Source: a virus. Taken from it: a stretch of 60,398 nt of DNA. Shown here one piece after another: positions 1 to 60,398 of the stretch; position 1 is the stretch's first letter, and the number at the start of each line of letters is the position of its first letter. Below the pieces are notes generated by a model. That model was not told the origin of the DNA and searched no databases. It saw only the letters and a list, made by a program, of their open reading frames with translations. Position numbers and translations under genes: made by a program. The DNA lies in UHGV virus genome UHGV-1361177; one strand, given 5' to 3'.

Positions 1-571
1 ACCACCAACCATTGCTATCATGGTTCCAGCCAACAGTGTATGAATTACTTTCTGCAAGGGTCCAATCTGGTCTTCCATATCCATCAATTCTGCTGTTGTT
101 AAGATTATACGATTTTTCGCATACGGCACCACCATTAGCGACAACTTCTGCACCGCTGCTGGTATTACCTTCAATCGTATAGACTTTTCCACCGGAAACT
201 TTTATTACAATTCCGGTGTGGCATATTCTTGACGAATTGCGGAAAAAAATCTGATCTCCTGGTTTGGGATCAGATTTGTGGTATTGGCCCTTATTCTTAA
301 AATATTGTGCAGACGTAGGAGTATAAGCGCTAAAGCCACCACACAACAATTGTTTAGCTTTTACTGAACCAAAGGCTTGTACAAAACACCAGTCTACGAA
401 CATATCACACCACGCTTGACCTTGAAGTGACGGATAAATATCCCTGGCATACTTTGTGTAATTATTGCTACCTGCATTGCCGGTTTTACTATCTAAAATA
501 TCATTTGACATTTTTTCAAGATATCCAAGTTCTGCTTTTGCAATTCCTATTAATCTGTCAACTACGCTCAT
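1..571 (-). CDS. N-terminal part of a CHAP-domain peptidoglycan hydrolase (endolysin-like). The ORF runs off the window start and continues in frame at 60190..60398.
   Basis: ATG at 569-571 preceded by AAAGGAGA. Translation MSVVDRLIGIAKAELGYLEK...GQAWCDMFVDWCF...CHTGIV shows the CHAP Cys/His motifs. The frame ends ...YTVGWNHDSNGWW with no stop before position 1. Confidence 0.6.
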   Translation of the reverse strand, partial: MSVVDRLIGIAKAELGYLEKMSNDILDSKTGNAGSNNYTKYARDIYPSLQGQAWCDMFVDWCFVQAFGSVKAKQLLCGGFSAYTPTSAQYFKNKGQYHKSDPKPGDQIFFRNSSRICHTGIVIKVSGGKVYTIEGNTSSGAEVVANGGAVCEKSYNLNNSRIDGYGRPDWTLAESNSYTVGWNHDSNGWW

Positions 572-585
572 TCATAGATTCTCCT

Positions 586-930
586 TTAATCCGGCCCTTC
601 AGGAAGACCAGCTTGCCTTAGCAAGTTAATTCTCTGCTTCATTTCATAGACAGCGCATTCCTCATTAGATTCAACATTACCGTTATCAGAGCTATCTTTG
701 TATTTATCCAATACTGGATGTTCGATATACTTAGCTCTTGACTTTTTGCCTGCCAAATTGCGTTCAATTGCAACCCCAACGGCAGATAACCCATAAGATC
801 CCCATTGCATCCATGCTTCTACATCTCTATGTTTACGTTCAAGCATATTAGCCTCAGCATATGGCTGTAAATCAGTCGGGCATGATTCGTCTATTTCTGA
901 TACTGTCAATCCATAACCTTTAGACACCAT
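586..930 (-). CDS. T segment of the tail assembly chaperone, probably expressed only as a G-T fusion by -1 frameshifting
   Basis: The open frame extends upstream of its first ATG to ~1059 and overlaps the 3' end of 972..1388 in the -1 frame. It lies immediately downstream of the G-like ORF. Confidence 0.5.
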   Translation of the reverse strand: MVSKGYGLTVSEIDESCPTDLQPYAEANMLERKHRDVEAWMQWGSYGLSAVGVAIERNLAGKKSRAKYIEHPVLDKYKDSSDNGNVESNEECAVYEMKQRINLLRQAGLPEGPD

Positions 931-971
931 TAACCAATACGGCCGTATTTCTTTACAATATGTATGCCAGG

Positions 972-1388
972 TTAATTCTTTTTGCTCTCTGCCGTTTCCG
1001 AAACTGCCTGAGACGTTTTCTGCTTTTTGGCTTTTGCCATTCTGGATAAAAAACCATTCTCAAGCAACTCCTTCTGTAAAATAGAAAACAAGGTATTCAT
1101 GTCTCCATCTTCACCATCAAAATAATCATCCAGAAGCGCATATACTTTTTCCAGACATGCGTCTTTCTGACTTTTGTTTTCCGGTTCATAACCAAACTCT
1201 TCTTTATGAAATTTTTGCAGACCAACTAAAAGCATCTCTGGTAAGAAAAGTAAAAGTTTTTCCACTGACTCCATATCTCCTGAAATATTATCCATATTCA
1301 TCAGATCACGAATAATACCAGACTTGATTGTAGCCTCATAGCCATACTTGATTTTTAATTCTCTATCTCCAAACTTAATTGTAGTCAT
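972..1388 (-). CDS. tail assembly chaperone (gpG-like)
   Basis: 138 aa with an acidic C-terminus, sited between the major tail gene and the T segment. The N-terminus MTTIKFGDRELKIKYGYEATIK is typical of siphophage chaperones. A slippery site sits near the 3' end. Confidence 0.5.
   Translation of the reverse strand: MTTIKFGDRELKIKYGYEATIKSGIIRDLMNMDNISGDMESVEKLLLFLPEMLLVGLQKFHKEEFGYEPENKSQKDACLEKVYALLDDYFDGEDGDMNTLFSILQKELLENGFLSRMAKAKKQKTSQAVSETAESKKN
1047..1053 (-). promoter_or_regulatory. candidate -1 programmed ribosomal frameshift site (T TTT TTA heptamer)
   Basis: The coding strand reads GGT TTT TTA TCC in the G frame. The -1 frame continues ATC CAG AAT GGC... into the T ORF. Confidence 0.45.
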
Positions 1389-1456
1389 TTTTATCCCTTT
1401 CCCCTATGGTATACATAGGAAAGGGGGCACTCCGTAGAATGCCCCACTTATCTTAC

Positions 1457-1957
1457 TTATGATTTTTTAGTTAATGTAATGCTTGTCGGATAACCATTTT
1501 CATCCTCAACTACTGCAACGTCATAATCATCCTCAATCCACTTCGGAACCGTCTGAACAGATACCGTTGCAGTACCAGTCAGATGATCATCGGATGCTTC
1601 GCCAGGTGCGAAGGACTCCTGACCGATAAATCCACAGATTCCCTCTGAACCCTTACCGTCTGTTCCATACAGAATGATAAAGTCCAGTTTCTTGCCCTCG
1701 TTGGTCACCATCTCATCTTTGTACTTTTTCTCAAAAGCGCCCTCAACTTCCATAGAACCAGCAGAACGTCTTCCCATTTCCTGAGTCTCTACAAGATCCT
1801 CCAGTGTAGATGTGTCTACCATATTCTGAGATCCGAATGGAGACGGAATGCTCTTCGCTCTCAGCAAAAGCTTATAAGTACCAGCCCAATACTCGCCTGT
1901 AGTTGCAGAAGTGCTGGTTTCTTTGTAAGCAATCCTTGATTTTAAGCCTGTAGCCAT
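1457..1957 (-). CDS. major tail protein (putative)
   Basis: 166 aa ORF directly upstream of the G/GT chaperone pair and downstream of connector genes. Size and position match siphovirus major tail proteins. Confidence 0.5.
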   Translation of the reverse strand: MATGLKSRIAYKETSTSATTGEYWAGTYKLLLRAKSIPSPFGSQNMVDTSTLEDLVETQEMGRRSAGSMEVEGAFEKKYKDEMVTNEGKKLDFIILYGTDGKGSEGICGFIGQESFAPGEASDDHLTGTATVSVQTVPKWIEDDYDVAVVEDENGYPTSITLTKKS

Positions 1958-2007
1958 ATTTTTACCTCCTGAATTTTCATAAAAAAATAAGAGCCATAAG
2001 CCCTTTA

Positions 2008-2421
2008 CTACAAAATGTCTGTTGCGCTAATAATGCGCCGCACCCTCATCGTGCTTCTGTACGTTCCATTGTCACCGGAAAACTCCGGCATTGCAGTTAT
2101 CCAGAAGCACATGCGTTTAAACTCATCGGCTATGACTGCCATAACCTTATTTGCATCACTCTGATTTGTATTAGTGATGACATCAACCTGGAACGTTTCT
2201 TGTACTGCATTCACGCTGATCCCTTCTAGGTCTTGTGCTTTCTCAACACCAGGGAGTTCATGCAGGTACACCGTAGGAAACAGGGCCTTAGAAGTGTTCT
2301 GCTCAATATCGGTAAAGTAAATGTTCGGGTATTTCCCAGAAAGCTTCTCACTCGCCCTGGATTTCACGATTGAGAATATTTTCTTTTCAAGGTCATATAC
2401 CCATTGATTTACACTTATCAT
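2008..2421 (-). CDS. tail terminator or head-tail joining protein (putative)
   Basis: 137 aa; assigned by position between the gp10-like gene and the major tail gene. Confidence 0.35.
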   Translation of the reverse strand: MISVNQWVYDLEKKIFSIVKSRASEKLSGKYPNIYFTDIEQNTSKALFPTVYLHELPGVEKAQDLEGISVNAVQETFQVDVITNTNQSDANKVMAVIADEFKRMCFWITAMPEFSGDNGTYRSTMRVRRIISATDIL

Positions 2422-2972
2422 GAGCCAAACACCTCCCTTGCTGTCTCCTCTATAATGTCCCTCAATTCATTTGCTGTGTTGTGCATGAATGGTCGGCTTG
2501 GCATGCCTTTTGTGATATGCAGCTTCCCATCCTTGCCAATGTAAGTCCAGTAATATTCGCCGGCTTTTACAAATGTGCTGCCATGGATGACAATATCTTC
2601 CATAGCCTGCCGAATTGTGCGCCCTGAATTATAAGCCCATGAAACACCATCCGGAAACTCATATGGATATGGCGAAGACTGACCAACTTGTCCCATTCCG
2701 AACTCTACGAACGCGCAATGGTTAGTTCCTGCTATCACAGCCCATATCCCACTGCCCGTTTTTTCAGAATGTATGCTTTCCAAAAGTTCACTTGTAAAAA
2801 CAGCATCGAGACTTATGATTTCTGCCTTGGCAATCTCTACGCCCTTTTCAGCCAATCTTTGGCTAAGCATGTTACACTTATTTGCCAAATCCTTTTTATA
2901 GTCCTCTAAGTCCTTTATAGCGGCTCTAACGGACGAAACTGAAAGGTTAAACGTTATGGTATGCCCCGTCAT
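2418..2972 (-). CDS. HK97 gp10-like tail completion protein (putative)
   Basis: 184 aa. The C-terminal GMPSRPFM motif resembles the conserved RPF motif of the HK97 gp10 family. Its stop overlaps the next start. Confidence 0.45.
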   Translation of the reverse strand: MTGHTITFNLSVSSVRAAIKDLEDYKKDLANKCNMLSQRLAEKGVEIAKAEIISLDAVFTSELLESIHSEKTGSGIWAVIAGTNHCAFVEFGMGQVGQSSPYPYEFPDGVSWAYNSGRTIRQAMEDIVIHGSTFVKAGEYYWTYIGKDGKLHITKGMPSRPFMHNTANELRDIIEETAREVFGS

Positions 2973-3397
2973 TACTTCACCACTTTTTGTAATAAGAACA
3001 AATCTACGGTCAAACCCTCGTCAGCTACACCGCGGACCGTGTAATCCGCAGTCAGCGGGTCAACGCCACCATCAGCATCATATCCCACAGCTGACTTTTT
3101 CCAAACCATGTCCCCGGCAGTCAGTGATAGATAACCTTTGTCTGTCACAATCTGGACATAAGTGCTGCTATCATCAATACCAAATTCTTTAACAAGAACC
3201 TCACTAAGTTTGTTGCTGATGTTTGCATAAAACTCTTGTGGTTCGGAATAACCAATTTTTTCATCAGCAATAATCGGTATCTTATTCCCATCCCCATCAA
3301 TGTAGTATTTTATGCTTCCATCTTCTTCTTTTTCATATACAATGATACGCTGTCCTTTGCGGGAACATTTCATTTTCTGCTTATTAATATCAAGCAT
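2972..3397 (-). CDS. hypothetical head-tail connector-region protein
   Basis: 141 aa ORF, translationally coupled with its neighbours. Confidence 0.3.
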   Translation of the reverse strand: MLDINKQKMKCSRKGQRIIVYEKEEDGSIKYYIDGDGNKIPIIADEKIGYSEPQEFYANISNKLSEVLVKEFGIDDSSTYVQIVTDKGYLSLTAGDMVWKKSAVGYDADGGVDPLTADYTVRGVADEGLTVDLFLLQKVVK

Positions 3398-3659
3398 CTT
3401 TTTTTACCTGCTTATAAATCTGGTTTACACCGGTACTGGCAAGCCCGCTTACGATCCCCACTGCAATAGCTGTCATAATGTCCGTTGCTGGGAAATCTGG
3501 GATAACATACATTCCAACCGCACCAAGGATGCCACCCACAGCACCAACAATTACTGGAATGTAATTATCCTTAACTCCATCTACAGTCTTTGCTCCAAGC
3601 CCAACCAAATAGCAGATAACCACAATCGCTAACGATGTTCCGACTTGTGTAATATCCAT
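3390..3659 (-). CDS. holin-like small membrane protein (Listeria A118/phi LC3-like pattern)
   Basis: 89 aa with three hydrophobic segments (SLAIVVICYLVGLGA, PVIVGAVGGILGAVGMYVI, IMTAIAVGIVSGLASTG) and a charged C-tail KQVKKDA. Confidence 0.5.
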   Translation of the reverse strand: MDITQVGTSLAIVVICYLVGLGAKTVDGVKDNYIPVIVGAVGGILGAVGMYVIPDFPATDIMTAIAVGIVSGLASTGVNQIYKQVKKDA

Positions 3660-3964
3660 TATTCTTTGCCCCCTTTTTTAAAGTGTAGCTCTTGGATCTC
3701 TTTATACATTTTAGTAATCATTCCGTTTCCGCCTAAAGCATGATAAGCGTCATACATTTCGGAAAAATTATCATAAGCGTATGAGGGGATTTCCCCCTCT
3801 TTCATATACTTAGTGTGATACTCAATCAGCTGCACACGCAGCAAAAGCATGGTACCTTTGCTGTTTGCATCTCTGTCCTTTTTTTGCTGTTGCAAAAGCC
3901 AAACAATGTACCCTAAAATCACCGGCAATGCCAATGTATATGTCTGTAGTAAAATTTCTTTCAT
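3659..3964 (-). CDS. small membrane protein with one N-terminal TM segment (possible holin partner or antiholin)
   Basis: The likely start is MKEILLQTYTLALPVILGYIVWLL, preceded by GGAG. Its stop overlaps the holin-like start. Confidence 0.35.
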   Translation of the reverse strand: MKEILLQTYTLALPVILGYIVWLLQQQKKDRDANSKGTMLLLRVQLIEYHTKYMKEGEIPSYAYDNFSEMYDAYHALGGNGMITKMYKEIQELHFKKGGKE

Positions 3965-4093
3965 TTCATAGCTCCTGCTGCTGTAAAAATTACACACTGC
4001 CCACCGCCACAAAAAAGTGTGCCCCTGCTATCGTTTTGTTAACCTCAACAAAATCATAACGCACAATCTTCTAAACTCCTCGATATCGAGGAG

Positions 4094-4456
4094 TTATAAA
4101 ACCTTTACAAACGGATATACCCCAGCCAGAAGGCTATCACGATCTTTCCAGTTCCTGCTTACTCCATTCTCTGTATAAGATGCCATATAAGCCTCTCCTG
4201 CCTGCGACCTATCATACACAGTCAGATTTACGATGACACTTTCATATTTCTTCATGTCATTTTCAATTTGTTCCTTTGTATAACTCTCTGGGTACATCCG
4301 CCTGCTCATGATTTCATCTATTGCCTGAACAATTAGCTGCTCCAATAATGGATTTTCTTCTTTATGGTCAAACACAGTAATGTCAGTTCCGGAGCTATCA
4401 TCGATATGAAATTGTTTCAGCCGGATCTTTACCTGCTCTAATACCGTATATGCCAT
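4094..4456 (-). CDS. gp6-like head-tail connector (adaptor) protein
   Basis: 120 aa. The N-terminus MAYTVLEQVKIRLKQFHIDDSSGTD...LIVQAIDEIM matches the Phage_connect_1 pattern. Confidence 0.55.
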   Translation of the reverse strand: MAYTVLEQVKIRLKQFHIDDSSGTDITVFDHKEENPLLEQLIVQAIDEIMSRRMYPESYTKEQIENDMKKYESVIVNLTVYDRSQAGEAYMASYTENGVSRNWKDRDSLLAGVYPFVKVL

Positions 4457-4464
4457 AAAACCTC

Positions 4465-4701
4465 CTAAAGCCCAAACAAGTTGATAAAATACTCTTTCAG
4501 TGCTGATCCTGTCATAGATTCATATCCTACAACTCCATTTTCAGCAGCAAGAGACTTTAAATCGTCAGTACTCATTCTGTTAATTTCTGTTTTGGTAAAC
4601 CTTTGGTCAAATGGTAAAGAAGCGGTTTCACCCACTTCTTTAATTTCTTGACCAGGAAGATACCATTTGCCATTGTATTTAACTTTGTGGTCAAACTTCA
4701 T
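4465..4701 (-). CDS. hypothetical protein downstream of the capsid gene
   Basis: 78 aa ORF. Confidence 0.35.
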   Translation of the reverse strand: MKFDHKVKYNGKWYLPGQEIKEVGETASLPFDQRFTKTEINRMSTDDLKSLAAENGVVGYESMTGSALKEYFINLFGL

Positions 4702-4717
4702 GGTAATAGCCCTCCAA

Positions 4718-5824
4718 TTAATAACACTTGATTACATATGTGCTATCCATTCTTTCATAGGACGGAAGTACGATTTCAGATACAGTAGTCTTTGTCTGTA
4801 CTGGATCACTGGTAGTTGTCACTGCCACAGCTACACCAGTATTGACAATTGATACATCTGCTTCTCCACTTCCCATAAGGGTTCTTTCCTCAGGAGTTGT
4901 ACCATACCAAGTGTTTCCTAATGCACCATTAGGAATCAGTGTTGCAAATCCATCTGGATAGAATTTGGCAGCAGTGCCAGCCTCATTCTTGTACTGCTTT
5001 GAGTATACAATAATGCTTACTCCTAACTCGTTGGAGAATACTTCTTTTACACGATTGTCATTCATGAAAATGTTAGCTGTTACATTTTGTGCCAGAATAG
5101 CATTGCGGATTTTCTTATTCTGCTTCAGATAATCCATTGTCTTTCTGGAAACAATCATGATGGATGGACGTTCTCCAGTTTCTGCTTCTACCGCATCTAA
5201 TGCAGTAGCAACATCATCTAATGGGTCAGAATTAGTAGTATCGTCCCATTTATCAGTTGCAGTTTCAAGTGAAGCAAAATTCTTCGTAGCATATGTGTTG
5301 TTTGGATCATAGTTATATGCATAATTTACTCCATTTGCCTGAATGGAAATCTTAGGATGTCCATCGGATGGTGCTAATAGCTGCATAATCATACGTTCAG
5401 GAACAACATTAGCACCGTCAATTAAGGTATTGGCATCATCGAAGATTCTGCTCAATACTTCTGATGCATATGGATCCGTACTATCCTGAACACGCATAAT
5501 TTCCTGTTCATCCGCTTCCTTAATCAGCATTGATTCGCGAAAAAACGCCATCTCTGTTTCGGTAAGCTTAAAACCTTCACGGCTTCTAAGAGTAGACACA
5601 GCATCAAAATTTGATGGTGCCAGGGAAACCGGAAGACCTTTAGATGTCTTGATCCACTTCAGATCAAGCCCCATTTTCTTTTTTGCCGGAAATAATCCGG
5701 AACCAAGATATGCAATTTTGTTACTTGCAACTTCTGTATTTACGAGTGCAATCGCTTTAGCGCTATACGCATCTCTAATATTCATCATGTCCTCACTTTC
5801 TACCGATACGGTTAATGGTCGCAA
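4718..5824 (-). CDS. major capsid protein
   Basis: 368 aa ORF between scaffold and connector genes. Size and position match HK97-fold MCPs. Confidence 0.7.
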   Translation of the reverse strand: MRPLTVSVESEDMMNIRDAYSAKAIALVNTEVASNKIAYLGSGLFPAKKKMGLDLKWIKTSKGLPVSLAPSNFDAVSTLRSREGFKLTETEMAFFRESMLIKEADEQEIMRVQDSTDPYASEVLSRIFDDANTLIDGANVVPERMIMQLLAPSDGHPKISIQANGVNYAYNYDPNNTYATKNFASLETATDKWDDTTNSDPLDDVATALDAVEAETGERPSIMIVSRKTMDYLKQNKKIRNAILAQNVTANIFMNDNRVKEVFSNELGVSIIVYSKQYKNEAGTAAKFYPDGFATLIPNGALGNTWYGTTPEERTLMGSGEADVSIVNTGVAVAVTTTSDPVQTKTTVSEIVLPSYERMDSTYVIKCY

Positions 5825-5844
5825 ATCTTTATGACCATTTTTTC

Positions 5845-6183
5845 TTACTCAAATACAATAAGCGGAAGTGCTGTTTTTACTCCTGAAGCAATTGTAATTC
5901 CCGCATTAGTGTTCGCATTGGTCTCATTTACACATGCAAATGCCTTTACAATGGTTCCATTCGGGTTTGAATCATATACATCTGTCAGAAGTATTCCTAC
6001 TGCTGCCCCATCAGAAGATTCAGCATTTACTTTTTTTCCAGTAGCATCAATGGGATTTCCTGCCTTACAAACATGATTCGTAAAAGCTGTAGAATCGAGG
6101 GTGATCTCTTCAAACAGTTCTCCGCCCAGTCTTCTTTTTAAAATTTCTTTCTGTGTAGTTACACTAGACTCTGTAAATTTCAT
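5845..6183 (-). CDS. hypothetical head protein (possible decoration protein)
   Basis: 112 aa ORF between the scaffold and capsid genes. Confidence 0.35.
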   Translation of the reverse strand: MKFTESSVTTQKEILKRRLGGELFEEITLDSTAFTNHVCKAGNPIDATGKKVNAESSDGAAVGILLTDVYDSNPNGTIVKAFACVNETNANTNAGITIASGVKTALPLIVFE

Positions 6184-6193
6184 TGCTTGCCTC

Positions 6194-6751
6194 CTATAAA
6201 TAACTATCTACGACTGACTTTGCAGCTTCATTCACTCCGGCAAGTGACTTTCCAATTGACTCAGCTGCTTTTTCAGCATCTGTTTTTGCTTTATTACCGC
6301 CTGTTCCACCACCCGGAATGTCCTGATTTTTAGCAATCTCTTGTTCCTTTGCCTGTGCAGCAGCCGTTTCTTTATCGGACATAATTTTTCCAAGTTCAGC
6401 GTAGTCAAGGCTACCGTCATCTTTCACAACCGTTTTGGCCTGCTCAGCTGTAATCTTAAAATTGGTCATTGCAGCCTCTCTCTGATCTCTGATGGCATTG
6501 TTCTTTTGCAAGTCAGCAATTGTCTTATTCGCCGCTTCCAGAGCCTTGTTGACCTTCTCAACCTCAGAAAGGTTTCCAGCCTCCAAGTCATCAATTCTTT
6601 TCTGAAGATCAGCCGCCTTGTCTGCATCAGCTTTATAAGCCTTTGCTTTTTCTTTTTCCCTAGCCACTTCACTGTTGTTCTGATTCAACAGATTTGTAAT
6701 CTGGTCATCGGTTGCATCTGGAAAAAGCTTTAAGATTTGTTCCCTTGTCAT
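6194..6751 (-). CDS. scaffolding protein (putative)
   Basis: 185 aa, A/K/E-rich with coiled-coil character, sited upstream of the capsid gene. Confidence 0.55.
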   Translation of the reverse strand: MTREQILKLFPDATDDQITNLLNQNNSEVAREKEKAKAYKADADKAADLQKRIDDLEAGNLSEVEKVNKALEAANKTIADLQKNNAIRDQREAAMTNFKITAEQAKTVVKDDGSLDYAELGKIMSDKETAAAQAKEQEIAKNQDIPGGGTGGNKAKTDAEKAAESIGKSLAGVNEAAKSVVDSYL

Positions 6752-6866
6752 AAAAAATTACCTCCATTACTCACGCTTTTGTTCCCGCAGGTCGCTCCTG
6801 CTGAGTTTCCTATTTACCGCATAGGTGCAAATTTTTATAAGAAAAAAGCAACCCTAAAAAGGTTGC

Positions 6867-7502
6867 TTAATCTTTCGTATATCTTAAAGAGCATCGACAA
6901 TTAATGATTTCCTCCGGAAAGGCATCAGCTCCCAATGACGTATCTCTTGGAAACATCATCTGCGCATCGCCAACATCGAAATGCTCAAAAATTCCTATTT
7001 TATTTTCATCAAGTCTCACATGGGTGTGTCGAACACGATTGTCTTTCATTGTACGCCATGTTTTGAACCGGTATCCATTTTTTATCATTTCTACCTGTTC
7101 GCGATAGTTTCCAACAGAATTCGCTTCATTCGCAGCCAGAAGCATTGCTCTTTCTTCTGACAAGTAATACTCACTGTCGATATTCTCCAATGTGGTATCA
7201 ACAATGGACTTTGTTACCTGCGCAGCGTATTCCGCAATATATGCCGGAGTTACTTTTACACCCATGTACTCTGTGGCAATCTGACAATATTTATCATCAA
7301 TATACTGATAACAGCTGTCTGCATTCTCATCATCTTGTACTGCCATTGCAAACAGAAGTAAAAAAGCCACTTCCATATCTTTTGCAAGTTGAATTCGGTC
7401 TTTCTTTTCCTTTTCCGATATCTCCATTTCTCCAAAATATTGCTCATAGGATAGCGGTTCAGCTATATTCAGTTCATCTATGTCTAGTCTACGACTCGCC
7501 AT
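6867..7502 (-). CDS. minor head morphogenesis protein (Mu F / SPP1 gp7 family)
   Basis: Motifs KTWRTMKDNRVRHTHVRLDENKI and INCRCSL, sited right after the portal gene. Confidence 0.75.
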   Translation of the reverse strand: MASRRLDIDELNIAEPLSYEQYFGEMEISEKEKKDRIQLAKDMEVAFLLLFAMAVQDDENADSCYQYIDDKYCQIATEYMGVKVTPAYIAEYAAQVTKSIVDTTLENIDSEYYLSEERAMLLAANEANSVGNYREQVEMIKNGYRFKTWRTMKDNRVRHTHVRLDENKIGIFEHFDVGDAQMMFPRDTSLGADAFPEEIINCRCSLRYTKD

Positions 7503-7506
7503 ATCA

Positions 7507-8979
7507 TCACTTCTCTACCTTCTGATTGCTGTTACTGATATTATTTCCATTTTGATTTTGATTGCCAATCTGAAAAGCTATTTCTTGTGCCTTACGTTCC
7601 TGCTCTTCTACATCATCAATAGTCTTCCACAAGTTATCAACATATGGCTTAGATAACAGAAATGTCTTTTCTGCATCTCCCCAAAGGCCTACTGTTTTTA
7701 TTGCAACAAGAGGATGAATGCCACATTGAAGAAGCTGTAATAGTGTCTGTGACTTGGTATACATATTGTCCTGAGGACTATGGTTAATCTGCACATCAAA
7801 ATCACGTAGAGTAAGGTTCAAACCGTTGCCTGCAACACGCAAAACGTTCAGCACTACCATTGCAAGTCTTTTCTCTGCCGACTTAACAAGCGGGTCTTTT
7901 AATTTTGCTCTGGTTTTAGAAAAGTCCCATCCATTTCTCAACTGTACAGCCCCTTGTGTATCGCCTCCGGTATTGCTCTGCTTCGTTGGAATAGCCAGAA
8001 TTGACAGCGTATTATCCCACAAATCATCTTTCGCAACCTGGCACTGTGTCTGGTTAAGCTCCTGTGTCATCACATCAACATCAGACTTATTGTCCTTATT
8101 AATGGACGTTACTACCAGTGCCCTGCTCATCTTCATTTTTTTGAACTGTTCTTCATCGACTTCGCAGTTGACAAATTTAATCCATGACTGTACAAATTGT
8201 TCAATGCCGTCCATGCGGTTTGACTGCATGTTGTTGATTGCATCCAGCATGGAAATAACCAGTTCAATATCTGAAATTCTTTCATGGTTATTTGGATACT
8301 CCACAATTGGAATACCGCCATAAGTATGCAGCTTTGATTCTACCAGATCGCTATTAACCATTTTGAAGGACATGGTATCAGAAAATGCCAGCTTGTAATA
8401 CCGACCATCCTCATCTTTCAGTTCCTGAACAACCAGAATCGGTTCTTCCGTATTCCGATTGTAAATCATGAAAGTATTCATAGGAGTAGGGGCTGTAATT
8501 CGGAATGGAACATCACCTTGCTTTGGCTGTACAGCCTTGAATGACGTTCCCGTAGCTGACTGCCACTCACCAGCCTTAATGTCCTTTTCCTGCTTGTTGG
8601 CATCTACCATGTAATCGTTCAGCTCATCAACAGCTTTGTTAATGGCTTCATCATCTTTCCGGCTGATAAACTGCACAGGTTCTCCATATGTCTGGCCCAC
8701 TTTAAACTGGACAATCTCATAGGCATGATTCTCAACGATTTTGTTTGTTATGTCCTCATTGGTAATCTTCGTTCTGTATAAAGTTGGCTGATCACCTTTA
8801 TAGTAGCGCCACAGATACCTGATTGCAATTTTATTCCCATAGAAAACACCAATGCAATCACCAATTACCTTCACAACATTCTGTGGTGTGATTTTATCGA
8901 CATCCGTATATGCTATTTTTCGTCCATAAACTCCATGAACCAGGTCTTGGAATTTCATTGTGTTTCTTGTAAAATTCAT
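7507..8979 (-). CDS. portal protein
   Basis: ~490 aa ORF downstream of the terminase. The likely start MNFTRN is preceded by AGGTGA. Confidence 0.75.
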   Translation of the reverse strand: MNFTRNTMKFQDLVHGVYGRKIAYTDVDKITPQNVVKVIGDCIGVFYGNKIAIRYLWRYYKGDQPTLYRTKITNEDITNKIVENHAYEIVQFKVGQTYGEPVQFISRKDDEAINKAVDELNDYMVDANKQEKDIKAGEWQSATGTSFKAVQPKQGDVPFRITAPTPMNTFMIYNRNTEEPILVVQELKDEDGRYYKLAFSDTMSFKMVNSDLVESKLHTYGGIPIVEYPNNHERISDIELVISMLDAINNMQSNRMDGIEQFVQSWIKFVNCEVDEEQFKKMKMSRALVVTSINKDNKSDVDVMTQELNQTQCQVAKDDLWDNTLSILAIPTKQSNTGGDTQGAVQLRNGWDFSKTRAKLKDPLVKSAEKRLAMVVLNVLRVAGNGLNLTLRDFDVQINHSPQDNMYTKSQTLLQLLQCGIHPLVAIKTVGLWGDAEKTFLLSKPYVDNLWKTIDDVEEQERKAQEIAFQIGNQNQNGNNISNSNQKVEK

Positions 8980-8987
8980 GTTTTCAC

Positions 8988-9185
8988 CTACATATAAGTA
9001 AGGCCTGAAGAACATTTTCTTTCAGGTCTCTCTTTCAGTTCAGTATCATCATTATCGGGATAATAGATAACACGCCTATAGCATTTTTTACAAATACAAA
9101 TAACTGGTGTTGATGTACGCCCGTCCCATCTGCCTACTCTTATACCGCATCTAGGACAGTACACAGTTTTAGGTTCATGCTTCAT
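8988..9185 (-). CDS. small zinc-ribbon protein
   Basis: CPRCG...CICKKC motifs in 65 aa. Its stop abuts the portal RBS. Confidence 0.4.
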   Translation of the reverse strand: MKHEPKTVYCPRCGIRVGRWDGRTSTPVICICKKCYRRVIYYPDNDDTELKERPERKCSSGLTYM

Positions 9186-9325
9186 ACTCGTATCCTCTTT
9201 TTACATAAGAAAAGCGCTACCACATTATGGTAGCGCTTCTCACGTTTGGATGGATTGGATTTTTACAAGTATATAGTAACACATTGTTTTTTCAAAATAA
9301 AGCATTGTAAAGAGGACATTTCGGG

Positions 9326-9769
9326 TCATTTTGACTCATTGTAGGACACTTTGTCACCTAAATACTTATTCCCGTACATATTTTCAAAAACAGCCAATGC
9401 ATTGTAATAAATCCTTTTGACTTGTTTAAGCGAAATATCACCTCTAAGTCGAATGGTTTTTAAATCCTTATCCAAAATAAACTTCTGACACAGAACATCA
9501 TACATATTCGTATCTGGAATGCTTTCAATTTCTTGAACAATCTCATATCGCTTATCAATAATATTGTCAACTTCACGTTCCATATCTACAATTTTGGAAA
9601 CATATGAACTAATTTTGTCAGGATTCTTCGAGGTCTGTATTCTATCACCATTACTCTGAACAGCCGATGTGCTGTAGATAATAGACCTTAGATTTTCAAC
9701 TTCCTTTAATTTATTTTCAATCATTCGATTATATCTTACTACTAAAGATAAATACTCTCTCGTTTCCAT
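9326..9769 (-). CDS. putative HTH or sigma-70 region-4-like regulator
   Basis: 147 aa. The C-terminal LKTIRLRGDISLKQVKRIYYNALAV is HTH-like. It sits unusually between terL and the portal gene. Confidence 0.3.
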   Translation of the reverse strand: METREYLSLVVRYNRMIENKLKEVENLRSIIYSTSAVQSNGDRIQTSKNPDKISSYVSKIVDMEREVDNIIDKRYEIVQEIESIPDTNMYDVLCQKFILDKDLKTIRLRGDISLKQVKRIYYNALAVFENMYGNKYLGDKVSYNESK

Positions 9770-11547
9770 TATCCAAACCTCCTAAACGGATTTATTACTG
9801 CTTCAACCTTTGCTGTCCTGTTCCCTTGCGTAATCCTAAGCGCAAAGTTTGAGAATACATCTGGAACATCGTCTAATTGCTTCTTTCCAGATACAGAATA
9901 TTGCTTAAGCAACGTCATCATCACACCATATGGTTCTTTCGGTGTATACTTTGACGCATCTTTGAATATCACATGTTGTAATATCCAGTTTGAGCACTGG
10001 AAGATACGTGCTTCTTTGTTAGTTTCAGTAGGGACATCAGTGATATTACAAATCCATCCCTTTGCTTCTACTCGCTTATTGACTTCCATTGCTACACGGT
10101 CACCACCAGCATTTCTCTCAAATTCGCACTCAATAACCTCGTTATTGACAAGCATATTTGCCGCATTTTCATACTGCATTTCATAATCTGCTGTATTGTC
10201 GCACACGGCATCCACACAATAATAATCTTCACCAAATTTTTGGAATACTGGCATAACAAAATAATCAGTTCCCTTACCCTTGGTATCGCACTGAGCTGTG
10301 ACAATCTCAGGTACACCATGTGGCAGATTCAAATATCGCCTGATTTTATCTTCTGGGAATAACAGGCCCTCACGTTCAATAGGCTCCTGCTTATACAGAC
10401 ATTTGTATGAAATATCATCCATCAATAATTGTTGGTCTGCAAAGAACTCCTCGTCAAAGCCTGAGAATTCATAATCAAAATTGCTCTTTCCAGTAACCGG
10501 ATCAACATCAGGAACAGCAATTACCTTTACCCTCGGATTACCTTCATACATTTTTTGGATACGCCCTATGACATCCTGGACACTCCATCTGGTTGCAATG
10601 TGTATTTCCTTACAATTCTTACCATCAGTATCTTTGATTTTTCTTTGGCGTGCATCTACGGAATACTTACTCCACAACTTTTCAAGTATAGCCGGATTCA
10701 ATGCTTCCTCGATACCGCCAATCATATCATCAACCAGCAGAAACTTAGAAGCACGGACTTTACCCGCATTTTTGCTTCCTACTGATGTGCACTGCACAGA
10801 TGGGAACGGCTTATATTTTCCTACGTTGAACTGTTCTGTCTTTGCATTTGTACTTGTCACATACAAATCAGGGAAAATCTCATTCCATGCATATTCGTCT
10901 GAATTAGTAACTATATCATATATACCGTCATAGTACATTCTGGTAATATCACCGCTATGGGAATAAAACAAATTGAAGTCTTTCGGATACCAGCCAATTA
11001 CTGCAGCATTGAAGAATTTTTCGATGGTCGTTTTCCCAGCGCCCGGAATAAGGCTAATGCACAAAATGTCGTACTTGTCATCAATCATACCCTGTAAAGC
11101 ATCCACAAGACCGATTTTAAGTAGCTGTTTGCGCCTAGGCATATAAAACCGCTCTTTCGGTTCTCTTTTGTGCTCTATATACCTGAAAAAGCTGTCAATC
11201 ACTTTATGTTGAGCTTCCAAAAGCAAAACCGAATAAAAACAGTCTATCAGCTCCAATATGGTTTTATTGGTTGTCTTATGCTCAAATGCATATTTTTCCA
11301 ATTCCCATATAGCACCACCTGTCTGTTCTAAACAATAACGCTCCGTCAGCTCCTTTGATCGCTTTGCAAGTTGTAATCCATAATAAATATCATTTTCACC
11401 ATTAATAGCCACTGCACAAGCCTTTGCGTATGCCTGAACACCCCGCCAATCGACACCGTTAGCCTGTATGTAATTTTCATATTCCCTGATTGTTTGCTTC
11501 AAATTTTCGGAAGCCAAAAGGAAAGCACCCCCACTTTCAAAAAGCAA
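9769..11547 (-). CDS. terL: terminase large subunit
   Basis: Walker A LIPGAGKTT, a Walker B-like motif FLLVDDMIGG, a HIATRW segment and a C-terminal nuclease-like Asp-rich region. The annotated start is TTG with a ~126 aa N-terminal extension; an internal MPRRKQLLK start is possible. Confidence 0.8.
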   Translation of the reverse strand: MLFESGGAFLLASENLKQTIREYENYIQANGVDWRGVQAYAKACAVAINGENDIYYGLQLAKRSKELTERYCLEQTGGAIWELEKYAFEHKTTNKTILELIDCFYSVLLLEAQHKVIDSFFRYIEHKREPKERFYMPRRKQLLKIGLVDALQGMIDDKYDILCISLIPGAGKTTIEKFFNAAVIGWYPKDFNLFYSHSGDITRMYYDGIYDIVTNSDEYAWNEIFPDLYVTSTNAKTEQFNVGKYKPFPSVQCTSVGSKNAGKVRASKFLLVDDMIGGIEEALNPAILEKLWSKYSVDARQRKIKDTDGKNCKEIHIATRWSVQDVIGRIQKMYEGNPRVKVIAVPDVDPVTGKSNFDYEFSGFDEEFFADQQLLMDDISYKCLYKQEPIEREGLLFPEDKIRRYLNLPHGVPEIVTAQCDTKGKGTDYFVMPVFQKFGEDYYCVDAVCDNTADYEMQYENAANMLVNNEVIECEFERNAGGDRVAMEVNKRVEAKGWICNITDVPTETNKEARIFQCSNWILQHVIFKDASKYTPKEPYGVMMTLLKQYSVSGKKQLDDVPDVFSNFALRITQGNRTAKVEAVINPFRRFG

Positions 11548-11657
11548 AGGTGCTTGTAGTACCTCTGCCTATAATTTTTCTAGGTTACCGGCTGAACCTG
11601 CATTCAGTCGGTAAAGTTACAATGTAAAAGAGGATCAGTAAAAACTGAACATTCAAA

Positions 11658-11954
11658 ATGAAATATGAGCTATATAGTAATTTAAGCGATAAACAAGATA
11701 AGGTCCCTCAACCTTTATATCTTCAAGATATTAATATTAACGATTGGAATAATGTTTCTGCACAAGGTTGGTATTCTGGGTATAATTCCCAAAATGCACC
11801 TACGTCAGGTTGGGTGTGTGCTATTAATATACCATACAATGGTGATAAAGATTACTCATGCTTAATTGCAACCAATGGAATGTCTTTGTACACACGATGT
11901 AGAGACGGAAGTACAAAGACATGGACAGCCTGGCGAGAATTTGCTACAAAATGA
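11658..11954 (+). CDS. small protein resembling a pyocin-knob / receptor-binding knob domain
   Basis: AQGWYSGYNSQNAPTSGWVCAINIPYNGD...TKTWTAWREF. Weak RBS. One of the few plus-strand genes. Confidence 0.35.
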   Translation: MKYELYSNLSDKQDKVPQPLYLQDININDWNNVSAQGWYSGYNSQNAPTSGWVCAINIPYNGDKDYSCLIATNGMSLYTRCRDGSTKTWTAWREFATK

Positions 11955-11983
11955 TCATACTGTTTTGCATCTGCTTAGTTAAT

Positions 11984-12517
11984 TCAATGCGTTAGTTCCA
12001 ATTTAACATAAATCACATTAAGTTCGATCCCACTTGAAATTAATGGTGTTTTTGCAAAAAATTGACCACTGTACGGATTATATTGAATGCGGGCGTATGT
12101 CTGCATACTACTTGTTGGGTATATCACCCAAGCAAATATTGGTGTATAACCAGATTTTGCTTGAATGTTACACAATCCATCACTATCTGTTGTCAGGTTT
12201 CTATAATATGTTTTTATGATTTTACTTGTTAAATTACTATATAGCGTATTAATAGCGCTAATTGCATTAGGTGCATCTGATGGTAATTCACCTGTGCCAA
12301 GTTTTTCTTGAAGAGCGTATACCGCAGCCATGCTTGCGATTTTTTCTGGGTCATTCACGATATTGGAAACTACGGCATTCGCAATTTGATTTATTGCTTC
12401 TGAGTTACTTGCAATGCCATTTTCAATGTGGTTCAAACGGTCAGCATTAAGCGGTGTACTCTTATCTGGTCTATCGTGCCAATATTGTTTTACATATTTT
12501 ACGAAATCACTTAGCAT
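11984..12517 (-). CDS. tail-fiber N-terminal-like protein (orphan, outside the tail module)
   Basis: The N-terminal motif KSTPLNADRLNHIENGIAS resembles phage tail fiber N-termini. 177 aa, convergent with the knob-like ORF. Confidence 0.4.
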   Translation of the reverse strand: MLSDFVKYVKQYWHDRPDKSTPLNADRLNHIENGIASNSEAINQIANAVVSNIVNDPEKIASMAAVYALQEKLGTGELPSDAPNAISAINTLYSNLTSKIIKTYYRNLTTDSDGLCNIQAKSGYTPIFAWVIYPTSSMQTYARIQYNPYSGQFFAKTPLISSGIELNVIYVKLELTH

Positions 12518-12550
12518 TGCTATTCACTCCTCAAAAATCAATTTTCAAAA

Positions 12551-12623
12551 TCGGAACACTTGGAATCGAACCAAGGCACATGGCTTATAAGGCCACCGCT
12601 CTAACCGGCTGAGCTATGTTCCG
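12551..12623 (-). tRNA. tRNA-Ile (anticodon UAU, hand-folded)
   Basis: Cloverleaf: acceptor CGGAACA/TGTTCCG, D-arm GCTC-AGCCGGTTA-GAGC, anticodon stem GTGGC/GCCAT with loop CTTATAA, T-arm CTTGG-TTCGATT-CCAAG. 73 nt. Confidence 0.55.
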
Positions 12624-12921
12624 TTTTTGATGCGGTGCCGATGTTAGGCAGTGTATATCACGATATAAGCTTTGCGCAAAGCCATTATCTATATACCCAG
12701 CTCTCAACATCAGCATTGTCAATCTCTCTGAGACGGTCCGCATACGCTCAGTTCAGTTGGGAGCTACCCAACAGTATATCCTTTATAAACCACGCTTTTT
12801 GTACTTCCAGGATATAATCTGTGAGTCCCGGACTAGCTCATATCACCGGCATGTCTTTTCTCTACTCACAGACAAGTTATTCACAGCATCAACATGAGCT
12901 TGTTGTGCTGTATCATGGAAA

Positions 12922-13011
12922 TGGGGAAGAGAGGAATTGAACCTCCAATGTTTACCGCGTGGGAACTGATTTACAGTCAGCCGCAACACCGCCAATCGTT
13001 GCCGCTTCCCC
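12922..13011 (-). tRNA. tRNA-Tyr (anticodon GUA, class II with long variable arm)
   Basis: Acceptor GGGGAAG/CTTCCCC, anticodon loop CTGTAAA, long variable arm, T-arm GGAGG-TTCAATT-CCTCT. 90 nt. Confidence 0.55.
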
Positions 13012-13288
13012 AAACTGCATATGCCCCGTGAAAGCATTCTAGGTGATATGCAAGCACCTGACGGCCTTGTACGTGACCGCCGAACGGATTTTAACGTCTT
13101 TACTGACCTTAACCTTATTGCGAGGAGAAGGATTCTGCTGCCTATGACAGTTGCGTTGGCGCACAGGTTGATTTTCACAAATCCCACCGGACCTTGTGAC
13201 GGTCCTTTAATCAGCTTTCCGCTAGTGGGTCAGGGAGGATACCTATATGAAAACACATACAGATATTGGGGCCCTTGCCATACCCCAG

Positions 13289-13361
13289 CTAGGCTACCGG
13301 GATTCGAACCCGGGCATCCAGGAGTCAAAGTCCTGTGCCTTAACCGCTTGGCTATAGCCCA
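13289..13361 (-). tRNA. tRNA-Gln (anticodon UUG)
   Basis: TGGGCTATAGCCAAGCGGTTAAGGCACAGGACTTTGACTCCTGGATGCCCGGGTTCGAATCCCGGTAGCCTAG. U1-A72 as in bacterial tRNA-Gln; T-loop TTCGAAT. Confidence 0.7.
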
Positions 13362-13496
13362 TCATTTTTCCGCCGTTCTTCATGGCCTATCTGACAGCGA
13401 ATCATTTGCACAATATTTTCTCTTTCGCGCCCTATTCCATGCCCTTGCCTGCACAACTCACAGATAAGGATTTCTCCGCAGTATTGACATTCATCG

Positions 13497-13928
13497 TTAA
13501 TCTGCTTGTTGCCTATCTTCATTTTTGGCCTCTTCCAGTTCAATATATTTTTTCAAATACCAGTCAGCTTTCTTGATGTCTTCAATGCCACTCTTACGTT
13601 TGTGCCGATACAGATATTTGAATGCGTTGCATATGTAGAAGTTCTTTACAGCCTCAGTGCCTTGTGTTTCCAGCATGACATCGATACATTCAAACTTACC
13701 AGTTTCATAATGTCCAGGATGATTAATTGAATCGATTTCAGAAAAATCCATGTGGACTTCTGTATATGCAAACGGAAGTTCTTCAATTGCATCAGGTCCA
13801 TATACATCGCATTCATCTATTGCTTCAATAAACCGATCGTAATTATCACTGCTACTGTTCCCGCAGACTAACTTATCATTACATTTGAAAAGCTTAGGGC
13901 ATCTCTCACATTCTTTCATTTTACTCAA
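13497..13928 (-). CDS. DUF3310-like phage protein (T7 gp1.7-like C-terminal region)
   Basis: C-terminal INHPGHYETGKFECIDVMLETQGTEAVKNFYICNAFKYLYRHKRK with an HPxHY-type motif; N-terminal CxxC pairs. Confidence 0.45.
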   Translation of the reverse strand: MSKMKECERCPKLFKCNDKLVCGNSSSDNYDRFIEAIDECDVYGPDAIEELPFAYTEVHMDFSEIDSINHPGHYETGKFECIDVMLETQGTEAVKNFYICNAFKYLYRHKRKSGIEDIKKADWYLKKYIELEEAKNEDRQQAD

Positions 13929-14266
13929 ATGTCGCCCTCTTTTCTATGCAGGGATTTATCCGCCTCGAAACCATTTGGGTATCGTTCCCAGAGCTTACGA
14001 TTGTTTGTAATGGCAACGTTTTCTAGTGTTGTCCCCAGAGACTCAGCAATCAGGGCTAAATAATATAGCACGTCACCACACTCTTTGATGTAATGATCCC
14101 TGTCATGCGGATGACCTTGGAATAATTCCTTTTTAATCAGATCGGCAAGTTCACCTGATTCACCGGCCGCTCCTAAAATACCATTTAGCAGCATATTTTC
14201 CTTTGTGGCCGCTGTTACCCCGCTTGCAGTACGCAGGCAACCTTTCTGAAATTCATCAAATGTCAT
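13925..14266 (-). CDS. MazG-like nucleotide pyrophosphohydrolase
   Basis: LGAAGESGELADLIKK and ECGDVLYYLALIAESLG motifs typical of the MazG NTP-PPase domain. Confidence 0.75.
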   Translation of the reverse strand: MTFDEFQKGCLRTASGVTAATKENMLLNGILGAAGESGELADLIKKELFQGHPHDRDHYIKECGDVLYYLALIAESLGTTLENVAITNNRKLWERYPNGFEADKSLHRKEGDI

Positions 14267-14598
14267 TTTGTGTTCTCCTTTTCCGTTTCAAACCGAACGC
14301 CACCATATGTCCATAAATCTTCTACCATGGAATCCATTGATACTTTTCCTGCCTCATACTGTTCGTATAGGTCTAAAACCTTTTGAACAAATCCAGGACA
14401 TCTTTTCTCTGCTGATCTAGGCCAATAATCTTTTGCCAAGACCTCCAGAGGAATTGTCAGCATCAATTTCATTGCCTCTGCTATCGCTTCTTCATAAGCC
14501 ACTTGCTTTAACTGTTCTATCTGCGATTGCGTCAGCGTATATGTATTTTGCTTTCTTTGCTCAGCCTTTTGCATTCTACGCATTTCAGCTCTTCCCAT
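14263..14598 (-). CDS. hypothetical phage protein
   Basis: 111 aa ORF, translationally coupled to mazG. Confidence 0.4.
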   Translation of the reverse strand: MGRAEMRRMQKAEQRKQNTYTLTQSQIEQLKQVAYEEAIAEAMKLMLTIPLEVLAKDYWPRSAEKRCPGFVQKVLDLYEQYEAGKVSMDSMVEDLWTYGGVRFETEKENTK

Positions 14599-14620
14599 CC
14601 AACCATCTCCCGTATATTTG

Positions 14621-14782
14621 CTATTTTCGCTTTAGTCTAAAATACTCAGATACCGCCTGTCTAACTATCTGTGATACGCTCTTTCCTGTTCGGTTCTTTT
14701 CCTCAAACAGCCTATTTGCCATATCATCATCAAGCCTAATCCTTAATGCCTGACCTTTTAAAACTACTCTACGACTACTCAT
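14621..14782 (-). CDS. small ribbon-helix-helix (CopG/Arc-like) protein
   Basis: MSSRRVVLKGQALRIRLDDDMANRLFEEKNRTGKSVSQIVRQAVSEYFRLKRK. Not in the ORF track because it is under 60 aa. Confidence 0.45.
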   Translation of the reverse strand: MSSRRVVLKGQALRIRLDDDMANRLFEEKNRTGKSVSQIVRQAVSEYFRLKRK

Positions 14783-15037
14783 TTGGTATCATCCCTTTGT
14801 GTTTTATATTATTTTATCGGCATAGAAGCTGTATCTATACAGTTTATCGGATTATCCTATCTATGCCAGGAGAGTGCCTTTTTGTTTTTGGCGGTTATTT
14901 GAGGGACTTAGTAGGCCCGTCTTCGGGCATCTCCCAGACCCCCACCCCGGTGCCCCTGGGAGCTAATCCGTTGGTATTTCTGTAACTATTCGTTAAAGAG
15001 ATGTTTCACGAATAGTTAAATGCTATATTTTGTGGTT

Positions 15038-15793
15038 TTATTCGTTATTTGCACAAGATATAGAATCATCCCCATTGTTTTCCACTTTTGTGGATAACTT
15101 TGGGAGTGCTTCGGCTGTAAGCGCTTGTTTTGGCGGCTCAATATGTACCGGAGCAGTCTCCACTAGACCATCAACAGCTTTGCAGAGGAAGATATAACCA
15201 ACATTGCCAGCTGCGGCCCCTTTGTAGCGTCCTAACCTGCATTCATTCTGCCATTTTCGGACGGTGTCGGCCCTCGAACAACTAAGTTTAGAACACCAAT
15301 CACTACTCCTATACTCACCAGAAGCCCATGAATATAATATATCTCTTGAGCATCCAATCAATAACGCAAACTCTTCTAATACAGGCTTTTGATCATATTT
15401 ATAAGCTATATCTATATACATATCCCATATATCATCTAAAAGATTAATATCGTCATATATAGCCCTAGTAAATCCCATTTTTTTATTAATATATCTTATA
15501 AGACCTGTAAACGTACTGGAGGATAGTTTATATAAGTTTTCTGGGTGTGGTAAACTGTCCTCATACTCCTGAGCATATATATGCATATCATCTGGGTATA
15601 TTTCAATACCTGCATCTGTGCTGACTGCATTAGTTTTTTTTGTAGATCTGCTCACTGTATCACCTCCAGAAAAGAATATAAAAAACGCCCACAGACAGAA
15701 CCGATATAGATCCCATCTGTGAGCGTGTAGCCTCGAATTTTGCCGTCCTTGCTCCTGCTGCCTATCCTGATCCGAGTTGTGCGCCCTTCTCAC
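15038..15793 (-). CDS. putative DNA-binding protein; weak terminase small subunit candidate
   Basis: HTH-like LEEFALLIGCSRDILYSWASGE. Start uncertain. Lies between the ori-like repeat block and mazG, but 3.5 kb from terL. Confidence 0.3.
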   Translation of the reverse strand: MRRAHNSDQDRQQEQGRQNSRLHAHRWDLYRFCLWAFFIFFSGGDTVSRSTKKTNAVSTDAGIEIYPDDMHIYAQEYEDSLPHPENLYKLSSSTFTGLIRYINKKMGFTRAIYDDINLLDDIWDMYIDIAYKYDQKPVLEEFALLIGCSRDILYSWASGEYRSSDWCSKLSCSRADTVRKWQNECRLGRYKGAAAGNVGYIFLCKAVDGLVETAPVHIEPPKQALTAEALPKLSTKVENNGDDSISCANNE

Positions 15794-15879
15794 GGCTCCA
15801 GGGCAACCCTACAAGACTCAGCTATATTGTACATAAAGCATACATCAGATTTTTTTATCTGTCAAGCATATACATTATG

Positions 15880-16420
15880 TCATTTTTACAGATACCCCAG
15901 ACCCTTATATAATATATATATATTAATAATTATCGTTGATTATATTAAAAATAAAATATATAAAAAAATTAATATAATAATTAAATTCGCCAAAGGGATT
16001 AAAAGAGATAAAAGGATATAGAATAATAATAGGGGGTATGGGGGAAAGAAGAAGGAAAAAGGGAAGAAGAGAGATTAAGGGGAAGGACACATTTTTACAC
16101 GCATTGTTTGCTTGCTGATCTGCTCAACTTTCCCGGCCGCCCGGGTCCGGTCCGGTTGCGATCTTCGTAGCACTGGAAAACCTAGGATTTGCGCTGGTTT
16201 CCGGGATTTATGAAAGTTGCCCGGCGCAGCTCCTGAAAATGTCCTCAAAGCGTAAAAATAGACGGTATGAACACAGGGTGAACCAGAAAGCGAACTAACA
16301 CATGAACCACCAGACAAACCAGCAAAAACCCAGTAAATACAAGGCTTTTCGAGCATATGAGAATATCAGGCGAACCAACTAACGAACCAGTAAACGGACA
16401 CCCAGACGAACCAACAAGAC
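15880..16420. repeat. compositionally extreme block: ~150 nt of near-pure A/T, then a purine-rich G tract, then GC-rich DNA with at least 6 copies of (G/A)AACCA iterons
   Basis: Seen directly: tatatatattaataattatcg...; gggggtatgggggaaagaagaaggaaaaagggaagaagagag; gtgaaccag..catgaaccacc..gacaaaccag..ggcgaaccaact..aacgaaccagt..agacgaaccaac. Confidence 0.5.
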
Positions 16421-16422
16421 AC

Positions 16423-16473
16423 AAAAAAGGGGCCATATTCGACCCCTTTTCATGTGGGACGGTTGCCCGTCCC
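16423..16473. terminator. two adjacent GC hairpins with flanking T/A tracts (bidirectional terminator-like)
   Basis: aaaaaaGGGGccatattcgaCCCCtttt followed by GGGACGGttgcCCGTCCC. Confidence 0.4.
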
Positions 16474-16477
16474 GGTG

Positions 16478-16633
16478 GTTTAGTCCTCTAACGTGCTTTG
16501 CAAGTTGTCCAGAATTTTCTGGATCCGCTCATCTTTCTTTTCGGTGTCCTGTTCTTCCTTGGCTTCTCTTAACCCATCAATCAGGAATCGAATAAAACCG
16601 TTAAACTGCTTGTCTGTCATTCCCATGTCTTGC
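16478..16633 (-). CDS. small hypothetical protein (51 aa)
   Basis: AAAGGAAGG RBS then ATG. MQDMGMTDKQFNGFIRFLIDGLREAKEEQD... Confidence 0.3.
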
Positions 16634-16689
16634 ATCTTTTACCTTCCTTTCCGGCATTCGCCTATTGTCTTTCGACAATGTTATTATAA

Positions 16690-17100
16690 TGTATTTGTGC
16701 CTAATTGTCAATATATTTTATCGGTGTATTTGTGCTTAATTTTCTTTTGCTTTCTTCCGTTCGATCTTCTCTAATTCTTTTAAGACGGTTTCCTTTATAA
16801 AGGCATTGCAACTCATTCCCGTTAATTCCTTTATTTTTTCTTTAGTGCCTAAAGGAAATTGACAGTTTACGCGATCTACTGTTTTCATAAAGTCCGCAAC
16901 CGCTTTTCTTCTCTGTTCTTTCTGCTTCTCTGTGTACTCTGGCATCTCAATAAAACTCCTTCCGTTTTTCTTCATTATATTATGTTTGTGCCTAACTGTC
17001 AATGCATATTTGTGCCTTATGCATTTTGTACAATTTTCAGTTTATATTAGCACCTAATATTTGTTTATTATTCTGGGTTGTATTTGTGCCTAATTCTGTT
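16690..17100. repeat. iteron-like TTTGTGCCTAA(T/C)TGTCAAT repeats, at least 5 copies, flanking and overlapping the RHH gene start
   Basis: tatttgtgcctaattgtcaatatatt, gtatttgtgcttaatttt, tatgtttgtgcctaactgtcaatgcatatttgtgccttatgc, gtatttgtgcctaattctg. Confidence 0.5.
16736..17002 (-). CDS. ribbon-helix-helix-like DNA-binding protein (Arc/MetJ-like)
   Basis: VNCQFPLGTKEKIKELTGMSCNAFIKETVLKELEKIE gives a beta-alpha-alpha pattern. No clear SD, and the start region overlaps the repeats. Confidence 0.4.
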   Translation of the reverse strand: MTVRHKHNIMKKNGRSFIEMPEYTEKQKEQRRKAVADFMKTVDRVNCQFPLGTKEKIKELTGMSCNAFIKETVLKELEKIERKKAKEN

Positions 17101-17155
17101 ATAATATAGCCATAAGGAACAGCAAACAGGCCACAGAGAAAAGGAGATACAAACC

Positions 17156-17290
17156 ATGAGAAAATACACAGTAGAAAACAGAAGTAAGTACACTGAGTTA
17201 ATCACATTTGACGAGCTTAACAGCAAGGGCGAAAAGATCCAGCTTGAAATTATCAAATGCACAAATCCGGGCGGAACTTGTAGAAACTGA
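17156..17290 (+). CDS. small hypothetical protein (44 aa)
   Basis: Strong RBS AAAGGAGATACAAACC then ATG. MRKYTVENRSKYTELITFDELNSKGEKIQLEIIKCTNPGGTCRN. Confidence 0.4.
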   Translation: MRKYTVENRSKYTELITFDELNSKGEKIQLEIIKCTNPGGTCRN

Positions 17291-17386
17291 ATAATTAAGA
17301 CGCCGCAGAGGATGCAAGCCCGGCCAGATACCGGGCGGCGGTGTTTATCTCCCAGCTCCCAGGGTGAAAGGGAAGAAAGAAAACAT

Positions 17387-17752
17387 ATGAAAAAATTTGA
17401 ACTGTTTATGTGCTGTCAGGATAACGGACTGGCTGTATATAACAAAGCCGTTTCAGAAAACGGCGATTATAAGCAGATCGCGCATATTGCTAATTGCGGG
17501 AAAATTACTTGGTATGTAAATCCGTCAACATATGTTCCCAGATCCGATCTATTAAGGATTGAACACACCGCAGACACAGCACGCGCAAACTGGAAAAAAT
17601 GGCTTGACAATATGCCAGAATTTGAACGCTTATACAGGCTTTACAATATGGTTCCTATTGACGTGTATTTATATGTCAGCGGCTTAGACCTGGAAACCTG
17701 TCAGAAAATAGAATATCTGAAAAATGTAGTTTATCAGAAATCAACGTTTTAA
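17387..17752 (+). CDS. hypothetical protein
   Basis: The MKKFELFMCCQDNGLAVYNK... start sits inside the longer 17312 ORF. Confidence 0.4.
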   Translation: MKKFELFMCCQDNGLAVYNKAVSENGDYKQIAHIANCGKITWYVNPSTYVPRSDLLRIEHTADTARANWKKWLDNMPEFERLYRLYNMVPIDVYLYVSGLDLETCQKIEYLKNVVYQKSTF

Positions 17753-17764
17753 GGAGGGCGAACC

Positions 17765-17845
17765 ATGTTAGATTTTTTACTTGCAATGTGTATATTTTTA
17801 GGCGGCTATATGTGCCGCGTAGCTGCTGAGGATACAGAAGAATAA
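17765..17845 (+). CDS. small hydrophobic peptide (26 aa)
   Basis: AAGGAGGGCGAACC then ATG. MLDFLLAMCIFLGGYMCRVAAEDTEE. Confidence 0.3.
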   Translation: MLDFLLAMCIFLGGYMCRVAAEDTEE

Positions 17846-17871
17846 TAAGGTAAAAATCCAAATCGCACCAA

Positions 17872-18210
17872 TCAATCTCCTGTATTTAGGATACCATTAT
17901 TCTGTGAATTAAGTAACATTAAATTGTCTAGCAAATACACCAGGTCCGTCCCATACAGGCTGATCCAGTCCGCCATATATTCTTCTTGTTCAATAGGCAT
18001 ATGGATTGAGTATGAAAAGCAGAACACATGGCAGAGTTCGTGTGCCAAAACTTTGCGCAGAAATGCCCCTTTAAGCCGTTTATTTAGGAAAATAGTTCTG
18101 TTGTTCCAATCGGTCACTCCAACGGTTTCTGAGCCGTCTGAGCGCATCAGAAAGGTGCTTCCGCTGGGCACTCTGCTTATGGTCCATTGTATTCCGTTGA
18201 TTTGAAACAT
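17872..18210 (-). CDS. small HExxH zinc-metallopeptidase-like protein (SprT/ImmA-like)
   Basis: LRKVLAHELCHVFCFS motif. AAAGGGGAAAATT then ATG. Confidence 0.5.
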   Translation of the reverse strand: MFQINGIQWTISRVPSGSTFLMRSDGSETVGVTDWNNRTIFLNKRLKGAFLRKVLAHELCHVFCFSYSIHMPIEQEEYMADWISLYGTDLVYLLDNLMLLNSQNNGILNTGD

Positions 18211-18267
18211 AATTTTCCCCTTTCAAAAAGAACTATCGCCTGACAGACGATAGTTCCTCTTTATCAA

Positions 18268-18912
18268 TTACAGTTTGGTAGCAAGTGCAGAAATCTTAGA
18301 CTTAAGCATATTGCGTTCTTCCGGTGTCATATCAGACAGCATCCCTGTGATGTCAGAAGAAATTTCTTTGAAATAATCTTCCAGGCCTCTCATTTTGGCT
18401 TCTTTGTCCTGAGGAGTATTAGCTCTATGCAGTTCTTTTGTTTCGGTGTAATTGCGCTTTGCTCTATCATAGTTGCTTTCGCTCATGGTCATACTTGGCT
18501 CAGTGTAGTACATCCGCCCGGTATTTCTGTCCATGTCCCGGTATTCCTGCATGTCTTTGTACATTTCCGGGGTCATTCTCCAATATGGTCCTTCATATCC
18601 TCTGCGATAAGTGCCTCTGCCTTTTGGAGCAAATCTTCCGTCAGAATAGCGGTAATGATCGTAATACCGTCTTTCTGGATAATCTTCATATTGTTCCAGC
18701 ATTTCCATAATATCATCGTTTTCTTCTGCTTTTTTCATTGCCTCTACGATTTTAAAATCTTTATCAAAGCAAGCAATGTTCTTAGCAATTTCTGTCCAAT
18801 CTTTCAAATCATCCAAATTTTGTCCTTCAAAATTCTCAATTCCGATTGATTCCGCTTTTACCTTAACACATTCCAGGATTTTTTTTGCCCATTCATGCAT
18901 ACATTCCACCAC
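18268..18912 (-). CDS. hypothetical Arg/Tyr-rich protein
   Basis: 214 aa. Central RRYYDHYRYSDGRFAPKGRGTYRRGYEGPYWRM flanked by acidic helical regions. Confidence 0.45.
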   Translation of the reverse strand: MVECMHEWAKKILECVKVKAESIGIENFEGQNLDDLKDWTEIAKNIACFDKDFKIVEAMKKAEENDDIMEMLEQYEDYPERRYYDHYRYSDGRFAPKGRGTYRRGYEGPYWRMTPEMYKDMQEYRDMDRNTGRMYYTEPSMTMSESNYDRAKRNYTETKELHRANTPQDKEAKMRGLEDYFKEISSDITGMLSDMTPEERNMLKSKISALATKL

Positions 18913-18916
18913 CCTT

Positions 18917-19339
18917 TCACGCTTCTCTGGTAACTACAAGGTTAGCGTTAGCCACTTCAATAGCCTGTGTGCTGGTATTTTCAACCGCAATATTCGCACA
19001 GCAGCCTGCCGGAACATCAATATAGATTCCGGCGGACACGTTGTTATACTGTGATACTGCTGCCGGAGTGGAGCGCATCTGAGATGAAAGAACCGGTTCT
19101 CCACTGATTGCGATTGCCAGAGAAATTTCACCTGCTGTTCCACCTGTCGGGACGGCGATATTTGCGGAAAAGTTTACAAAGTATCTTGCTCTGCACTGAT
19201 TGGTCAACCCACGAAGCGTGATAATGCCGGATCCTTCCCGGTGTTTAATGCAATTCCCGCCTTTAACAGCGGTGCTTGTAAAGACTACGTTCCCATTCTG
19301 CGCTACTTCCTGAGCAGCTACAGCCACAAATTCAGCCAT
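18917..19339 (-). CDS. protein resembling the BclA/BxpB C-terminal (C1q/TNF-like jelly-roll) exosporium domain
   Basis: Start MAEF preceded by GGAGGT. The beta-rich pattern VVFTSTAVKGG..GIITLRG..FSANIAVPTGGTAGEISLAIAISG..AGIYIDVPAGCCANIAVEN was recognised by eye only. Confidence 0.4.
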   Translation of the reverse strand: MAEFVAVAAQEVAQNGNVVFTSTAVKGGNCIKHREGSGIITLRGLTNQCRARYFVNFSANIAVPTGGTAGEISLAIAISGEPVLSSQMRSTPAAVSQYNNVSAGIYIDVPAGCCANIAVENTSTQAIEVANANLVVTREA

Positions 19340-19466
19340 AATATTTACCTCCATAAATGATAAGGGCAGACCGTTAAGCCTGCCCTGTGTAATTCTGCTA
19401 TGCAGACATAACCTGTTTGGTTAAGTTACGATTATTCTGTTGTAACCGTATGTGATTCCATGCGTT

Positions 19467-20258
19467 TTAGCACCCGCAGCCTGTATTGCAGCCACAGCCA
19501 TATGCATAAGCGTTCGGATTCGGAACAACGTATGCCGGAACTGCTGCCGGATTAACCGCGTTGATAATCTGCTGTGTCTGATTAGCCATCTGAGTTGTGA
19601 GCAATGCGCTCTGACGATCCTGAGAAGCTGCCCGACGAAGATCGTTGTTTTCTGCTTGCAGAGAAGAAATCTTCTCATTGCACAGATAATCAAGAATAGC
19701 ACGGGTTCCAGCATTCTGGCTATCAATAATATCTCTGGTATTGTTGTTCATTGTATTCTGCAATGCGCAAGTATTCTGTGACATGTTGTAGTTTACGCCC
19801 TGGATTGCTTCCCGGGTTTCGCAGCAACATGAAGCATTTTGAGCTGCCATATTAGCAAGTGTAGACTGAATAGCATTTGTATTCTGCATTCCCGCTACTG
19901 TATCAGCGTTGATAGCCTGCTGAATGCCATAGCCTGTCTGAAGTATATTGGTATTAATACCATTAAATCCAGTCAGCATGCCATTGTTTACAGCATAGAA
20001 GCCATCACATAATCCATTAGAAATTCCGTCAAGTTTGCTGATAACCGCCTGATTATCAAAACCACGCTGGATCGCAGAATCCGTATAATAGCTAGAGTTG
20101 GAACCGTTTCCTCCCCAGCCTCCATTGCCCCATCCTCCGAATACGAAAAACAGAACAAACAGGATGATCCACCATCCATTGCCATCTCCAAAGCCATCTC
20201 CTCCGTTGCCATAAGCAGGAGTTACCGGCATTGTAAAAGGTGTGTTTGAATTAAACAT
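19467..20258 (-). CDS. membrane-anchored Gly/Asn-rich protein with a Cys-rich C-terminus
   Basis: AGGAGGTAAAAT then ATG. N-terminal GNGGDGFGDGNGWWIILFVLFFVFGGWGNGGWGGNGS with one TM segment. C-terminal YGCGCNTGCGC and an internal CCCETRE. Confidence 0.5.
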   Translation of the reverse strand: MFNSNTPFTMPVTPAYGNGGDGFGDGNGWWIILFVLFFVFGGWGNGGWGGNGSNSSYYTDSAIQRGFDNQAVISKLDGISNGLCDGFYAVNNGMLTGFNGINTNILQTGYGIQQAINADTVAGMQNTNAIQSTLANMAAQNASCCCETREAIQGVNYNMSQNTCALQNTMNNNTRDIIDSQNAGTRAILDYLCNEKISSLQAENNDLRRAASQDRQSALLTTQMANQTQQIINAVNPAAVPAYVVPNPNAYAYGCGCNTGCGC

Positions 20259-20440
20259 GATTTTACCTCCTGAAATTGATATATACTTAATTCTTGCAAG
20301 AAATTAGTATCTTTTTTATAAAACTTGTTGTATAATATTTGTGTACGGATAGGGTAGCTCCCGAAAGCTGTTTGTCCTAACAGTTTCCGTACATCAAACT
20401 TGTATAGGACATTTACACTGAAAGGACAGGTGTTATTTTT

Positions 20441-21256
20441 ATGCTCAAATACAAAATTGAAGACTATATTGGCAAAAAATATGGTCACCTAAAAGTTTTA
20501 GGAAAAGCTATTGAGTCAAATGTTCCTAATTGTTTTTTGTTTCTATGTGACTGCGGAAGAGAAATCTCTCTCGCTCCTGACCTAGTTATAAAAGGATATC
20601 AGAAATCCTGCGGAAAATGTTTGTTTTCTAACGAGTCTCCCGCAAGAATAAAGCCGGAAGATTACATCGGAAAAAGAAATAATCTTTTAACTGTTGTTTC
20701 CACACACAAAGAGCCAAAGGGAAGAACAAAGCTAATTTGTCTATGCGATTGTGGTAAAACTACAGAAGTTTTACCATATCAATTCAAAAAAGGATCTATA
20801 AAAAGTTGCGGTTGCTTGCTCAAAAACAGTCCAAACTACTTGGACGGGAGAAGCGCCAACGAACTTTATGGACTTTGGAAAAACATGCTTGGAAGATGCG
20901 AAAATCCAAATCACCCAAAATTTTACCGGTATGGCGCTAGAGGAATCAAAGTGTGCAATGAATGGCATAATTTTTGGAGTTTTGTTTCGTGGTCTATTTC
21001 TGTCGGAGGAAGACCAAATGGCTTTTCCTTAGACCGAATAAACAATGATAAAAATTACTGTCCAGAAAATTGCAGATGGGCTGATTCCAAACTTCAATCT
21101 ACAAACAAGTCAACAAACAGAATCATTGAACATAACGGAGTTTCAAAGACTCTTCATGAATGGGCCGCAGAAATCGGAATAAGCGATCAATCTTTATCCA
21201 AACGCCTGCAAAAAAAATGGCCACTAGAAAAAGTTTTTGCTCCAAAGTCCAAATAG
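20441..21256 (+). CDS. HNH_3-type homing endonuclease (N-terminal CxxC repeats plus HNH_3/AP2-like C-terminus)
   Basis: FSLDRINNDKNYCPENCRWADSKLQSTNKS. Paralog of 27069..28040 and of the 36061..36393 remnant. Confidence 0.7.
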   Translation: MLKYKIEDYIGKKYGHLKVLGKAIESNVPNCFLFLCDCGREISLAPDLVIKGYQKSCGKCLFSNESPARIKPEDYIGKRNNLLTVVSTHKEPKGRTKLICLCDCGKTTEVLPYQFKKGSIKSCGCLLKNSPNYLDGRSANELYGLWKNMLGRCENPNHPKFYRYGARGIKVCNEWHNFWSFVSWSISVGGRPNGFSLDRINNDKNYCPENCRWADSKLQSTNKSTNRIIEHNGVSKTLHEWAAEIGISDQSLSKRLQKKWPLEKVFAPKSK

Positions 21257-21487
21257 CTATTTTATGGGGAATTGGTTTTTAAATTCAGCAAATGCTTTAT
21301 CAAAATCAATTCCCTTTTCTTTTGCAATGTTCCTTCCAAATTTCTCTATGCCTTGTATATCTCCTCTTTGAGCCATATTCATTATATTTCTTACCATTGG
21401 ATTGCTCATGATCTGGTTGTTTCCCATAATATTTTGCATAAACTGCTGTGGATTTTGAAACATCTGCATTAAATTCATCGGATTCAT
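21257..21487 (-). CDS. small Met/Asn/Gln-rich protein
   Basis: MNPMNLMQMFQNPQQFMQNIMGNNQIMSNPMVRNIMNMAQRG... Confidence 0.4.
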   Translation of the reverse strand: MNPMNLMQMFQNPQQFMQNIMGNNQIMSNPMVRNIMNMAQRGDIQGIEKFGRNIAKEKGIDFDKAFAEFKNQFPIK

Positions 21488-22002
21488 TCAGCATCCTCCT
21501 TTTTAGTCATAGAACTACGGCTTTTAGCCATAGGTTTAGTCATAGACTGCTCTAATCGGTCAATCTTTTCGGAAAGTTCATTGAAATGTCTTTCAAATAC
21601 CTCTGTGACGTTCTGTGCGAGTCCAGAAGCCATTTTATCTGTGTCAGCCTGTACTTCTTTGGTCGTATTTGGTTGAACCGGTTTATAGGTCAATGTGCGT
21701 ATTGTTCCATCAGCACACCAACTTTTAACATAGATTTCTGATAAGTCCTGTTTTGGGAAGAAAGCTGCTGATCCATCCATAGGCACACAATCAGCTGTCA
21801 CGTTTTCAATTGCCTGCACGACCATTCCGTTAAGTCCCCTTGGCATCTGTTGCACCGGCGGATTTTGTTGCTGAACCTGTTGCACTGGAACTTCCGGTTG
21901 CTGAAATCTCGGCTGCATATACGGAAGATAAGAATTTACACCGTATTGCTGCTGTCCATATGGTATCTGAGGATACATATTATTCTGATACGGAACTGGC
22001 AT
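21484..22002 (-). CDS. hypothetical protein with a Pro/Gln-rich N-terminus
   Basis: MPVPYQNNMYPQIPYGQQQYGVNSYLPYMQPRFQQPEVPVQQVQQQNPPVQQ... Confidence 0.4.
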   Translation of the reverse strand: MPVPYQNNMYPQIPYGQQQYGVNSYLPYMQPRFQQPEVPVQQVQQQNPPVQQMPRGLNGMVVQAIENVTADCVPMDGSAAFFPKQDLSEIYVKSWCADGTIRTLTYKPVQPNTTKEVQADTDKMASGLAQNVTEVFERHFNELSEKIDRLEQSMTKPMAKSRSSMTKKEDAE

Positions 22003-22241
22003 CTTCTTTTACCTCCTCTAAAACTTCCTCTATTGCATGAATTACGGCAGACTGAGTTTGCAAATCAAGTCTCTGCAATTCTTCTCTGGCAAAAATCTTT
22101 TCTAAAACTTCATCAGAAAACATACCTCATCCTCCTTCCACTTAAATTTTCGCATAAAAAAAGACGGTTAAACCGTCAAATTATCGCAAATTATCAGTAT
22201 ATTATTAGTAAAACAGAATAAAAACCTATCCATTTATGAAT

Positions 22242-22285
22242 TTCAACTTTCTATATTTCGGTCCAGCGATACTTAGAAAGTTGAA
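22242..22285. other. perfect 12-bp inverted repeat (TTCAACTTTCTA / TAGAAAGTTGAA) around a 20-bp spacer, 6 bp downstream of the recombinase stop; attP core candidate
   Basis: ttcaactttcta tatttcggtccagcgatact tagaaagttgaa. Confidence 0.3.
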
Positions 22286-22290
22286 GTATA

Positions 22291-23640
22291 TTATAAAGTA
22301 ACAAAACGAATCGTAATTTCGTCCTTGTCAACCACTATATCTTCAACGCATTGCTTCAATATTTTGTTTTTTTCTTTCAATGTCAAGCTGTCCCAAACAT
22401 CTGACATATGCCTGATTTCTGCTATTTTTGTTGGATCACACCTCTTTTCTGTTTTTGCATCATCGAGTTTCTTTTTTAATTTCTTGATATTTTCTTCCTC
22501 TGCTTTTATCACATCAAGTAGATTTTCGCTAGGGTTATCTGCATATAAGCCGTACAAGCGTCTAACTTTTGTATCAGATTTTTTTAACGTTTCCACTAAA
22601 ATTTCGGTGCTATCTTGATGACTTTCAGTATACTCATTAATATTAATGGCAAAATTTTTAAAACATTCTTCCACCTCTGCTTCGACTTTATAAGCATCTA
22701 CTGGACGATTTTTGCAACAATCTGACTTTCGCATATATGCTTTTGAACTTTGATAATGTGAATAGCACACCAACTTCATTGTTTTTGCAGTCCATTTCTG
22801 GTATCTCATTCTTGCACCGCAGTAACCACAATGGCACAAACCTGTCAGTAAATGTCCGCTACTCAAATAAGCATTGGTATGTCTTTTTTTCATTTCGTCT
22901 TGGACTTTCCAAAATACCTTTTCATCAATAATTGGTTCATGTCTGCCTTTATATACCTTGCCTTTATATTCAATTAAACCAATATTTGATTTTCGTTTTA
23001 AAATCCCCTTAACTATTGGTTCACCTTTAAATCCAAGAATCTTTGAAATGTTTTCGCAAGAAAATCCATTTAGATACAAATCATATACTTTTCGCACCAC
23101 AGACGCCTGTTGCTCATTAATGTGTAATATGCCATCATTGCGATCATAATAATATCCCCATGGGGTTCTGCCACCACCCATCCAATATCCTTTTTTTACG
23201 CGTTCTAACATCCCGGCGGACATTCTCATTCGAATAACTTCACGTTCATACTGGTTCATGGCCGCATTCATTGTCAACATCATCCTGTCCATTGGATTTT
23301 CTGTCCGTAGTTCTTCAGTCATAGAAATAACCTTAACTCCATAGCCAGGAAGAATTTTGTAAAACAAGTTCAGCGTATCAATAACATCTCGGCTCATGCG
23401 ATCAAGCTTGTAGATGTACACTGTATCAATGATTCCGCTTTTTGCGTGGTTCAAAAGTTCTTGAATCTCTGGTCTGTCAAGTTTGCTTCCACTATACCCC
23501 CCATCTATGTACCATTTGTCAATAGTAATACCATGTTTTTCACAGTAATCCATTATTTTTTGTTTCTGCATATCCAAGCCGTACTTTTCAGTCTGTGTTT
23601 CTGTTGATACTCTCAAATATGCCACCTGCAATTTGCTCAT
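22291..23640 (-). CDS. large serine recombinase (integrase)
   Basis: N-terminal resolvase domain VAYLRVSTETQ...YIYKLDRMSRD, then a recombinase domain and a zinc ribbon CHCGYCGARM. Confidence 0.85.
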   Translation of the reverse strand: MSKLQVAYLRVSTETQTEKYGLDMQKQKIMDYCEKHGITIDKWYIDGGYSGSKLDRPEIQELLNHAKSGIIDTVYIYKLDRMSRDVIDTLNLFYKILPGYGVKVISMTEELRTENPMDRMMLTMNAAMNQYEREVIRMRMSAGMLERVKKGYWMGGGRTPWGYYYDRNDGILHINEQQASVVRKVYDLYLNGFSCENISKILGFKGEPIVKGILKRKSNIGLIEYKGKVYKGRHEPIIDEKVFWKVQDEMKKRHTNAYLSSGHLLTGLCHCGYCGARMRYQKWTAKTMKLVCYSHYQSSKAYMRKSDCCKNRPVDAYKVEAEVEECFKNFAININEYTESHQDSTEILVETLKKSDTKVRRLYGLYADNPSENLLDVIKAEEENIKKLKKKLDDAKTEKRCDPTKIAEIRHMSDVWDSLTLKEKNKILKQCVEDIVVDKDEITIRFVTL

Positions 23641-23652
23641 AGGCCATCCTCC

Positions 23653-23686
23653 TAAAAGAAAATGGCTAGGTTTTTATTCTAGCCAT
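23653..23686 (-). terminator. rho-independent terminator-like hairpin between the sigma-like gene and int
   Basis: ATGGCTAG gtttttatt CTAGCCAT, followed on the minus strand by TTTTCTTTT. Confidence 0.4.
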
Positions 23687-23697
23687 AGTCTACAACA

Positions 23698-24045
23698 TCA
23701 CTTTGTCTTAGTCAATTTCTCAGCAAGTATTTTTTTTACACTTTCTATTTTAATTTCATTATTTTTCAGATCTTCCTTTGTAACACGCTGTCCATTAACA
23801 TAAATTGTAGTCATGTTTTCAAACACCTCCAAAAAATCAATTATTTTTCTGAAAACAATTTTCTTCTTTTTGGTTATGCTGGAAAGCGACAAATTTAACT
23901 TTTCTGCCATTTGAATATCACTAGCACCAGCACTTGCCATTTTTAATAATATGATTTCAGTTTGTGAAAAATTACAGTTATCCAATAAAAAATCAACTTC
24001 TGGCTTACTCAGTTTATTAAACCCTAACCGCATAAGCCCTCCCAT
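23698..24045 (-). CDS. sigma-70 region-4 / LuxR-like HTH regulator
   Basis: SQTEIILLKMASAGASDIQMAEKLNLSLSSITKKKKIVFRKI. Confidence 0.45.
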   Translation of the reverse strand: MGGLMRLGFNKLSKPEVDFLLDNCNFSQTEIILLKMASAGASDIQMAEKLNLSLSSITKKKKIVFRKIIDFLEVFENMTTIYVNGQRVTKEDLKNNEIKIESVKKILAEKLTKTK

Positions 24046-24702
24046 TTAATTTCTAAAAATTAATTGATTACTTTCTTTCCACAATTTATTCTGAGGAAAT
24101 TTTTCTGGATGTGTTCTTCTTAGTTCTATAGCATCATCATGACATTTTTGTATGCATACAGTACACACTTTTTTCCTGGATCCATCTTCAAGCGGTGATC
24201 CGCAGTATCGACAAAGATGATTTTTTTCTTTATATTCCATTTTAGGTATGACATTCGGAGGAAGTCTGTGCTTTTCCGCATCTTTTTCTAGGCACAGCTT
24301 GCATTTCTTTCTTCCGGGAGCAGCCTTGCGTTTCCCGCATCTTGTACAAATACCTCGTTCGCTTCTTTCTCTGTATACACTGCGGCCATAATTTCTCATA
24401 GCTGCTTTCTGCTCATCTGTTAAAGGATCCTTGCTTTTCTGCTTCCATTCATATTGTTTCTGTCTGCAAGCAATGCACATTTTTTCGGTTCCGAAAAGCC
24501 GTTCTTTGCCACATTCCGGGCAAATATGGTGTGACCTCCAAAATGCCCTACTTTCTCTTGTATATTCATTGCGCTTTTCCAAACATGCTTTGCAATAATA
24601 TCCTTGTCTATCTTTTTCTTTACCGCACTTAGGGCATTTTCCATCGTTTATCCTTCGGCGGCGTGTATATTCAATCCTTGTCTTCTTTTGAGTTATTGCC
24701 AT
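24046..24702 (-). CDS. protein with four tandem CxxC...CxxC zinc-ribbon modules
   Basis: CPKCGK..CKAC, CPECGK..CIAC, CTRCGK..CKLC, CRYCGS..CTVC. Basic protein of 218 aa. Confidence 0.5.
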   Translation of the reverse strand: MAITQKKTRIEYTRRRRINDGKCPKCGKEKDRQGYYCKACLEKRNEYTRESRAFWRSHHICPECGKERLFGTEKMCIACRQKQYEWKQKSKDPLTDEQKAAMRNYGRSVYRERSERGICTRCGKRKAAPGRKKCKLCLEKDAEKHRLPPNVIPKMEYKEKNHLCRYCGSPLEDGSRKKVCTVCIQKCHDDAIELRRTHPEKFPQNKLWKESNQLIFRN

Positions 24703-24761
24703 AGTTTATGGAGTAAAGTGCACTTTGTTGTCCGGACAAACCTCTTTACCTCCAATTCACA

Positions 24762-25430
24762 TTATCTCAAGCCAAGTGCTTTTAATTTCTCCATGGCATT
24801 ATCAGGAATGCCATGCAACCTTCCAGAAGCTTTATTTTTCTGTTTTTCCTCTTCTCTCGTATTTTCTATCAATTTGGTATCCGAAGCCTCTAACCTTCCT
24901 GCTAATGCGTTCTGGTTAAGATTTTCAACTAATTCCCTAATTTTTTCAGGAAGTTTATTAAGTTCCTTTCTTCTATCCATAACCACACGATATGACCTCA
25001 TAAAATTGCTGCTGGCAACACTCTCATTAAAAGTTTCGTCCATAGCCCATATTTTGAGTTGTTCTGGCCTGCCAACTGCCTTTTGAACCGATGCGGGAAG
25101 TTTTTGAAATTCTTCACCACTGTTGTATGTGCTATTTCTCAATGCCTTGCTTACTAAAGTCCAGGCTTCCAGCTCATTCATTTCTTGTGGAGAAGTTAAC
25201 AGCATGATTTTTTCCATAATCTGTCCTGGAGAAGGCGCAAAGCCGCTGGAATTTGTACGCATGTATATAGCAAACGCCCGTTGAACTGTATCCCATTCGC
25301 AATCACTTAATGCCATTCTCCAGGCATTAACTGCTGCTGTCTTATCTGGAGGATTAAAGTTCGGATAAGTTGCCTGTATCATTGCAAGCAAGTTCTGAGT
25401 TTCTTCTCTTGTCATTATGACTGCCTCCAT
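24762..25430 (-). CDS. replication protein, possibly a G39P-like helicase loader
   Basis: N-terminal LLAMIQATYPNFNPPDKTAAVNAWRMALSD resembles SPP1 G39P-family N-termini. Lies downstream of the replisome organizer. Confidence 0.35.
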   Translation of the reverse strand: MEAVIMTREETQNLLAMIQATYPNFNPPDKTAAVNAWRMALSDCEWDTVQRAFAIYMRTNSSGFAPSPGQIMEKIMLLTSPQEMNELEAWTLVSKALRNSTYNSGEEFQKLPASVQKAVGRPEQLKIWAMDETFNESVASSNFMRSYRVVMDRRKELNKLPEKIRELVENLNQNALAGRLEASDTKLIENTREEEKQKNKASGRLHGIPDNAMEKLKALGLR

Positions 25431-26050
25431 TCATCTATAAGATTTCTATCTGTATGGGTTTCAGGCTGCTTCCGTGTTCTCTCCCATGTCCTAACAGCAG
25501 CTTTCCAGTCTTTCATCTTGTTTTTGCCTATCATCCAGCCTTTAGAACTGTAAAAATTTACAAAAGATTGAGCATCAATTCCATTTTGCCTTTGCTCACA
25601 GTAAGCCTGGACCTCATCCGCTGTTGGTGGAATAAAAATCTGTCTTTTTGGTTCAGGCTTTTTCTCTGCGTTAGGTGGTTCATCTGGTGGTTCGTTAGGT
25701 GGTTCACTCAGATTTTCGGTAACCTGAAATTTATTGTAATTTACTACGTTTATCAGCGTTCCTCTGTTGGTTCGCTCCGTGGTCACCATTTGTTCATCTT
25801 CCAGCAACTTAAGGAAGCGTTTGACTTTATTCCTGGACCATGACCAACGGGCACTTAGCTTCTCTATGCTGAACATATAGGAGCCTTTTGGAACTATGGT
25901 AGTCTTGCCGTCTATCAACATTTTTACATCCTTATGAGAAGCTGAAAGCAATATATCTATCCAAGCTGATCTTCTATCAAACGCCTCCCTACTGTTCCAA
26001 ATAGAACAGTCAAATATTTGTCTATGTAGCTTTATCCAGCCTTTTTCCAT
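25415..26050 (-). CDS. phage replisome organizer (DnaD-like N-terminal domain)
   Basis: MEKGWIKLHRQIFDCSIWN...SAWIDILLSA...KVKRFLKLLEDEQMV matches the Phage_rep_org_N pattern. Confidence 0.55.
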   Translation of the reverse strand: MEKGWIKLHRQIFDCSIWNSREAFDRRSAWIDILLSASHKDVKMLIDGKTTIVPKGSYMFSIEKLSARWSWSRNKVKRFLKLLEDEQMVTTERTNRGTLINVVNYNKFQVTENLSEPPNEPPDEPPNAEKKPEPKRQIFIPPTADEVQAYCEQRQNGIDAQSFVNFYSSKGWMIGKNKMKDWKAAVRTWERTRKQPETHTDRNLIDEWRQS

Positions 26051-26065
26051 AATCCCACTCCAGTA

Positions 26066-26413
26066 TCATTCAATCGTTGTAAATTGTTTCAATAAGCAGT
26101 CTTGGCAAAGTTGCCTATCTTCATATTCATAAAGACGATCCACCTCTGACTTGCACTTATCACAAATTAATGTTTTTTCATGCCGCTTTGGGCAGCTATC
26201 TCCCAAACAAGGATATCCAGGAGTAGCGCACCCACAGCAATTATTTACTTCTCGAACCATTCTATCTCCTATAATCCGAATCCGGGCACAACTCAGTATA
26301 TGCATATGGTGGCATATTGGCCGACCAGGTATTTGGTCTATCCCGAAGCGCAGCTGCATCACTAGCTGCTTGCACAGCTTTGAGACGTAATGCATTTGCT
26401 TTTCTCTGCGCAT
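26066..26413 (-). CDS. hypothetical Cys-rich protein
   Basis: CCGCATPGYPCLGDSCPKRHEKTLICDKCK. Confidence 0.3.
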   Translation of the reverse strand: MRREKQMHYVSKLCKQLVMQLRFGIDQIPGRPICHHMHILSCARIRIIGDRMVREVNNCCGCATPGYPCLGDSCPKRHEKTLICDKCKSEVDRLYEYEDRQLCQDCLLKQFTTIE

Positions 26414-26488
26414 CCGTGTTCTTTAATCTCATGTTTTTTATCCTCCGTTAATTTTCTCATCCTTTGAATAACATACTCAAACGCTGGT

Positions 26489-27088
26489 TTATTCCGCTTC
26501 CACATCTTTTCCCTCTTTCAATAACTCTTGGAATTTTTCATACTGCCTTTGGGATATCTTATTACTGGATTTATCAGGTCTAATAGCAATTATGAGGTGT
26601 TTTTCTGCGATGGACGATAATTCCCTAGCCATAGATTTTCTGCCTTGCTGTATGCCGTCCCTATAGCCCCTAACAGGTTTAAATTCATTTATCTTTTCCT
26701 TGCCTTCGCCCTGACCACCAGCAGTCTTATTGTATCGGCACTGATACCCTTTCTTAGTGTATTCCAAGATCCAGTACTGTTCCCATTCATCAAGCACTGA
26801 CACTGGGTAATGAATAAAGTTCAATTTCCAGCCATAGGGGTTATCTTCACTATAAAATCCTCTTTTTTTAATCGAAAGGTCAATATGCTGGTATCCCGAC
26901 AAATGAGAAATATTTCTTTCCAAACAATCAACACTCTGACCGATATAAAAGTACGATATTTCATTTTCATCCGTCCTCGTATAGAAGTAAATTCCACTTT
27001 GATTTTTCATGCTAGGACAAGCATTCAATATACGTTCTTTGTTTTTGCTTTTTATGGCATATAATTGTTTATAATTCTTGCTTGACAT
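26489..27088 (-). CDS. GIY-YIG homing endonuclease
   Basis: SGIYFYTRTDENEISYFYIGQSVDCLERNISHLSG. Confidence 0.65.
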   Translation of the reverse strand: MSSKNYKQLYAIKSKNKERILNACPSMKNQSGIYFYTRTDENEISYFYIGQSVDCLERNISHLSGYQHIDLSIKKRGFYSEDNPYGWKLNFIHYPVSVLDEWEQYWILEYTKKGYQCRYNKTAGGQGEGKEKINEFKPVRGYRDGIQQGRKSMARELSSIAEKHLIIAIRPDKSSNKISQRQYEKFQELLKEGKDVEAE

Positions 27089-28040
27089 TTCTTTTGCCTC
27101 TCAATGGTGTCGTTAATATTTCTTCGATGCTCCAGCCCATTTCTTTTCTGTGCAACAAACAATGTGCATTTACACCTACTATGTCAGCCCATTCAATAAC
27201 TCTATATGATTTTCCATTGTATTTCCAAACTGGTGAACATGATAAATCCTTGCATCTTCGGCTACAATACACAGCATTTTTGTAATGCCCTCCTCTTTTA
27301 GCATTAAATGTTTTTTCGCATATAGGGCAGATTTTCGTATAATCCTTTGTATTAGGATGATTAATGTAATAAAGTTTTCTTGCACAAGTGTTACTACATG
27401 TATCATGACCTTTTCTTGCCAATCTTTCATATTCTTTACCACATACAGGGCATACGACATATTTCTCATTATCTGTCATGGAATTTCTCTTGTTTTTTGC
27501 CTGTACATCATTAGTAACAAATTTACAATTTTCAGGACAATAATTTTTATTAACATCAATTCTATCTATAGTAAGTATATTGATACCCTTGTTTGTTTTC
27601 TCTTCTTTATAGCCGTTTTCAATAGCCCAATCATAGAATGAGCGAAAATCATTTTTCCACTCATCACACATGATTATTCCTCTGCCACCATAATTCTTGT
27701 AATCACGAGAAGTTTTACAATAGCAACGATATTTTATGCTTTTCCATAATGGATACAGCCTACCACATTTACCGGATAAGCCATGTGTTCTATTTAGAGA
27801 ACCAATAATTTGTTTTTGAACGCATCCACATGATTTTGTTTTGCCATTAACGATTTGACTTTTTCTTACTATTGTCTTGTTACCACAATCGCATAAGCCA
27901 TTATATCTAATAGCCCTTTGACCATTTGGATATACAATATCATCCGCTCTGTTAAGAACATACAGCTTTCCGATTTTTTGTCCTATATAGCTTTTCCTTT
28001 CGATTGCCTTTGCTTTTGCAATGTTCCTATAGTTTTGCAT
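27069..28040 (-). CDS. HNH_3-type homing endonuclease (full-length paralog)
   Basis: KNYGGRGIIMCDEW...TIDRIDVNKNYCPENCKFVTND with N-terminal Cys-rich repeats. The ATG overlaps the stop of the upstream small gene (TGATG). Confidence 0.7.
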   Translation of the reverse strand: MQNYRNIAKAKAIERKSYIGQKIGKLYVLNRADDIVYPNGQRAIRYNGLCDCGNKTIVRKSQIVNGKTKSCGCVQKQIIGSLNRTHGLSGKCGRLYPLWKSIKYRCYCKTSRDYKNYGGRGIIMCDEWKNDFRSFYDWAIENGYKEEKTNKGINILTIDRIDVNKNYCPENCKFVTNDVQAKNKRNSMTDNEKYVVCPVCGKEYERLARKGHDTCSNTCARKLYYINHPNTKDYTKICPICEKTFNAKRGGHYKNAVYCSRRCKDLSCSPVWKYNGKSYRVIEWADIVGVNAHCLLHRKEMGWSIEEILTTPLRGKRNVKQEL

Positions 28041-28210
28041 CAATTAACCTCTTTTTGGTACTTATCGCACCACCCAATTTCGCAATTTCTGCTCCTATGG
28101 GTTATAATTATATAATTGCAGCTGACTTCTTTATTGGTATTATGTGTACGGTATTTACAAGTCCGACAAATTTTACGACTTGTTTTAATCATCTGTGTTT
28201 CACTTGGCAT
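28040..28210 (-). CDS. small zinc-finger protein (~55 aa)
   Basis: GGAAGTGACAT then ATG. MPSETQMIKTSRKICRTCKYRTHNTNKEVSCNY... Confidence 0.3.
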   Translation of the reverse strand: MPSETQMIKTSRKICRTCKYRTHNTNKEVSCNYIIITHRSRNCEIGWCDKYQKEVN

Positions 28211-28220
28211 ATGTCACTTC

Positions 28221-28674
28221 CTAATTAAATGGTAATGAATCATCATCCAAATTCTCCGGGATATTCATAAATCCGTCTGGGTCAGCCGAACCACACGGAG
28301 AAGCACCAGGATCAGCCTGCGAAGGTGTACTGTTATTCTGCTGTTTACTTTCACCAAACTCAATCTCTTCTACCACAACATCTGTGGTGTGTACAGTATT
28401 CCCCTCTTTGTTTTTGTAACTTCCGGTCTGAATGCGTCCAAAAACAACGGCTTTCATCCCTTTTCGGAAATATTTTTCGATAAACTCCGCAGTATTTCTA
28501 AACGCAGTACAGTTAATAAAGTCAGCGGTCTGCTGGTCTTTATCTTTTTTTGCAAATCTTCTGTCAACAGCAAGTGAAAACTTCGCCACTGCCATTGACT
28601 GAGCGCCCTGTGTATATCTCACTTCTGGATCATGTGTAAAACGTCCTGTTAAAATTACTTTATTGATAAGTCAT
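28221..28674 (-). CDS. ssb: single-stranded DNA-binding protein, apparently frameshifted just after its start codon
   Basis: OB-fold N-terminus (L)INKVILTGRFTHDPEVRYTQ and acidic tail ENLDDDSLPF. A perfect GGAGGA RBS followed by ATG lies in the +1 frame (ATGACTTATCAATAA); removing one T restores MTINKVILTGR. Confidence 0.7.
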
Positions 28675-29194
28675 TCCTCCTTTTATTGCGACATCTTTCT
28701 AACATATGATGTCTAGCATGTTCCGAAAAAGTCATAAGTTTCAAGTTTTCTTTTCTATTATCATTGCGAACTCCATTTATATGATGTACTACCTCATCAT
28801 CTTTCAGATGCCTACCAATAATACATTCCATTACTAAATCATGTTCCATAACATACCCGTTTTTGCTTGCCTTCGGATAATCCGGAAAATAAATACTTAC
28901 ATATCCATCTGACCTAATCTTTTTATGCCCTATTCCACCAATCTTTTTGCTTTCAGACATTTTCCTTCTGGATTCTTCCGAAACAGTCTTATTAGTATGT
29001 GCTTTACTTATTCGTTCTCTTGCAGATTGAGGATATTCCCAACCTTGCTGTTTTAAGTTTTTAAATACTTCTTTTGCTGTTCTTGATTTAATATCATATT
29101 TTTTCATGTAGTTATACACTGTTCCAACACCAATATGTAACTCTTTTGCAATCTCATGCATGGGTTTCTTATGAACTATATATAGTTCATACAA
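28655..29194 (-). CDS. HNH endonuclease with an N-terminal HTH
   Basis: HHINGVRNDNRKENLKLMTFSEHARHH plus HEIAKELHIGVGTVYNYMKKY. Confidence 0.7.
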   Translation of the reverse strand: MYELYIVHKKPMHEIAKELHIGVGTVYNYMKKYDIKSRTAKEVFKNLKQQGWEYPQSARERISKAHTNKTVSEESRRKMSESKKIGGIGHKKIRSDGYVSIYFPDYPKASKNGYVMEHDLVMECIIGRHLKDDEVVHHINGVRNDNRKENLKLMTFSEHARHHMLERCRNKRRNDLSIK

Positions 29195-29236
29195 AGCTTC
29201 CTTAGATAAATTCGTATTAGCCCACCCCTCCCTTTG

Positions 29237-29956
29237 TCAAAACGGGCATTCGCCCGGATTTTTTAATTCCCAGCATTTACCTGGTTCTGCAACATCTACA
29301 TTTACTCTGGGAACCACTGCTTTCATCTTCTCGATAAATTTAGCAGCATCTGCATTTTCGTTTGACAAATGGCACATAATCACATTTTGTAACTGATCTG
29401 ATGCATTAGCTTTCACAAAATCACAAGCTGTATCAATGCTCATGTGTCCACGGACAACATGGTTCGTTTTTGCACCGTCACCAGGCAACAATTGCGGATC
29501 GTAATTGACACCAAGCAGAATGTGATTTACATTCTTGAACCGCCACTTAATCAATTCTGTGTCAGTTACATAAATCATTGTTCCCATCTCCGGGTGCTGA
29601 ATCCAAAAGCCGTAACACTGGCATTCAGAGCCATCACCGTTCGTGTGCATCCATTTGTCAGTTAAGTCAGTTAAGTCAAATGCCCTCACTTTCCACGGAG
29701 CTTTGAATTTCACGCCATCATTCCTGTATGGTGCAAATATTTGTACCCCAATGTTTTCTAGGTCATTCATCGATTTATTGTGATCTTTATGTTCGTGGGT
29801 GACTATACATCCAAAAACATGTCTTAAATCCCAATTCAAGCCTTTTTTAATTTCTACTAGCCGCAAACCAGAATCTAATATAAGTGTTTCTTCAGTATTC
29901 GTTGTTAAAAGATAACAATTCCCAGAAGATCCAGTCCCAATAATTTTCAACCTCAT
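29237..29956 (-). CDS. metallo-beta-lactamase-fold hydrolase
   Basis: The HxHxDH-type motif VTHEHKDHN plus downstream His/Asp ligands. Confidence 0.75.
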   Translation of the reverse strand: MRLKIIGTGSSGNCYLLTTNTEETLILDSGLRLVEIKKGLNWDLRHVFGCIVTHEHKDHNKSMNDLENIGVQIFAPYRNDGVKFKAPWKVRAFDLTDLTDKWMHTNGDGSECQCYGFWIQHPEMGTMIYVTDTELIKWRFKNVNHILLGVNYDPQLLPGDGAKTNHVVRGHMSIDTACDFVKANASDQLQNVIMCHLSNENADAAKFIEKMKAVVPRVNVDVAEPGKCWELKNPGECPF

Positions 29957-30145
29957 ACTACGCGGCTTTACCGGTATTCTTCCGGTCTTTTCTTTCCAGG
30001 TACAGCTTCACCAGTGTGTAGGTCTGGCGAAGGAACAGGCTGTCTTCTATGTGGCTTATGTTCTGGATGATGTACTGCTTTACATGTTTGTTATTCATAG
30101 GCTACCTCATTTAAATTTCAGTTTTACTGCATAACGTTATTAATT

Positions 30146-30319
30146 TTATGCAACTTTATCCTCTGCCTCCAGGAAGGCTGCAACAGCCTTTTTTATCAGC
30201 CACGCTATGGTTCTTTCATTCTTCTGGCAGTAAGCCACTACTTGCCGGAGCTGCACAGAATCCATGCTCACGCTCTGTCTGACGGCTTTATCTTCTGCTT
30301 TCTTCTTCGGTCTTGCCAT
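30146..30319 (-). CDS. small ribbon-helix-helix protein (57 aa)
   Basis: GGAGGTAGTGAT then ATG. MARPKKKAEDKAVRQSVSMDSVQLRQVVAYCQKNERTIAWLIKKAVAAFLE. Confidence 0.45.
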   Translation of the reverse strand: MARPKKKAEDKAVRQSVSMDSVQLRQVVAYCQKNERTIAWLIKKAVAAFLEAEDKVA

Positions 30320-30368
30320 ATCACTACCTCCCTTTCCGTATGCTTATTAAATTTTGGGTTATTTCAGT

Positions 30369-31316
30369 TTAATCATAGTAACTTTTTACAATTAGTTTTA
30401 TCGCATCAAGAAACGGTGCTATACTAATTCCTTCCATTTTGCATACCATTTTCTCAAAATCCAATTCTCTTTTTAGCCTTATCAAAAAACTTTTTCTCGC
30501 CCCTTTATCTAACTCTATTGGGTCAATTTTTTCTTTTTCAATTTCATCCGGTAAATAGGTCGATGGAGATAATATAAAACCATTTTCTTTAATTTCCGAA
30601 TACGGAACTACTATTGTTCTCTCGCCCCGTTCAAAAGTAATATTTGTCACATTGCGATTTTTCTTCAAAACAATTATACATGTTCCAATAGTCGTATCTT
30701 CAAATGTATTCCCGGGTATTTCCACCACTCTGTCTATGTAGTTCTCTTCTACAAACCATCGGCGGACAATTCCTTCTTTTTGCCCCCGGTATAAAATTCC
30801 AGGAAACTCCAAAATCACTGCTACACCTTTATCATCTAAATGATGCAAAATATGAAGAATAAAGGCCCAGTCAGCTTTTGAAGGCGGTGGCAATGCTGGA
30901 CATTTTTGAAATCGCTCATCCTCTGCCAGTGTTGCTGGATTGTATTTTACAGAAAATGGTGGATTTGCCACAATGCATTCAAATTTTTTACCTTTAAATC
31001 CGTCGTCCATCAACGTATCTCCAGCATATCCGGTAAAATTCGGAAGTCGGACCAACTCTAACTGTTCCTTGTCCAGTTCCTGCCCGTATTTTTTGATGTT
31101 ATCTCCCCATACACTTAACAGGCTTCCAGCTCCGCATGTTGGATCATAAACGTTTTTTGGTTCTATATCCACATACGTTTTTAGTCTTTCTGCAAGTGCC
31201 TTTGGAGTATAAAAAATGCCTTTATCTTTAAATTCTTGGCGAACATTTTTGATGCTCTTTTGCCTCATGAACCACCATGCCCCTTTGTTTTCTTTCCCGT
31301 TACATGATGCCAGCAT
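30369..31316 (-). CDS. N6-adenine DNA methyltransferase (orphan, no adjacent restriction gene)
   Basis: Motif I DPTCGAGSLL and motif IV VANPPF. Confidence 0.8.
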   Translation of the reverse strand: MLASCNGKENKGAWWFMRQKSIKNVRQEFKDKGIFYTPKALAERLKTYVDIEPKNVYDPTCGAGSLLSVWGDNIKKYGQELDKEQLELVRLPNFTGYAGDTLMDDGFKGKKFECIVANPPFSVKYNPATLAEDERFQKCPALPPPSKADWAFILHILHHLDDKGVAVILEFPGILYRGQKEGIVRRWFVEENYIDRVVEIPGNTFEDTTIGTCIIVLKKNRNVTNITFERGERTIVVPYSEIKENGFILSPSTYLPDEIEKEKIDPIELDKGARKSFLIRLKRELDFEKMVCKMEGISIAPFLDAIKLIVKSYYD

Positions 31317-31567
31317 GCTTCATTTTTTACTATCTCAGCCTTAATTGCTGCTGATTCTGGCATCTGGAAAATATTTACTTTTCCTACTTCTTTCGCCATC
31401 ATTTCCAGGGTCTTCTTACACTCTTCTAGTGAATCGTAACGTCCCAGTTGACACCCACGCCCATTTTTAAAGTCAGCTTTGATGGTAATACCATCCGAAC
31501 CGACATAAATAACTGTTGTACTGTCAGTATTTACGATTGCCTTTTTATCTTTGCTTATAATAAACAT
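31265..31567 (-). CDS. hypothetical protein
   Basis: MFIISKDKKAIVNTD...; the start overlaps the TTAAGATTTG...GGAGG motif. Confidence 0.35.
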   Translation of the reverse strand: MFIISKDKKAIVNTDSTTVIYVGSDGITIKADFKNGRGCQLGRYDSLEECKKTLEMMAKEVGKVNIFQMPESAAIKAEIVKNEACWHHVTGKKTKGHGGS

Positions 31568-31590
31568 TTCTCCTCCATGCAAATCTTAAG

Positions 31591-31728
31591 TTAATCCTCT
31601 TTCCACTCAATCGGTTCTCCGCATATCTGACAAAAATTCTGTCCCAATTCAATTTCTTTGTTGCCGCAAATTGGGCATTCATAGCCAAAAATACCGTTAT
31701 TGATGATATCTACTTTGATTTCTGCCAT
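31591..31728 (-). CDS. small zinc-ribbon protein (45 aa)
   Basis: GGAGGAGAAAAGT then ATG. MAEIKVDIINNGIFGYECPICGNKEIELGQNFCQICGEPIEWKED. Confidence 0.4.
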   Translation of the reverse strand: MAEIKVDIINNGIFGYECPICGNKEIELGQNFCQICGEPIEWKED

Positions 31729-32093
31729 ACTTTTCTCCTCCAAATCCTAATATACAAATAGCTCAATCAATATCTCCAGAATCGTCATCATTCCAATATA
31801 TTGAAAAGCTTGCAACATGCATTTTTACTATTTTTTCATATCCTGCAGCTTCTTCTTCAGAAAGCTCTTTGTTTACAATGGAAGGATGTTCAAGTTGGGT
31901 AATTCCGTATTTATTACGGATTTGCTCACGTGTCATAAAAAGCTCCTTATATTAGCGATGATACCAAACCATCTTACCATCAGCCCTCTTTTATGCAGTT
32001 CCAGTGCCTCATCTATTGCAATTTGTTTTATGATCATTGCCCTTCTCCTTTTTATTCAACGGACACCATCTCGGTGCGGTTTTAATAGTTAAT

Positions 32094-32396
32094 TTACCTT
32101 CCTTGTGTTTCCACAACATTCAATATTTTTTCAACTGCCTTTTCCCAAAAATACCGGGCAAAATCTTCAACTGTACAAACAACATCTTCGTCTAAATCTA
32201 TGACGGTCGCATCATCGCATTGGCAACAATGGCAGCCATTTTCTTGCAAAACTTCGTCGGCTATTTCTCGAACAATTTCTGCTGTTCCGCTAAATTCGCA
32301 CCCCAACGAGCAAAGCTCTCTCAGTTCTTCCATATCCTTTTTTGATAATTTTGCCACTATTATTTCTCCCTCCAAATTCTTAATTGTCTGCTGCAT
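32094..32396 (-). CDS. hypothetical protein
   Basis: 100 aa ORF with its own RBS. Confidence 0.4.
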   Translation of the reverse strand: MQQTIKNLEGEIIVAKLSKKDMEELRELCSLGCEFSGTAEIVREIADEVLQENGCHCCQCDDATVIDLDEDVVCTVEDFARYFWEKAVEKILNVVETQGR

Positions 32397-32616
32397 GTTT
32401 TAAGCCTTGTCTATAGCCTAATACAAATTCTACTCCCACTTCGCAGCCACAATTTTTACATCTATACTTTCCAAATCTGCTACCATCTACAAAATCATGC
32501 CTTTTGCAATTATCTCTTTTTACGCTATTTTCGTTAATTTTTTGCATGATTTCTATCTGTGCTGGATCCAGTCCTCTACTTTTTGCTTTTTCGATATCAA
32601 ACATTTCACACCTCAA
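32380..32616 (-). CDS. hypothetical Cys-containing protein
   Basis: CKNCGCEV. Upstream TTAAGATTTGAGG motif. Confidence 0.3.
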   Translation of the reverse strand: MRCEMFDIEKAKSRGLDPAQIEIMQKINENSVKRDNCKRHDFVDGSRFGKYRCKNCGCEVGVEFVLGYRQGLKHAADN

Positions 32617-33014
32617 ATCTTAATACTCTCATAAGTCTTTTCAAAGATATCCGGTTTGCATGGATACAGTTCACCGTTGACACCCTGAATCACATAATCT
32701 CCTATGGAGACGTGGTGAATACCTTCCAGAGTTTCGATAAAAAGCTCACACGGCGGAGCGCCGCAGCTTTCAGAACTATAATACATGACGCCCTTTTCGT
32801 AAGCTTCAACCGCCCAGGCTGGTACATACCAGCTACCATCACGGTCTTTTAAATCTCCATCATACTGAAATGCTTCAATAACCACGGGTTTCTTTCTATA
32901 TTTAGCCATAATATTTCCTCCAAATCTTAAAATTACGTTACTCCCAAGCAAATTTTTCATGCCATATCTCTGATTTTTCAAGCGGCGCAAAATTACTGCG
33001 ACACCGCTTTGCAT
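32613..33014 (-). CDS. hypothetical protein (probable start MAKYRKKPVV)
   Basis: ORF with the upstream TTAAGATTTGGAGG motif. Confidence 0.35.
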   Translation of the reverse strand: MQSGVAVILRRLKNQRYGMKNLLGSNVILRFGGNIMAKYRKKPVVIEAFQYDGDLKDRDGSWYVPAWAVEAYEKGVMYYSSESCGAPPCELFIETLEGIHHVSIGDYVIQGVNGELYPCKPDIFEKTYESIKI

Positions 33015-33126
33015 CTCCCTTTTCTCGGTGGTTCGGTCTTGGATCTATATCCGCGCCGCACCATACATAATCATCGGCATCTTGTAGTAACTTGCACCTG
33101 CTGCATTGGTATGCAATCATTGCCAT
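32938..33126 (-). CDS. hypothetical small protein
   Basis: 62 aa ORF. Confidence 0.25.
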   Translation of the reverse strand: MAMIAYQCSRCKLLQDADDYVWCGADIDPRPNHREKGDAKRCRSNFAPLEKSEIWHEKFAWE

Positions 33127-33370
33127 TCACATCATCTCCAAATCTGAATATTCTCATTACATATTACCTCACTTCTAACTGACTTTTGTAAGTCCATCTA
33201 CAGCATAGCAACCTCTAAATCCATCAAGCCATACAGATAAAGTTCCACACACCTCTGTAGGCTCTGTTGTTACGATAAATTCTTTTCCTTTATTTTTTTC
33301 CGACACATAATATTTGTCATTCATAATTACTCTGTCGCCTTTTTTTATCATCTTTCTACCTCACTAAATC

Positions 33371-33577
33371 TTAATTTAACCGCATATTTCCATTCGCGAA
33401 TTTATAACATTCTGTCAAATGTCTCAAATCTTCTTTATGAGCTTTTACCACGGGATGTTGATACGCTTCTTCCATCGTAATTCCATGATCTCTTGCAAAC
33501 TGCATGGTAAATTTGCTATGTTCGCCGAGATACGGATTCTCTTCTATGTCTTTATCATATCTTCCCACTGCTATCAT
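33371..33577 (-). CDS. hypothetical small protein
   Basis: 68 aa with the upstream TTAAGATTGGAGG motif. Confidence 0.35.
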   Translation of the reverse strand: MIAVGRYDKDIEENPYLGEHSKFTMQFARDHGITMEEAYQHPVVKAHKEDLRHLTECYKFANGNMRLN

Positions 33578-33586
33578 CCTCCAATC

Positions 33587-33862
33587 TTAAAACTCAATTA
33601 CTCCATCTGGGTCTTCCAGATCTGCAGTATTGTCTTCGTACTCGCATCTGGAGATGAGGGTTATATTTTCCACCGGGACTTTGCAGGTTTTCGCAAATCC
33701 AGCCTTCCACTCTTCTGCCATCACCGGAAGATTCACGCTTCCTAAATTTTCTGTGTCAAAATCAAACGCCATCATCGCATAACCTTCGCTTTTCGGTCCA
33801 CCGTATAAGTCAGCGCCTATGATCTTGTAATACATACTTAATGTTACTTGTACTGTATTCAT
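33587..33862 (-). CDS. hypothetical protein
   Basis: 91 aa with upstream ACTGAAAGTTAAGATTGGGAG. Confidence 0.4.
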   Translation of the reverse strand: MNTVQVTLSMYYKIIGADLYGGPKSEGYAMMAFDFDTENLGSVNLPVMAEEWKAGFAKTCKVPVENITLISRCEYEDNTADLEDPDGVIEF

Positions 33863-33978
33863 CTTTGCTCTCCCAATCTTAACTTTCAGTTTAATATTTC
33901 AATTTGAGATTTTTCCATAGCTGGTAACATTTCTTACAAGCCAAACCTGGATTTTTTTCTATTTCTTCAGTATCAATT

Positions 33979-34278
33979 TCAGTTTTCCATATCAAGCTCT
34001 TCGCAAATTTCCTCGTAATACCTCTTTTCATCCGCAAAATGGTCGTACACCATTTCCTCTACCATCATTTTGGCATCATGCTCACACATTTCCTTGCCGG
34101 TCAGCAAGTCCCAGTATGTATCGAGCACATTCGATGTTGTAAACCAATCTCCCTCTGAATCTCTAAACAACGCCACTATGACTTTGGGATCATCTCCATG
34201 ATGCCCGAACACAAGCGTGTGAACCACTGCGCCGGATGGTTCTTTGCTCTCTACCCACTTTTTCATAGTATCCTCCAA
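33979..34278 (-). CDS. hypothetical protein
   Basis: 99 aa with upstream ACTGAAAGTTAAGATTTGGAGG. Confidence 0.4.
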   Translation of the reverse strand: MEDTMKKWVESKEPSGAVVHTLVFGHHGDDPKVIVALFRDSEGDWFTTSNVLDTYWDLLTGKEMCEHDAKMMVEEMVYDHFADEKRYYEEICEELDMEN

Positions 34279-34292
34279 ATCTTAACTTTCAG

Positions 34293-34583
34293 TTAATACA
34301 TTGTTTCTATATCCTTATCTGCAGGAAACTGGAACACGCAATTTTTATTATAAAATCCATTTTCAAATTCTACACTTTCTCTTAACCACGACTTTCTCAA
34401 CATTTCCATAGCCTTAAGAGCTCTTTCTTTTGTAGAATACTGCCCTAATGTTGTAACTTCTTTATCTCCAGATAACTGTATTGATACAGCACTTTTGTTT
34501 ATTGGGTTAAGAAAAATCACGCTTTTATCATACGGATAATCCAGACGCCCATCCTGTGAAACTACTCTCATATTTCCCTCCAC
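34293..34583 (-). CDS. hypothetical protein
   Basis: 96 aa with upstream ACTGAAAGATTAAGATTTTGTGGAGGG. Confidence 0.4.
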   Translation of the reverse strand: MEGNMRVVSQDGRLDYPYDKSVIFLNPINKSAVSIQLSGDKEVTTLGQYSTKERALKAMEMLRKSWLRESVEFENGFYNKNCVFQFPADKDIETMY

Positions 34584-34589
34584 AAAATC

Positions 34590-34877
34590 TTAATCTTTCA
34601 GTTCTTCTATGGCTTTTTTATATTTCTGTACCATTTTATTGAAAAACTTAGCCATTTCTACAAGAGCTTTCTCCTTTGCTTCATTCATATCTTCCGTTTT
34701 CAAAGGTACGTTGCTAATATTCAATTCATAGCATGATAACAGCCATTCATTGCCATAATCTATATGTTTATGAACCCAAAACTTAATTCCATTAGCCTCA
34801 TTTTCTAATACACGTATTTCTCTTTTTACGTCATTTCGACTATACGTAGTAATATCTTTATACATCTTTCCCTCCAC
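34590..34877 (-). CDS. hypothetical protein
   Basis: 95 aa with upstream TTTAGGATTTAGTGGAGGG. Confidence 0.4.
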   Translation of the reverse strand: MEGKMYKDITTYSRNDVKREIRVLENEANGIKFWVHKHIDYGNEWLLSCYELNISNVPLKTEDMNEAKEKALVEMAKFFNKMVQKYKKAIEELKD

Positions 34878-34920
34878 TAAATCCTAAATTAGGATATCTC
34901 ATCATCTTTCCTTCCTGCAT

Positions 34921-35145
34921 CTAATGACTTATAACTTCTGTACAAATATCGAACAGACCACACCCTCTATTTTCAATAATGCCATCGACACCATTTTTAT
35001 TAAGTTCTTCTTGCCGTTTTAAAGCTTTTCTTTCAGATGTCCATACACTGTCGATAACATAATAACTATCATCGGCAAATCCACAAGCCATAACGATGTA
35101 TACTACATTCTGCATTTTTTCACTTCCTCTACATAATCTGGACAC
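34921..35145 (-). CDS. hypothetical protein, coupled to an upstream 51-aa Cys-rich ORF (~35108..35263)
   Basis: ATGCAGAATGTAG overlap. The upstream ORF reads MCKRECTFGSQYCCLECPSNDTCGFQCDY... Confidence 0.35.
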   Translation of the reverse strand: MSRLCRGSEKMQNVVYIVMACGFADDSYYVIDSVWTSERKALKRQEELNKNGVDGIIENRGCGLFDICTEVISH

Positions 35146-35266
35146 TCTACCGCATACTCGTAAGCATCTATATAGTCACACTGAAACCCGCAAGTATCAT
35201 TTGAAGGGCACTCTAGGCAACAGTACTGTGATCCGAATGTACATTCCCTTTTACACATACTGTTCC

Positions 35267-36010
35267 TCACTTCATAAAATCCGGCATTGCCTGCTGGCCG
35301 TCTGGTTCGGTTACTGTTTCCGGTTCTTCTGGTTCAAAATCAACCATATTGGCATTGGCTGCAATTTCTTTTTGAGCCTGCATCTGCATTTCTTCCACTG
35401 GATATTCCTTAAAGTCGTTGTCCTGCATTTCCTCTTTTGTATACAGTCCCATAGTCAGTTCTGGGCAATTAAGGCTAGAAAAGAAAGATGCAGCTCTGTA
35501 ACGAAGCATCAGCTGTGGCATGGTTTTCCATTTACTCCCATTTTTAGAAAGCCAGCCTTCATCTTTTGCCATATCCATATCAACAGTCATACCTTCAACT
35601 CGTCTGCCGTTCTTCATTGTCCATGCCATGCAAGAAAATGGCTTTCCGTCCTTGCCCTTCGTTTCCTCAAACTGCAATTCCATGTCAAATTTTCCAGAAT
35701 TGTTAATAGCTGCAATCAAGAATTTAGAACTCCATGACGGTCTTCCCTGGATAACATAAAGATTCTGCATAACCATAAGCGGACTAACCTTAAGCCGATT
35801 GGCCTGCTCTATTGCAATTAAACAGTTTGCATCATTTCTCTGAAATGTAGCCGGAACAATTGTAGAACTCGAAAGCGCTTTAGCCATTTGCATAGCCATA
35901 ATGAAGTTATCTGACGTTCCAAAAATTCCAAGGCTGTAGTCTGTCACCTTGTTTCTTGCCTGAACTACCTCTTTCTTTTCCTCTGATACTGCCATCTGTG
36001 TATCTGTCAT
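35267..36010 (-). CDS. recT: RecT-family single-strand annealing recombinase
   Basis: CLIAIEQANRLKVSPLMVMQNLYVIQGRPSWSSKFLIAAINNSGKF. Confidence 0.8.
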   Translation of the reverse strand: MTDTQMAVSEEKKEVVQARNKVTDYSLGIFGTSDNFIMAMQMAKALSSSTIVPATFQRNDANCLIAIEQANRLKVSPLMVMQNLYVIQGRPSWSSKFLIAAINNSGKFDMELQFEETKGKDGKPFSCMAWTMKNGRRVEGMTVDMDMAKDEGWLSKNGSKWKTMPQLMLRYRAASFFSSLNCPELTMGLYTKEEMQDNDFKEYPVEEMQMQAQKEIAANANMVDFEPEEPETVTEPDGQQAMPDFMK

Positions 36011-36060
36011 CTATTTTTCCTCCAATAATTCTTTTACATATAAATCCATCGAATATAACA

Positions 36061-36393
36061 TTAGCATTTTCTTGAATATCTTTTATCAATAGGCGTACTC
36101 AATGCCTTATCAATGCTCCATCCCATATGTAATCTCTTTGCTAACGAATCTCTGGAAATCCCTATAATTCTAGCCCATTCAGATATGCTTTTTTTCTTTC
36201 CGTTATACTCAATAAATTTCGCATGTCTGCTATTATTGTTTTGAACCAAACTAGTTACCCATCTACAATTTTCTGGACAATAGTTTCCATTATTATCAAT
36301 TCTGTCAATAGTTAATTCTTCCGAATATCCGTTTTTCAATGCCCAATCTAAAAAATTTACAAATCCATTTTCTCCTAGCCATTGATCGCACAT
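36061..36393 (-). pseudogene. N-terminally truncated HNH_3 homing endonuclease remnant
   Basis: The frame is open for a further ~40 codons upstream (KNTDFLTQGYIVYTTILKSRCYKTYAKEYENYGGRGIGMCDQW) with no start codon. It matches only the C-terminal half of the 27069 and 20441 paralogs. Confidence 0.5.
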
Positions 36394-36605
36394 TCCAATT
36401 CCTCTTCCACCATAATTTTCATATTCTTTCGCATACGTTTTATAACATCTACTTTTAATATTGTTGTATATACGATATAACCTTGAGTCAGAAAATCCGT
36501 GTTTTTTATTAAATCTATTTCCCGTACCTAATCACCTCCTGCAAGGTATGCTCCGCCAGTTCTTTTGCTTTAAGAATCACCTTTAAGTCGGTTTCTGCCA
36601 TTTAC

Positions 36606-37214
36606 TTATTCCTCTGATTCAAAGATTGAAGAAGAAAAGATACAAAATGGACGAACACCGCAGTCGTAATTGCAGTCGAAGTCGCTGATATCGCCAGAAG
36701 GAGAAACAACGGTTACTGTACTGGAATAATCATTACATGGTGTACTCCACGGGCTAATTAACCACCACCATTTATTTGCATTAGGAATGTATTTCCTATA
36801 TTTTCTGTACTCATCTACTGTCAGAAGCGACACTTTATCAGTGCATGATCCGTATTCTGTCTGACCGTCAAGAGAAAGGAGATTTCTTTCAAACCCTAAT
36901 ACATTTCCTTCTCCTATTTCTTTTTCCAGCTTTTCTAAAAATTCTTTGTTAAGATAACTTCTCAGTTTACTTGTTTCCCAGTTGTTATCGTCAGAATCAA
37001 ACTCTTTATTCCCTATAGATTCTGCTAGGCACACATATCCCTCACCTGCAATATCCAGAATTTTCCATGTTGTTCCGGCAAGCTGAAATTCATCTCCGAT
37101 TGAAAGTCCGGCCGGTAACTTCTTCATATTCATAGAATTGTTACCTTTCAATGCATTTATTTCTTTTTTCAACTCATCGATCTGCTCCTGAAGCGCTTTC
37201 ATTGTTAATGCCAT
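36606..37214 (-). CDS. hypothetical protein, paralog A, with a shared C-terminal WW...PWS...VSPSG...GVRPFCI domain
   Basis: N-terminal coiled coil; C-terminal KWWWLISPWSTP...VSPSGDISDFDCNYDCGVRPFCIF. Confidence 0.5.
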   Translation of the reverse strand: MALTMKALQEQIDELKKEINALKGNNSMNMKKLPAGLSIGDEFQLAGTTWKILDIAGEGYVCLAESIGNKEFDSDDNNWETSKLRSYLNKEFLEKLEKEIGEGNVLGFERNLLSLDGQTEYGSCTDKVSLLTVDEYRKYRKYIPNANKWWWLISPWSTPCNDYSSTVTVVSPSGDISDFDCNYDCGVRPFCIFSSSIFESEE

Positions 37215-37216
37215 AA

Positions 37217-37822
37217 TTATTCTCCCTTCGATACAAAGATATGAGATTTTAAGATACAGAATGGACGAACACCGCCGTAGTCATTGTAGTGGCGGCTGCC
37301 GAAATAGCCAGAAGGAGAAACAAGGGCGATTGAATATTCCAAACCACGTTCTTTGGTGCTCCATGGGGTGCATGTCCACCACCGGTCACCCAGGTCTTTA
37401 TTGACAAGCAGATCATTATACTTTCTGGCTTCATCAAAGGTAATCGGTCTTACCTTGCATACACAGTCTTCAAATTCGTGCTGCATATCCACTGATGTAA
37501 GGTTTACTTTATGTTCAACCAGGTTCTCTGCGCCAAGCGCATTTTCAATGATTGGCTGAATATCAGCTTCAATCATTTTTTTAAGGCTTGATTTGTTGTA
37601 ATCTTTCGTATTTCGGTCGAATACAACGTCCTCTGCCATAAATTCTTTTGAAATAACTTTTGTTGTCTGACTAGAACCATCCTGATCCAGCACGATAAAA
37701 TCATGCTCCCCGATCTTAAATGTTTCCCTAGGCTTCAGTTCTGACAGCCTTACTTTGTTCTTTTTCTCTGCTTCTTCCAACTGCTTTACTAACTCTCTTG
37801 CCATATCTAAAGCTTTGCTCAT
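37217..37822 (-). CDS. hypothetical protein, paralog B of 36606..37214
   Basis: C-terminal RWWTCTPWSTK...VSPSGYFGSRHYNDYGGVRPFCIL. Stop and start are 2 nt apart. Confidence 0.5.
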   Translation of the reverse strand: MSKALDMARELVKQLEEAEKKNKVRLSELKPRETFKIGEHDFIVLDQDGSSQTTKVISKEFMAEDVVFDRNTKDYNKSSLKKMIEADIQPIIENALGAENLVEHKVNLTSVDMQHEFEDCVCKVRPITFDEARKYNDLLVNKDLGDRWWTCTPWSTKERGLEYSIALVSPSGYFGSRHYNDYGGVRPFCILKSHIFVSKGE

Positions 37823-38001
37823 TTTTGTTTCCTCCCTCGCTAAATCGCATTAAATAACTGAACCGCAAACAGCTCATTAACAAATTTTTTGTAAACCTTT
37901 CCATCCATTTTTACACAATACTGGAATCCGTCATTTTCAAGGGTGACTTTGCATGGTTTCCCCTTCTCTGTAGCAATCCATTTGTCCATGATTACCATAA
38001 T

Positions 38002-39918
38002 TTATCCCTCCACTTTTAATTTTGTATTATCGTTTACAACTAACATAATCAGCTGACCGTTAACCATATTAGAAACCTTTTTCTGGTTTTCAGAATCCAA
38101 AGATTCACAGTCATCCACCCAGATTGGAACTGATATTCCGGCAATTTCCTGTACACTCTGGCAAATATCAACTCTACCCAAGATCCGATTTCCCTTGTTG
38201 CTAATCGTTGTAAGGATAGATTTTCCGTCAACCATAGGTACGCAGGTTGATTTATAGTTGCCATTTTTTGCAGTTTCAAATAATTGCCACTGTACCAGCT
38301 TGAACCTCTGGTTAATTTGGTCTGAAAGTTCTTCATTCTTAGCTTTCTCCAATTCAGTAAGCAGATAGAGGACTTTTTCTGCATCAGCCTGCTGCTGCAC
38401 CATGTCAGTTCTCTTTTCTTTTAACCCTTCCAGACGCTTTTCTTCGGCTTCCGTATTTGCCATGAGGATTTTTGATTCACAGCCAAAAAGTTCTTCTCTT
38501 AGCTCCTGTTCTTCTTCCTTAAGCGCCTTTCGATACTCCGAAGTGTCTTCCATGCTCTTCAGAAGCTTTTCTTTTTCAGCAATTTGTTTTGTGATCTCCT
38601 GATATTCAGCTGTATCGGATATATCAATCTTTTCAGGAAGTTTTGAAAACTTATCTTCCAATTCTTTTGCCTCTAAAGTCACTGCATCACGCTCAACTTT
38701 TCGCTCTTCCAAATCTAATCTCAACTGTTCTAAATCTTTTGTTTTTTTCTCTAACTGATCTTTGGTATTATTTCCGTCTGCGGTAATCGAAGCAAGTAAA
38801 TCCGCTTTTTCCTTTTCAAAATTGGCAAAAAGTTCTACCTTTTTCTCTTCCGGGTAAAGCTGCTTGCAGTATGGGCAAACAAGCGAGGTTTCATCCAGTT
38901 TTCGTTCATTTTCTTCTTTCCACTCTATACGGATGCCTTCCAGCTTTCCTTTTAACCGATCAATAGCGGCTACAGCCGCAGAAATTTGGGTTTCTATAGC
39001 ATTTATACCTATCTGTAATTCGCCACGATCCGATATCTTTAGCGCAGAAGCGCTCAACAGTTTAGCTCTTTCTTCCACTAATGCCTCGTTTGCTTTTCTT
39101 TCAAGCCCAGACAGTTCCATTTTCAGTTCTAAAATACCGTCAGTTAGCTCATTATAATTCTTATAAAGTTTTTCACTTTCAAGCTGCTTATCAACATTTT
39201 CTTGAATTTTCTTCTTAAGGCAATTTTTCTGAATTTCCAAATCAGATACGTCCATATCAGTCTTTGCCTTTATGCCCGCTTCCTTTTCCCTAATCTGTCC
39301 CTCTAATATAGGAAGCTCTTTTTTAATATCAGCTACTTTTTTCTTATTCATAGCTGATAATTCCTCTGCTGAATATTTTTCAAGCAGCGCTTCCAGTTCT
39401 GATAGATCCGGATATTTATTTGCTACAGCTACATCCGAAATATCGTTGACTGTCTGGAATAAAAACTTGCGGACCTCATCTGATTTCTGATTAAGAAACG
39501 CATTGATATTGCTTGACATCTTAAAAACATTATCAATTTCCAAATACTCATTAAACGCCGTTTTTGTCTTCGGAACATCATTAATAAAATATTTGTTATC
39601 GTCCTTATATGAACTACCGTCTTTGCTATAAGTACGCTTCTGCACCTTGCAAACCGCAATCTTTCTTCCGTCTATATCCAGAACCATAGTTACTTCAACA
39701 TCACCTTCTACCGGTGATCCGTTCACTTCACGTCTCACGACTGGATTACTTCTCATTTCGTAATCACAGTCAAACAGGCACCATGTATATGCACTTGCTA
39801 TGCTGGACTTGCCCTTTCCATTTGCTCCGGAAATGACAGTCTTATCATGGAAATGAAAATCCTTTTCTTCATAGCACATGAAATTTTTAAGGTGCATGCT
39901 TAAGAGTTTAATTCTCAT
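38002..39918 (-). CDS. Rad50/SbcC-like SMC-family ATPase with a zinc hook
   Basis: Walker A GANGKGKSS, a long coiled coil with a central CPYC hook, and a C-terminal Walker B/D-loop IWVDDCESLD. Confidence 0.7.
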   Translation of the reverse strand: MRIKLLSMHLKNFMCYEEKDFHFHDKTVISGANGKGKSSIASAYTWCLFDCDYEMRSNPVVRREVNGSPVEGDVEVTMVLDIDGRKIAVCKVQKRTYSKDGSSYKDDNKYFINDVPKTKTAFNEYLEIDNVFKMSSNINAFLNQKSDEVRKFLFQTVNDISDVAVANKYPDLSELEALLEKYSAEELSAMNKKKVADIKKELPILEGQIREKEAGIKAKTDMDVSDLEIQKNCLKKKIQENVDKQLESEKLYKNYNELTDGILELKMELSGLERKANEALVEERAKLLSASALKISDRGELQIGINAIETQISAAVAAIDRLKGKLEGIRIEWKEENERKLDETSLVCPYCKQLYPEEKKVELFANFEKEKADLLASITADGNNTKDQLEKKTKDLEQLRLDLEERKVERDAVTLEAKELEDKFSKLPEKIDISDTAEYQEITKQIAEKEKLLKSMEDTSEYRKALKEEEQELREELFGCESKILMANTEAEEKRLEGLKEKRTDMVQQQADAEKVLYLLTELEKAKNEELSDQINQRFKLVQWQLFETAKNGNYKSTCVPMVDGKSILTTISNKGNRILGRVDICQSVQEIAGISVPIWVDDCESLDSENQKKVSNMVNGQLIMLVVNDNTKLKVEG

Positions 39919-40093
39919 TCGTCTTTACCGCCTTTCTTTCAACTCCCAGAATAGCCCTCACGACTTCATCTGAGATATAACCGCAGGTTTCAAAAACTTC
40001 TTTAAGGACATTAAGCCTAGCTTGTTTATCTGCTAAAACTTCATACTCAGATTTAGTAAGCAGAACGGTTCTGCTATTTTTGTTTTCATCCAT
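39908..40093 (-). CDS. hypothetical small protein
   Basis: 61 aa ORF. Confidence 0.3.
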   Translation of the reverse strand: MDENKNSRTVLLTKSEYEVLADKQARLNVLKEVFETCGYISDEVVRAILGVERKAVKTNEN

Positions 40094-40098
40094 CCAAC

Positions 40099-40284
40099 TT
40101 ATCTCCTCGCTCTTTTAAATTTGTCCACGATTTTTCTCTTATTCGTGGTCTTGTTACTGAGTTTCAAATAAAACTCAGTTTCTTCTACCAGCATCCATTC
40201 CCCAGCATTTAAATGAGCTGCCGAAACAGCTTCTTTTTGCGACCGGGTTAACTTCTTCGGCTGCTTCATTTTCTGCTTCTCCAA
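40099..40284 (-). CDS. hypothetical small basic protein
   Basis: 61 aa ORF. Confidence 0.3.
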   Translation of the reverse strand: MEKQKMKQPKKLTRSQKEAVSAAHLNAGEWMLVEETEFYLKLSNKTTNKRKIVDKFKRARR

Positions 40285-40381
40285 GCCACATAGAATAAAA
40301 AGCCTAAAACCACTGCAACTTCAGTCACAAGTGTGGTTAAAACTCCGGCCCAAAATTGGTCAATATACATTGCGCATCCTC

Positions 40382-40591
40382 CTATCTTGTTACCAACCAC
40401 AGTGCCAATGCTGCTCCAACCATCATCAGCCCTGCTACTATAATCACTGCATCTGCAACCTTCCAAAAGATTTCTTTCCAGTGTTTTTTTTCAGTCTTAA
40501 TTGCCACGTAGCTTACACCAAGCGGGCAATCATGATTTTTCATCTTTGCCATTTTTCCAATACCTTTCTTGTGGTATAATCTCCTTATCAT
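40382..40591 (-). CDS. small membrane protein, followed by a second ~35-aa TM peptide ORF (40266..40372) with an AGGAGG RBS
   Basis: C-terminal TM segment AVIIVAGLMMVGAALALWLV. Downstream MYIDQFWAGVLTTLVTEVAVVLGFLFYVAWRSRK. Confidence 0.3.
   Translation of the reverse strand: MIRRLYHKKGIGKMAKMKNHDCPLGVSYVAIKTEKKHWKEIFWKVADAVIIVAGLMMVGAALALWLVTR
40560..40580 (+). promoter_or_regulatory. extended -10 promoter TGgTATAAT for the plus-strand gene 40613..40840
   Basis: ctttcttgTGgTATAATctcc, 32 nt upstream of AGGAGGTGAATTAAA then ATG. Confidence 0.4.
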
Positions 40592-40612
40592 TTAACAAGG
40601 AGGTGAATTAAA

Positions 40613-40840
40613 ATGTTTATTAAAATCAGAATTTCTTGCCCTTGCCATTGCTCATATATCGTGAATGAGAATATCAATTCCGACAAAGTTGTTTGCCCCA
40701 ACTGTGGAAGTGAATATCCTTACTCCGAAAAATTAGCATCTATGCTCAGATTGGCAAAAGAGATACCTGAAGGTGAATGTCTTTCAGAACATTCCGTTCG
40801 GGTTATTTCTCTTTCGGAAGATATGAACAGCCGTCAATAA
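40613..40840 (+). CDS. zinc-ribbon protein
   Basis: Strong RBS AAGGAGGTG. CPCHCSY...CPNCGSEY. Confidence 0.5.
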   Translation: MFIKIRISCPCHCSYIVNENINSDKVVCPNCGSEYPYSEKLASMLRLAKEIPEGECLSEHSVRVISLSEDMNSRQ

Positions 40841-41024
40841 CTAACTTCATATATTCCAGAAACCCTTTAGCAACCGTAGCGGTCAGATTATTTTCAGCAA
40901 TTAGCATTCTTACATTCTTTTCTAATTCTGATGCTTGCTGACCGTTACATTGCCGGTAATAGGAATAATGTTTTCCTTCATACGTCTTTTCAAGTTCATC
41001 TGCTGTTAATGCATATGGAGACAT
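40803..41024 (-). CDS. hypothetical small protein
   Basis: 73 aa ORF convergent with the zinc-ribbon gene. Confidence 0.3.
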   Translation of the reverse strand: MSPYALTADELEKTYEGKHYSYYRQCNGQQASELEKNVRMLIAENNLTATVAKGFLEYMKLVIDGCSYLPKEK

Positions 41025-41143
41025 ATTTTTTCACCCTCTTTCTACTTCAACATCAAAAACAAAACAGTCAATACACCTGCAATAAAACCTAATACGGTAA
41101 CAATGTCATTATCATTCTTCATCTGTATCCATTTTTCCCTTTC

Positions 41144-41872
41144 TTATGCTGTTTTCTCCGAATCCAGTATTTTCTTTCTAATTGCGTCAACGCCCTTCTG
41201 ATACACCAGTGTCTTAGTAGATACACACTGCTCACCGTTTTTGGAATACTTCTGTTCAATTACTCGGAACCACCCGCAGTCAATGTATCTCTGGTATGGC
41301 ACGTTCCACCTATCCAAAATCCCGCTGCTTCTGAGAAATTCAAATAGATTGTTTCTGCCATATCCTTTAATTCCCAGAACCTTTGAAACCTCATTCATAG
41401 AAATTGCAGTCTTACTGTCAGCCACTGCATCGAAAAACTCTGCTTTTGGCTTCATCTGCTCAATTTGCCTGTCTTTCTGAGAAATGATATTCTGTGCCAC
41501 GATTAAGGCATTGGCTACAATTTGCTCCGGTGTAAGATTTTCCTGGTTGGCAATGTAGCCACCGTTCTTACGAATAGATGGGAGGACTTCATCAAAAATC
41601 CAGTGTTCAAATTCATCCGCTTTGGGCAACTGCGATTTAATGACAAGTCTGTAAACATCACCCTCTGGAATGATTTTTAACTCCTGTTCCCCGCCTTCTG
41701 TAAGGTATCGGTGTTTTACCGACCCCTTGCAATGTGTAGAAACTGCATCCGCAGGCCTTTTGTATCCAAGCGACCTTGCTACATCATTTGCTACAAAATA
41801 AGGTTTCCCGTCAATTTCTAGCGTTCTCACGCTACCAAAATCAGTACTATTAAAAACCTGTACTTCATTCAT
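41144..41872 (-). CDS. ant: phage antirepressor (Bro-N plus KilA-C domains)
   Basis: VRTLEIDGKPYFVANDVARSLGYKRPADAV (Bro-N) and a C-terminal KilAC-like region. Confidence 0.75.
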   Translation of the reverse strand: MNEVQVFNSTDFGSVRTLEIDGKPYFVANDVARSLGYKRPADAVSTHCKGSVKHRYLTEGGEQELKIIPEGDVYRLVIKSQLPKADEFEHWIFDEVLPSIRKNGGYIANQENLTPEQIVANALIVAQNIISQKDRQIEQMKPKAEFFDAVADSKTAISMNEVSKVLGIKGYGRNNLFEFLRSSGILDRWNVPYQRYIDCGWFRVIEQKYSKNGEQCVSTKTLVYQKGVDAIRKKILDSEKTA

Positions 41873-41884
41873 TTCTTTACACCT

Positions 41885-41900
41885 TCTTTCGTGGTATAAT
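41885..41900 (+). promoter_or_regulatory. second copy of the TTCnTGTGGTATAAT extended -10 promoter
   Basis: cttctttcgTGgTATAATgat, upstream of GGAGGTACATGCTC then ATG. Confidence 0.4.
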
Positions 41901-41928
41901 GATAAAAAATTCTTGGAGGTACATGCTC

Positions 41929-42351
41929 ATGCAATTCTTAAATTCAGACCACTTAGAGCTTGCTATATCTGCCATAACTCTATGTGTGGCAATAATCTGT
42001 CCTGTTCTTGTTACTATCGTCAATAGCGTTCATAGTACTCACATACGAAAGCTTGAATTGAAATATGAAAAGCAGCTTTCCTATTATCAGAAACAGCAGT
42101 CTGTATTCAACTGTTTTTTAGAATTTGCTTCCAAACAATTAGAGGCAAATTATCAAAGTGAGCGAATCGAATACATCCGTTCTTACCATGAGTTGGTTTT
42201 ATATGTACCCTCCGAATACTGGGGACAACTGTCATCTCTCCATGAATCATTGCTCAATAGAAAAAATGACTCATCTGAAAAATTGCTTGCCGTTACCCAA
42301 ACATTGGGAAAAATCCTACAAGAATCTGAGCAATTATTCCCAAAATTATAG
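41929..42351 (+). CDS. membrane protein (N-terminal TM plus a coiled-coil-like region); moron or superinfection-exclusion candidate
   Basis: MQFLNSDHLELAISAITLCVAIICPVLVTIVNSV... Confidence 0.4.
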   Translation: MQFLNSDHLELAISAITLCVAIICPVLVTIVNSVHSTHIRKLELKYEKQLSYYQKQQSVFNCFLEFASKQLEANYQSERIEYIRSYHELVLYVPSEYWGQLSSLHESLLNRKNDSSEKLLAVTQTLGKILQESEQLFPKL

Positions 42352-42478
42352 TGTAGACAAGCCCCGCAATTCTCCAACCATGCACTGACCTGCCATGCCA
42401 GTAACTTGTAGTGCATGTTACAAGCACAAATGCCGCAATAGGTATTGCGTCCAGCCAACTATAATGAAGCATTTCTTT
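42293..42478 (-). CDS. small two-TM membrane protein, co-oriented downstream of the XRE repressor-like gene
   Basis: AGGAGAGAAAGAA then ATG. MLHYSWLDAIPIAAFVLVTCTT...GLVYTIILGIIAQILVGFF. Its 3' end overlaps the convergent 41929..42351 gene. Confidence 0.4.
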   Translation of the reverse strand, partial: KEMLHYSWLDAIPIAAFVLVTCTTSYWHGRSVHGWRIAGLVYTIILGIIAQILVGFFPMFG

Positions 42479-42488
42479 CTCTCCTAAA

Positions 42489-42677
42489 CTAACTACTGAC
42501 TAGCTCAGCCACTGTAATTCCAGTTACCTTTGCGATTTTTTCCAAAGTGTCCAATGACGGAGTACTGCCTTTTTTCCACATTCTGATAGTTCCATTTCCG
42601 ATGTTGCATTTCTTTTCAAATGCCGCAATCGAAAGATCGTTTTTCTCGCAATACTCCATGATTTTTTTATAAATCAT
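42489..42677 (-). CDS. XRE-family HTH regulator (short, Cro/cI-like)
   Basis: LSIAAFEKKCNIGNGTIRMWKKG...LDTLEKIAKVTGITVAELV. Confidence 0.65.
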   Translation of the reverse strand: MIYKKIMEYCEKNDLSIAAFEKKCNIGNGTIRMWKKGSTPSLDTLEKIAKVTGITVAELVSS

Positions 42678-42889
42678 AAAATCGTCTCCTTTCTCTAAAT
42701 ATTTAGAGAAAAGTCTATTGACTTTAATTAGATAGCGGTCTAAAATATGAATTGTCGAGAAACATATTTTAGGGGCTTTTCTATATTTGTTTTAGGCTTT
42801 TCTCTAATCCATAAGCCAATTATATAGACTATCCTCTAATTTGTCAACCCTATTTTTAGAGTTTTACCTAATTTTTTAGGAGGTAGTCA
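42678..42889. promoter_or_regulatory. divergent intergenic control region with an inverted repeat (CTAAAATATG ... CATATTTTAG) and related half-sites
   Basis: gtctaaaatatgaattgtcgagaaacatattttagg, plus further tattttag- and ctaaaaat-like copies. Confidence 0.4.
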
Positions 42890-43234
42890 ATGAACGCAGT
42901 AGAACGGGTAAAAGCCATATGTAAACAGCGAAAAATACCAATTTCTAAACTAGAAACTGATTTAGGATATGGAAATGCATACATATCCAGATTAAAAAAA
43001 GGCGTATTCCCCAATGATAGATTAGAGGAAATAGCCAATTACTTAAATTTATCGTCTTATTATCTTTCCACCGGGGAAGAAAAAGCCCCTAATGAATTTT
43101 CCGTAGAACAGGGCACTCTGGATGTGAAAATATCCCAGGATTTAGAGCTGAAAAATGCTTTAGAAAATTACTTTAAACTGTCAGAAAAGAAAAAGAAACT
43201 TGTTATTGAATTAATCAATTCGCTTGCCGAATAA
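42890..43234 (+). CDS. XRE-family HTH regulator with a C-terminal extension
   Basis: ISKLETDLGYGNAYISRLKKG...LEEIANYLNLSSYYL. Confidence 0.65.
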   Translation: MNAVERVKAICKQRKIPISKLETDLGYGNAYISRLKKGVFPNDRLEEIANYLNLSSYYLSTGEEKAPNEFSVEQGTLDVKISQDLELKNALENYFKLSEKKKKLVIELINSLAE

Positions 43235-43290
43235 TTCCAAAAGAAAAAGCACGTCACCAATAGAATTGACGTGCCAAATGAGGTATGACT

Positions 43291-43482
43291 ATGGAAAAAC
43301 AAATGATTAGATGCGATAACTTATCTCAAGATCGCATAAACGAAATAATTCTAAGCTATACAAAACTTGGGTGGAAATTTATTGGTATTTCAGAGGGGTT
43401 CCCTAAAGACTACGCTTGGATACATTTAGAGTGGTCTAAGCCGGAACCTCCGATTTGGCCCGGCATAAAACCCAACAATTAA
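43291..43482 (+). CDS. hypothetical protein
   Basis: GAGGTATGACT then ATG. MEKQMIRCDNLSQDRINEIILSYTKLGWKF... Confidence 0.35.
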   Translation: MEKQMIRCDNLSQDRINEIILSYTKLGWKFIGISEGFPKDYAWIHLEWSKPEPPIWPGIKPNN

Positions 43483-43633
43483 TCCCATGCATTTCTGGTG
43501 AAAAAAATACCACAAAACCATTTTTAACATAATCATCTCTTGCTGCTTCTGTTTTTGCGATTGCAACGCACTGGAATGACCCTTGATTATTCATGTCATA
43601 ATTCAGTGCGGTGCAGTTTTTTAAATTATCCAT
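43436..43633 (-). CDS. hypothetical small protein
   Basis: 65 aa ORF. Confidence 0.25.
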   Translation of the reverse strand: MDNLKNCTALNYDMNNQGSFQCVAIAKTEAARDDYVKNGFVVFFSPEMHGINCWVLCRAKSEVPA

Positions 43634-43645
43634 ATTGTCTCCAAC

Positions 43646-43921
43646 TTAAATATGGCCTTTTATTTTGCCTTTGATGAAAGTATAAAGATATTCTAGGATA
43701 TCTTTTCTCTCAATTTTGTTTACCATTTCAATGATTTTCTTCCGATACTCTTCTTTTTCATCCACTAAAAGTCCCTCCAATTCATCCAAACCGCACGTTC
43801 TCTGTGTAGCGATAGGCATATTATAGAACGTATGTTCGATTATGTCAAGATAGCATCGGGGACACCGATACAAAATCAATGTCCCCAAACCAGAAGTTGA
43901 TTGCCCATTTTCATTGGACAT
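43646..43921 (-). CDS. hypothetical protein (CPRCY motif)
   Basis: 91 aa, no TM segment. Confidence 0.3.
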   Translation of the reverse strand: MSNENGQSTSGLGTLILYRCPRCYLDIIEHTFYNMPIATQRTCGLDELEGLLVDEKEEYRKKIIEMVNKIERKDILEYLYTFIKGKIKGHI

Positions 43922-43974
43922 TTCTAGTATATGCTTTTAGTGGGTAAAATATTCTTACGAGCAACGAAAAACTT

Positions 43975-44115
43975 TTATGATTCTTCTGTTTCTTCTGCAA
44001 GTTCTCCGCAATCCAGATCAATTAAAACCTGTTTTACCTGTGGCTTAATCTTTTCTGGTACCTGCGCGTAAGTCTTTCTACCTTTGATAATAAGAGTTGC
44101 ATAAATAATTGCCAT
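43975..44115 (-). CDS. XkdX-like small phage protein (copy 2)
   Basis: AAGGAGGTAAGCGAT then ATG. MAIIYATLIIKGRKTYAQVPEKIKPQVKQVLIDLDCGELAEETEES. Confidence 0.4.
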   Translation of the reverse strand: MAIIYATLIIKGRKTYAQVPEKIKPQVKQVLIDLDCGELAEETEES

Positions 44116-44155
44116 ATCGCTTACCTCCTTTCGTAATATTAAGAAAAGCAATAGT

Positions 44156-44269
44156 CTAAGCATCTAACAAAGCCTCGACCTCTGCTCTAATCTTCTCTGG
44201 AACATCATCAATTGTTTTTTTGCCCTTGCGAATTAAGTCCGCATAGACAGTTGCCATGTAGCTTGCCAT
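44156..44269 (-). CDS. XkdX-like small phage protein (copy 1, tandem paralog)
   Basis: AAAGGAGGCTTAATC then ATG. MASYMATVYADLIRKGKKTIDDVPEKIRAEVEALLDA. Confidence 0.35.
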   Translation of the reverse strand: MASYMATVYADLIRKGKKTIDDVPEKIRAEVEALLDA

Positions 44270-44271
44270 GA

Positions 44272-44637
44272 TTAAGCCTCCTTTGTGGTTGTAGTGGTTT
44301 GGGTTGCTTCATAAAGTTCAGTCAATGCTAACTGGGTGTTAGTGACTTCATCTTCCAGTGCCAGATTAGCTTCATACTGCTCGGTAAGAGCTAACTGGGC
44401 TTCGGTGAGCTGGTTTTCCAAATCTGTTACTCTAATCTGTAGTTTTCCAATATCTGATTCTGGCAGATACGAAAACACTGCTTTAGGCTCATCTGGATTA
44501 GTTACGTCAATTTTTTCAAGAGATGCTCCGTCTGGAATGTCCACGAACATTGACAACAGACCTTGTGGGGCTTGTTCTTCCCCATACACAATTGACCAGA
44601 TTCTACCTGTGGCATCGTAAATTACTAATGCTTTCAT
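44272..44637 (-). CDS. hypothetical coiled-coil protein downstream of the fiber genes
   Basis: C-terminal LENQLTEAQLALTEQYEANLALEDEVTNTQLALTELYE repeats. Confidence 0.4.
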   Translation of the reverse strand: MKALVIYDATGRIWSIVYGEEQAPQGLLSMFVDIPDGASLEKIDVTNPDEPKAVFSYLPESDIGKLQIRVTDLENQLTEAQLALTEQYEANLALEDEVTNTQLALTELYEATQTTTTTKEA

Positions 44638-44754
44638 TTGTTCTGTTCCTTTCTTGATTGTGATATACTGTTAATATCTTTTTACTTTTCTACAATTTTC
44701 TGCATCACCCCCATATGCCGGTAATCCACATTGGTATGTGATTGCAGGATATTA

Positions 44755-45411
44755 TTAATAGTATCCTGTAACGTAGTAATTGTACTTCTTATTTGGGGTT
44801 GTAACTTTTACTTTAAAAGTTGTTCCGCTTCGAATCGGAGAAGCCAATGTATAATTGGGCAATATTACACTTAGATTAGCCGGATCCCAAGGACAAGAAG
44901 TAGATAAGTCATGTGGGCCATTTTCCGCCATAAACATCCAACTTTTAATATAAAAACCAAGAGATAATGTTACATAATAGTCACTGCCAGAAGTTACTTG
45001 CCCATAACGAGATGCAAATTGTCTCACATTACCTGAAACACCGAATATCGACTTCCCATAAAGTATATTATTGCCAGTTAAATTCCCATCACCTTTGATA
45101 ACAATATCGCCGGTCATTTTCTTACCACTGCATGATACTGTCTGTTGAGCCGTATTAGGCGTATAAGTCCCACCACTCATCATACCCATGGTGCCGGTCT
45201 GCTTGCTTTTGGGATTGGTGGTATAGAAAGTTTTACCTGATAACACATCACCGGCTCCGGCATCACCACTAAGGGTTAGTGTACCAGTTAAAGGCTCTCC
45301 ATCTGCGCCAACAATTACCTTTCCAGACAAAACATCGTCCGCTGCGGCTGATACAACATCGAGGTCAATTCCACCACTGCCACCAATCATTAATACCTGT
45401 CCCATGGTCAT
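44755..45411 (-). CDS. tail fiber / receptor-binding protein (putative)
   Basis: Gly-rich with repeated DVLSGK motifs. Lies after the tail-associated protein. Confidence 0.5.
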   Translation of the reverse strand: MTMGQVLMIGGSGGIDLDVVSAAADDVLSGKVIVGADGEPLTGTLTLSGDAGAGDVLSGKTFYTTNPKSKQTGTMGMMSGGTYTPNTAQQTVSCSGKKMTGDIVIKGDGNLTGNNILYGKSIFGVSGNVRQFASRYGQVTSGSDYYVTLSLGFYIKSWMFMAENGPHDLSTSCPWDPANLSVILPNYTLASPIRSGTTFKVKVTTPNKKYNYYVTGYY

Positions 45412-45866
45412 ACCCCTTTCAAGCCAATAACAATATCAACAGTTGGCAGTTTGTAAACTTTAAATGTTACACTGCCATCTGCTGTAGTTCCAGTTCCAGA
45501 AGATATAATTCCAAATGCTTTACTATATGCCTTTTGTGCATCCACAGAAGCCCCATCAGCAAGCATACTTACAATTATTGGATTATCGTCTGCCCTAAGT
45601 CCCTCAACATCTACAGTTTGGCTATATGGGGCTGTATCGCCTACCCAACCAGTAGCAGTCAGTGTAACCGGTGTAGTATGATTTATCTGATTGACATTTT
45701 TATTAGTCTTGTTGATATCATTTGCCCCAAAGGTATCCCCAACCTGTGAATAACTTGTAGCATCTGTAAACGATACTGTGCCATCATCATTGCTTGTTTG
45801 CGTATATTTTCGACTGTTTCCAGATGCAATGATATCGTCCATATAATTCGTTTTTAAAGTTTCCAT
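45408..45866 (-). CDS. tail fiber or baseplate component (putative)
   Basis: Ser/Thr/Gly-rich 152 aa protein. Confidence 0.4.
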   Translation of the reverse strand: METLKTNYMDDIIASGNSRKYTQTSNDDGTVSFTDATSYSQVGDTFGANDINKTNKNVNQINHTTPVTLTATGWVGDTAPYSQTVDVEGLRADDNPIIVSMLADGASVDAQKAYSKAFGIISSGTGTTADGSVTFKVYKLPTVDIVIGLKGV

Positions 45867-46273
45867 CAGGTTCTCACTCCTTTCACATTCCCAAGTCTAA
45901 ATGCTAATACTGGCAACCCAGCTTCCAGCCTGTTCAACATTTCATAGATTCTTAATGTCGCAGACTCTATCCTGTTCAACTCATTCCATTGGATAAATGC
46001 TCCATTGCTGTAAAAGGTAGATGTCATGCCTATATTCTGGGTGTAAACGTTTTTGTTGATGGTTTCCAGATTCTTCTCAAAATTATTGATTTCTTTGGCA
46101 TACGGATAATCCGCATACCCTTTATCAGCTCCCATATCAATAATTCCAAAATTAGGGTAAAATTGTTCTGCTCTTTCATGCAGAAAATTCAAGTTCCCTT
46201 TTATCCGATTGTAATCACTGGCATTGAATCTGTCAGAAGATTCCCAATCAGTTTTAGGTTGTATCCATGGCAT
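45866..46273 (-). CDS. hypothetical tail-module protein
   Basis: 135 aa ORF coupled to neighbouring genes. Confidence 0.35.
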   Translation of the reverse strand: MPWIQPKTDWESSDRFNASDYNRIKGNLNFLHERAEQFYPNFGIIDMGADKGYADYPYAKEINNFEKNLETINKNVYTQNIGMTSTFYSNGAFIQWNELNRIESATLRIYEMLNRLEAGLPVLAFRLGNVKGVRT

Positions 46274-48576
46274 TACTCCACCACCTTTCTAGCCTTTAAT
46301 GTGCCGCTCCAAGCACCGCTATAATTTAGTTCGTTTTGATATGCACGTATCATTGTCTTATCCCTGTCTTTCAATTCCAGAAAGAATAAATCATTAGCAT
46401 CTGTACGCGGGTCTCCATTCCAGGGGATTTGATAATCAACATCTCCTAGATAATATTCCGCTAACCATTCTTCCTGGTCCTTCGCCAGCTTTTCTTCACT
46501 GATGAGCGGATTATTCCATGTCTTATTCACTCCTGTATCATTGTGCTTTTCAGTATAAGACTTTTCTGATACCACATATTCGTATCCGCTTACAGATATC
46601 TGAATAGCATCCCCGACTGTACCTGTAACTTTGATATTCGCATAATAATTGCTGCTCGATATTATTTCGACCATTGCCGTTCCTGAAGTAACAGATACTT
46701 CCAGTCCATATGCAGGATTTGTAAAATATATCGTCTTTGTCATTTCTTCACTATCAAGTGTCAATTCTTCTGATGTCAATTCAGTGATTTCCGCTTGCGA
46801 CATAGTATATATATTTCGTTTAACCGTAATGGACTGAATTTTTTCTTGCCTAGTGGCTACAGGAGATCCTTTTAAATTAAAATCTCGTGACAGCGTATAA
46901 TCTGTCGAGTCTCCAAATGATACTTTATCAACTGTTATCCTTGCATTAGGATATCCTTTCGAAAAAACGATTTCCATTTCATCGAATTTTTCAAGTTGTT
47001 CTTTATACTCACTATGCAGTTGTGGATTTACTATCTCAATATCTTGTACCTGTTCCTGCTGATAATAAGTGATAATATGGTATTTCTGAGGTGCTACATT
47101 ACGAAAATCAATGGAAAATCCAAAACATGTGTATCCTGTTTCTAAGTCAATATTAATTTTAGGAATATCTTCAAAATCACCATTTGAATCCGCTATACTA
47201 TCACTAACGTACCCTGTATCTTTTGAATACTCCGCTTCATCTTCCGGCAGAAACAAAACAGATCCGTCAACCAATGAAAAATCATTACTATATATGGCAT
47301 AGCCTATACGTTGATCTTGTTTCAAAACATTCTCAACATGGCTAAATTTTGTCTCGTTGTTAGCAGCTTTAATACCTGCCGGTAAAATATCCTCTCCTGG
47401 ATACAAAAATCTACTCGGATATACAAGATCAATACCGGCACTGGCATACATGTCTGGCAAAAATGATGATTTTATCCATACCCTTCCTTGCCGGTCAACG
47501 CTTAATACACATCTGCCTGCATTTGAGATTATCTGTAATGCCTCTGAATGTTTTACCACAGGAACAGGATTATATACCTTAACATTTTGCAAATATGGAT
47601 CAACCACATACTCATCTGTTTTCATACCGGCATCTTCCAGTACATCTAATGCCAAATCATAAAGAGATATTCCTTCTGGTCTATACAATCCCCTGTAATA
47701 TGTTCCATTCAATTTCCAGTCAAACATATCAACCATTGTGAACTTGGCTTCTGTATCAGTTGCGCTCCAAGATTTTAAAAATGCTGTAATTTCAGGAACC
47801 CATTCAATATTCCTAGTCCCGTCCAGATCATATCCAAATGACACTTTCATTTGCTGTCCTTGTTCCATATAAGCAACTGCTGATTCTGGATTATCTGGAT
47901 TGTAATATAGATTCTGATTATCTACAGTCAAAGTCATATCTTGGCTTGGAAGCGATTCACAAATCGTTGATACATAATCCTTATAAGTAAATGATTTCAC
48001 TTGCTTATTTGAGAAAGTATTTGAAATTCCACATGTAAATTCCAAAATCCTCATTCTTCCCTGCCCATTAACCATTGTCAGTGGGGTTATCCGCAAGAAA
48101 GAAATAGCATCGAATGTATCTTCTGTAACGAAATTCCGGGAAGAATTTTCATAGGTTTGTGTGCCATTATCAGATTGAACCGTAAATGAAGTTGGGTAAT
48201 ATTCGCCAAAATCAATTGTCAAGCCTTTTATGTCTGCCACATTGCCGTCAAAGTTAATATATACTGAGCCTTGGATTTTATCTGGAACCAAGCCATTATT
48301 GTAATAGGCATATCCGTCATCCTGCTCTGGAAGAAAATACATTGTGCCGTCAACCTTGGCAAAATCTTCTTCCAGTGTAGCGTATACCTGGCTAACTGTA
48401 TTGCCTTTAAATGCTGCTGTTGTATTTGCAAAATAAGCGAAATCATTGTCTGCTTCACTTGCCACTATATTATTTTGTGCTATGGAACTAATAATACCAA
48501 TCCTGGCAGTGATATAACCACGATTCCTATTAGGTTTTCGCATGGCTTTTTTATAAGCTGCACTTACAGTTTGCAT
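46273..48576 (-). CDS. tail-associated protein (Tal-like / minor structural protein)
   Basis: 767 aa; position and size only. Confidence 0.5.
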   Translation of the reverse strand: MQTVSAAYKKAMRKPNRNRGYITARIGIISSIAQNNIVASEADNDFAYFANTTAAFKGNTVSQVYATLEEDFAKVDGTMYFLPEQDDGYAYYNNGLVPDKIQGSVYINFDGNVADIKGLTIDFGEYYPTSFTVQSDNGTQTYENSSRNFVTEDTFDAISFLRITPLTMVNGQGRMRILEFTCGISNTFSNKQVKSFTYKDYVSTICESLPSQDMTLTVDNQNLYYNPDNPESAVAYMEQGQQMKVSFGYDLDGTRNIEWVPEITAFLKSWSATDTEAKFTMVDMFDWKLNGTYYRGLYRPEGISLYDLALDVLEDAGMKTDEYVVDPYLQNVKVYNPVPVVKHSEALQIISNAGRCVLSVDRQGRVWIKSSFLPDMYASAGIDLVYPSRFLYPGEDILPAGIKAANNETKFSHVENVLKQDQRIGYAIYSNDFSLVDGSVLFLPEDEAEYSKDTGYVSDSIADSNGDFEDIPKINIDLETGYTCFGFSIDFRNVAPQKYHIITYYQQEQVQDIEIVNPQLHSEYKEQLEKFDEMEIVFSKGYPNARITVDKVSFGDSTDYTLSRDFNLKGSPVATRQEKIQSITVKRNIYTMSQAEITELTSEELTLDSEEMTKTIYFTNPAYGLEVSVTSGTAMVEIISSSNYYANIKVTGTVGDAIQISVSGYEYVVSEKSYTEKHNDTGVNKTWNNPLISEEKLAKDQEEWLAEYYLGDVDYQIPWNGDPRTDANDLFFLELKDRDKTMIRAYQNELNYSGAWSGTLKARKVVE

Positions 48577-48582
48577 TTGCTA

Positions 48583-49011
48583 TCACTCCAGTCCTGCATC
48601 AATCAGATTAAACTTGCAGTTTTCATACTTGGTTACTATATGGCTCTCCGGATCTGCGTACAATGGTTTAGCTTCACGGTCTCCAGGATACATTGTTATG
48701 GTTATCGGCTTTCCGGTTCTATAATCTTCAAATGTTACCGGAATGTAAAAAGGTTCAACTGCTCTCAACATCATCTGCCAGACTTCCGGTTCAAGCATGG
48801 CCCATTCAAGGTTATTCAGCTTATACAGATCTCTACCCACTCGTTGACCTATGACGGCATTGTTAGCATTTCTTCCGGCATTGACAGTCGTTGTGATGAG
48901 ATAACTAAACCCAGCCTTAGGACAAGGAAAGTCATATCCATTCACGTTCAGGAAAGCTGTTAGACCTGATCCAGTAACCTTTGTTGTTTGCGCCATTAGG
49001 TACACCTCCAT
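48583..49011 (-). CDS. distal tail protein-like (putative, short)
   Basis: 142 aa ORF immediately upstream of the Tal-like gene. Confidence 0.3.
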   Translation of the reverse strand: MEVYLMAQTTKVTGSGLTAFLNVNGYDFPCPKAGFSYLITTTVNAGRNANNAVIGQRVGRDLYKLNNLEWAMLEPEVWQMMLRAVEPFYIPVTFEDYRTGKPITITMYPGDREAKPLYADPESHIVTKYENCKFNLIDAGLE

Positions 49012-49014
49012 TCA

Positions 49015-49430
49015 TTGGCAGTAATCTTTCTGACCCCAAAGGTAAAATCAGGGGACTTTTTCTTTTTAGATTATTACGTAAGTAATAATCTTTTTCTTTT
49101 TAATTTCTTACATTCTTATATTCTTACATTCTTTATATTCTTACATTCTTGTTTTGTGGTCCGTCTGGTAGTTCAAGTGGTGGTTCAACAGGTAGTCCGT
49201 TAGGTGGTTCAATAGGTAGTTCATCTGGTGGTTCGTTGGTTGGTTCAATATTTTTTCAAAAAGTTAGCAAACCGTTGATTTTACTAGCTTTTTCGGCTAT
49301 CAATATCAGTTCGCCAGTTGGTTCACATACCTAACACTACTTGAACACCAAAGTGAACACCAACCACACACCAAAATGATCACTCAGCGATCACGTTTTT
49401 GGGTACATTTTGTCGGTTAGAATGGGCTGA
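49015..49430. repeat. non-coding tandem-repeat array: three copies of ttcttacattctt(a/t)tat, ~3.5 copies of ggtggttcaa(c/t)aggtagt, and two copies of tgaacaccaa
   Basis: ttcttacattcttatattcttacattctttatattcttacattcttg; ggtggttcaacaggtagtccgttaggtggttcaataggtagttcatctggtggttcgttggttggttcaata. Confidence 0.5.
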
Positions 49431-49431
49431 T

Positions 49432-50030
49432 TTAAAGCTCATAATCTGGATAAACAGCTTCCCAAACATCTTTATGATAAGCATTTACTTCCCCATAATT
49501 TGCATCGAATATCTTTTTTACTTTATATCCCATACGTTCCCCAACTTCTTTCAGCCTTCTCCATTTGAATGTTTTCCAAGAAACATTATTCAGTGCTGCT
49601 ACTCGCTTGATAGAGTACCAATCTTTACTTGTATCAAGTTGTGCCTGTAGTTCTGCTTCCCGATCAAGGCTTTCCAGAAGCTGTGCAATTGCATCTCGAT
49701 ATGACATAGGCATATTTGTCTTATCATCTTTTTTCTGGAAATAGCTGTCTACCAATCGGTCATATACTTCCCACGCCTGATCCGTATTCAGTGACTTAGC
49801 GTGAAGAAATGCTCCTTTTTCTGTCCAAAGGTACAATTGATTTATTCTACTTGACGAAAAATCATTTTGATGCGTTGTCTTGAATGTTCTTAACTCATCA
49901 CCAGTCAGACACACAAAATGTTTCCCTTCCTGGTACCTATCCCTATTTCTGTTAAAATTATTGGTAATTATTTGTGTGTCCGTTCCATATGCTTCCGCAA
50001 TCTGCTGTGTGGTTAAAACTCTCTGGCATC
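49432..50030 (-). pseudogene. C-terminal fragment of an ORF6N-domain antirepressor-like gene disrupted by the IS66 insertion
   Basis: The frame is open from the IS boundary (CQRVLTTQQIAEAYGTDTQIITNNFNRNRDRYQEGKHFVCLTGDELRTFK) with no start codon. Confidence 0.6.
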
Positions 50031-50072
50031 GTAAAGGTCAAATCCTTCGCTCCACGCCAAATACAGCGCCGC

Positions 50073-51890
50073 TTATTTGCGGCGCTTGTAACACTCAGCC
50101 GGAAGGTCTTTCGACCATGGCATAAGTGGTTCTAACTCTTTTTCGTCTATACTTCCATCGGCACGAACAACCTGTGTCAGCTCTGTCAACAAATGTTTCA
50201 TGTAATAGTAGACATTCAGGCCATTCGCCCGGGCGGTCTCCGTAACACTGTAAATGATTGCACTGGCATCAGCTCCTCGTACCGTATTGATGGTCATCCA
50301 GTTTTTACGGCCAATCGTGAAAGTTCTCAGCGCACGTTCGCTGGCCAGGTTATCAATCGGTACTTCTCCATCTGACAGGAATACTTTCAGATATGCTTCC
50401 TGATTCAGGCAATAGTTGATGCCTTTGGCGGTTTCACTCTTTGGAAGCACCGACCGGTCCGCCTGTATCTTTCGGAGCCAGGCAAAGAATTCTTCAACCA
50501 GAGGCTTGATGGAAGCCTGCCGCTCATTTAAGCGTTCTTCTGGAGTCAGTTCCTTTAAAGCTCCTTCCAGGTCATAAATGGCACCAATTCGTACCAGTGC
50601 TTTATACGCAACAGACGCCTCGACCGCTTCTGGATTACTTTTTCCAATTGCCTTAATCGCATTTGCGAAGTGGCGCCTTGCGTGAGCCATGCAATTCGCA
50701 TTCTTCACACCAGCAAGATCCCGCTCCAGCTTATGATACTGTTCCAGGCCATCAGTCACAAGAACACCGTCAAAGTCCTTATAATACGCTTTCGGATGAT
50801 CGCTGTGTCGTGTCTTCTGGTATTCATACACAATGATTGGCGGCACAGGACTTAACTCTCCAGTGATGTGAACCCACATATAGCTTTTACTGCCTGCAGG
50901 TCTGCCGTCATGAATTACATCTACAGGTGTTTCATCACTCTGATTTACATGTGCTTCCAGCTGACGTTTCCTCATGAGATCACACACTGGCAATAAATAG
51001 CGTTCAGCTGTCCACACCGTCCAGTTCGACATCGTCTGTTTGGACAGATTCAGGCCGTTTGCCTGGAAGTCTCTGGAAATGCGGTCAAGCGGATTGCTGT
51101 TTACATACTTGGCATTGATGATTGCGGCTTCAAGAGAAGGAGTAGCAATGCTTCCCCTGAACATCGTTTCCGGGTGATCACCACGAAGAAATTCATCCTG
51201 ATGCGCACCATCTGTTCCAACATACACTTTTATGATGTGTTTTTCAGCAGTCCATTTGGCCGGTTCGAAACGAAGCTGCCAGAAAATCTCATCCGGCATA
51301 CTTTTCCAGTTTTCTTCACCGAAAGCCTCATTCAGTTCCTGTTCCGGTATATCATGAAGGATTACTTCCTGCGGAAAATCCTTCAGGTCTTCTTCACGCT
51401 GGCCTTTTTTCTTAGGCTTTCGCGGTACCTTTCTGGATGAATCAATGACCTCTTCCACAGTCGGTTCCTTGGCTGTTCCATCATAATTCGCTTCTGCCTC
51501 ATTAAAAAAAGAAAGCTGGCCTGCGATATCATCCAGTTTTTCCGTATGGCGGCCGAAGCGCTGCTGATTTGCCAGCCGGATCTGCTCTACGAGGTTTTCA
51601 TAGTTGTGTTCCAGTCGGTCAAGCCGGTCCTGCATCTGGTAGATGACATCGTCCTTAGTTTTATGATCCATCTTGTTCAGTTCATCTGGAGTGAATTTTT
51701 TGCACATGATATCCGCCTTTCTTACTAACGGTAGTATAGCAGAAATCTGTGACAAATGCGAATCAGCCTTCAGGCCGAGTTCGTCATTTTTTCCTGCCAC
51801 GAAAGTCATCAGAATTCGTATGTCAGCCTTTGGAAATATAGGGTTTTCAAGGTGCAATTGCATCGTTCCTGCCTGATAGCAGACGAACAA
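50073..51890 (-). CDS. tnpC: IS66-family transposase TnpC
   Basis: CMAHARRHF motif; ~600 aa. Confidence 0.85.
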   Translation of the reverse strand: MFVCYQAGTMQLHLENPIFPKADIRILMTFVAGKNDELGLKADSHLSQISAILPLVRKADIMCKKFTPDELNKMDHKTKDDVIYQMQDRLDRLEHNYENLVEQIRLANQQRFGRHTEKLDDIAGQLSFFNEAEANYDGTAKEPTVEEVIDSSRKVPRKPKKKGQREEDLKDFPQEVILHDIPEQELNEAFGEENWKSMPDEIFWQLRFEPAKWTAEKHIIKVYVGTDGAHQDEFLRGDHPETMFRGSIATPSLEAAIINAKYVNSNPLDRISRDFQANGLNLSKQTMSNWTVWTAERYLLPVCDLMRKRQLEAHVNQSDETPVDVIHDGRPAGSKSYMWVHITGELSPVPPIIVYEYQKTRHSDHPKAYYKDFDGVLVTDGLEQYHKLERDLAGVKNANCMAHARRHFANAIKAIGKSNPEAVEASVAYKALVRIGAIYDLEGALKELTPEERLNERQASIKPLVEEFFAWLRKIQADRSVLPKSETAKGINYCLNQEAYLKVFLSDGEVPIDNLASERALRTFTIGRKNWMTINTVRGADASAIIYSVTETARANGLNVYYYMKHLLTELTQVVRADGSIDEKELEPLMPWSKDLPAECYKRRK

Positions 51891-51981
51891 ATTGTTCTGA
51901 TCCGGTCATCCATTGTAAACGATAGCAGTTCTTTTCAGTACCAAAACAGAAAATATATTTTCTCTGTTTTGTACAAACGTT

Positions 51982-52338
51982 TCAATAGATATTTTTCGGA
52001 TCGACATCTTTGATTTTGGGATCCAGGGGATTTAAACCCATCATAAGATACTTGTACTGCTCTTCGGTAAGATCTGCGGCTTCCTGTATGTTTCTTGGCC
52101 AGGATAACCGTCCTGCTTCAAAGCGTTTATATAGAAGCAGGAATCCTGTTCCCATCCACAAGAGCCCTTTGCACCGATCGGAACGCTTTCCGCAAAACAA
52201 AAAGAGCGTTCCCTTCTCAAATGGATTTTGACCATACTTATCTCCTATAATCGTTGCCAGTCCATCAATGCCCTTTCTCAGATCAACCGTGCCGCAGGCA
52301 AGAACAACACGGCGAATACCAGCAGCATCTTCAAGCAT
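51982..52338 (-). CDS. tnpB: IS66 accessory protein TnpB (Orf2)
   Basis: VDLRKGIDGLATII...LFLFCGKRSDRCKGLLWMGTGFLLLYKRFEAGRLSWP. Confidence 0.85.
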   Translation of the reverse strand: MLEDAAGIRRVVLACGTVDLRKGIDGLATIIGDKYGQNPFEKGTLFLFCGKRSDRCKGLLWMGTGFLLLYKRFEAGRLSWPRNIQEAADLTEEQYKYLMMGLNPLDPKIKDVDPKNIY

Positions 52339-52756
52339 GGGACACCTCCTGAATAATCCGGCTCAGGAGCGCATCCGAGATTTCATTGGAAATATCAATC
52401 TGTAATGTTGCCGTCCGAATCGTTGCAACAGGTTTGTCGGAAACCATGTATGTATTTGTTTCCGCAGAAGTGTGGCATGGAATTTCAACAAAAGACAGTT
52501 CTGTTTTCTCGGTCACGGCAGGAACGGAAGAGTTTCCCTTCATTTCTTCATACGCCTGTTTCCGGAACCGTCGCTGCCAGTGATAATAGCTTTGTTCGCA
52601 GATGCCATTCTCATCCATCCAGCTTTTGGCTGACTGGCCTGCTGGTCTTTGCCCACAGGCCTGAATGATCTTCTTCCAGTACTCTGCACGGACTTCATGA
52701 GTACACTGATCCATAGTGTTTAGTCCTCCCTTGAAAAAATCTATTGTTTTTCTCAA
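52331..52756 (-). CDS. tnpA: IS66 accessory protein TnpA (Orf1)
   Basis: Position and size; SYYHWQRRFRK motif. Confidence 0.6.
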   Translation of the reverse strand: MRKTIDFFKGGLNTMDQCTHEVRAEYWKKIIQACGQRPAGQSAKSWMDENGICEQSYYHWQRRFRKQAYEEMKGNSSVPAVTEKTELSFVEIPCHTSAETNTYMVSDKPVATIRTATLQIDISNEISDALLSRIIQEVSHA

Positions 52757-52805
52757 GTATGCACTAAAAATGGATTTAGTGAAAGGCGCGTGGTTTGACC
52801 TTTAC

Positions 52806-52841
52806 CTGGCATCTGTACTCTGTTACTTTTAATCCTTCCAT
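52806..52841 (-). pseudogene. N-terminal fragment (start codon plus 11 codons) of the IS-disrupted ORF6N gene
   Basis: AAGGAGATAATTGG then ATG GAG GGA TTA AAA GTA ACA GAG TAC AGA TGC CAG reads in frame through the target duplication into 49432..50030. Confidence 0.5.
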
Positions 52842-53072
52842 CCAATTATCTCCTTCTGTATTTAAAGCAACAAAAAACGCCCACCAGACATAGATTTTCT
52901 ACATCTAGTGAGCGTGATTCTTAAACTGTTTTTGCCGTCCTTGCTCAGTTCGTCCTATCCTTTAAGCCTTGTTTTTCCCGCAACGGCTATTGGGCAAAGC
53001 TGATGGATTCGGCTAAATTTTACCCTTTTATTATACCTGTTTTGGGCTGGAATATCAAGGTTTCTTGCGCAT

Positions 53073-53765
53073 TTACCTCAATCTTCTACCAAAATAAAAT
53101 CTATCAAGCTCTTCCAAGCGATCAAGATAATCGTCTGCAGTTTTTCCAAGGTCTGTGAAGTGGTCAACAAGGTCAAGTCCTTTCTCTGGGGAATGACCAA
53201 CTTCCTTTTTGTAGATTTCATTTGCCTTCTCCAAGTCAAATTCCTCTCCAACTTTCAGCATAATGTGGTATTCCAACACAAACTGCGGCACATTGGCATT
53301 GTTGCAAATCCTATACATCCTCCGCTGATTTCTAGCATACCAACTAGGATTTTTGGGTATAGGTGTATTGCTTGGCTGGCAAACTGGAGGTTGCTCCAAT
53401 GTTGTTGATTTTGCTTTTACCCGAAAGTATGTGTTCACCAACTCTCTCTGGACTTTCCATGACAAATCATCTGTAAAGGTTTTAACTATCATCAGATAGC
53501 CGCTTTCTGTAAGCAAATAAGTTATAAGGTCGGGATTTCCCTTAATTATTTCATTAGGGGAATATCGTTCCCCTAATTCTTTTCTTGTCATTTCAAAGTA
53601 ATCCTCACCCAAAATAAAATGCTTTTTATGCTTTTGAAAAGATTTCTTTGCAGTATCTGTTTTCTTCTCATGTACTCTGTCAATGTCTTTTAGTGTCACA
53701 ACTCTCTGCCCGTTGTACTCTCTTATCTGCATTTCTGTATTTTCAATAGCAATGACTTCACTCAT
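53073..53765 (-). CDS. ORF6N-domain antirepressor-like protein (intact paralog)
   Basis: MQIREYNGQRVVTLKDIDRVHEKKTDTAKKSFQKHKKHFILGEDYFEM. Confidence 0.6.
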   Translation of the reverse strand: MSEVIAIENTEMQIREYNGQRVVTLKDIDRVHEKKTDTAKKSFQKHKKHFILGEDYFEMTRKELGERYSPNEIIKGNPDLITYLLTESGYLMIVKTFTDDLSWKVQRELVNTYFRVKAKSTTLEQPPVCQPSNTPIPKNPSWYARNQRRMYRICNNANVPQFVLEYHIMLKVGEEFDLEKANEIYKKEVGHSPEKGLDLVDHFTDLGKTADDYLDRLEELDRFYFGRRLR

Positions 53766-54021
53766 TTTTCATGCCTCCCCCAAATTCAATCTTGCCATTG
53801 GAAAGGCACTTGCAGGCATACGCAAAACCTGCAATAAATGACTTCTCTTGAACATCAAATACGCACCTGTTTATAGAACTTTCAATTTCATTGGCCAGCT
53901 TTGGATTTAAAATCTCATAAACTTTTTTCCACGCATCATCATATTCCCGTCCCCATGTATAATCTTGCGCTTCATCAGAATGAAACCACTGCTCATAAAT
54001 CATCTTTGCAAATTCATCCAT
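53758..54021 (-). CDS. hypothetical protein, coupled to a 40-aa ORF (54021..54142) with an AGGAGG RBS
   Basis: TAATG overlap. Confidence 0.3.
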   Translation of the reverse strand: MDEFAKMIYEQWFHSDEAQDYTWGREYDDAWKKVYEILNPKLANEIESSINRCVFDVQEKSFIAGFAYACKCLSNGKIEFGGGMKNE

Positions 54022-54263
54022 TACTGTTCACCGCCTTTCTGGCGGTCTGCCAGTCTATTAGTGTACGCAAGGATGCATTTCAAAAAATGCTCGTTGGTAT
54101 GTTCCAGATTGTTGATGATTGCTTCAATAAGTTTTTCTCTCATAAAAAACCTCCTGTAAAATATTGATTTTCCACAAGAGGTATGATATATTATTAGTAC
54201 ATATCCCCTTGTGGATGTGGCTTGATAAAAGTAATCGTCTCTCGCCAAAGTGACCGGTTACTT

Positions 54264-54449
54264 TTATTTTTTTGCTTTTTGGTATTCATCTTCAATACCT
54301 CTTCGGACAATTTCGGATCTGCTTACATTAAACTTTTCCGCTGAATAATCAAGTTTTTTTAATGTTTCATCGTCAAGTCTAGTTCTAAGCATAAAATCCT
54401 TTGTATTATCCTTAATTTTCTGCCCTGTTTTAGGCGACACTTTTTTCAT
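54264..54449 (-). CDS. ribbon-helix-helix protein (CopG/antitoxin-like)
   Basis: LRTRLDDETLKKLDYSAEKFNVSRSEIVRRGIEDEY. Confidence 0.5.
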   Translation of the reverse strand: MKKVSPKTGQKIKDNTKDFMLRTRLDDETLKKLDYSAEKFNVSRSEIVRRGIEDEYQKAKK

Positions 54450-54572
54450 CCTCCTTTCAGAACGTTGCTACATTTTGCATATCTTTATATTAACATTGTA
54501 GCAACAAACTGTCAACCCCCAAAATAAAAAAATCAGGGAAGTTTTTCGCTTCCCTGATAATTCATGCCAATA

Positions 54573-54881
54573 TTAAACTTTCCATGTGTGACCGCAGTTC
54601 TGACATGTGGCTCTGGTTTCAAGAATAGATGTTTCTTTTCCCTGTGTTTTTCCAATCCCTACTTTGTCACCTCTAAGAGTTCCAAAAAGCAGTTTCCACA
54701 ACCAGCCCATACATAAAAATTGCATTGCGTCAATAAACCAGCCAAAGCAAAGCCAATATAAACAGCCCCTTTTTCTAGGCTCTCTCATAACAATTTTTCC
54801 AGTAGATGTACTACCAGTCTGTACATTCTGAACAAAAACATCTTCGCTTCCACATTTAGGACACTTCATAATATCCACCAC
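54573..54881 (-). CDS. membrane protein with N- and C-terminal zinc-ribbon half-sites
   Basis: CPKCGSED ... TM segment CLYWLCFGWFIDAMQFLCMGWLWKLLF ... CQNCGH. Confidence 0.4.
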   Translation of the reverse strand: MVDIMKCPKCGSEDVFVQNVQTGSTSTGKIVMREPRKRGCLYWLCFGWFIDAMQFLCMGWLWKLLFGTLRGDKVGIGKTQGKETSILETRATCQNCGHTWKV

Positions 54882-54945
54882 TTGTATAATATTTGTGGAT
54901 ATTATATCACATAAAGGGGCAAAAGAAAAGAGGCTCGGTGGCCTC

Positions 54946-55542
54946 TTATGCTGTTCTCTTTTTCACTTCTTCAACTGCTTCTTCAAAAGAAATGTCAAAA
55001 AATTCCCCGTTTAATCTTGCGTCGCTAAAATGCCTATGCAATTCTGTTTCTAAATTTTGCACATTATCAATCTTCTCAGTAAAAAAACTTCTTACAATAT
55101 CCATCCCACTTGCAGATGAAATCGCCTTCATTCTTCTTCCTTTTTCTTTTGTAATTCCAATTTTCACAGTTCCGTTCGTAAATTCAAGTACATAAAGATA
55201 TTTGTTTTTCAATGATGGAGCGGATGCATTTTCATACATTTTATCTTTAAAAAGTTCCACTGCCCTTGCCATATGCGCACAATGATTTTGCTCATGCATA
55301 ACGTTTGTTTCTAACAAAATCTCCATTTCTGCTATATCCATGCATTTTTGTGCCAGTTTACAGTTCCCAAGTCCAGCAATTGTGATAAATGCCTCATTAA
55401 AATTTATATAATTTTTTGAATGTTCATTGTCCATTATTTCCATAAGGCATCCGGCTAGCTTTTGATTATATTCATTTTGTGTATCAATTAAAAAGTCTGC
55501 TATTTCTTTTACTGACATAAGTATTTCGTTTGAATTTAACAT
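54946..55542 (-). CDS. T5orf172 (GIY-YIG-related) nuclease-domain protein
   Basis: YLYVLEFTNGTVKIGITKEKGRRMKAI...ELHRHFSDARLNGEFFDIS. Confidence 0.55.
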   Translation of the reverse strand: MLNSNEILMSVKEIADFLIDTQNEYNQKLAGCLMEIMDNEHSKNYINFNEAFITIAGLGNCKLAQKCMDIAEMEILLETNVMHEQNHCAHMARAVELFKDKMYENASAPSLKNKYLYVLEFTNGTVKIGITKEKGRRMKAISSASGMDIVRSFFTEKIDNVQNLETELHRHFSDARLNGEFFDISFEEAVEEVKKRTA

Positions 55543-55658
55543 CTCAATCCTCCTAATTCATACATACTGATACCGCCTTTCTTTGACTACTGCTTGTGCA
55601 GGTAGGTTATTTTATATCAGTATTATGGACATGTACTTCATCAATGGAACGGACATAG

Positions 55659-58600
55659 TTAAGTGAAGCTAAATCCATTTCTGCTGATTCGGCTGTTAAT
55701 AGCACTGACAAGCTCACGCCCGTCAAGACTAATTGACGTATCCTTGTCAGCAGTTTCCCTGGTATTTTCTGCAATCTGGGACAGATATGGAGCTAAGACA
55801 TCTGCAACAGCTTCTCTTACTCCGGCAGTAATGCCAGCTACAATCTGCTCATTATTTGCTACTGCGGTTTTGCCATTGGAGAACTGACCAACCATCTCAT
55901 TATGGTTTGCAAAGAACAGACCATCTTCTGGGAACCCACCTACAGAGTATTTAGGAATGTCAACATGAGCTATTGCTCTGAAAGATACATGTGAAATGGT
56001 ATCTTCTTGCATTTCCTTTGCTGCCTCATTGTAATCGCTGATCAGGTCATTCATAGACTCTGCAATTCTGGACAATCCAGTATTGAACAGGTCAATCATG
56101 CCATTGACTAAATCTCCAACTTCTTTCACAATGCCTTTAAATCCAGAATAGATACCGTCCTTCATATTGGTTCCAAATGGTTCCCATTTTTCCTTTGTGA
56201 ACCAGGTAGACACATTGTTGGTAAACCAATTGTTGATATTAGTGTTCCACTGGGTTTCAAATTCAGCCCATTTATCCAGAAGTGCAGTTTTGAAGTGATC
56301 GCCCTGTTCCTTCCACTTTTCAACGGTAAACCATGTTTTTACGTTAGTATTCCACCACGTATTAGTCTTTGTTTTCCACTGAGATACAAATTCATCCCAC
56401 TTGGCAATAAGACCTGTTTTCATTCCGTCCGTTGTAGTTTTCCATTTTTCGGTGGTAAACCACGGAGAAACATTTGCACTAAAAAATGTTGGCATTGCTG
56501 TTCCAGACCACCATACAGCAGCTTGGTTCCATGCATTCATTAACGATGTCTCAAGATTGCCAAAAATAGGATCCAGTGCCGTAGTAGTAAAACTTGACGC
56601 AAGACCAGATACAGCAGTAGTACCAATCGTGCTAAACTGCGACTCACTAAGGGTATCAGAAATAGTATTGTATACGTCAGTAGCAAACATGCTAATTGTA
56701 TCAATACCGTTACTGCTCTCAAATGGCTTAATTAAACCATCCAGCATACCTTGCCCAATCTCTTTCCATTTGGATTCAGAGAATATGTCATAAACATCAT
56801 TTATAGTACCGGAAATACCATTTTGCAGTCCTTCAATGAGATAAACACCATTCTCATCCATGACAGTAGACGGGGAATGGATACCAAGGATGTCCTTAAA
56901 TTTATCAATGACACTTTGAGCTACCGTACCAACACTCTCTTTGATATTATTCCAACCGTCTTTGATACCATTAATCAAGCCTTCCATGAGGTACCCACCC
57001 ATTTCTGCCATGACCAATGATGGGGAATGAATTTTAAATGCTGACATAAATCCATTCATAACAGGTGTATAAATATTATCAATGATCCACTGCCCTACAG
57101 ATTTTAAAGCATCTACAATACCAGCAAATAAGCCCGCAACAATGTCACCGCCAGCCGCCTGAATATAAGTGGTGAAATAAGCTTTTGTTGCATTAAATCC
57201 ATTCACAAGCACATTCCATACTTGTTGTGCAAGTGCTACTCCAAGTGATGTAAGCGCGCCTACAGCTGTCCCTAAGTATGTGAAGTATGTTGTAATCAAT
57301 CCTGAATAATTAAACGTTGTAACAATGTTATATAATGCGTTCCAGAGGTTTGTTCCGACTTGTGCCCAGTCAACAGAAGCAAGACCGGATATTACAAAAT
57401 CAAATATACCTGTGACAATTGTATATCCAGCGTCTACCAGTCTCTGCGCAAGACCGCCCCAATCTATATTAACAAGAAAATCCATGACTCCTTCGCCAAA
57501 TGCTCCCCAATCTGTATCACTGACAAAAGCGATAAGTGTATCAAGCAATCCATTGACAAGAGAACTGAGGCTTGTAGCTGCACCTGACCAGCTAAAAGCT
57601 GATGCAAATGTATTTAAACTAAGCGCAAGACTACTTCCGAAATTAGTCCAATCAAATGTTGTCGCAGCATTTTCTAATACCGTAAATGCAGCATTTAATC
57701 CATTTGCAAGCATTTGTCCAATTTCATTCCATTGAATAGAATTAACAATTCCATTGAGACCGTCACCAATGAATTTTCCAATAGAGTCCCAATGCGTAAC
57801 ATCCAAAAGAGTATTTGCGAAGTCTACAGCTGTATTAATTCCCTGACCAATGGTTGTACCGATTGAAGTTGCCAGTCCTTCAGTTTCAACAAAGCCATTA
57901 ATAAAGGTTCCAATACTGGATGCAATCTTTCTGGCAGACTCCTGGATTCCATCCCAAGGGATAGAGTCCAGGCCATTCTTAAGCCAAGTGCCAACAGCAG
58001 AACCAAGTTCTGTAAAGTCGGCCGCTTCCCACATGGACTTGATTTTATCAGACCATTCCTTGTATTTGCTGTCAATCTCATCTGTCTCAAACATATCAGC
58101 GGCACTTGCACCACCACCGCTGCCACCAGATCCGCCACTCTTGCTTTGGTCAACAATGTTCAGCTCATCAATTCCAAGCGTATGCGTTTTAAGGTCATCA
58201 GCAGCCTTACTAGCCCCGCCAAGGCTCTTAGCATAGTCTTGTGTCTGCTTCTTGGCTTTAATCCATGTACCATGTCCTGTAAGCGCAGAAAACAGCTGAT
58301 TAACAGCATTTGCCGCATTAATACACATCTGAATGATAGTATTTAACGCCGGAGCCAGTGCGTTAAGGATTGGCGCTCCTGCCGCCGCTACAGAGTTTTT
58401 CAGCTGATTTGTGGAATTCATCAGCAATGACATACTGGCATTGGTTTCGCTGCTGTACTTGACCAAATTTTGCATACCGTCAACAAAAGCTTTTTGCAAC
58501 TTATTGATTAATGCAAATAAGGTCCTCACTCCTACTGCATATCTAAGCATGGTTCCTAGATTTTTTAGCAATGAATTATGAGAGCCTTTACTTGCCCCTG

Positions 58601-60125
58601 TAAGTCCAGAGAACGCTTTAATAAGCTTACTTTTAAGTGCAGAAGCTAATGAAAGTATTGGTTTTTTAGCTGCCTTTAATGGTGCAGTTAAACCAGTTGA
58701 TATGGCTTTCTTTGCTACACCCGCTGCTGCTCTAGCCGCTGTGCCAATAGATGGCATTTTTCTGACAGCATCAGAAACAGCACCTTTAGCTGAACTTGCA
58801 AGCCCTTTAAAGATATTACCATTTGCCAAGTCTCTAAAAGACTGAGATATCATGTCTTTCATGTTTTGCAACTGGCCAGATAAACTGCTAGTATTCGGCC
58901 CGGCAATTGCCGCAGGTTGAGAAGATACTTTTGCAGCTTCCTCAGCTGCTTGACGTGCAGTTTCACGCATAGCATCTAATTGTGCTTTCAGACTTTCAAT
59001 CTGGTTCTCATACTTAACAACACTGGCAATAGCATGTTCATATGATTTACCATCCGTATCTCCTGAAAGTTCGATTTCCTGCTGTTTGAGTTTTGCATTT
59101 TCCAAGCTATTGGTCAAAGATTTTATCTTTGCCTCTATTTCTTTTTCACTGCCTGACATGGTGAAACTTTTACCAAGTTCCGCATATTTCTCTCTGATTT
59201 CCTGGGATTTTTCAGAAATACTTTTGCTCAAATTTGACAGTTGATCCTTGATTTCTTGACTTGTCTCAGCAGAATCTTGAGCCATTTCAGGGTTATTTAA
59301 GGCCTGACCTGCCTGCGCACCATACTCACTTACAGCCTGCGCCCAATCTCTAATCTGTGCAGCTGACTCCCCAAATGTCGCAGCCATAGCATCTGCGTTA
59401 TACTGCATATCAGAAACAGCTACTTTTACAGCGTCTCGGGCTTCAGAAGCGCTTATTTCAATGTTATCTCCAAAATATGACGATATATCATCATTATCAA
59501 ACATATCATCAAGTTTTTCTGATGATGCACCATTAATTGTGCCAGTAAACACATTAGGATTAGGCCCTGTGCTTGCTGCCTGTTTCTCAGTCACTTTCGC
59601 AGCTTCATCAGACGCTAAACGTGCAGTTTCACGCATGTTATCCAGCTGTGCGGTAAGAGATTCAATCTGATTCTCATACTTTACAACGCTTGCAACAGTA
59701 TTCTCATAGGTCTTGCCATCTGTATTTCCAGAAGCCTCTAATTCCTGCTGTTTTAACCGTGCATTCGCCAAAGCATTGGTTAAAGAATCCATTTTTTTCT
59801 GGATTTGCTTTTCTGATCCAGACATGGTAAATCCTTTACCAACTTCCGCATACTGCTTTCTAATTTCTTCTAATGATTTAGAAACATTCTTTGCAAGCGC
59901 CGACGTTTGATCCTTAATTTGCTTGTTAATGGAATCAAGGTTTTTACCGCTATCTTGGGAAGCCGTAGAAAAACTCTTTCTAAAGTCAGATAGGGTAGAA
60001 TTTTTTTTTAACGCAGAAATACCTTCTGCCACAAGCCCTAACTTTTTTATAAGCTCATCAAGGCTTTTACTTGCTTCGTCAGCTGTAGTTTTAACTGATA
60101 TTTCCAGAGAATCTACTTCTGCCAT
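55659..60125 (-). CDS. tail tape measure protein
   Basis: 1488 aa with an N-terminal coiled coil, an internal ~95-aa duplication, a GSGGSGGG linker and a long hydrophobic/Gly-rich core. Lies directly upstream of the tail genes. Confidence 0.8.
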   Translation of the reverse strand: MAEVDSLEISVKTTADEASKSLDELIKKLGLVAEGISALKKNSTLSDFRKSFSTASQDSGKNLDSINKQIKDQTSALAKNVSKSLEEIRKQYAEVGKGFTMSGSEKQIQKKMDSLTNALANARLKQQELEASGNTDGKTYENTVASVVKYENQIESLTAQLDNMRETARLASDEAAKVTEKQAASTGPNPNVFTGTINGASSEKLDDMFDNDDISSYFGDNIEISASEARDAVKVAVSDMQYNADAMAATFGESAAQIRDWAQAVSEYGAQAGQALNNPEMAQDSAETSQEIKDQLSNLSKSISEKSQEIREKYAELGKSFTMSGSEKEIEAKIKSLTNSLENAKLKQQEIELSGDTDGKSYEHAIASVVKYENQIESLKAQLDAMRETARQAAEEAAKVSSQPAAIAGPNTSSLSGQLQNMKDMISQSFRDLANGNIFKGLASSAKGAVSDAVRKMPSIGTAARAAAGVAKKAISTGLTAPLKAAKKPILSLASALKSKLIKAFSGLTGASKGSHNSLLKNLGTMLRYAVGVRTLFALINKLQKAFVDGMQNLVKYSSETNASMSLLMNSTNQLKNSVAAAGAPILNALAPALNTIIQMCINAANAVNQLFSALTGHGTWIKAKKQTQDYAKSLGGASKAADDLKTHTLGIDELNIVDQSKSGGSGGSGGGASAADMFETDEIDSKYKEWSDKIKSMWEAADFTELGSAVGTWLKNGLDSIPWDGIQESARKIASSIGTFINGFVETEGLATSIGTTIGQGINTAVDFANTLLDVTHWDSIGKFIGDGLNGIVNSIQWNEIGQMLANGLNAAFTVLENAATTFDWTNFGSSLALSLNTFASAFSWSGAATSLSSLVNGLLDTLIAFVSDTDWGAFGEGVMDFLVNIDWGGLAQRLVDAGYTIVTGIFDFVISGLASVDWAQVGTNLWNALYNIVTTFNYSGLITTYFTYLGTAVGALTSLGVALAQQVWNVLVNGFNATKAYFTTYIQAAGGDIVAGLFAGIVDALKSVGQWIIDNIYTPVMNGFMSAFKIHSPSLVMAEMGGYLMEGLINGIKDGWNNIKESVGTVAQSVIDKFKDILGIHSPSTVMDENGVYLIEGLQNGISGTINDVYDIFSESKWKEIGQGMLDGLIKPFESSNGIDTISMFATDVYNTISDTLSESQFSTIGTTAVSGLASSFTTTALDPIFGNLETSLMNAWNQAAVWWSGTAMPTFFSANVSPWFTTEKWKTTTDGMKTGLIAKWDEFVSQWKTKTNTWWNTNVKTWFTVEKWKEQGDHFKTALLDKWAEFETQWNTNINNWFTNNVSTWFTKEKWEPFGTNMKDGIYSGFKGIVKEVGDLVNGMIDLFNTGLSRIAESMNDLISDYNEAAKEMQEDTISHVSFRAIAHVDIPKYSVGGFPEDGLFFANHNEMVGQFSNGKTAVANNEQIVAGITAGVREAVADVLAPYLSQIAENTRETADKDTSISLDGRELVSAINSRISRNGFSFT

Positions 60126-60145
60126 TTTGCACCTCTTTTCTGTAA

Positions 60146-60183
60146 AACAAAAAAAGGGAGATAAGTGATTAAACCTATCTCCC
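60146..60183 (-). terminator. rho-independent terminator after the lysin gene, immediately before the TMP RBS
   Basis: AGGGAGATA ggtttaatcactt ATCTCCCT followed by TTTTTTTG on the minus strand, 6 nt after the lysin stop. Confidence 0.5.
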
Positions 60184-60189
60184 TAAAAC

Positions 60190-60398
60190 TTAAAAATTTC
60201 CCACATCCTGTTTGCCATCTGAATTTGTCAAGTACAATGCACACTCATATGGATGTCCTGATCTAGGCTCAAAGTAATACCAACTATCGCCAATCTCTTG
60301 CCAGCCAGTTACTGCATATCCATCTTTGTTGAAATAATACTTATGATGGTTGATAACTTTCCAACAATTTTTGCAATATGTTGATTTCGTATCTGCAT
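60190..60398 (-). CDS. C-terminal cell-wall-binding (choline-binding-type YG) repeat region of the lysin begun at 571..1
   Basis: The frame is open from the window end: ADTKSTYCKNCWKVINHHKYYFNKDGYAVTGWQEIGDSWYYFEPRSGHPYECALY...VGNF*. The junction codon t+at gives Tyr, yielding GWNHDSNGWWY, a canonical repeat. Confidence 0.55.
   Translation of the reverse strand, partial: ADTKSTYCKNCWKVINHHKYYFNKDGYAVTGWQEIGDSWYYFEPRSGHPYECALYLTNSDGKQDVGNF

Follow-up and report, generated by a model that had tools for sequence, protein, structure and literature searches.

The virus genome UHGV-1361177 is a stretch of 60,398 nucleotides (hereafter the window), and its two ends fall within a single open reading frame. 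This raises the question of whether the ends adjoin in a real molecule, and whether the window is a complete circular or circularly permuted phage genome, as an earlier sequence-only reading had suggested.

The lysin gene divided by the window ends

The two parts of the gene lie at opposite ends of the window:

1..571, minus strand: endolysin gene, 5' part (codons 1-190 and the first base of codon 191; CHAP domain and start of cell-wall-binding repeat 1)
60190..60398, minus strand: endolysin gene, 3' part (last two bases of codon 191, codons 192-259 and TAA; end of repeat 1, repeats 2 and 3)

The minus-strand frame starts with an ATG at 571-569, preceded by an AAAGGAG ribosome-binding site, and runs through 190 codons and one base up to position 1, ending in ...GWNHDSNGWW as the sequence-only reading had described. 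Base 1 (T on the minus strand) and positions 60398-60397 (AT) form the predicted TAT codon for Tyr191, a residue that at least 90% of the 49 aligned homologues keep; the record is cut between the first and second bases of this codon. Past the join the frame reads ADTKSTYCKNCWKVINHHKYYFNKDGYAVTGWQEIGDSWYYFEPRSGHPYECALYLTNSDGKQDVGNF, followed by TAA at 60192-60190. These last 209 nt had been described as open without a start codon. Indeed, they contain no in-frame ATG, and alternative in-frame starts are limited to two TTG and one GTG, which lie 15, 13 and 4 codons before the stop. By our own arithmetic, the minus-strand stop-codon frequency estimated from base counts is about 0.073 per codon, and the probability of finding 68 open codons in the required frame is about 0.006. 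Chance as the cause of the joined frame is excluded by the homology of the joined product: the public protein P0001 is identical to it at 256 of 259 positions with no gaps, and the best 120 homologues have 98-100% query coverage, all but two being 256-266 aa long.

A CHAP plus cell-wall-binding lysin of about 259 aa had been expected. The joined product is exactly 259 aa long, its homologues are full-length, and a Pfam domain search found CHAP at residues 51-136 (E = 4.8e-10, score over the gathering cut-off), Choline_bind_3 at 203-239 (1.1e-11) and Choline_bind_1 at 221-234 (cut-offs exceeded for both). Two endolysin PHROG profiles span residue 191: phrog_7854 (173-234) and phrog_6745 (60-238).

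The repeat spanning the join had been called a textbook choline-binding-type one. It is a real repeat, but a degenerate first one rather than a textbook example. Choline-binding modules of LytA, Cpl-1 and CbpF align with the lysin from residues 175-182 on, and in the AlphaFold model residues 181-185/188-192 form the first of three consecutive beta-hairpins (181-192, 202-213 and 222-233) with pLDDT of about 85. However, Pfam makes no call for this repeat either in the joined protein or in the isolated 39-aa segment. Near the join G181, W182, D185, G188 and W189 are invariant in the 49 aligned homologues. The model has a continuous confident fold through the join, matching CHAP, LytA, Cpl-1 and TcdA CROPs.

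The two-module architecture is that of modular CHAP and choline-binding-type endolysins and autolysins (for example, the cell-wall-binding modules of pneumococcal LytA and Cpl-1; CHAP lysins PlyPy and Ly7917), and LytA, Cpl-1 and CbpF resemble the beta-hairpin repeats at the C-terminus in both sequence and fold. The catalytic Cys55, His118 and Glu134 are invariant in the lysin family (49 aligned homologues). Compared to such modular lysins, the window lysin has only three repeats with the first one degenerate, and its gene lies within the tail operon rather than in a terminal lysis cassette. The phage host is a Lachnospiraceae clostridium, in which the repeats do not necessarily bind choline.

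The join and the gene order in related phages

When 150 nt from each window end were joined, the resulting 300 nt aligned gap-free to 14 loci of other assemblies with 83-99.7% identity. An exact 40-mer (last 20 and first 20 bases) is present inside four public contigs, and single BLAST alignments pass through the join at 96-99% identity. As these matches show, base 60398 directly precedes base 1 in the real molecule: the window ends adjoin without gap or overlap, with nothing missing and nothing duplicated. The genes around the join are:

1457..1957, minus strand: probable major tail protein, 166 aa (position only; conserved in relatives)
972..1388, minus strand: tail assembly chaperone, 138 aa (phrog_183 'tail chaperone protein', E = 4.5e-07; the neighbour is conserved in every relative)
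586..930, minus strand: 114-aa gene immediately before the lysin, probably another chaperone-type gene (neighbour conserved in six related contigs)
60155..60184, minus strand: putative terminator-like hairpin (12 pairs and a T run; consensus scan only) between the lysin stop and tape-measure start codons
55659..60125, minus strand: probable tape-measure protein gene, 1488 aa, immediately following the lysin gene once the ends are joined (position, size, synteny)

The 166-aa product has no Pfam family match. The 114-aa one matched no family in profile searches including Pfam, and weakly matches the gene preceding the tape-measure gene in Dulem virus 39. Synteny suggests the tape-measure function, and relatives carry a 1365-1374-aa gene at this position; relatives were also found in IMG/VR. 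In six related contigs the intact lysin gene is internal and always located between the tail chaperone genes and the tape-measure gene. Since all six contexts have the same order (major tail, chaperone, 114-aa gene, lysin, tape measure) and the window ends split this very order, the structural operon continues over the window ends.

Of the 109 called ORFs, about 85 lie on the minus strand. The other phage modules are as follows:

9769..11547, minus strand: terminase large subunit (phrog_38, 2.6e-43; Terminase_6C and T7-type RNaseH nuclease domain)
7507..9015, minus strand: portal protein, SPP1 Gp6-like (PF05133, 2.9e-79; phrog_64)
6867..7502, minus strand: Mu F-like minor head protein (PF04233, 1e-09)
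4718..5824, minus strand: major capsid protein (phrog_29, 4.3e-61; the relatives' orthologue carries Phage_cap_E)
3390..3659, minus strand: holin of the Hol44 family, among head-tail connector genes (PF16079, 1.5e-25; phrog_1129)
22291..23640, minus strand: large serine recombinase, integrase (Resolvase, Recombinase, Zn_ribbon_recom; phrog_95 integrase, 1.1e-109)
42489..43234: divergent regulators, Cro-like (42489-42677, minus) and CI-like (42890-43234, plus) (phrog_8, phrog_4, phrog_3 transcriptional regulator/repressor)
12551..13361, minus strand: tRNA cluster Ile(TAT), Tyr(GTA), Gln(TTG) (ARAGORN; Rfam confirms Ile and Gln)

Recombination and replication genes (DnaD-like loader, SSB, RecT) are also present. 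PHROG scans, which covered nearly all called ORFs, and Pfam scans of selected ORFs found one copy of each phage module. The lysis genes are scattered inside the structural operon, and the holin position is the same in the relatives and in Dulem virus 39.

Dulem virus 39 (GenBank PP511791.1) comes from a lemur faeces virome and was deposited as circular, with a length of 59,751 bp (PMC11281440), nearly equal to the 60,398 of the window. Its terminase is 79% identical to that of the window, and 33 genes are arranged in one circular order in both: terminase, portal, capsid, holin within the connector genes, tail and tape measure, then CI/Cro, SbcC-like ATPase, RecT, hydrolase, SSB, serine integrase and nucleotide kinase. 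However, most of its proteins are only 35-65% identical to those of the window, a lysin is missing between its chaperones and its tape-measure gene (a 'cell wall hydrolase' is encoded in the early region instead), and its record begins at the terminase gene without interrupting a gene, whereas the window is opened inside the lysin.

Closer relatives are uncultivated gut phage contigs:

IMGVR_UViG_3300045988_060590, 52,208 bp
OHAN01000232.1, 58,697 bp
ENA ERZ27301558 contig C3846, 51,392 bp

Across most of the structural, replication and integrase regions, all three match the window at 96-99.5% nucleotide identity, and each has an intact internal lysin gene between the chaperones and the tape-measure gene. 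The first of them departs from the window near 17848 and carries there a 247-aa ORF which we take, by eye, to be DUF4417-like.

One full phage module set together with the gene order of circular Dulem virus 39 points to a closed circular-map genome. Very probably, the window is one complete circular-map unit of a temperate siphovirus-like Caudoviricetes phage, opened arbitrarily inside its endolysin gene. The initial claim of a complete circular or circularly permuted genome, which left the form as either of the two, is thus upheld by the 40-mer, the modules and the Dulem virus 39 order. The host is a gut Lachnospiraceae bacterium; both the phage and the finding are ordinary. Against this reading, the direct terminal repeat that assemblers usually leave as the mark of a circle is absent from the window and would have to have been trimmed from the record. 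For Dulem virus genomes, circularity was called from terminal redundancy (PMC11281440), and circular templates are broken at a random place by assemblers (CheckV paper, PMC8116208). The sequence would have been assembled as a circle and then linearised on paper at an arbitrary point inside the lysin gene.

Packaging mode and alternative readings

As general phage biology suggests, the phage DNA would circularise after injection, and replication would produce concatemers to be cut by terminase. Integration by a serine integrase also requires circular DNA. Reads of circles, concatemers and circularly permuted virions all assemble into a circle. Headful packaging, which yields circularly permuted, terminally redundant virion DNA, appears to be the most likely mechanism, judging by the SPP1-type portal and MuF-like head module. 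This combination is typical of pac-type phages such as SPP1, although this is a correlation only; as in SPP1-like siphoviruses, a Gp6-type portal gene is followed by genes for a MuF/gp7-like protein, scaffold and capsid. We can only infer headful packaging, because the window terminase has no detectable sequence similarity to that of SPP1 and neither a small terminase subunit nor a pac site could be recognised in the window.

It is possible, if rather unlikely, that a circular map goes with linear virion DNA which has fixed ends (cohesive or with a short exact terminal repeat) and is not circularly permuted; the assembled circle would then stem from intracellular DNA, either replicating or circularised, or from concatemers. 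Metagenomes include intracellular phage DNA, and T7-like phages have direct terminal repeats. No sequence feature fixes the packaging mode, the terminase nuclease domain is barely over the cut-off for both Terminase_6C and T7-type RNaseH, and the terminase has no sequence match among solved terminases. On the other hand, no cos-like or repeat feature was found at any module boundary, and the head module speaks for the pac type.

False circularisation through a conserved lysin segment of two co-occurring related phages, making the window an unclosed sequence or a two-strain mosaic, is highly improbable. Among close relatives, identity is 99-99.7% in the lysin stretch that holds the cut and drops to 79-94% in the neighbouring 5' region of the tape-measure gene; many close relatives occur in the same kind of sample. 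However, gene order through the join is identical in every relative examined, so closure at the join reproduces the true topology. Moreover, the window carries a complete, single-copy set of genes that is collinear with that of a circular relative of near-equal size, and it has no internal repeats long enough for misassembly (the longest measures 300 nt, with 72% identity).

It is scarcely credible that the window is a plasmid-like episomal prophage (phage-plasmid) rather than a packaged genome form. The genome is circular and carries regulators, antirepressors and an insertion sequence, but no partition or plasmid replication-initiator genes were found (PHROG scans of nearly all ORFs, Pfam scans of selected ones), an integrase is present and the replication genes are of phage type. 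A linear piece of a larger contig, such as a prophage in a bacterial chromosome, with a coincidental in-frame join is effectively refuted: the phage is temperate (serine integrase, CI/Cro-like genes) and related lysins occur in chromosomal prophages, but an excised prophage sequence would be bounded by attachment sites close to the integrase and not by adjacent bases of one codon, PHROG scans found no bacterial genes in the window, and the low open-frame probability, the gap-free 99% identity to a known 259-aa protein and the operon running over the ends exactly as in relatives all argue against it.

IS66 element and cargo

A cargo island follows the tape-measure gene in the window. An insertion sequence was also found:

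50031..52805, minus strand: IS66-family insertion sequence, 2775 bp (DDE_Tnp_IS66, 5.3e-77; phrog_688, phrog_623)

Its genes (52756-52331, 52338-51982 and 51890-50073) are on the minus strand, and the element is flanked by an 8-bp duplication, CTGGCATC, at 50023-50030 and 52806-52813. The window's own sequence was not found in IMG/VR, where a 40-mer over the IS66 edge had no match; this counts against the circular-map reading. Dulem virus 39 lacks IS66, as do the three gut contigs, where the empty site was shown; precise empty sites are present in related contigs L012, L003, L004 and L205. Between the tape-measure and distal tail genes the three gut contigs carry other cargo (pRha, bPH_2, IS605 OrfB in L003).

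Reading frame of the lysin gene across the record ends

The sequence-only reading had proposed that the two ends of the window meet in frame within one gene, and the ORF coordinates and the joined frame agree on this. The minus-strand ORF starts with ATG at 571-569, is preceded by an AAAGGAG ribosome-binding site and continues for 190 codons and one base down to position 1, where it ends in ...GWNHDSNGWW. The last 209 nt (60398-60190) contain a single open frame on the same strand, terminated by a TAA stop at 60192-60190. When the ends are abutted, base 1 and bases 60398-60397 form codon 191, which is TAT (Tyr) as proposed, and the joined product is exactly 259 aa long. Minus-strand stop frequency calculated from base counts is ~0.073 per codon, giving a chance of about 0.6% for the required frame to remain open over 68 codons.

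The joined product is predicted to act as a CHAP-domain endolysin with CW_binding_1 (choline-binding-type) repeats. A Pfam search of the joined protein matches both modules of the proposed CHAP plus cell-wall-binding lysin: CHAP (PF05257) at residues 51-136 (40.2 bits, cut-off 26), Choline_bind_3 (PF19127) at 203-239 (44.9 bits, cut-off 27) and Choline_bind_1 (PF01473) at 221-234 (28.2 bits, cut-off 20.5). Endolysin PHROG profiles span residue 191: phrog_7854 at 173-234, phrog_6745 at 60-238 and phrog_31359 at 122-234. Among 5.8 billion proteins searched there were 7,613 matches; the best 120 of these have a query coverage of 98-100%, and all but two of them are 256-266 aa in length. The named homologues, all from Lachnospiraceae, belong to Hungatella hathewayi, Lacrimispora indolis and Enterocloster lavalensis. 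P0001, the closest public protein, is identical to the joined lysin in 256 of 259 positions with no gaps. In an alignment of 49 homologues, the CHAP catalytic set (C55, H118, E134) is invariant, as are G181, W182, D185, G188 and W189, while at least 90% of the sequences keep W190, A192 and the residue of the junction codon, Y191.

The join was also said to be spanned by a textbook choline-binding-type repeat. The repeat is genuine, but it is degenerate rather than textbook: the first repeat, which lies across the join, is not called by Pfam in the lysin, and an isolated 39-aa junction segment has no Pfam match even at E <= 10, so the "textbook" label was dropped. Sequence alignments to the LytA, Cpl-1 and CbpF modules start at residues 175-182, before the join. 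The AlphaFold model of the lysin (mean pLDDT 86) has three consecutive beta-hairpins at 181-192, 202-213 and 222-233; the join falls into the second strand of the first hairpin, with local pLDDT of ~85. Fold matches of the model include LytA, Cpl-1, CbpF and the TcdA CROP repeats, as well as the CHAP lysins PlyPy and Ly7917.

The two ends adjoin in other assemblies. The junction 40-mer (last 20 and first 20 bases) has exact matches inside four other contigs: IMG/VR contigs 3300045988_060590 (52,208 bp; an uncultivated gut phage contig close to the window, hereafter 060590) and 3300020019_000011, and metagenome contigs OHAN01000232.1 (58,697 bp) and OIZF01000952.1. Single BLAST alignments run unbroken from window position 60004 through the join to 5302 with 96-99% identity. 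A 300-nt segment across the join has full-length, gap-free alignments to 14 loci (83-99.7% identity). Since two pairs of these loci share one contig each (L001 with L012, L002 with L013) and OHAN01000232.1, which has identical BLAST statistics, may be the parent of 060590, we put the number of independent assemblies at nine or more.

Six contigs encoding P0001 have the same gene order, namely a 166-aa tail gene, a 138-aa chaperone, a 114-aa gene, the 259-aa lysin and a 1365-1374-aa tape measure. The window has the first three of them at 1957-586 and the tape measure at 60125-55659; in 060590, the tape-measure and lysin genes are found in mid-contig. As the gene order of the relatives matches the genes at both window ends, the structural operon continues across the ends, and this continuity is evidence independent of the lysin frame.

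Circular gene order and closure of the genome

Dulem virus 39 (PP511791.1), a phage from a lemur faeces virome, is the only deposited relative and was found solely via a protein-level search with the terminase; megablast of window 1-12000 against 50,697 GenBank phage records gave no match. Its genome is annotated as circular, is nearly equal to the window in size (59,751 bp) and encodes a terminase 79% identical to that of the window. Matches to 33 window genes follow one conserved circular order, which passes through the join of the window (chaperone to tape measure) and through the start of the Dulem record itself (nucleotide kinase to terminase). In gene order, each record is therefore a circular permutation of the other.

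Features of the window in the order of the map, from the terminase gene through the join and back

11547-9769, minus strand: terminase large subunit (phrog_38)
9015-7507, minus strand: SPP1-type portal (PF05133)
7502-6867, minus strand: MuF-like protein
6751-6194, minus strand: gene in the scaffold position (by position only)
5824-4718, minus strand: major capsid protein (phrog_29)
Connector and tail region, minus strand: connector genes with a Hol44-family holin (3659-3390), tail completion protein, tail genes, chaperones
571-1 and 60398-60190, minus strand: lysin, across the join
60125-55659, minus strand: tape measure
Cargo stretch: T5orf172, antirepressors, IS66 element
49011-44272, minus strand: distal tail
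43234-42489: switch with CI-like and Cro-like pair; Ant antirepressor
Recombination and DNA metabolism: SbcC-like ATPase, RecT, metallo-hydrolase, DNA methyltransferase
Replication and integration: SSB, DnaD-like loader, several HNH endonucleases, large serine recombinase (23640-22291), MazG
13361-12551, minus strand: three tRNAs, then the terminase again

Checking for terminal redundancy had been suggested as well. No direct terminal repeat of 20 bp or longer and no exact end overlap of 8-399 nt were found, and the first and last 12-20-mers are unique within the window. The ends abut exactly, which fits a trimmed terminal repeat. Assemblers cut circular templates open at a random position, and a repeat of k-mer length is left (PMC8116208); the Dulem genomes were judged circular by terminal redundancy of MEGAHIT contigs (PMC11281440). 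A terminal repeat of assembler origin has presumably been trimmed here.

Closure was judged by CheckV-type criteria. The end is contiguous with the start, according to the 40-mer, 300-nt and P0001 matches; length and gene content agree with a related complete genome (60,398 and 59,751 bp, 33 collinear genes); each phage module is found once. The proposed complete circular genome map is thus supported by the join matches in other contigs together with the circular gene order of Dulem virus 39.

False closure via the conserved lysin segment is conceivable, as close relatives share 99-99.7% identity over the join stretch and only 79-94% in the adjoining 5' region of the tape-measure gene, but the outcome would be at most a strain mosaic. 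Closing the sequence at this point gives the gene order of every relative, with a gene set that is single-copy and complete. The window has no long internal repeats able to mislead an assembler, the longest being 300 nt at 72% identity. A circular phage-plasmid is unlikely: an integrase is present, and neither partition nor plasmid replication genes were found when nearly all called ORFs were scanned with PHROG and selected ORFs with Pfam. The lysin homology and the adjacency of the ends in other contigs exclude that the window is a linear fragment whose open frame arose by coincidence.

The record is that of a circular map, opened within the lysin gene, and the window can be used as a complete, closed phage genome. 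Linearisation of a circular assembly inside a gene is a routine phenomenon, and the result is mostly bookkeeping which neither opens nor settles a long-standing question. It has practical consequences: unless the sequence is rotated, gene callers will overlook or shorten the endolysin on the linear record, and analyses of the tail operon are likewise affected because it also crosses the window ends. The phage is a new uncultivated representative, near-identical contigs of which are already present, unannotated, in IMG/VR, ENA and Logan. For this group of temperate gut phages of Lachnospiraceae, which is common but uncultivated, the window can serve as a clean and complete reference.

Gene content, host and packaging

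About 85 of the 109 called ORFs are located on the minus strand. The tailed-phage markers include the terminase, portal and major capsid matches, a chaperone (phrog_183) and, in the position of the tape measure, a gene of 1488 aa. No sheath or baseplate-wedge family was matched in the PHROG scans, which covered nearly all called ORFs, or in the Pfam scans of selected ORFs. The phage belongs to Caudoviricetes and is siphovirus-like. Its gene set is that of a temperate phage, with the large serine recombinase, the CI-like/Cro-like pair and several antirepressors as markers.

An integrase search of 185,579 species genomes found relatives only (identity of 61% or less), residing in metagenome-assembled genomes, and yielded neither an integrated copy of the phage nor an attachment site (attP or attB). 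We infer a Lachnospiraceae host, since lysin homologues of 68-74% identity occur in Hungatella, Lacrimispora and Enterocloster.

SPP1-type portal and MuF-like protein constitute a head module typical of pac phages. By analogy, headful packaging, which would result in circularly permuted and terminally redundant virion DNA, appears the most likely mode, with a probability somewhat above even. Injected DNA would circularise, the serine integrase would work on that circle, and replication would produce concatemers to be cut by the terminase. Fixed ends, cos or DTR taken together, are possible but appreciably less probable. They draw some support from the terminase being assigned to no class: it has no sequence match among solved terminases, and identity to its closest cultured relatives is only 25-37%. 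Headful packaging is favoured over fixed ends by the portal and MuF-like protein.

About 100-120 aa at the N-terminus of the terminase large subunit form an extension that lies outside the terminase profiles and distant homologues. As no separate small terminase gene was recognised in the window, this extension might carry the DNA recognition function.

Three tRNA genes, Ile(TAT), Tyr(GTA) and Gln(TTG), are located just upstream of the packaging genes. The Tyr(GTA) call is 92 nt long and has no Rfam support at the gathering score. Rfam search of the window found nothing except tRNAs. Four HNH/AP2-type endonuclease genes, at 20441-21256 (plus strand), 27069-28043, 28655-29194 and 36061-36393 (minus strand), are dispersed in the replication and recombination region; one of them is on the opposite strand and one is a short copy. 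Their scattering suggests homing-endonuclease traffic.

Lysis genes, variable regions and the IS66 element

The lysis genes do not form a terminal cassette. The holin is located among the head-tail connector genes, in the window and Dulem virus 39 alike, and the lysin gene lies between the tail chaperones and the tape-measure gene, followed by a terminator-like hairpin of 12 pairs (60184-60155). In this phage lineage, lysis genes are separate cassettes scattered inside the virion-assembly operon. Unlike the window, Dulem virus 39 has no lysin between the chaperones and tape measure. In a chromosomal prophage of Lacrimispora indolis, a lysin of the same family (74% identical) is part of an ordinary terminal cassette in the order XkdX-holin-lysin. 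It is tempting, though we hold it improbable, to combine these placements into a joint reading, in which the lysin is a mobile self-contained module hopping between sites and phages and the hotspot after the tape measure is active. If so, the lysin placed ahead of the tape measure could attenuate tail-gene transcription or supply a virion-associated lysin, and the stretch after the tape measure would be a place of exchange for cargo and for insertion sequences such as the IS66 of the window and the IS605 OrfB of a relative.

The cargo island between the tape measure and the distal tail genes is variable (window 49432-55542; compare 15042-20300 in L003 and 9586-13179 in L004, loci of related contigs). 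In the window it includes T5orf172/MUG113, a Zn-ribbon membrane protein, a small RHH-like gene and ORF6N antirepressors. In close relatives, this place is occupied by pRha, bPH_2 and an IS605 OrfB/TnpB-like gene.

An IS66-family insertion sequence of 2775 bp with three genes is located at 50031-52805. It has the terminal inverted repeat GTAAAGGTCAAA and is flanked by an 8-bp target duplication, CTGGCATC, at 50023-50030 and 52806-52813. The transposase matches DDE_Tnp_IS66 (PF03050, 5.3e-77) as well as LZ_Tnp_IS66 and the IS66 C-terminal domain; the middle gene matches phrog_623. The element is inserted in the 5' end of an ORF6N antirepressor gene of 208 aa, the remainder of which is a 160-aa ORF at 49914-49432. 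Exact empty sites are present in four related loci, and a 40-mer over the window-specific edge of the element has no match in IMG/VR. With its empty counterparts in relatives, the element is a documented case of recent IS66 insertion into phage DNA.

The left-end 40-mer of the element was also found in two other viral contigs, L209 (IMGVR_UViG_3300045988_148781, 422-511) and L208 (35-74). In L209, two copies of the IS66 end face each other with 10 nt between them, and this 90-nt structure looks like a miniature inverted-repeat derivative of IS66.

Another variable point was found at ~17846-17848 in comparison with two relatives (window ~17300-17850; L171, 15795-17246; L169, 14818-16067). The plus strand of the window encodes a 146-aa ORF (17312-17752) and a 26-aa hydrophobic ORF (17767-17847) here. 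Contig 060590 has a 247-aa ORF, which we take to be DUF4417-like, followed by a GC-rich non-coding stretch, and another relative has a 1.25-kb insertion. A prophage-host boundary at ~17848 in 060590 was considered and rejected, as the divergent DNA encodes this presumably DUF4417-like protein. In Dulem virus 39, a DUF4417 gene is annotated at the place matching the divergence of 060590.

Upstream of the distal tail genes lies an intergenic repeat array (49105-49248). It consists of eight tandem 12-mers, GAACCACCNNNN (minus strand), followed by approximately three copies of a 16-17-nt repeat, AAGAATGTAAGAATAT. 12-mers of similar sequence are found in the DnaD-like gene (25672-25706), where they code for its EPPN linker. 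The array could be a decayed coding remnant or an array of binding sites.

What the first reader, a model, noticed from the sequence alone, without database searches (positions are those of the whole stretch)
50023..52841. Intact IS66-family insertion with an 8-bp target-site duplication splitting an ORF6N antirepressor-like gene
A 2775-bp element encodes the three IS66 ORFs (TnpC with CMAHARRHF, TnpB, TnpA). It has imperfect inverted ends starting GTAAAGGTCAAA and is bracketed by the direct repeat CTGGCATC (50023-50030 and 52806-52813). Removing the IS and one repeat copy restores a continuous ORF: MEGLKVTEYRCQ|RVLTTQQIAEAYGTD...HFVCLTGDELRTFK, whose own RBS and ATG lie at 52841. The IS is visibly more GC-rich than the phage. 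This looks like a recent transposition into a phage genome and inactivates one of two ORF6N paralogs.
Basis: seen in the sequence. Interest (0 to 1): 0.6.

Follow-up and report, generated by a model that had tools for sequence, protein, structure and literature searches.

The report
IS66 insertion in gut phage gene
A common gut-bacterial jumping gene (an IS66-family insertion sequence) has recently hopped into a dispensable regulator-like gene of a temperate phage; this is a clean textbook event, notable mainly because reads probably from the same sample also show the phage without the insertion.

Summary
Window 50031-52805 is a 2775-bp IS66-family insertion sequence on the minus strand, carrying tnpA, tnpB and tnpC. 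It has 12-bp perfect terminal inverted repeats (GTAAAGGTCAAA) and a perfect 8-bp duplication, CTGGCATC.

Removing the IS and one octamer restores a 208-aa ORF6N / anti-repressor-like gene. The restored 72-nt site is identical to an uninterrupted site in a related phage.

Independent copies of the same IS end at exactly the same bases, and 18 distinct sites carry their own 8-bp duplications. At least 100 different flanks occur in human-gut metagenomes. Identical TnpC occurs in Enterocloster clostridioformis CM201.

The window is a complete, circularly assembled 60,398-bp temperate tailed phage. The IS sits in a hypervariable accessory island between the tape-measure and distal tail genes.

New here: another assembly of a 100%-identical phage (run SRR5091472) breaks exactly at the junction and reads through the empty site. 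IS-free genomes therefore exist, and the insertion is very recent and probably polymorphic.

The kind is known: ISEc8 in Stx phages is a precedent. The verdict is real and ordinary, with low-to-moderate interest.

The parts
50023..50030 (.). Target-site duplication, left copy (CTGGCATC)
   Evidence: Related phages L002, L003, L086 and L087 have a single copy.
50031..52805 (-). IS66-family insertion sequence, 2775 bp (order tnpA-tnpB-tnpC on the minus strand)
   Evidence: BLAST alignments to independent copies start and end exactly at these bases. There are 56 distinct full-length copies with median 99% identity.
50031..50042 (.). Terminal inverted repeat at the tnpC-side end (GTAAAGGTCAAA)
   Evidence: The GTAARSGTCAAA end is conserved in relatives down to 72% identity.
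52794..52805 (.). Terminal inverted repeat at the tnpA-side end (TTTGACCTTTAC)
50073..51710 (-). tnpC, DDE transposase, 545 aa. Gene callers extend it to 596 aa from 51863, but that extension lies in the non-conserved spacer.
   Evidence: Pfam LZ_Tnp_IS66, DDE_Tnp_IS66 (4.4e-77) and DDE_Tnp_IS66_C. NF033517 at 323 bits. CMAHARRHF at residue 340, with invariant D259/D268, D320 and E458 among 51 homologues.
51711..51981 (-). 271-bp tnpB-tnpC spacer with an AT-rich hairpin at 51942-51971. It is the least conserved part of the IS.
   Evidence: Split HSPs in 70-77% identical relatives. Hairpin -14.4 kcal/mol, z -3.0.
51982..52338 (-). tnpB (IS66 Orf2), 118 aa
   Evidence: PF05717 at 8.7e-30. NF033819 at 88.5 bits.
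52331..52714 (-). tnpA-like accessory ORF, 127 aa. It overlaps the tnpB start by 8 nt (ATGCTTGA).
   Evidence: Only a sub-threshold match to NF047593 IS66_ISAeme5_TnpA (25.7 bits, cutoff 28). A weak HTH hit. Position and overlap read from the sequence.
52806..52813 (.). Target-site duplication, right copy (CTGGCATC)
52806..52841 (-). 5' fragment of the target gene: codons 1-12 (MEGLKVTEYRCQ). The RBS is at 52850-52855.
49432..50030 (-). 3' fragment of the target gene: codons 10-208 plus the stop codon; codons 10-12 are the left copy of the 8-bp duplication (50023-50030).
   Evidence: On its own it gives no Pfam hit. Once restored, ORF6N covers profile positions 2-86 of 86 at E 3.1e-21, and it matches PHROG anti-repressor families down to 7e-34.
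52877..52915 (-). Strong terminator-like hairpin (18 pairs plus a T-run), 36 nt upstream of the target gene's ATG
   Evidence: -28.7 kcal/mol, z -5.8.
53073..53765 (-). Neighbouring intact ORF6N-domain gene, 230 aa (the 'second paralog')
   Evidence: PF10543 at 6e-16. PHROG anti-repressor at 2e-42. 25% identical to the target over the N-terminal domain. Absent from related phage L002.

Best explanation
A canonical, intact IS66-family insertion sequence has transposed by ordinary DDE-transposase cut-and-integrate chemistry into a temperate tailed phage. The element carries tnpA, tnpB and tnpC, and TnpC is the DDE transposase. It is widespread and multi-copy in human-gut Clostridia such as Enterocloster and Blautia.

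The transposition most plausibly happened while the phage resided in a lysogen. Staggered cleavage of the target and gap repair produced the 8-bp duplication CTGGCATC.

The insertion lies after codon 12 of a 208-aa ORF6N-domain (anti-repressor-like) accessory gene. It splits the DNA-binding domain, so the gene is inactivated. The gene lies in a hypervariable, dispensable island between the tape-measure gene and the distal tail genes, which is why the insertion is tolerated.

The event is very recent. IS-free genomes of the same phage strain exist, probably in the same sample.

Shown here: the element's identity and boundaries, the duplication, the empty site, intactness, the phage context, and the existence of the IS-free allele.

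Inferred: the host chromosome as donor, the timing during lysogeny, the loss of function, and the co-occurrence of both alleles in one sample.
For: - Family assignment: (TnpC 323 bits against a cutoff of 180; TnpB 88.5 against 50).
- Boundaries, inverted repeats and duplication.
- Same boundaries elsewhere: independent genomic copies in L009, L011, L020, L034 and L035 end at the same bases and have their own 8-bp duplications. There are 56 distinct full-length copies, with 18 distinct perfect 8-bp duplications and a best identity of 99.93%.
- Abundance: at least 100 distinct flanks in human-gut metagenomes. The exact TnpC is listed in 2543 blocks of the collection and in 3 or more copies in GCA_000371405.1. 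That protein is named from [Clostridium] clostridioforme CM201.
- Empty site: alignments to related phages stop at 50030 and resume at 52806, with one octamer in the relative. The restored 72-mer is 72/72 identical to L002. Intact 205-208-aa orthologues reach 94% identity.
- Restored gene: a full ORF6N domain.
- Phage identity. Circular assembly with a 77-nt terminal overlap.
- IS-free allele: Logan contigs L211 and L215 are 100% identical to the window. They overlap by exactly 30 nt (k-1) at the junction, and L215 reads through the empty site.
- Dispensability: L002 lacks the neighbouring ORF6N gene, and L086 carries a pRha gene where the window has a T5orf172 gene.
- Base composition: 46.1% against 39.0% G+C.
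Against: - No read data were available, so allele frequencies and the physical linkage of the two junctions on one molecule are inferred from assemblies.
- tnpA is only a sub-threshold profile match.
- Many metagenomic copies (35 of 47) lack matching duplications. This shows that assemblers often join wrong flanks across this repeat. Here, however, both flanks belong to the same codon-continuous gene.
- The phage's host is not established. The closest isolate carrying a related capsid gene is an unclassified Oscillospiraceae bacterium, not Enterocloster or Blautia.
- Loss of function of the target gene, and its anti-repressor role, are untested.
Confidence: 0.93

Rival explanations
1. Assembly artefact. 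The IS is a multi-copy repeat in the metagenome, and the assembler threaded it into the phage contig wrongly (a chimeric join).
For: This IS does cause chimeric joins in metagenome assemblies. 35 of 47 full-length metagenomic copies have non-matching flanks, and the same left flank is paired with different right flanks. Two other assemblies of the same phage break at the junction instead of traversing the IS.
Against: Both junctions abut the two halves of one codon-continuous gene, with a perfect 8-bp duplication at the exact IS termini. A chimeric path would not re-enter the same gene 8 bp upstream of where it left. Each k-mer of a de Bruijn contig comes from reads, so both junction sequences exist in the reads. 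The Logan contig ending exactly at the junction, with zero bases into the IS or the empty site, is what a real two-way branch produces.
Confidence: 0.02
2. The IS-bearing allele exists only as an integrated, possibly defective prophage in a lysogen. The circular closure of the contig comes from the co-occurring IS-free phage genomes, so no IS-carrying virion or circular genome need exist.
For: The IS-free and IS-bearing versions are 100% identical over about 26 kb of compared flank, so an assembler cannot phase the circularising reads. The IS adds 2783 bp (+4.8%) to a 57,615-bp genome. That is close to the roughly 105-106% packaging limit quoted in PMC3429520. It also makes the genome larger than most contigs of relatives, which are 55-59 kb. 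The insertion lies inside the late tail-gene region and brings hairpins that might be polar.
Against: Nothing direct. The island already contains several strong terminators between tail genes in IS-free relatives, so late transcription evidently copes with them. The disrupted gene and its neighbours are dispensable in relatives. This rival concerns the state of the molecule, not the identity of the feature, so it is compatible with the best explanation.
Confidence: 0.4
3. The IS is an old, fixed or domesticated component of this phage lineage rather than a recent arrival.
For: IS66-family elements are stably present in some temperate phages, for example ISEc8 in Stx2-converting phages.
Against: All related phages examined (L002, L003, L086, L087) have the empty site. 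So do the more than 50 intact orthologues of 205-208 aa. A 100%-identical phage lacks the IS. The duplication is perfect, the IS is 99-99.9% identical to chromosomal copies, and its G+C content is unameliorated.
Confidence: 0.02

Closest known systems
The IS66-family element of Enterocloster ([Clostridium]) clostridioformis, e.g. strain CM201 proteins ENY86275.1 and ENY86276.1. Compare also the 27-29 identical IS66 copies reported in C. clostridioforme LM41 (bioRxiv 10.1101/2024.01.22.576618).
   Same: The TnpC sequence (596-aa call) and the TnpB sequence are exactly identical. Three copies in GCA_000371405.1 are 99.2% identical in DNA over all 2775 bp, each with its own 8-bp duplication. The LM41 paper notes IS66 transposases inside predicted prophage regions and the classic tnpB/tnpC organisation.
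   Different: Here the copy sits in a circularly assembled phage genome, and an IS-free allele of the same phage was recovered. Whether the LM41 element is the same IS is not tested: its tnpC is given as 1623 bp, whereas this one is 1638 bp. No ISfinder name could be checked.
ISEc8 (IS66 family) in Stx2-converting phages of E. coli O157:H7, e.g. phage 1717 (NC_011357)
   Same: It is an IS66-family, three-ORF insertion sequence carried inside a temperate tailed phage genome of about 60 kb.
   Different: TnpC is only about 25% identical. The host phylum differs. ISEc8 is shared by several related Stx phages, whereas this insertion is unique to one strain and probably still polymorphic.
Prototype IS66 / IS679 / ISRm14 (Proteobacteria), as defined by ISfinder. 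Basis: my own knowledge, not verified with the tools here.
   Same: tnpA-tnpB-tnpC order, tnpA/tnpB overlap, a DDE TnpC with the CwAH-RR motif, an 8-bp duplication, and inverted repeats starting GTAA.
   Different: There is a 271-bp non-conserved spacer between tnpB and tnpC instead of a short gap. TnpA is too diverged to pass the curated models. The perfect part of the inverted repeat is only 12 bp.

Membership tests
IS66 family of insertion sequences | TnpC transposase with the IS66-type DDE domain and the CwAH-RR motif | tested here: met
   PF03050 at 4.4e-77, with profile positions 2-283 of 284 covered, plus PF13007 and PF13817. NF033517 at 323 bits against a cutoff of 180. CMAHARRHF at residue 340, with invariant acidic residues D259/D268, D320 and E458 in 51 homologues. 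Assigning these residues to the catalytic triad is an inference.
IS66 family of insertion sequences | TnpB (IS66 Orf2) accessory gene upstream of tnpC | tested here: met
   PF05717 at 8.7e-30. NF033819 at 88.5 bits against a cutoff of 50.
IS66 family of insertion sequences | TnpA accessory gene first in the operon, overlapping tnpB | tested here: inconclusive
   The 127-aa ORF is in the right place and overlaps tnpB by 8 nt. However, the best curated match, NF047593, scores 25.7 bits, below its cutoff of 28. Pfam HTH_Tnp_1 reaches only E 0.1.
IS66 family of insertion sequences | 8-bp target-site duplication | tested here: met
   CTGGCATC on both sides. 18 other distinct sites of the same IS, and 5 genomic relatives, also show perfect 8-bp duplications.
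IS66 family of insertion sequences | Imperfect terminal inverted repeats beginning 5'-GTAA | tested here: met
   GTAAAGGTCAAA matches 12/12, then degenerates. The ends are conserved as GTAA(A/G)(G/C)GTCAAA in relatives of 72-99% identity.
IS66 family of insertion sequences | Demonstrated transposition activity, and an ISfinder name or the 95% aa / 90% nt naming rule | not testable with these tools
   Evidence is indirect only: many near-identical copies at different sites, each with its own duplication, and an occupied and an empty allele in one phage strain. ISfinder is not available here.
ORF6N-domain (KilA-N-like) phage 'anti-repressor' proteins | Complete ORF6N domain (PF10543) | tested here: met
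   This holds only after in-silico excision: profile positions 2-86 of 86, E 3.1e-21. The 3' fragment alone gives no hit.
ORF6N-domain (KilA-N-like) phage 'anti-repressor' proteins | Anti-repressor activity (binds or inactivates the phage repressor) | not tested
   Only PHROG family labels support this. The gene lies between tail genes, behind a strong terminator, and not in the lysis-lysogeny switch.
Temperate tailed phage (Caudoviricetes) | Hallmark genes and a closed genome | tested here: met
   Terminase large subunit, portal, major head, tape measure and serine integrase are present. The last 77 nt of the contig equal its first 77 nt. Synteny with IMG/VR phages holds.

The most novel reading that the evidence does not exclude
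The IS-bearing genome may be a viable, packageable phage. At +4.8%, it is just inside the usual headful tolerance. If so, this is a natural snapshot of a phage acting as an inter-genus shuttle for a highly successful IS66 element. That would help explain why identical TnpC sequences occur in Enterocloster, Blautia and thousands of gut contigs. It would also run against the general conclusion that phages are poor vectors of insertion sequences (PMC3429520).
Probability: 0.15. Interest if true: 0.5.

Novelty: new member of a known kind. Interest (0 to 1): 0.27.

Why it matters
As biology it is ordinary. A known IS family behaves exactly as the textbook says, and the same element, with identical proteins, is already in GenBank genomes.

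Its value lies in three smaller points.

1. It is a clean, fully verifiable example of an IS caught shortly after entering a phage genome. The literature finds this uncommon: 92% of phages carry no IS (PMC3429520), and only 33 of 50,697 phage records here hold an IS66-type transposase.
2. The occupied and empty alleles of one phage strain give a ready-made natural experiment. It could show whether IS-loaded phages are packaged and transmitted, and so whether phages shuttle insertion sequences among gut Clostridia.
3. It marks the region between the tape-measure gene and the distal tail genes of this very common gut phage lineage as a dispensable cargo island.

Tried and rejected
- Megablast of the IS against the INPHARED phage and PLSDB plasmid collections found no match. 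Megablast of the left phage flank against phages also found none. The phage lineage and this IS are absent from cultured-phage and plasmid collections at 85% identity or above.
- An Rfam scan of 49000-54000 gave only a sub-threshold, meaningless snoRNA hit. No known RNA lies in the tnpB-tnpC spacer or the target-gene leader.
- The two IMG/VR contigs carrying close relatives of TnpC (L084, L085) were checked for phage context. Their flanks encode a group II intron-type reverse transcriptase, a Mu/rve transposase, Uma2 and an M78 peptidase, with no structural genes in the stretch held. They are not convincing further phage-borne copies.
- Host assignment through the major capsid protein gave thousands of gut-virome relatives. 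Only one was a named isolate, an unclassified Oscillospiraceae bacterium, so the host stays unresolved.
- A literature look-up of GCA_000371405 found nothing. The organism was instead inferred from the protein names.
- The 605-aa TTG-start ORF and the 596-aa gene-caller version of tnpC were considered. I rejected them as the true start because the extension lies in the spacer that is not conserved among relatives. The ATG at 51710 has a good RBS, and homologues align from residue 1-2.
- I could not confirm that the run SRR5091472 also holds the occupied junction. The look-ups by exact protein cannot be restricted to one sample.
Full report
**1. Observation**

- CTGGCATC occurs at 50023-50030 and at 52806-52813.
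- The 2775 bp between them (50031-52805) begin with GTAAAGGTCAAA and end with its reverse complement. The match is 12/12, then only scattered matches.
- Three co-oriented ORFs lie on the minus strand:
  - tnpA-like, 52331-52714, 127 aa.
  - tnpB, 51982-52338, 118 aa, whose ATG overlaps the end of tnpA by 8 nt.
  - tnpC, 50073-51710, 545 aa, after a 271-bp spacer.
- The IS is 46.1% G+C against 39.0% for the rest of the window. No other IS-sized stretch exceeds 43.6%.

**2. What the element is**

- TnpC matches Pfam LZ_Tnp_IS66, DDE_Tnp_IS66 (4.4e-77, full profile) and DDE_Tnp_IS66_C. It also matches NCBIfam NF033517 'IS66 family transposase' at 323 bits against a cutoff of 180.
- TnpB matches PF05717 and NF033819 at 88.5 bits against a cutoff of 50.
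- The first ORF only approaches the curated TnpA models: NF047593 at 25.7 bits, with a cutoff of 28.
- The CMAHARRHF motif is at residue 340. Acidic residues D259/D268, D320 and E458 are invariant among 51 homologues of 54-100% identity.

The boundaries are confirmed independently.
- In 75 genomic loci, mostly Lachnospiraceae and other gut Clostridia, BLAST alignments to the IS start and stop at precisely the same terminal bases.
- Five of those genomic copies carry their own 8-bp duplications.
These had at least 100 different flanking sequences, nearly all from the human gut.
- Pooling all loci gives 56 distinct full-length copies with median identity 99% and best identity 99.93% (2 mismatches). 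Eighteen different perfect 8-bp duplications occur, with no evident consensus.
- The exact TnpC protein is indexed in 2543 blocks of the collection. It occurs at least three times in assembly GCA_000371405.1.
- The source name attached to that protein is [Clostridium] clostridioforme CM201. The exact TnpB is named from Enterocloster clostridioformis.
- A 99%-identical copy lies in an uncultured Blautia MAG.

The element is therefore a known, highly active IS66-family IS of gut Clostridia, and the window copy is intact.

**3. The target and the empty site**

- Removing the IS and one octamer gives a 208-aa ORF whose ORF6N domain (PF10543) is complete: profile positions 2-86 of 86, E 3.1e-21. 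The 3' fragment alone gives no hit.
- The restored protein matches PHROG 'anti-repressor' families down to 7e-34.
- It has more than 50 intact orthologues of 205-208 aa, at up to 94% identity.
- In four related phage contigs (L002, L003, L086, L087), DNA alignments stop at window 50030 and resume at 52806, with a single GATGCCAG in the relative.
- The restored 72-nt site is 72/72 identical to L002. An exact 25-mer spanning the empty site occurs in IMG/VR.
- The insertion follows codon 12. The upstream stump would encode a 21-aa peptide, and the downstream part has no in-frame start before the middle of the domain (read from the sequence). Loss of function is inferred, not tested.
- The neighbouring ORF6N gene (53073-53765) is only 25% identical, over the N-terminal domain alone. 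'Paralog' should be read loosely.

**4. Context**

- The window encodes a terminase large subunit, portal, major head protein, a 1488-aa tape-measure protein and a serine integrase. It also carries three tRNAs.
- Nearly all genes are on one strand.
- The window is contig ERZ773411 NODE_43_length_60475_cov_14.39, also held as JGI 3300045988 Ga0495776_007395. The last 77 nt of that contig repeat its first 77 nt.
- It is therefore a circularly assembled genome of 60,398 bp. Without the IS and one copy of the duplication it would be 57,615 bp, so the IS adds 4.8%.
- The IS lies between the tape-measure gene (55659-60125) and the distal tail genes (48583-49011, 46273-48576). This island holds small accessory genes separated by terminator-like hairpins.
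- The island differs among relatives. L002 lacks the second ORF6N gene, and L086 has a pRha-family gene where the window has a T5orf172 gene.
- This variability explains why an insertion here can be tolerated.

**5. New evidence: the insertion is probably polymorphic**

Two Logan contigs of run SRR5091472 are 100% identical to the window.
- L211 covers window 52806-60398 and continues into 1-9727. It ends exactly at base 52806, the last base before the IS.
- L215 covers 41328-50030. It begins with the 30 nt that lie upstream of the junction and reads straight through the uninterrupted gene...CAGATGCCAG|AGAGTTTT....
- The two contigs overlap by exactly 30 nt, which is k-1 for a k=31 graph. That is the signature of a branch at this node.
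- K-mers spanning the empty site must come from reads, so IS-free genomes of this very strain exist.
- The break itself is best explained by a second continuation into the IS. This is an inference.
- By coordinate arithmetic, a third assembly (ERZ28666125) ends a scaffold at window 52806 as well.
- I could not establish that these assemblies derive from the same reads as NODE_43. The 100% identity over about 26 kb makes the same sample or the same individual likely.

**6. Artefact?**

- Metagenome assemblers do mis-join flanks across this IS: 35 of 47 full copies have discordant flanks.
- Here, however, the contig leaves and re-enters the same gene with a perfect 8-bp duplication at the exact IS termini. 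A chimeric path would not produce that.
- I rate the artefact hypothesis at about 2%.
- What cannot be decided is whether the IS-bearing molecule is itself circular or packaged. The circularising reads could equally come from the co-occurring IS-free genomes.

**7. Comparison with what is known**

- IS66-family elements in temperate phages have precedents. tblastn finds an IS66-type transposase in 33 of 50,697 phage records. These are mostly ISEc8 in Stx-converting phages, plus Pseudomonas phage Marin and Leptospira phage LE1, all below 60% identity to this TnpC.
- Leclercq and Cordaux reported that 92% of phages carry no IS. They argued that capsids tolerate only about 105-106% of genome size (PMC3429520).
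- A preprint on C. clostridioforme LM41 describes 27-29 identical IS66 copies, some inside predicted prophages.
- The mechanism, the family and the phenomenon are thus all known. This is a new, unusually well-documented instance.

**8. Verdict**

The confidence is 0.93 that this is a genuine, recent IS66-family transposition into a phage accessory gene. Interest is low to moderate (0.27). The only non-trivial prospect is using the occupied/empty pair to test whether phages ferry this IS between gut Clostridia.

Noticed in passing
window 52806 / 50030; loci L211 (end) and L215 (start): Logan contigs of run SRR5091472 are 100% identical to the window. They break exactly at the IS junction, overlap by 30 nt (k-1), and read through the empty site. 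An IS-free allele of the same phage strain therefore exists in the reads.
   Followed up: partly
window 1-77 versus the contig end (L212): The source contig (60,475 bp) ends with a 77-nt copy of its start, so the window is a complete circular assembly. A 259-aa CHAP plus choline-binding gene spans the artificial break (window 571..1 joined to 60398..60190, minus strand), just upstream of the tape-measure gene.
   Followed up: partly
window 53030-53058 and 52877-52915 (minus strand): The signals ahead of the target gene come in an odd order. A near-consensus promoter (TTGATA-17-TATAAT, 11/12) is followed about 115 nt later by a very strong terminator hairpin (18 pairs, z -5.8), and only then by the RBS and ATG. 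This could be a small RNA, an attenuator-type leader, or a chance promoter match. The region is 98% conserved in L002.
   Followed up: no
window 52842-55658; L002, L003, L086: The island between the tape-measure gene and the distal tail genes is hypervariable. Window 53168-53741 (most of the second ORF6N gene) is replaced by about 41 bp in L002. A pRha-family gene in L086 occupies the place of the window's T5orf172/MUG113 gene (54946-55542). Several terminator-like hairpins separate these small genes.
   Followed up: partly
L009 173-1968 (uncultured Blautia UMGS335): The 99%-identical genomic copy of the IS carries a nested 1.8-kb insertion near its tnpA-side end. The insertion encodes a 495-aa DDE_Tnp_1_6 transposase, so it is an IS within the IS.
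   Followed up: partly
window 51711-51981: The 271-bp tnpB-tnpC spacer is the least conserved part of the IS among relatives of 70-77% identity. It starts with an AT-rich 15+15 hairpin (51942-51971). Gene callers extend tnpC into it (596-605 aa), probably wrongly.
   Followed up: partly
window 50057-50079 (minus strand): A perfect 7-bp GC stem (GCGCCGC-AAATAA-GCGGCGC) overlaps the tnpC stop codon, 30 nt inside the IS end (fold -26.6 kcal/mol, z -3.0). It may be a weak terminator or insulator, or a protein-binding site.
   Followed up: no
window 12551-13361: The phage carries three tRNA genes (Ile-TAT, Tyr-GTA, Gln-TTG). The tRNA-Tyr call is 92 nt long.
   Followed up: no
loci L089-L208 (metagenome copies of the IS): 35 of 47 full-length metagenomic copies have non-matching flanks, and the same left flank recurs with different right flanks. 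Short-read assemblies therefore routinely create chimeric joins across this IS. This is a caution for binning and prophage calls in gut Clostridia.
   Followed up: partly
proteins P0241, P0271 (public annotations): Public annotation of this IS is inconsistent. The exact TnpC is deposited as 'hypothetical protein' in C. clostridioforme CM201. The 127-aa first ORF (TnpA position) is named 'accessory protein TnpB' in a Waltera sp. record.
   Followed up: no
proteins P0084, P0098: The C-terminal half of the target protein (about residues 110-208) recurs at 91-95% identity fused to a Bro-N domain instead of ORF6N in other gut phage proteins. This indicates domain shuffling among these DNA-binding accessory proteins.
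   Followed up: no
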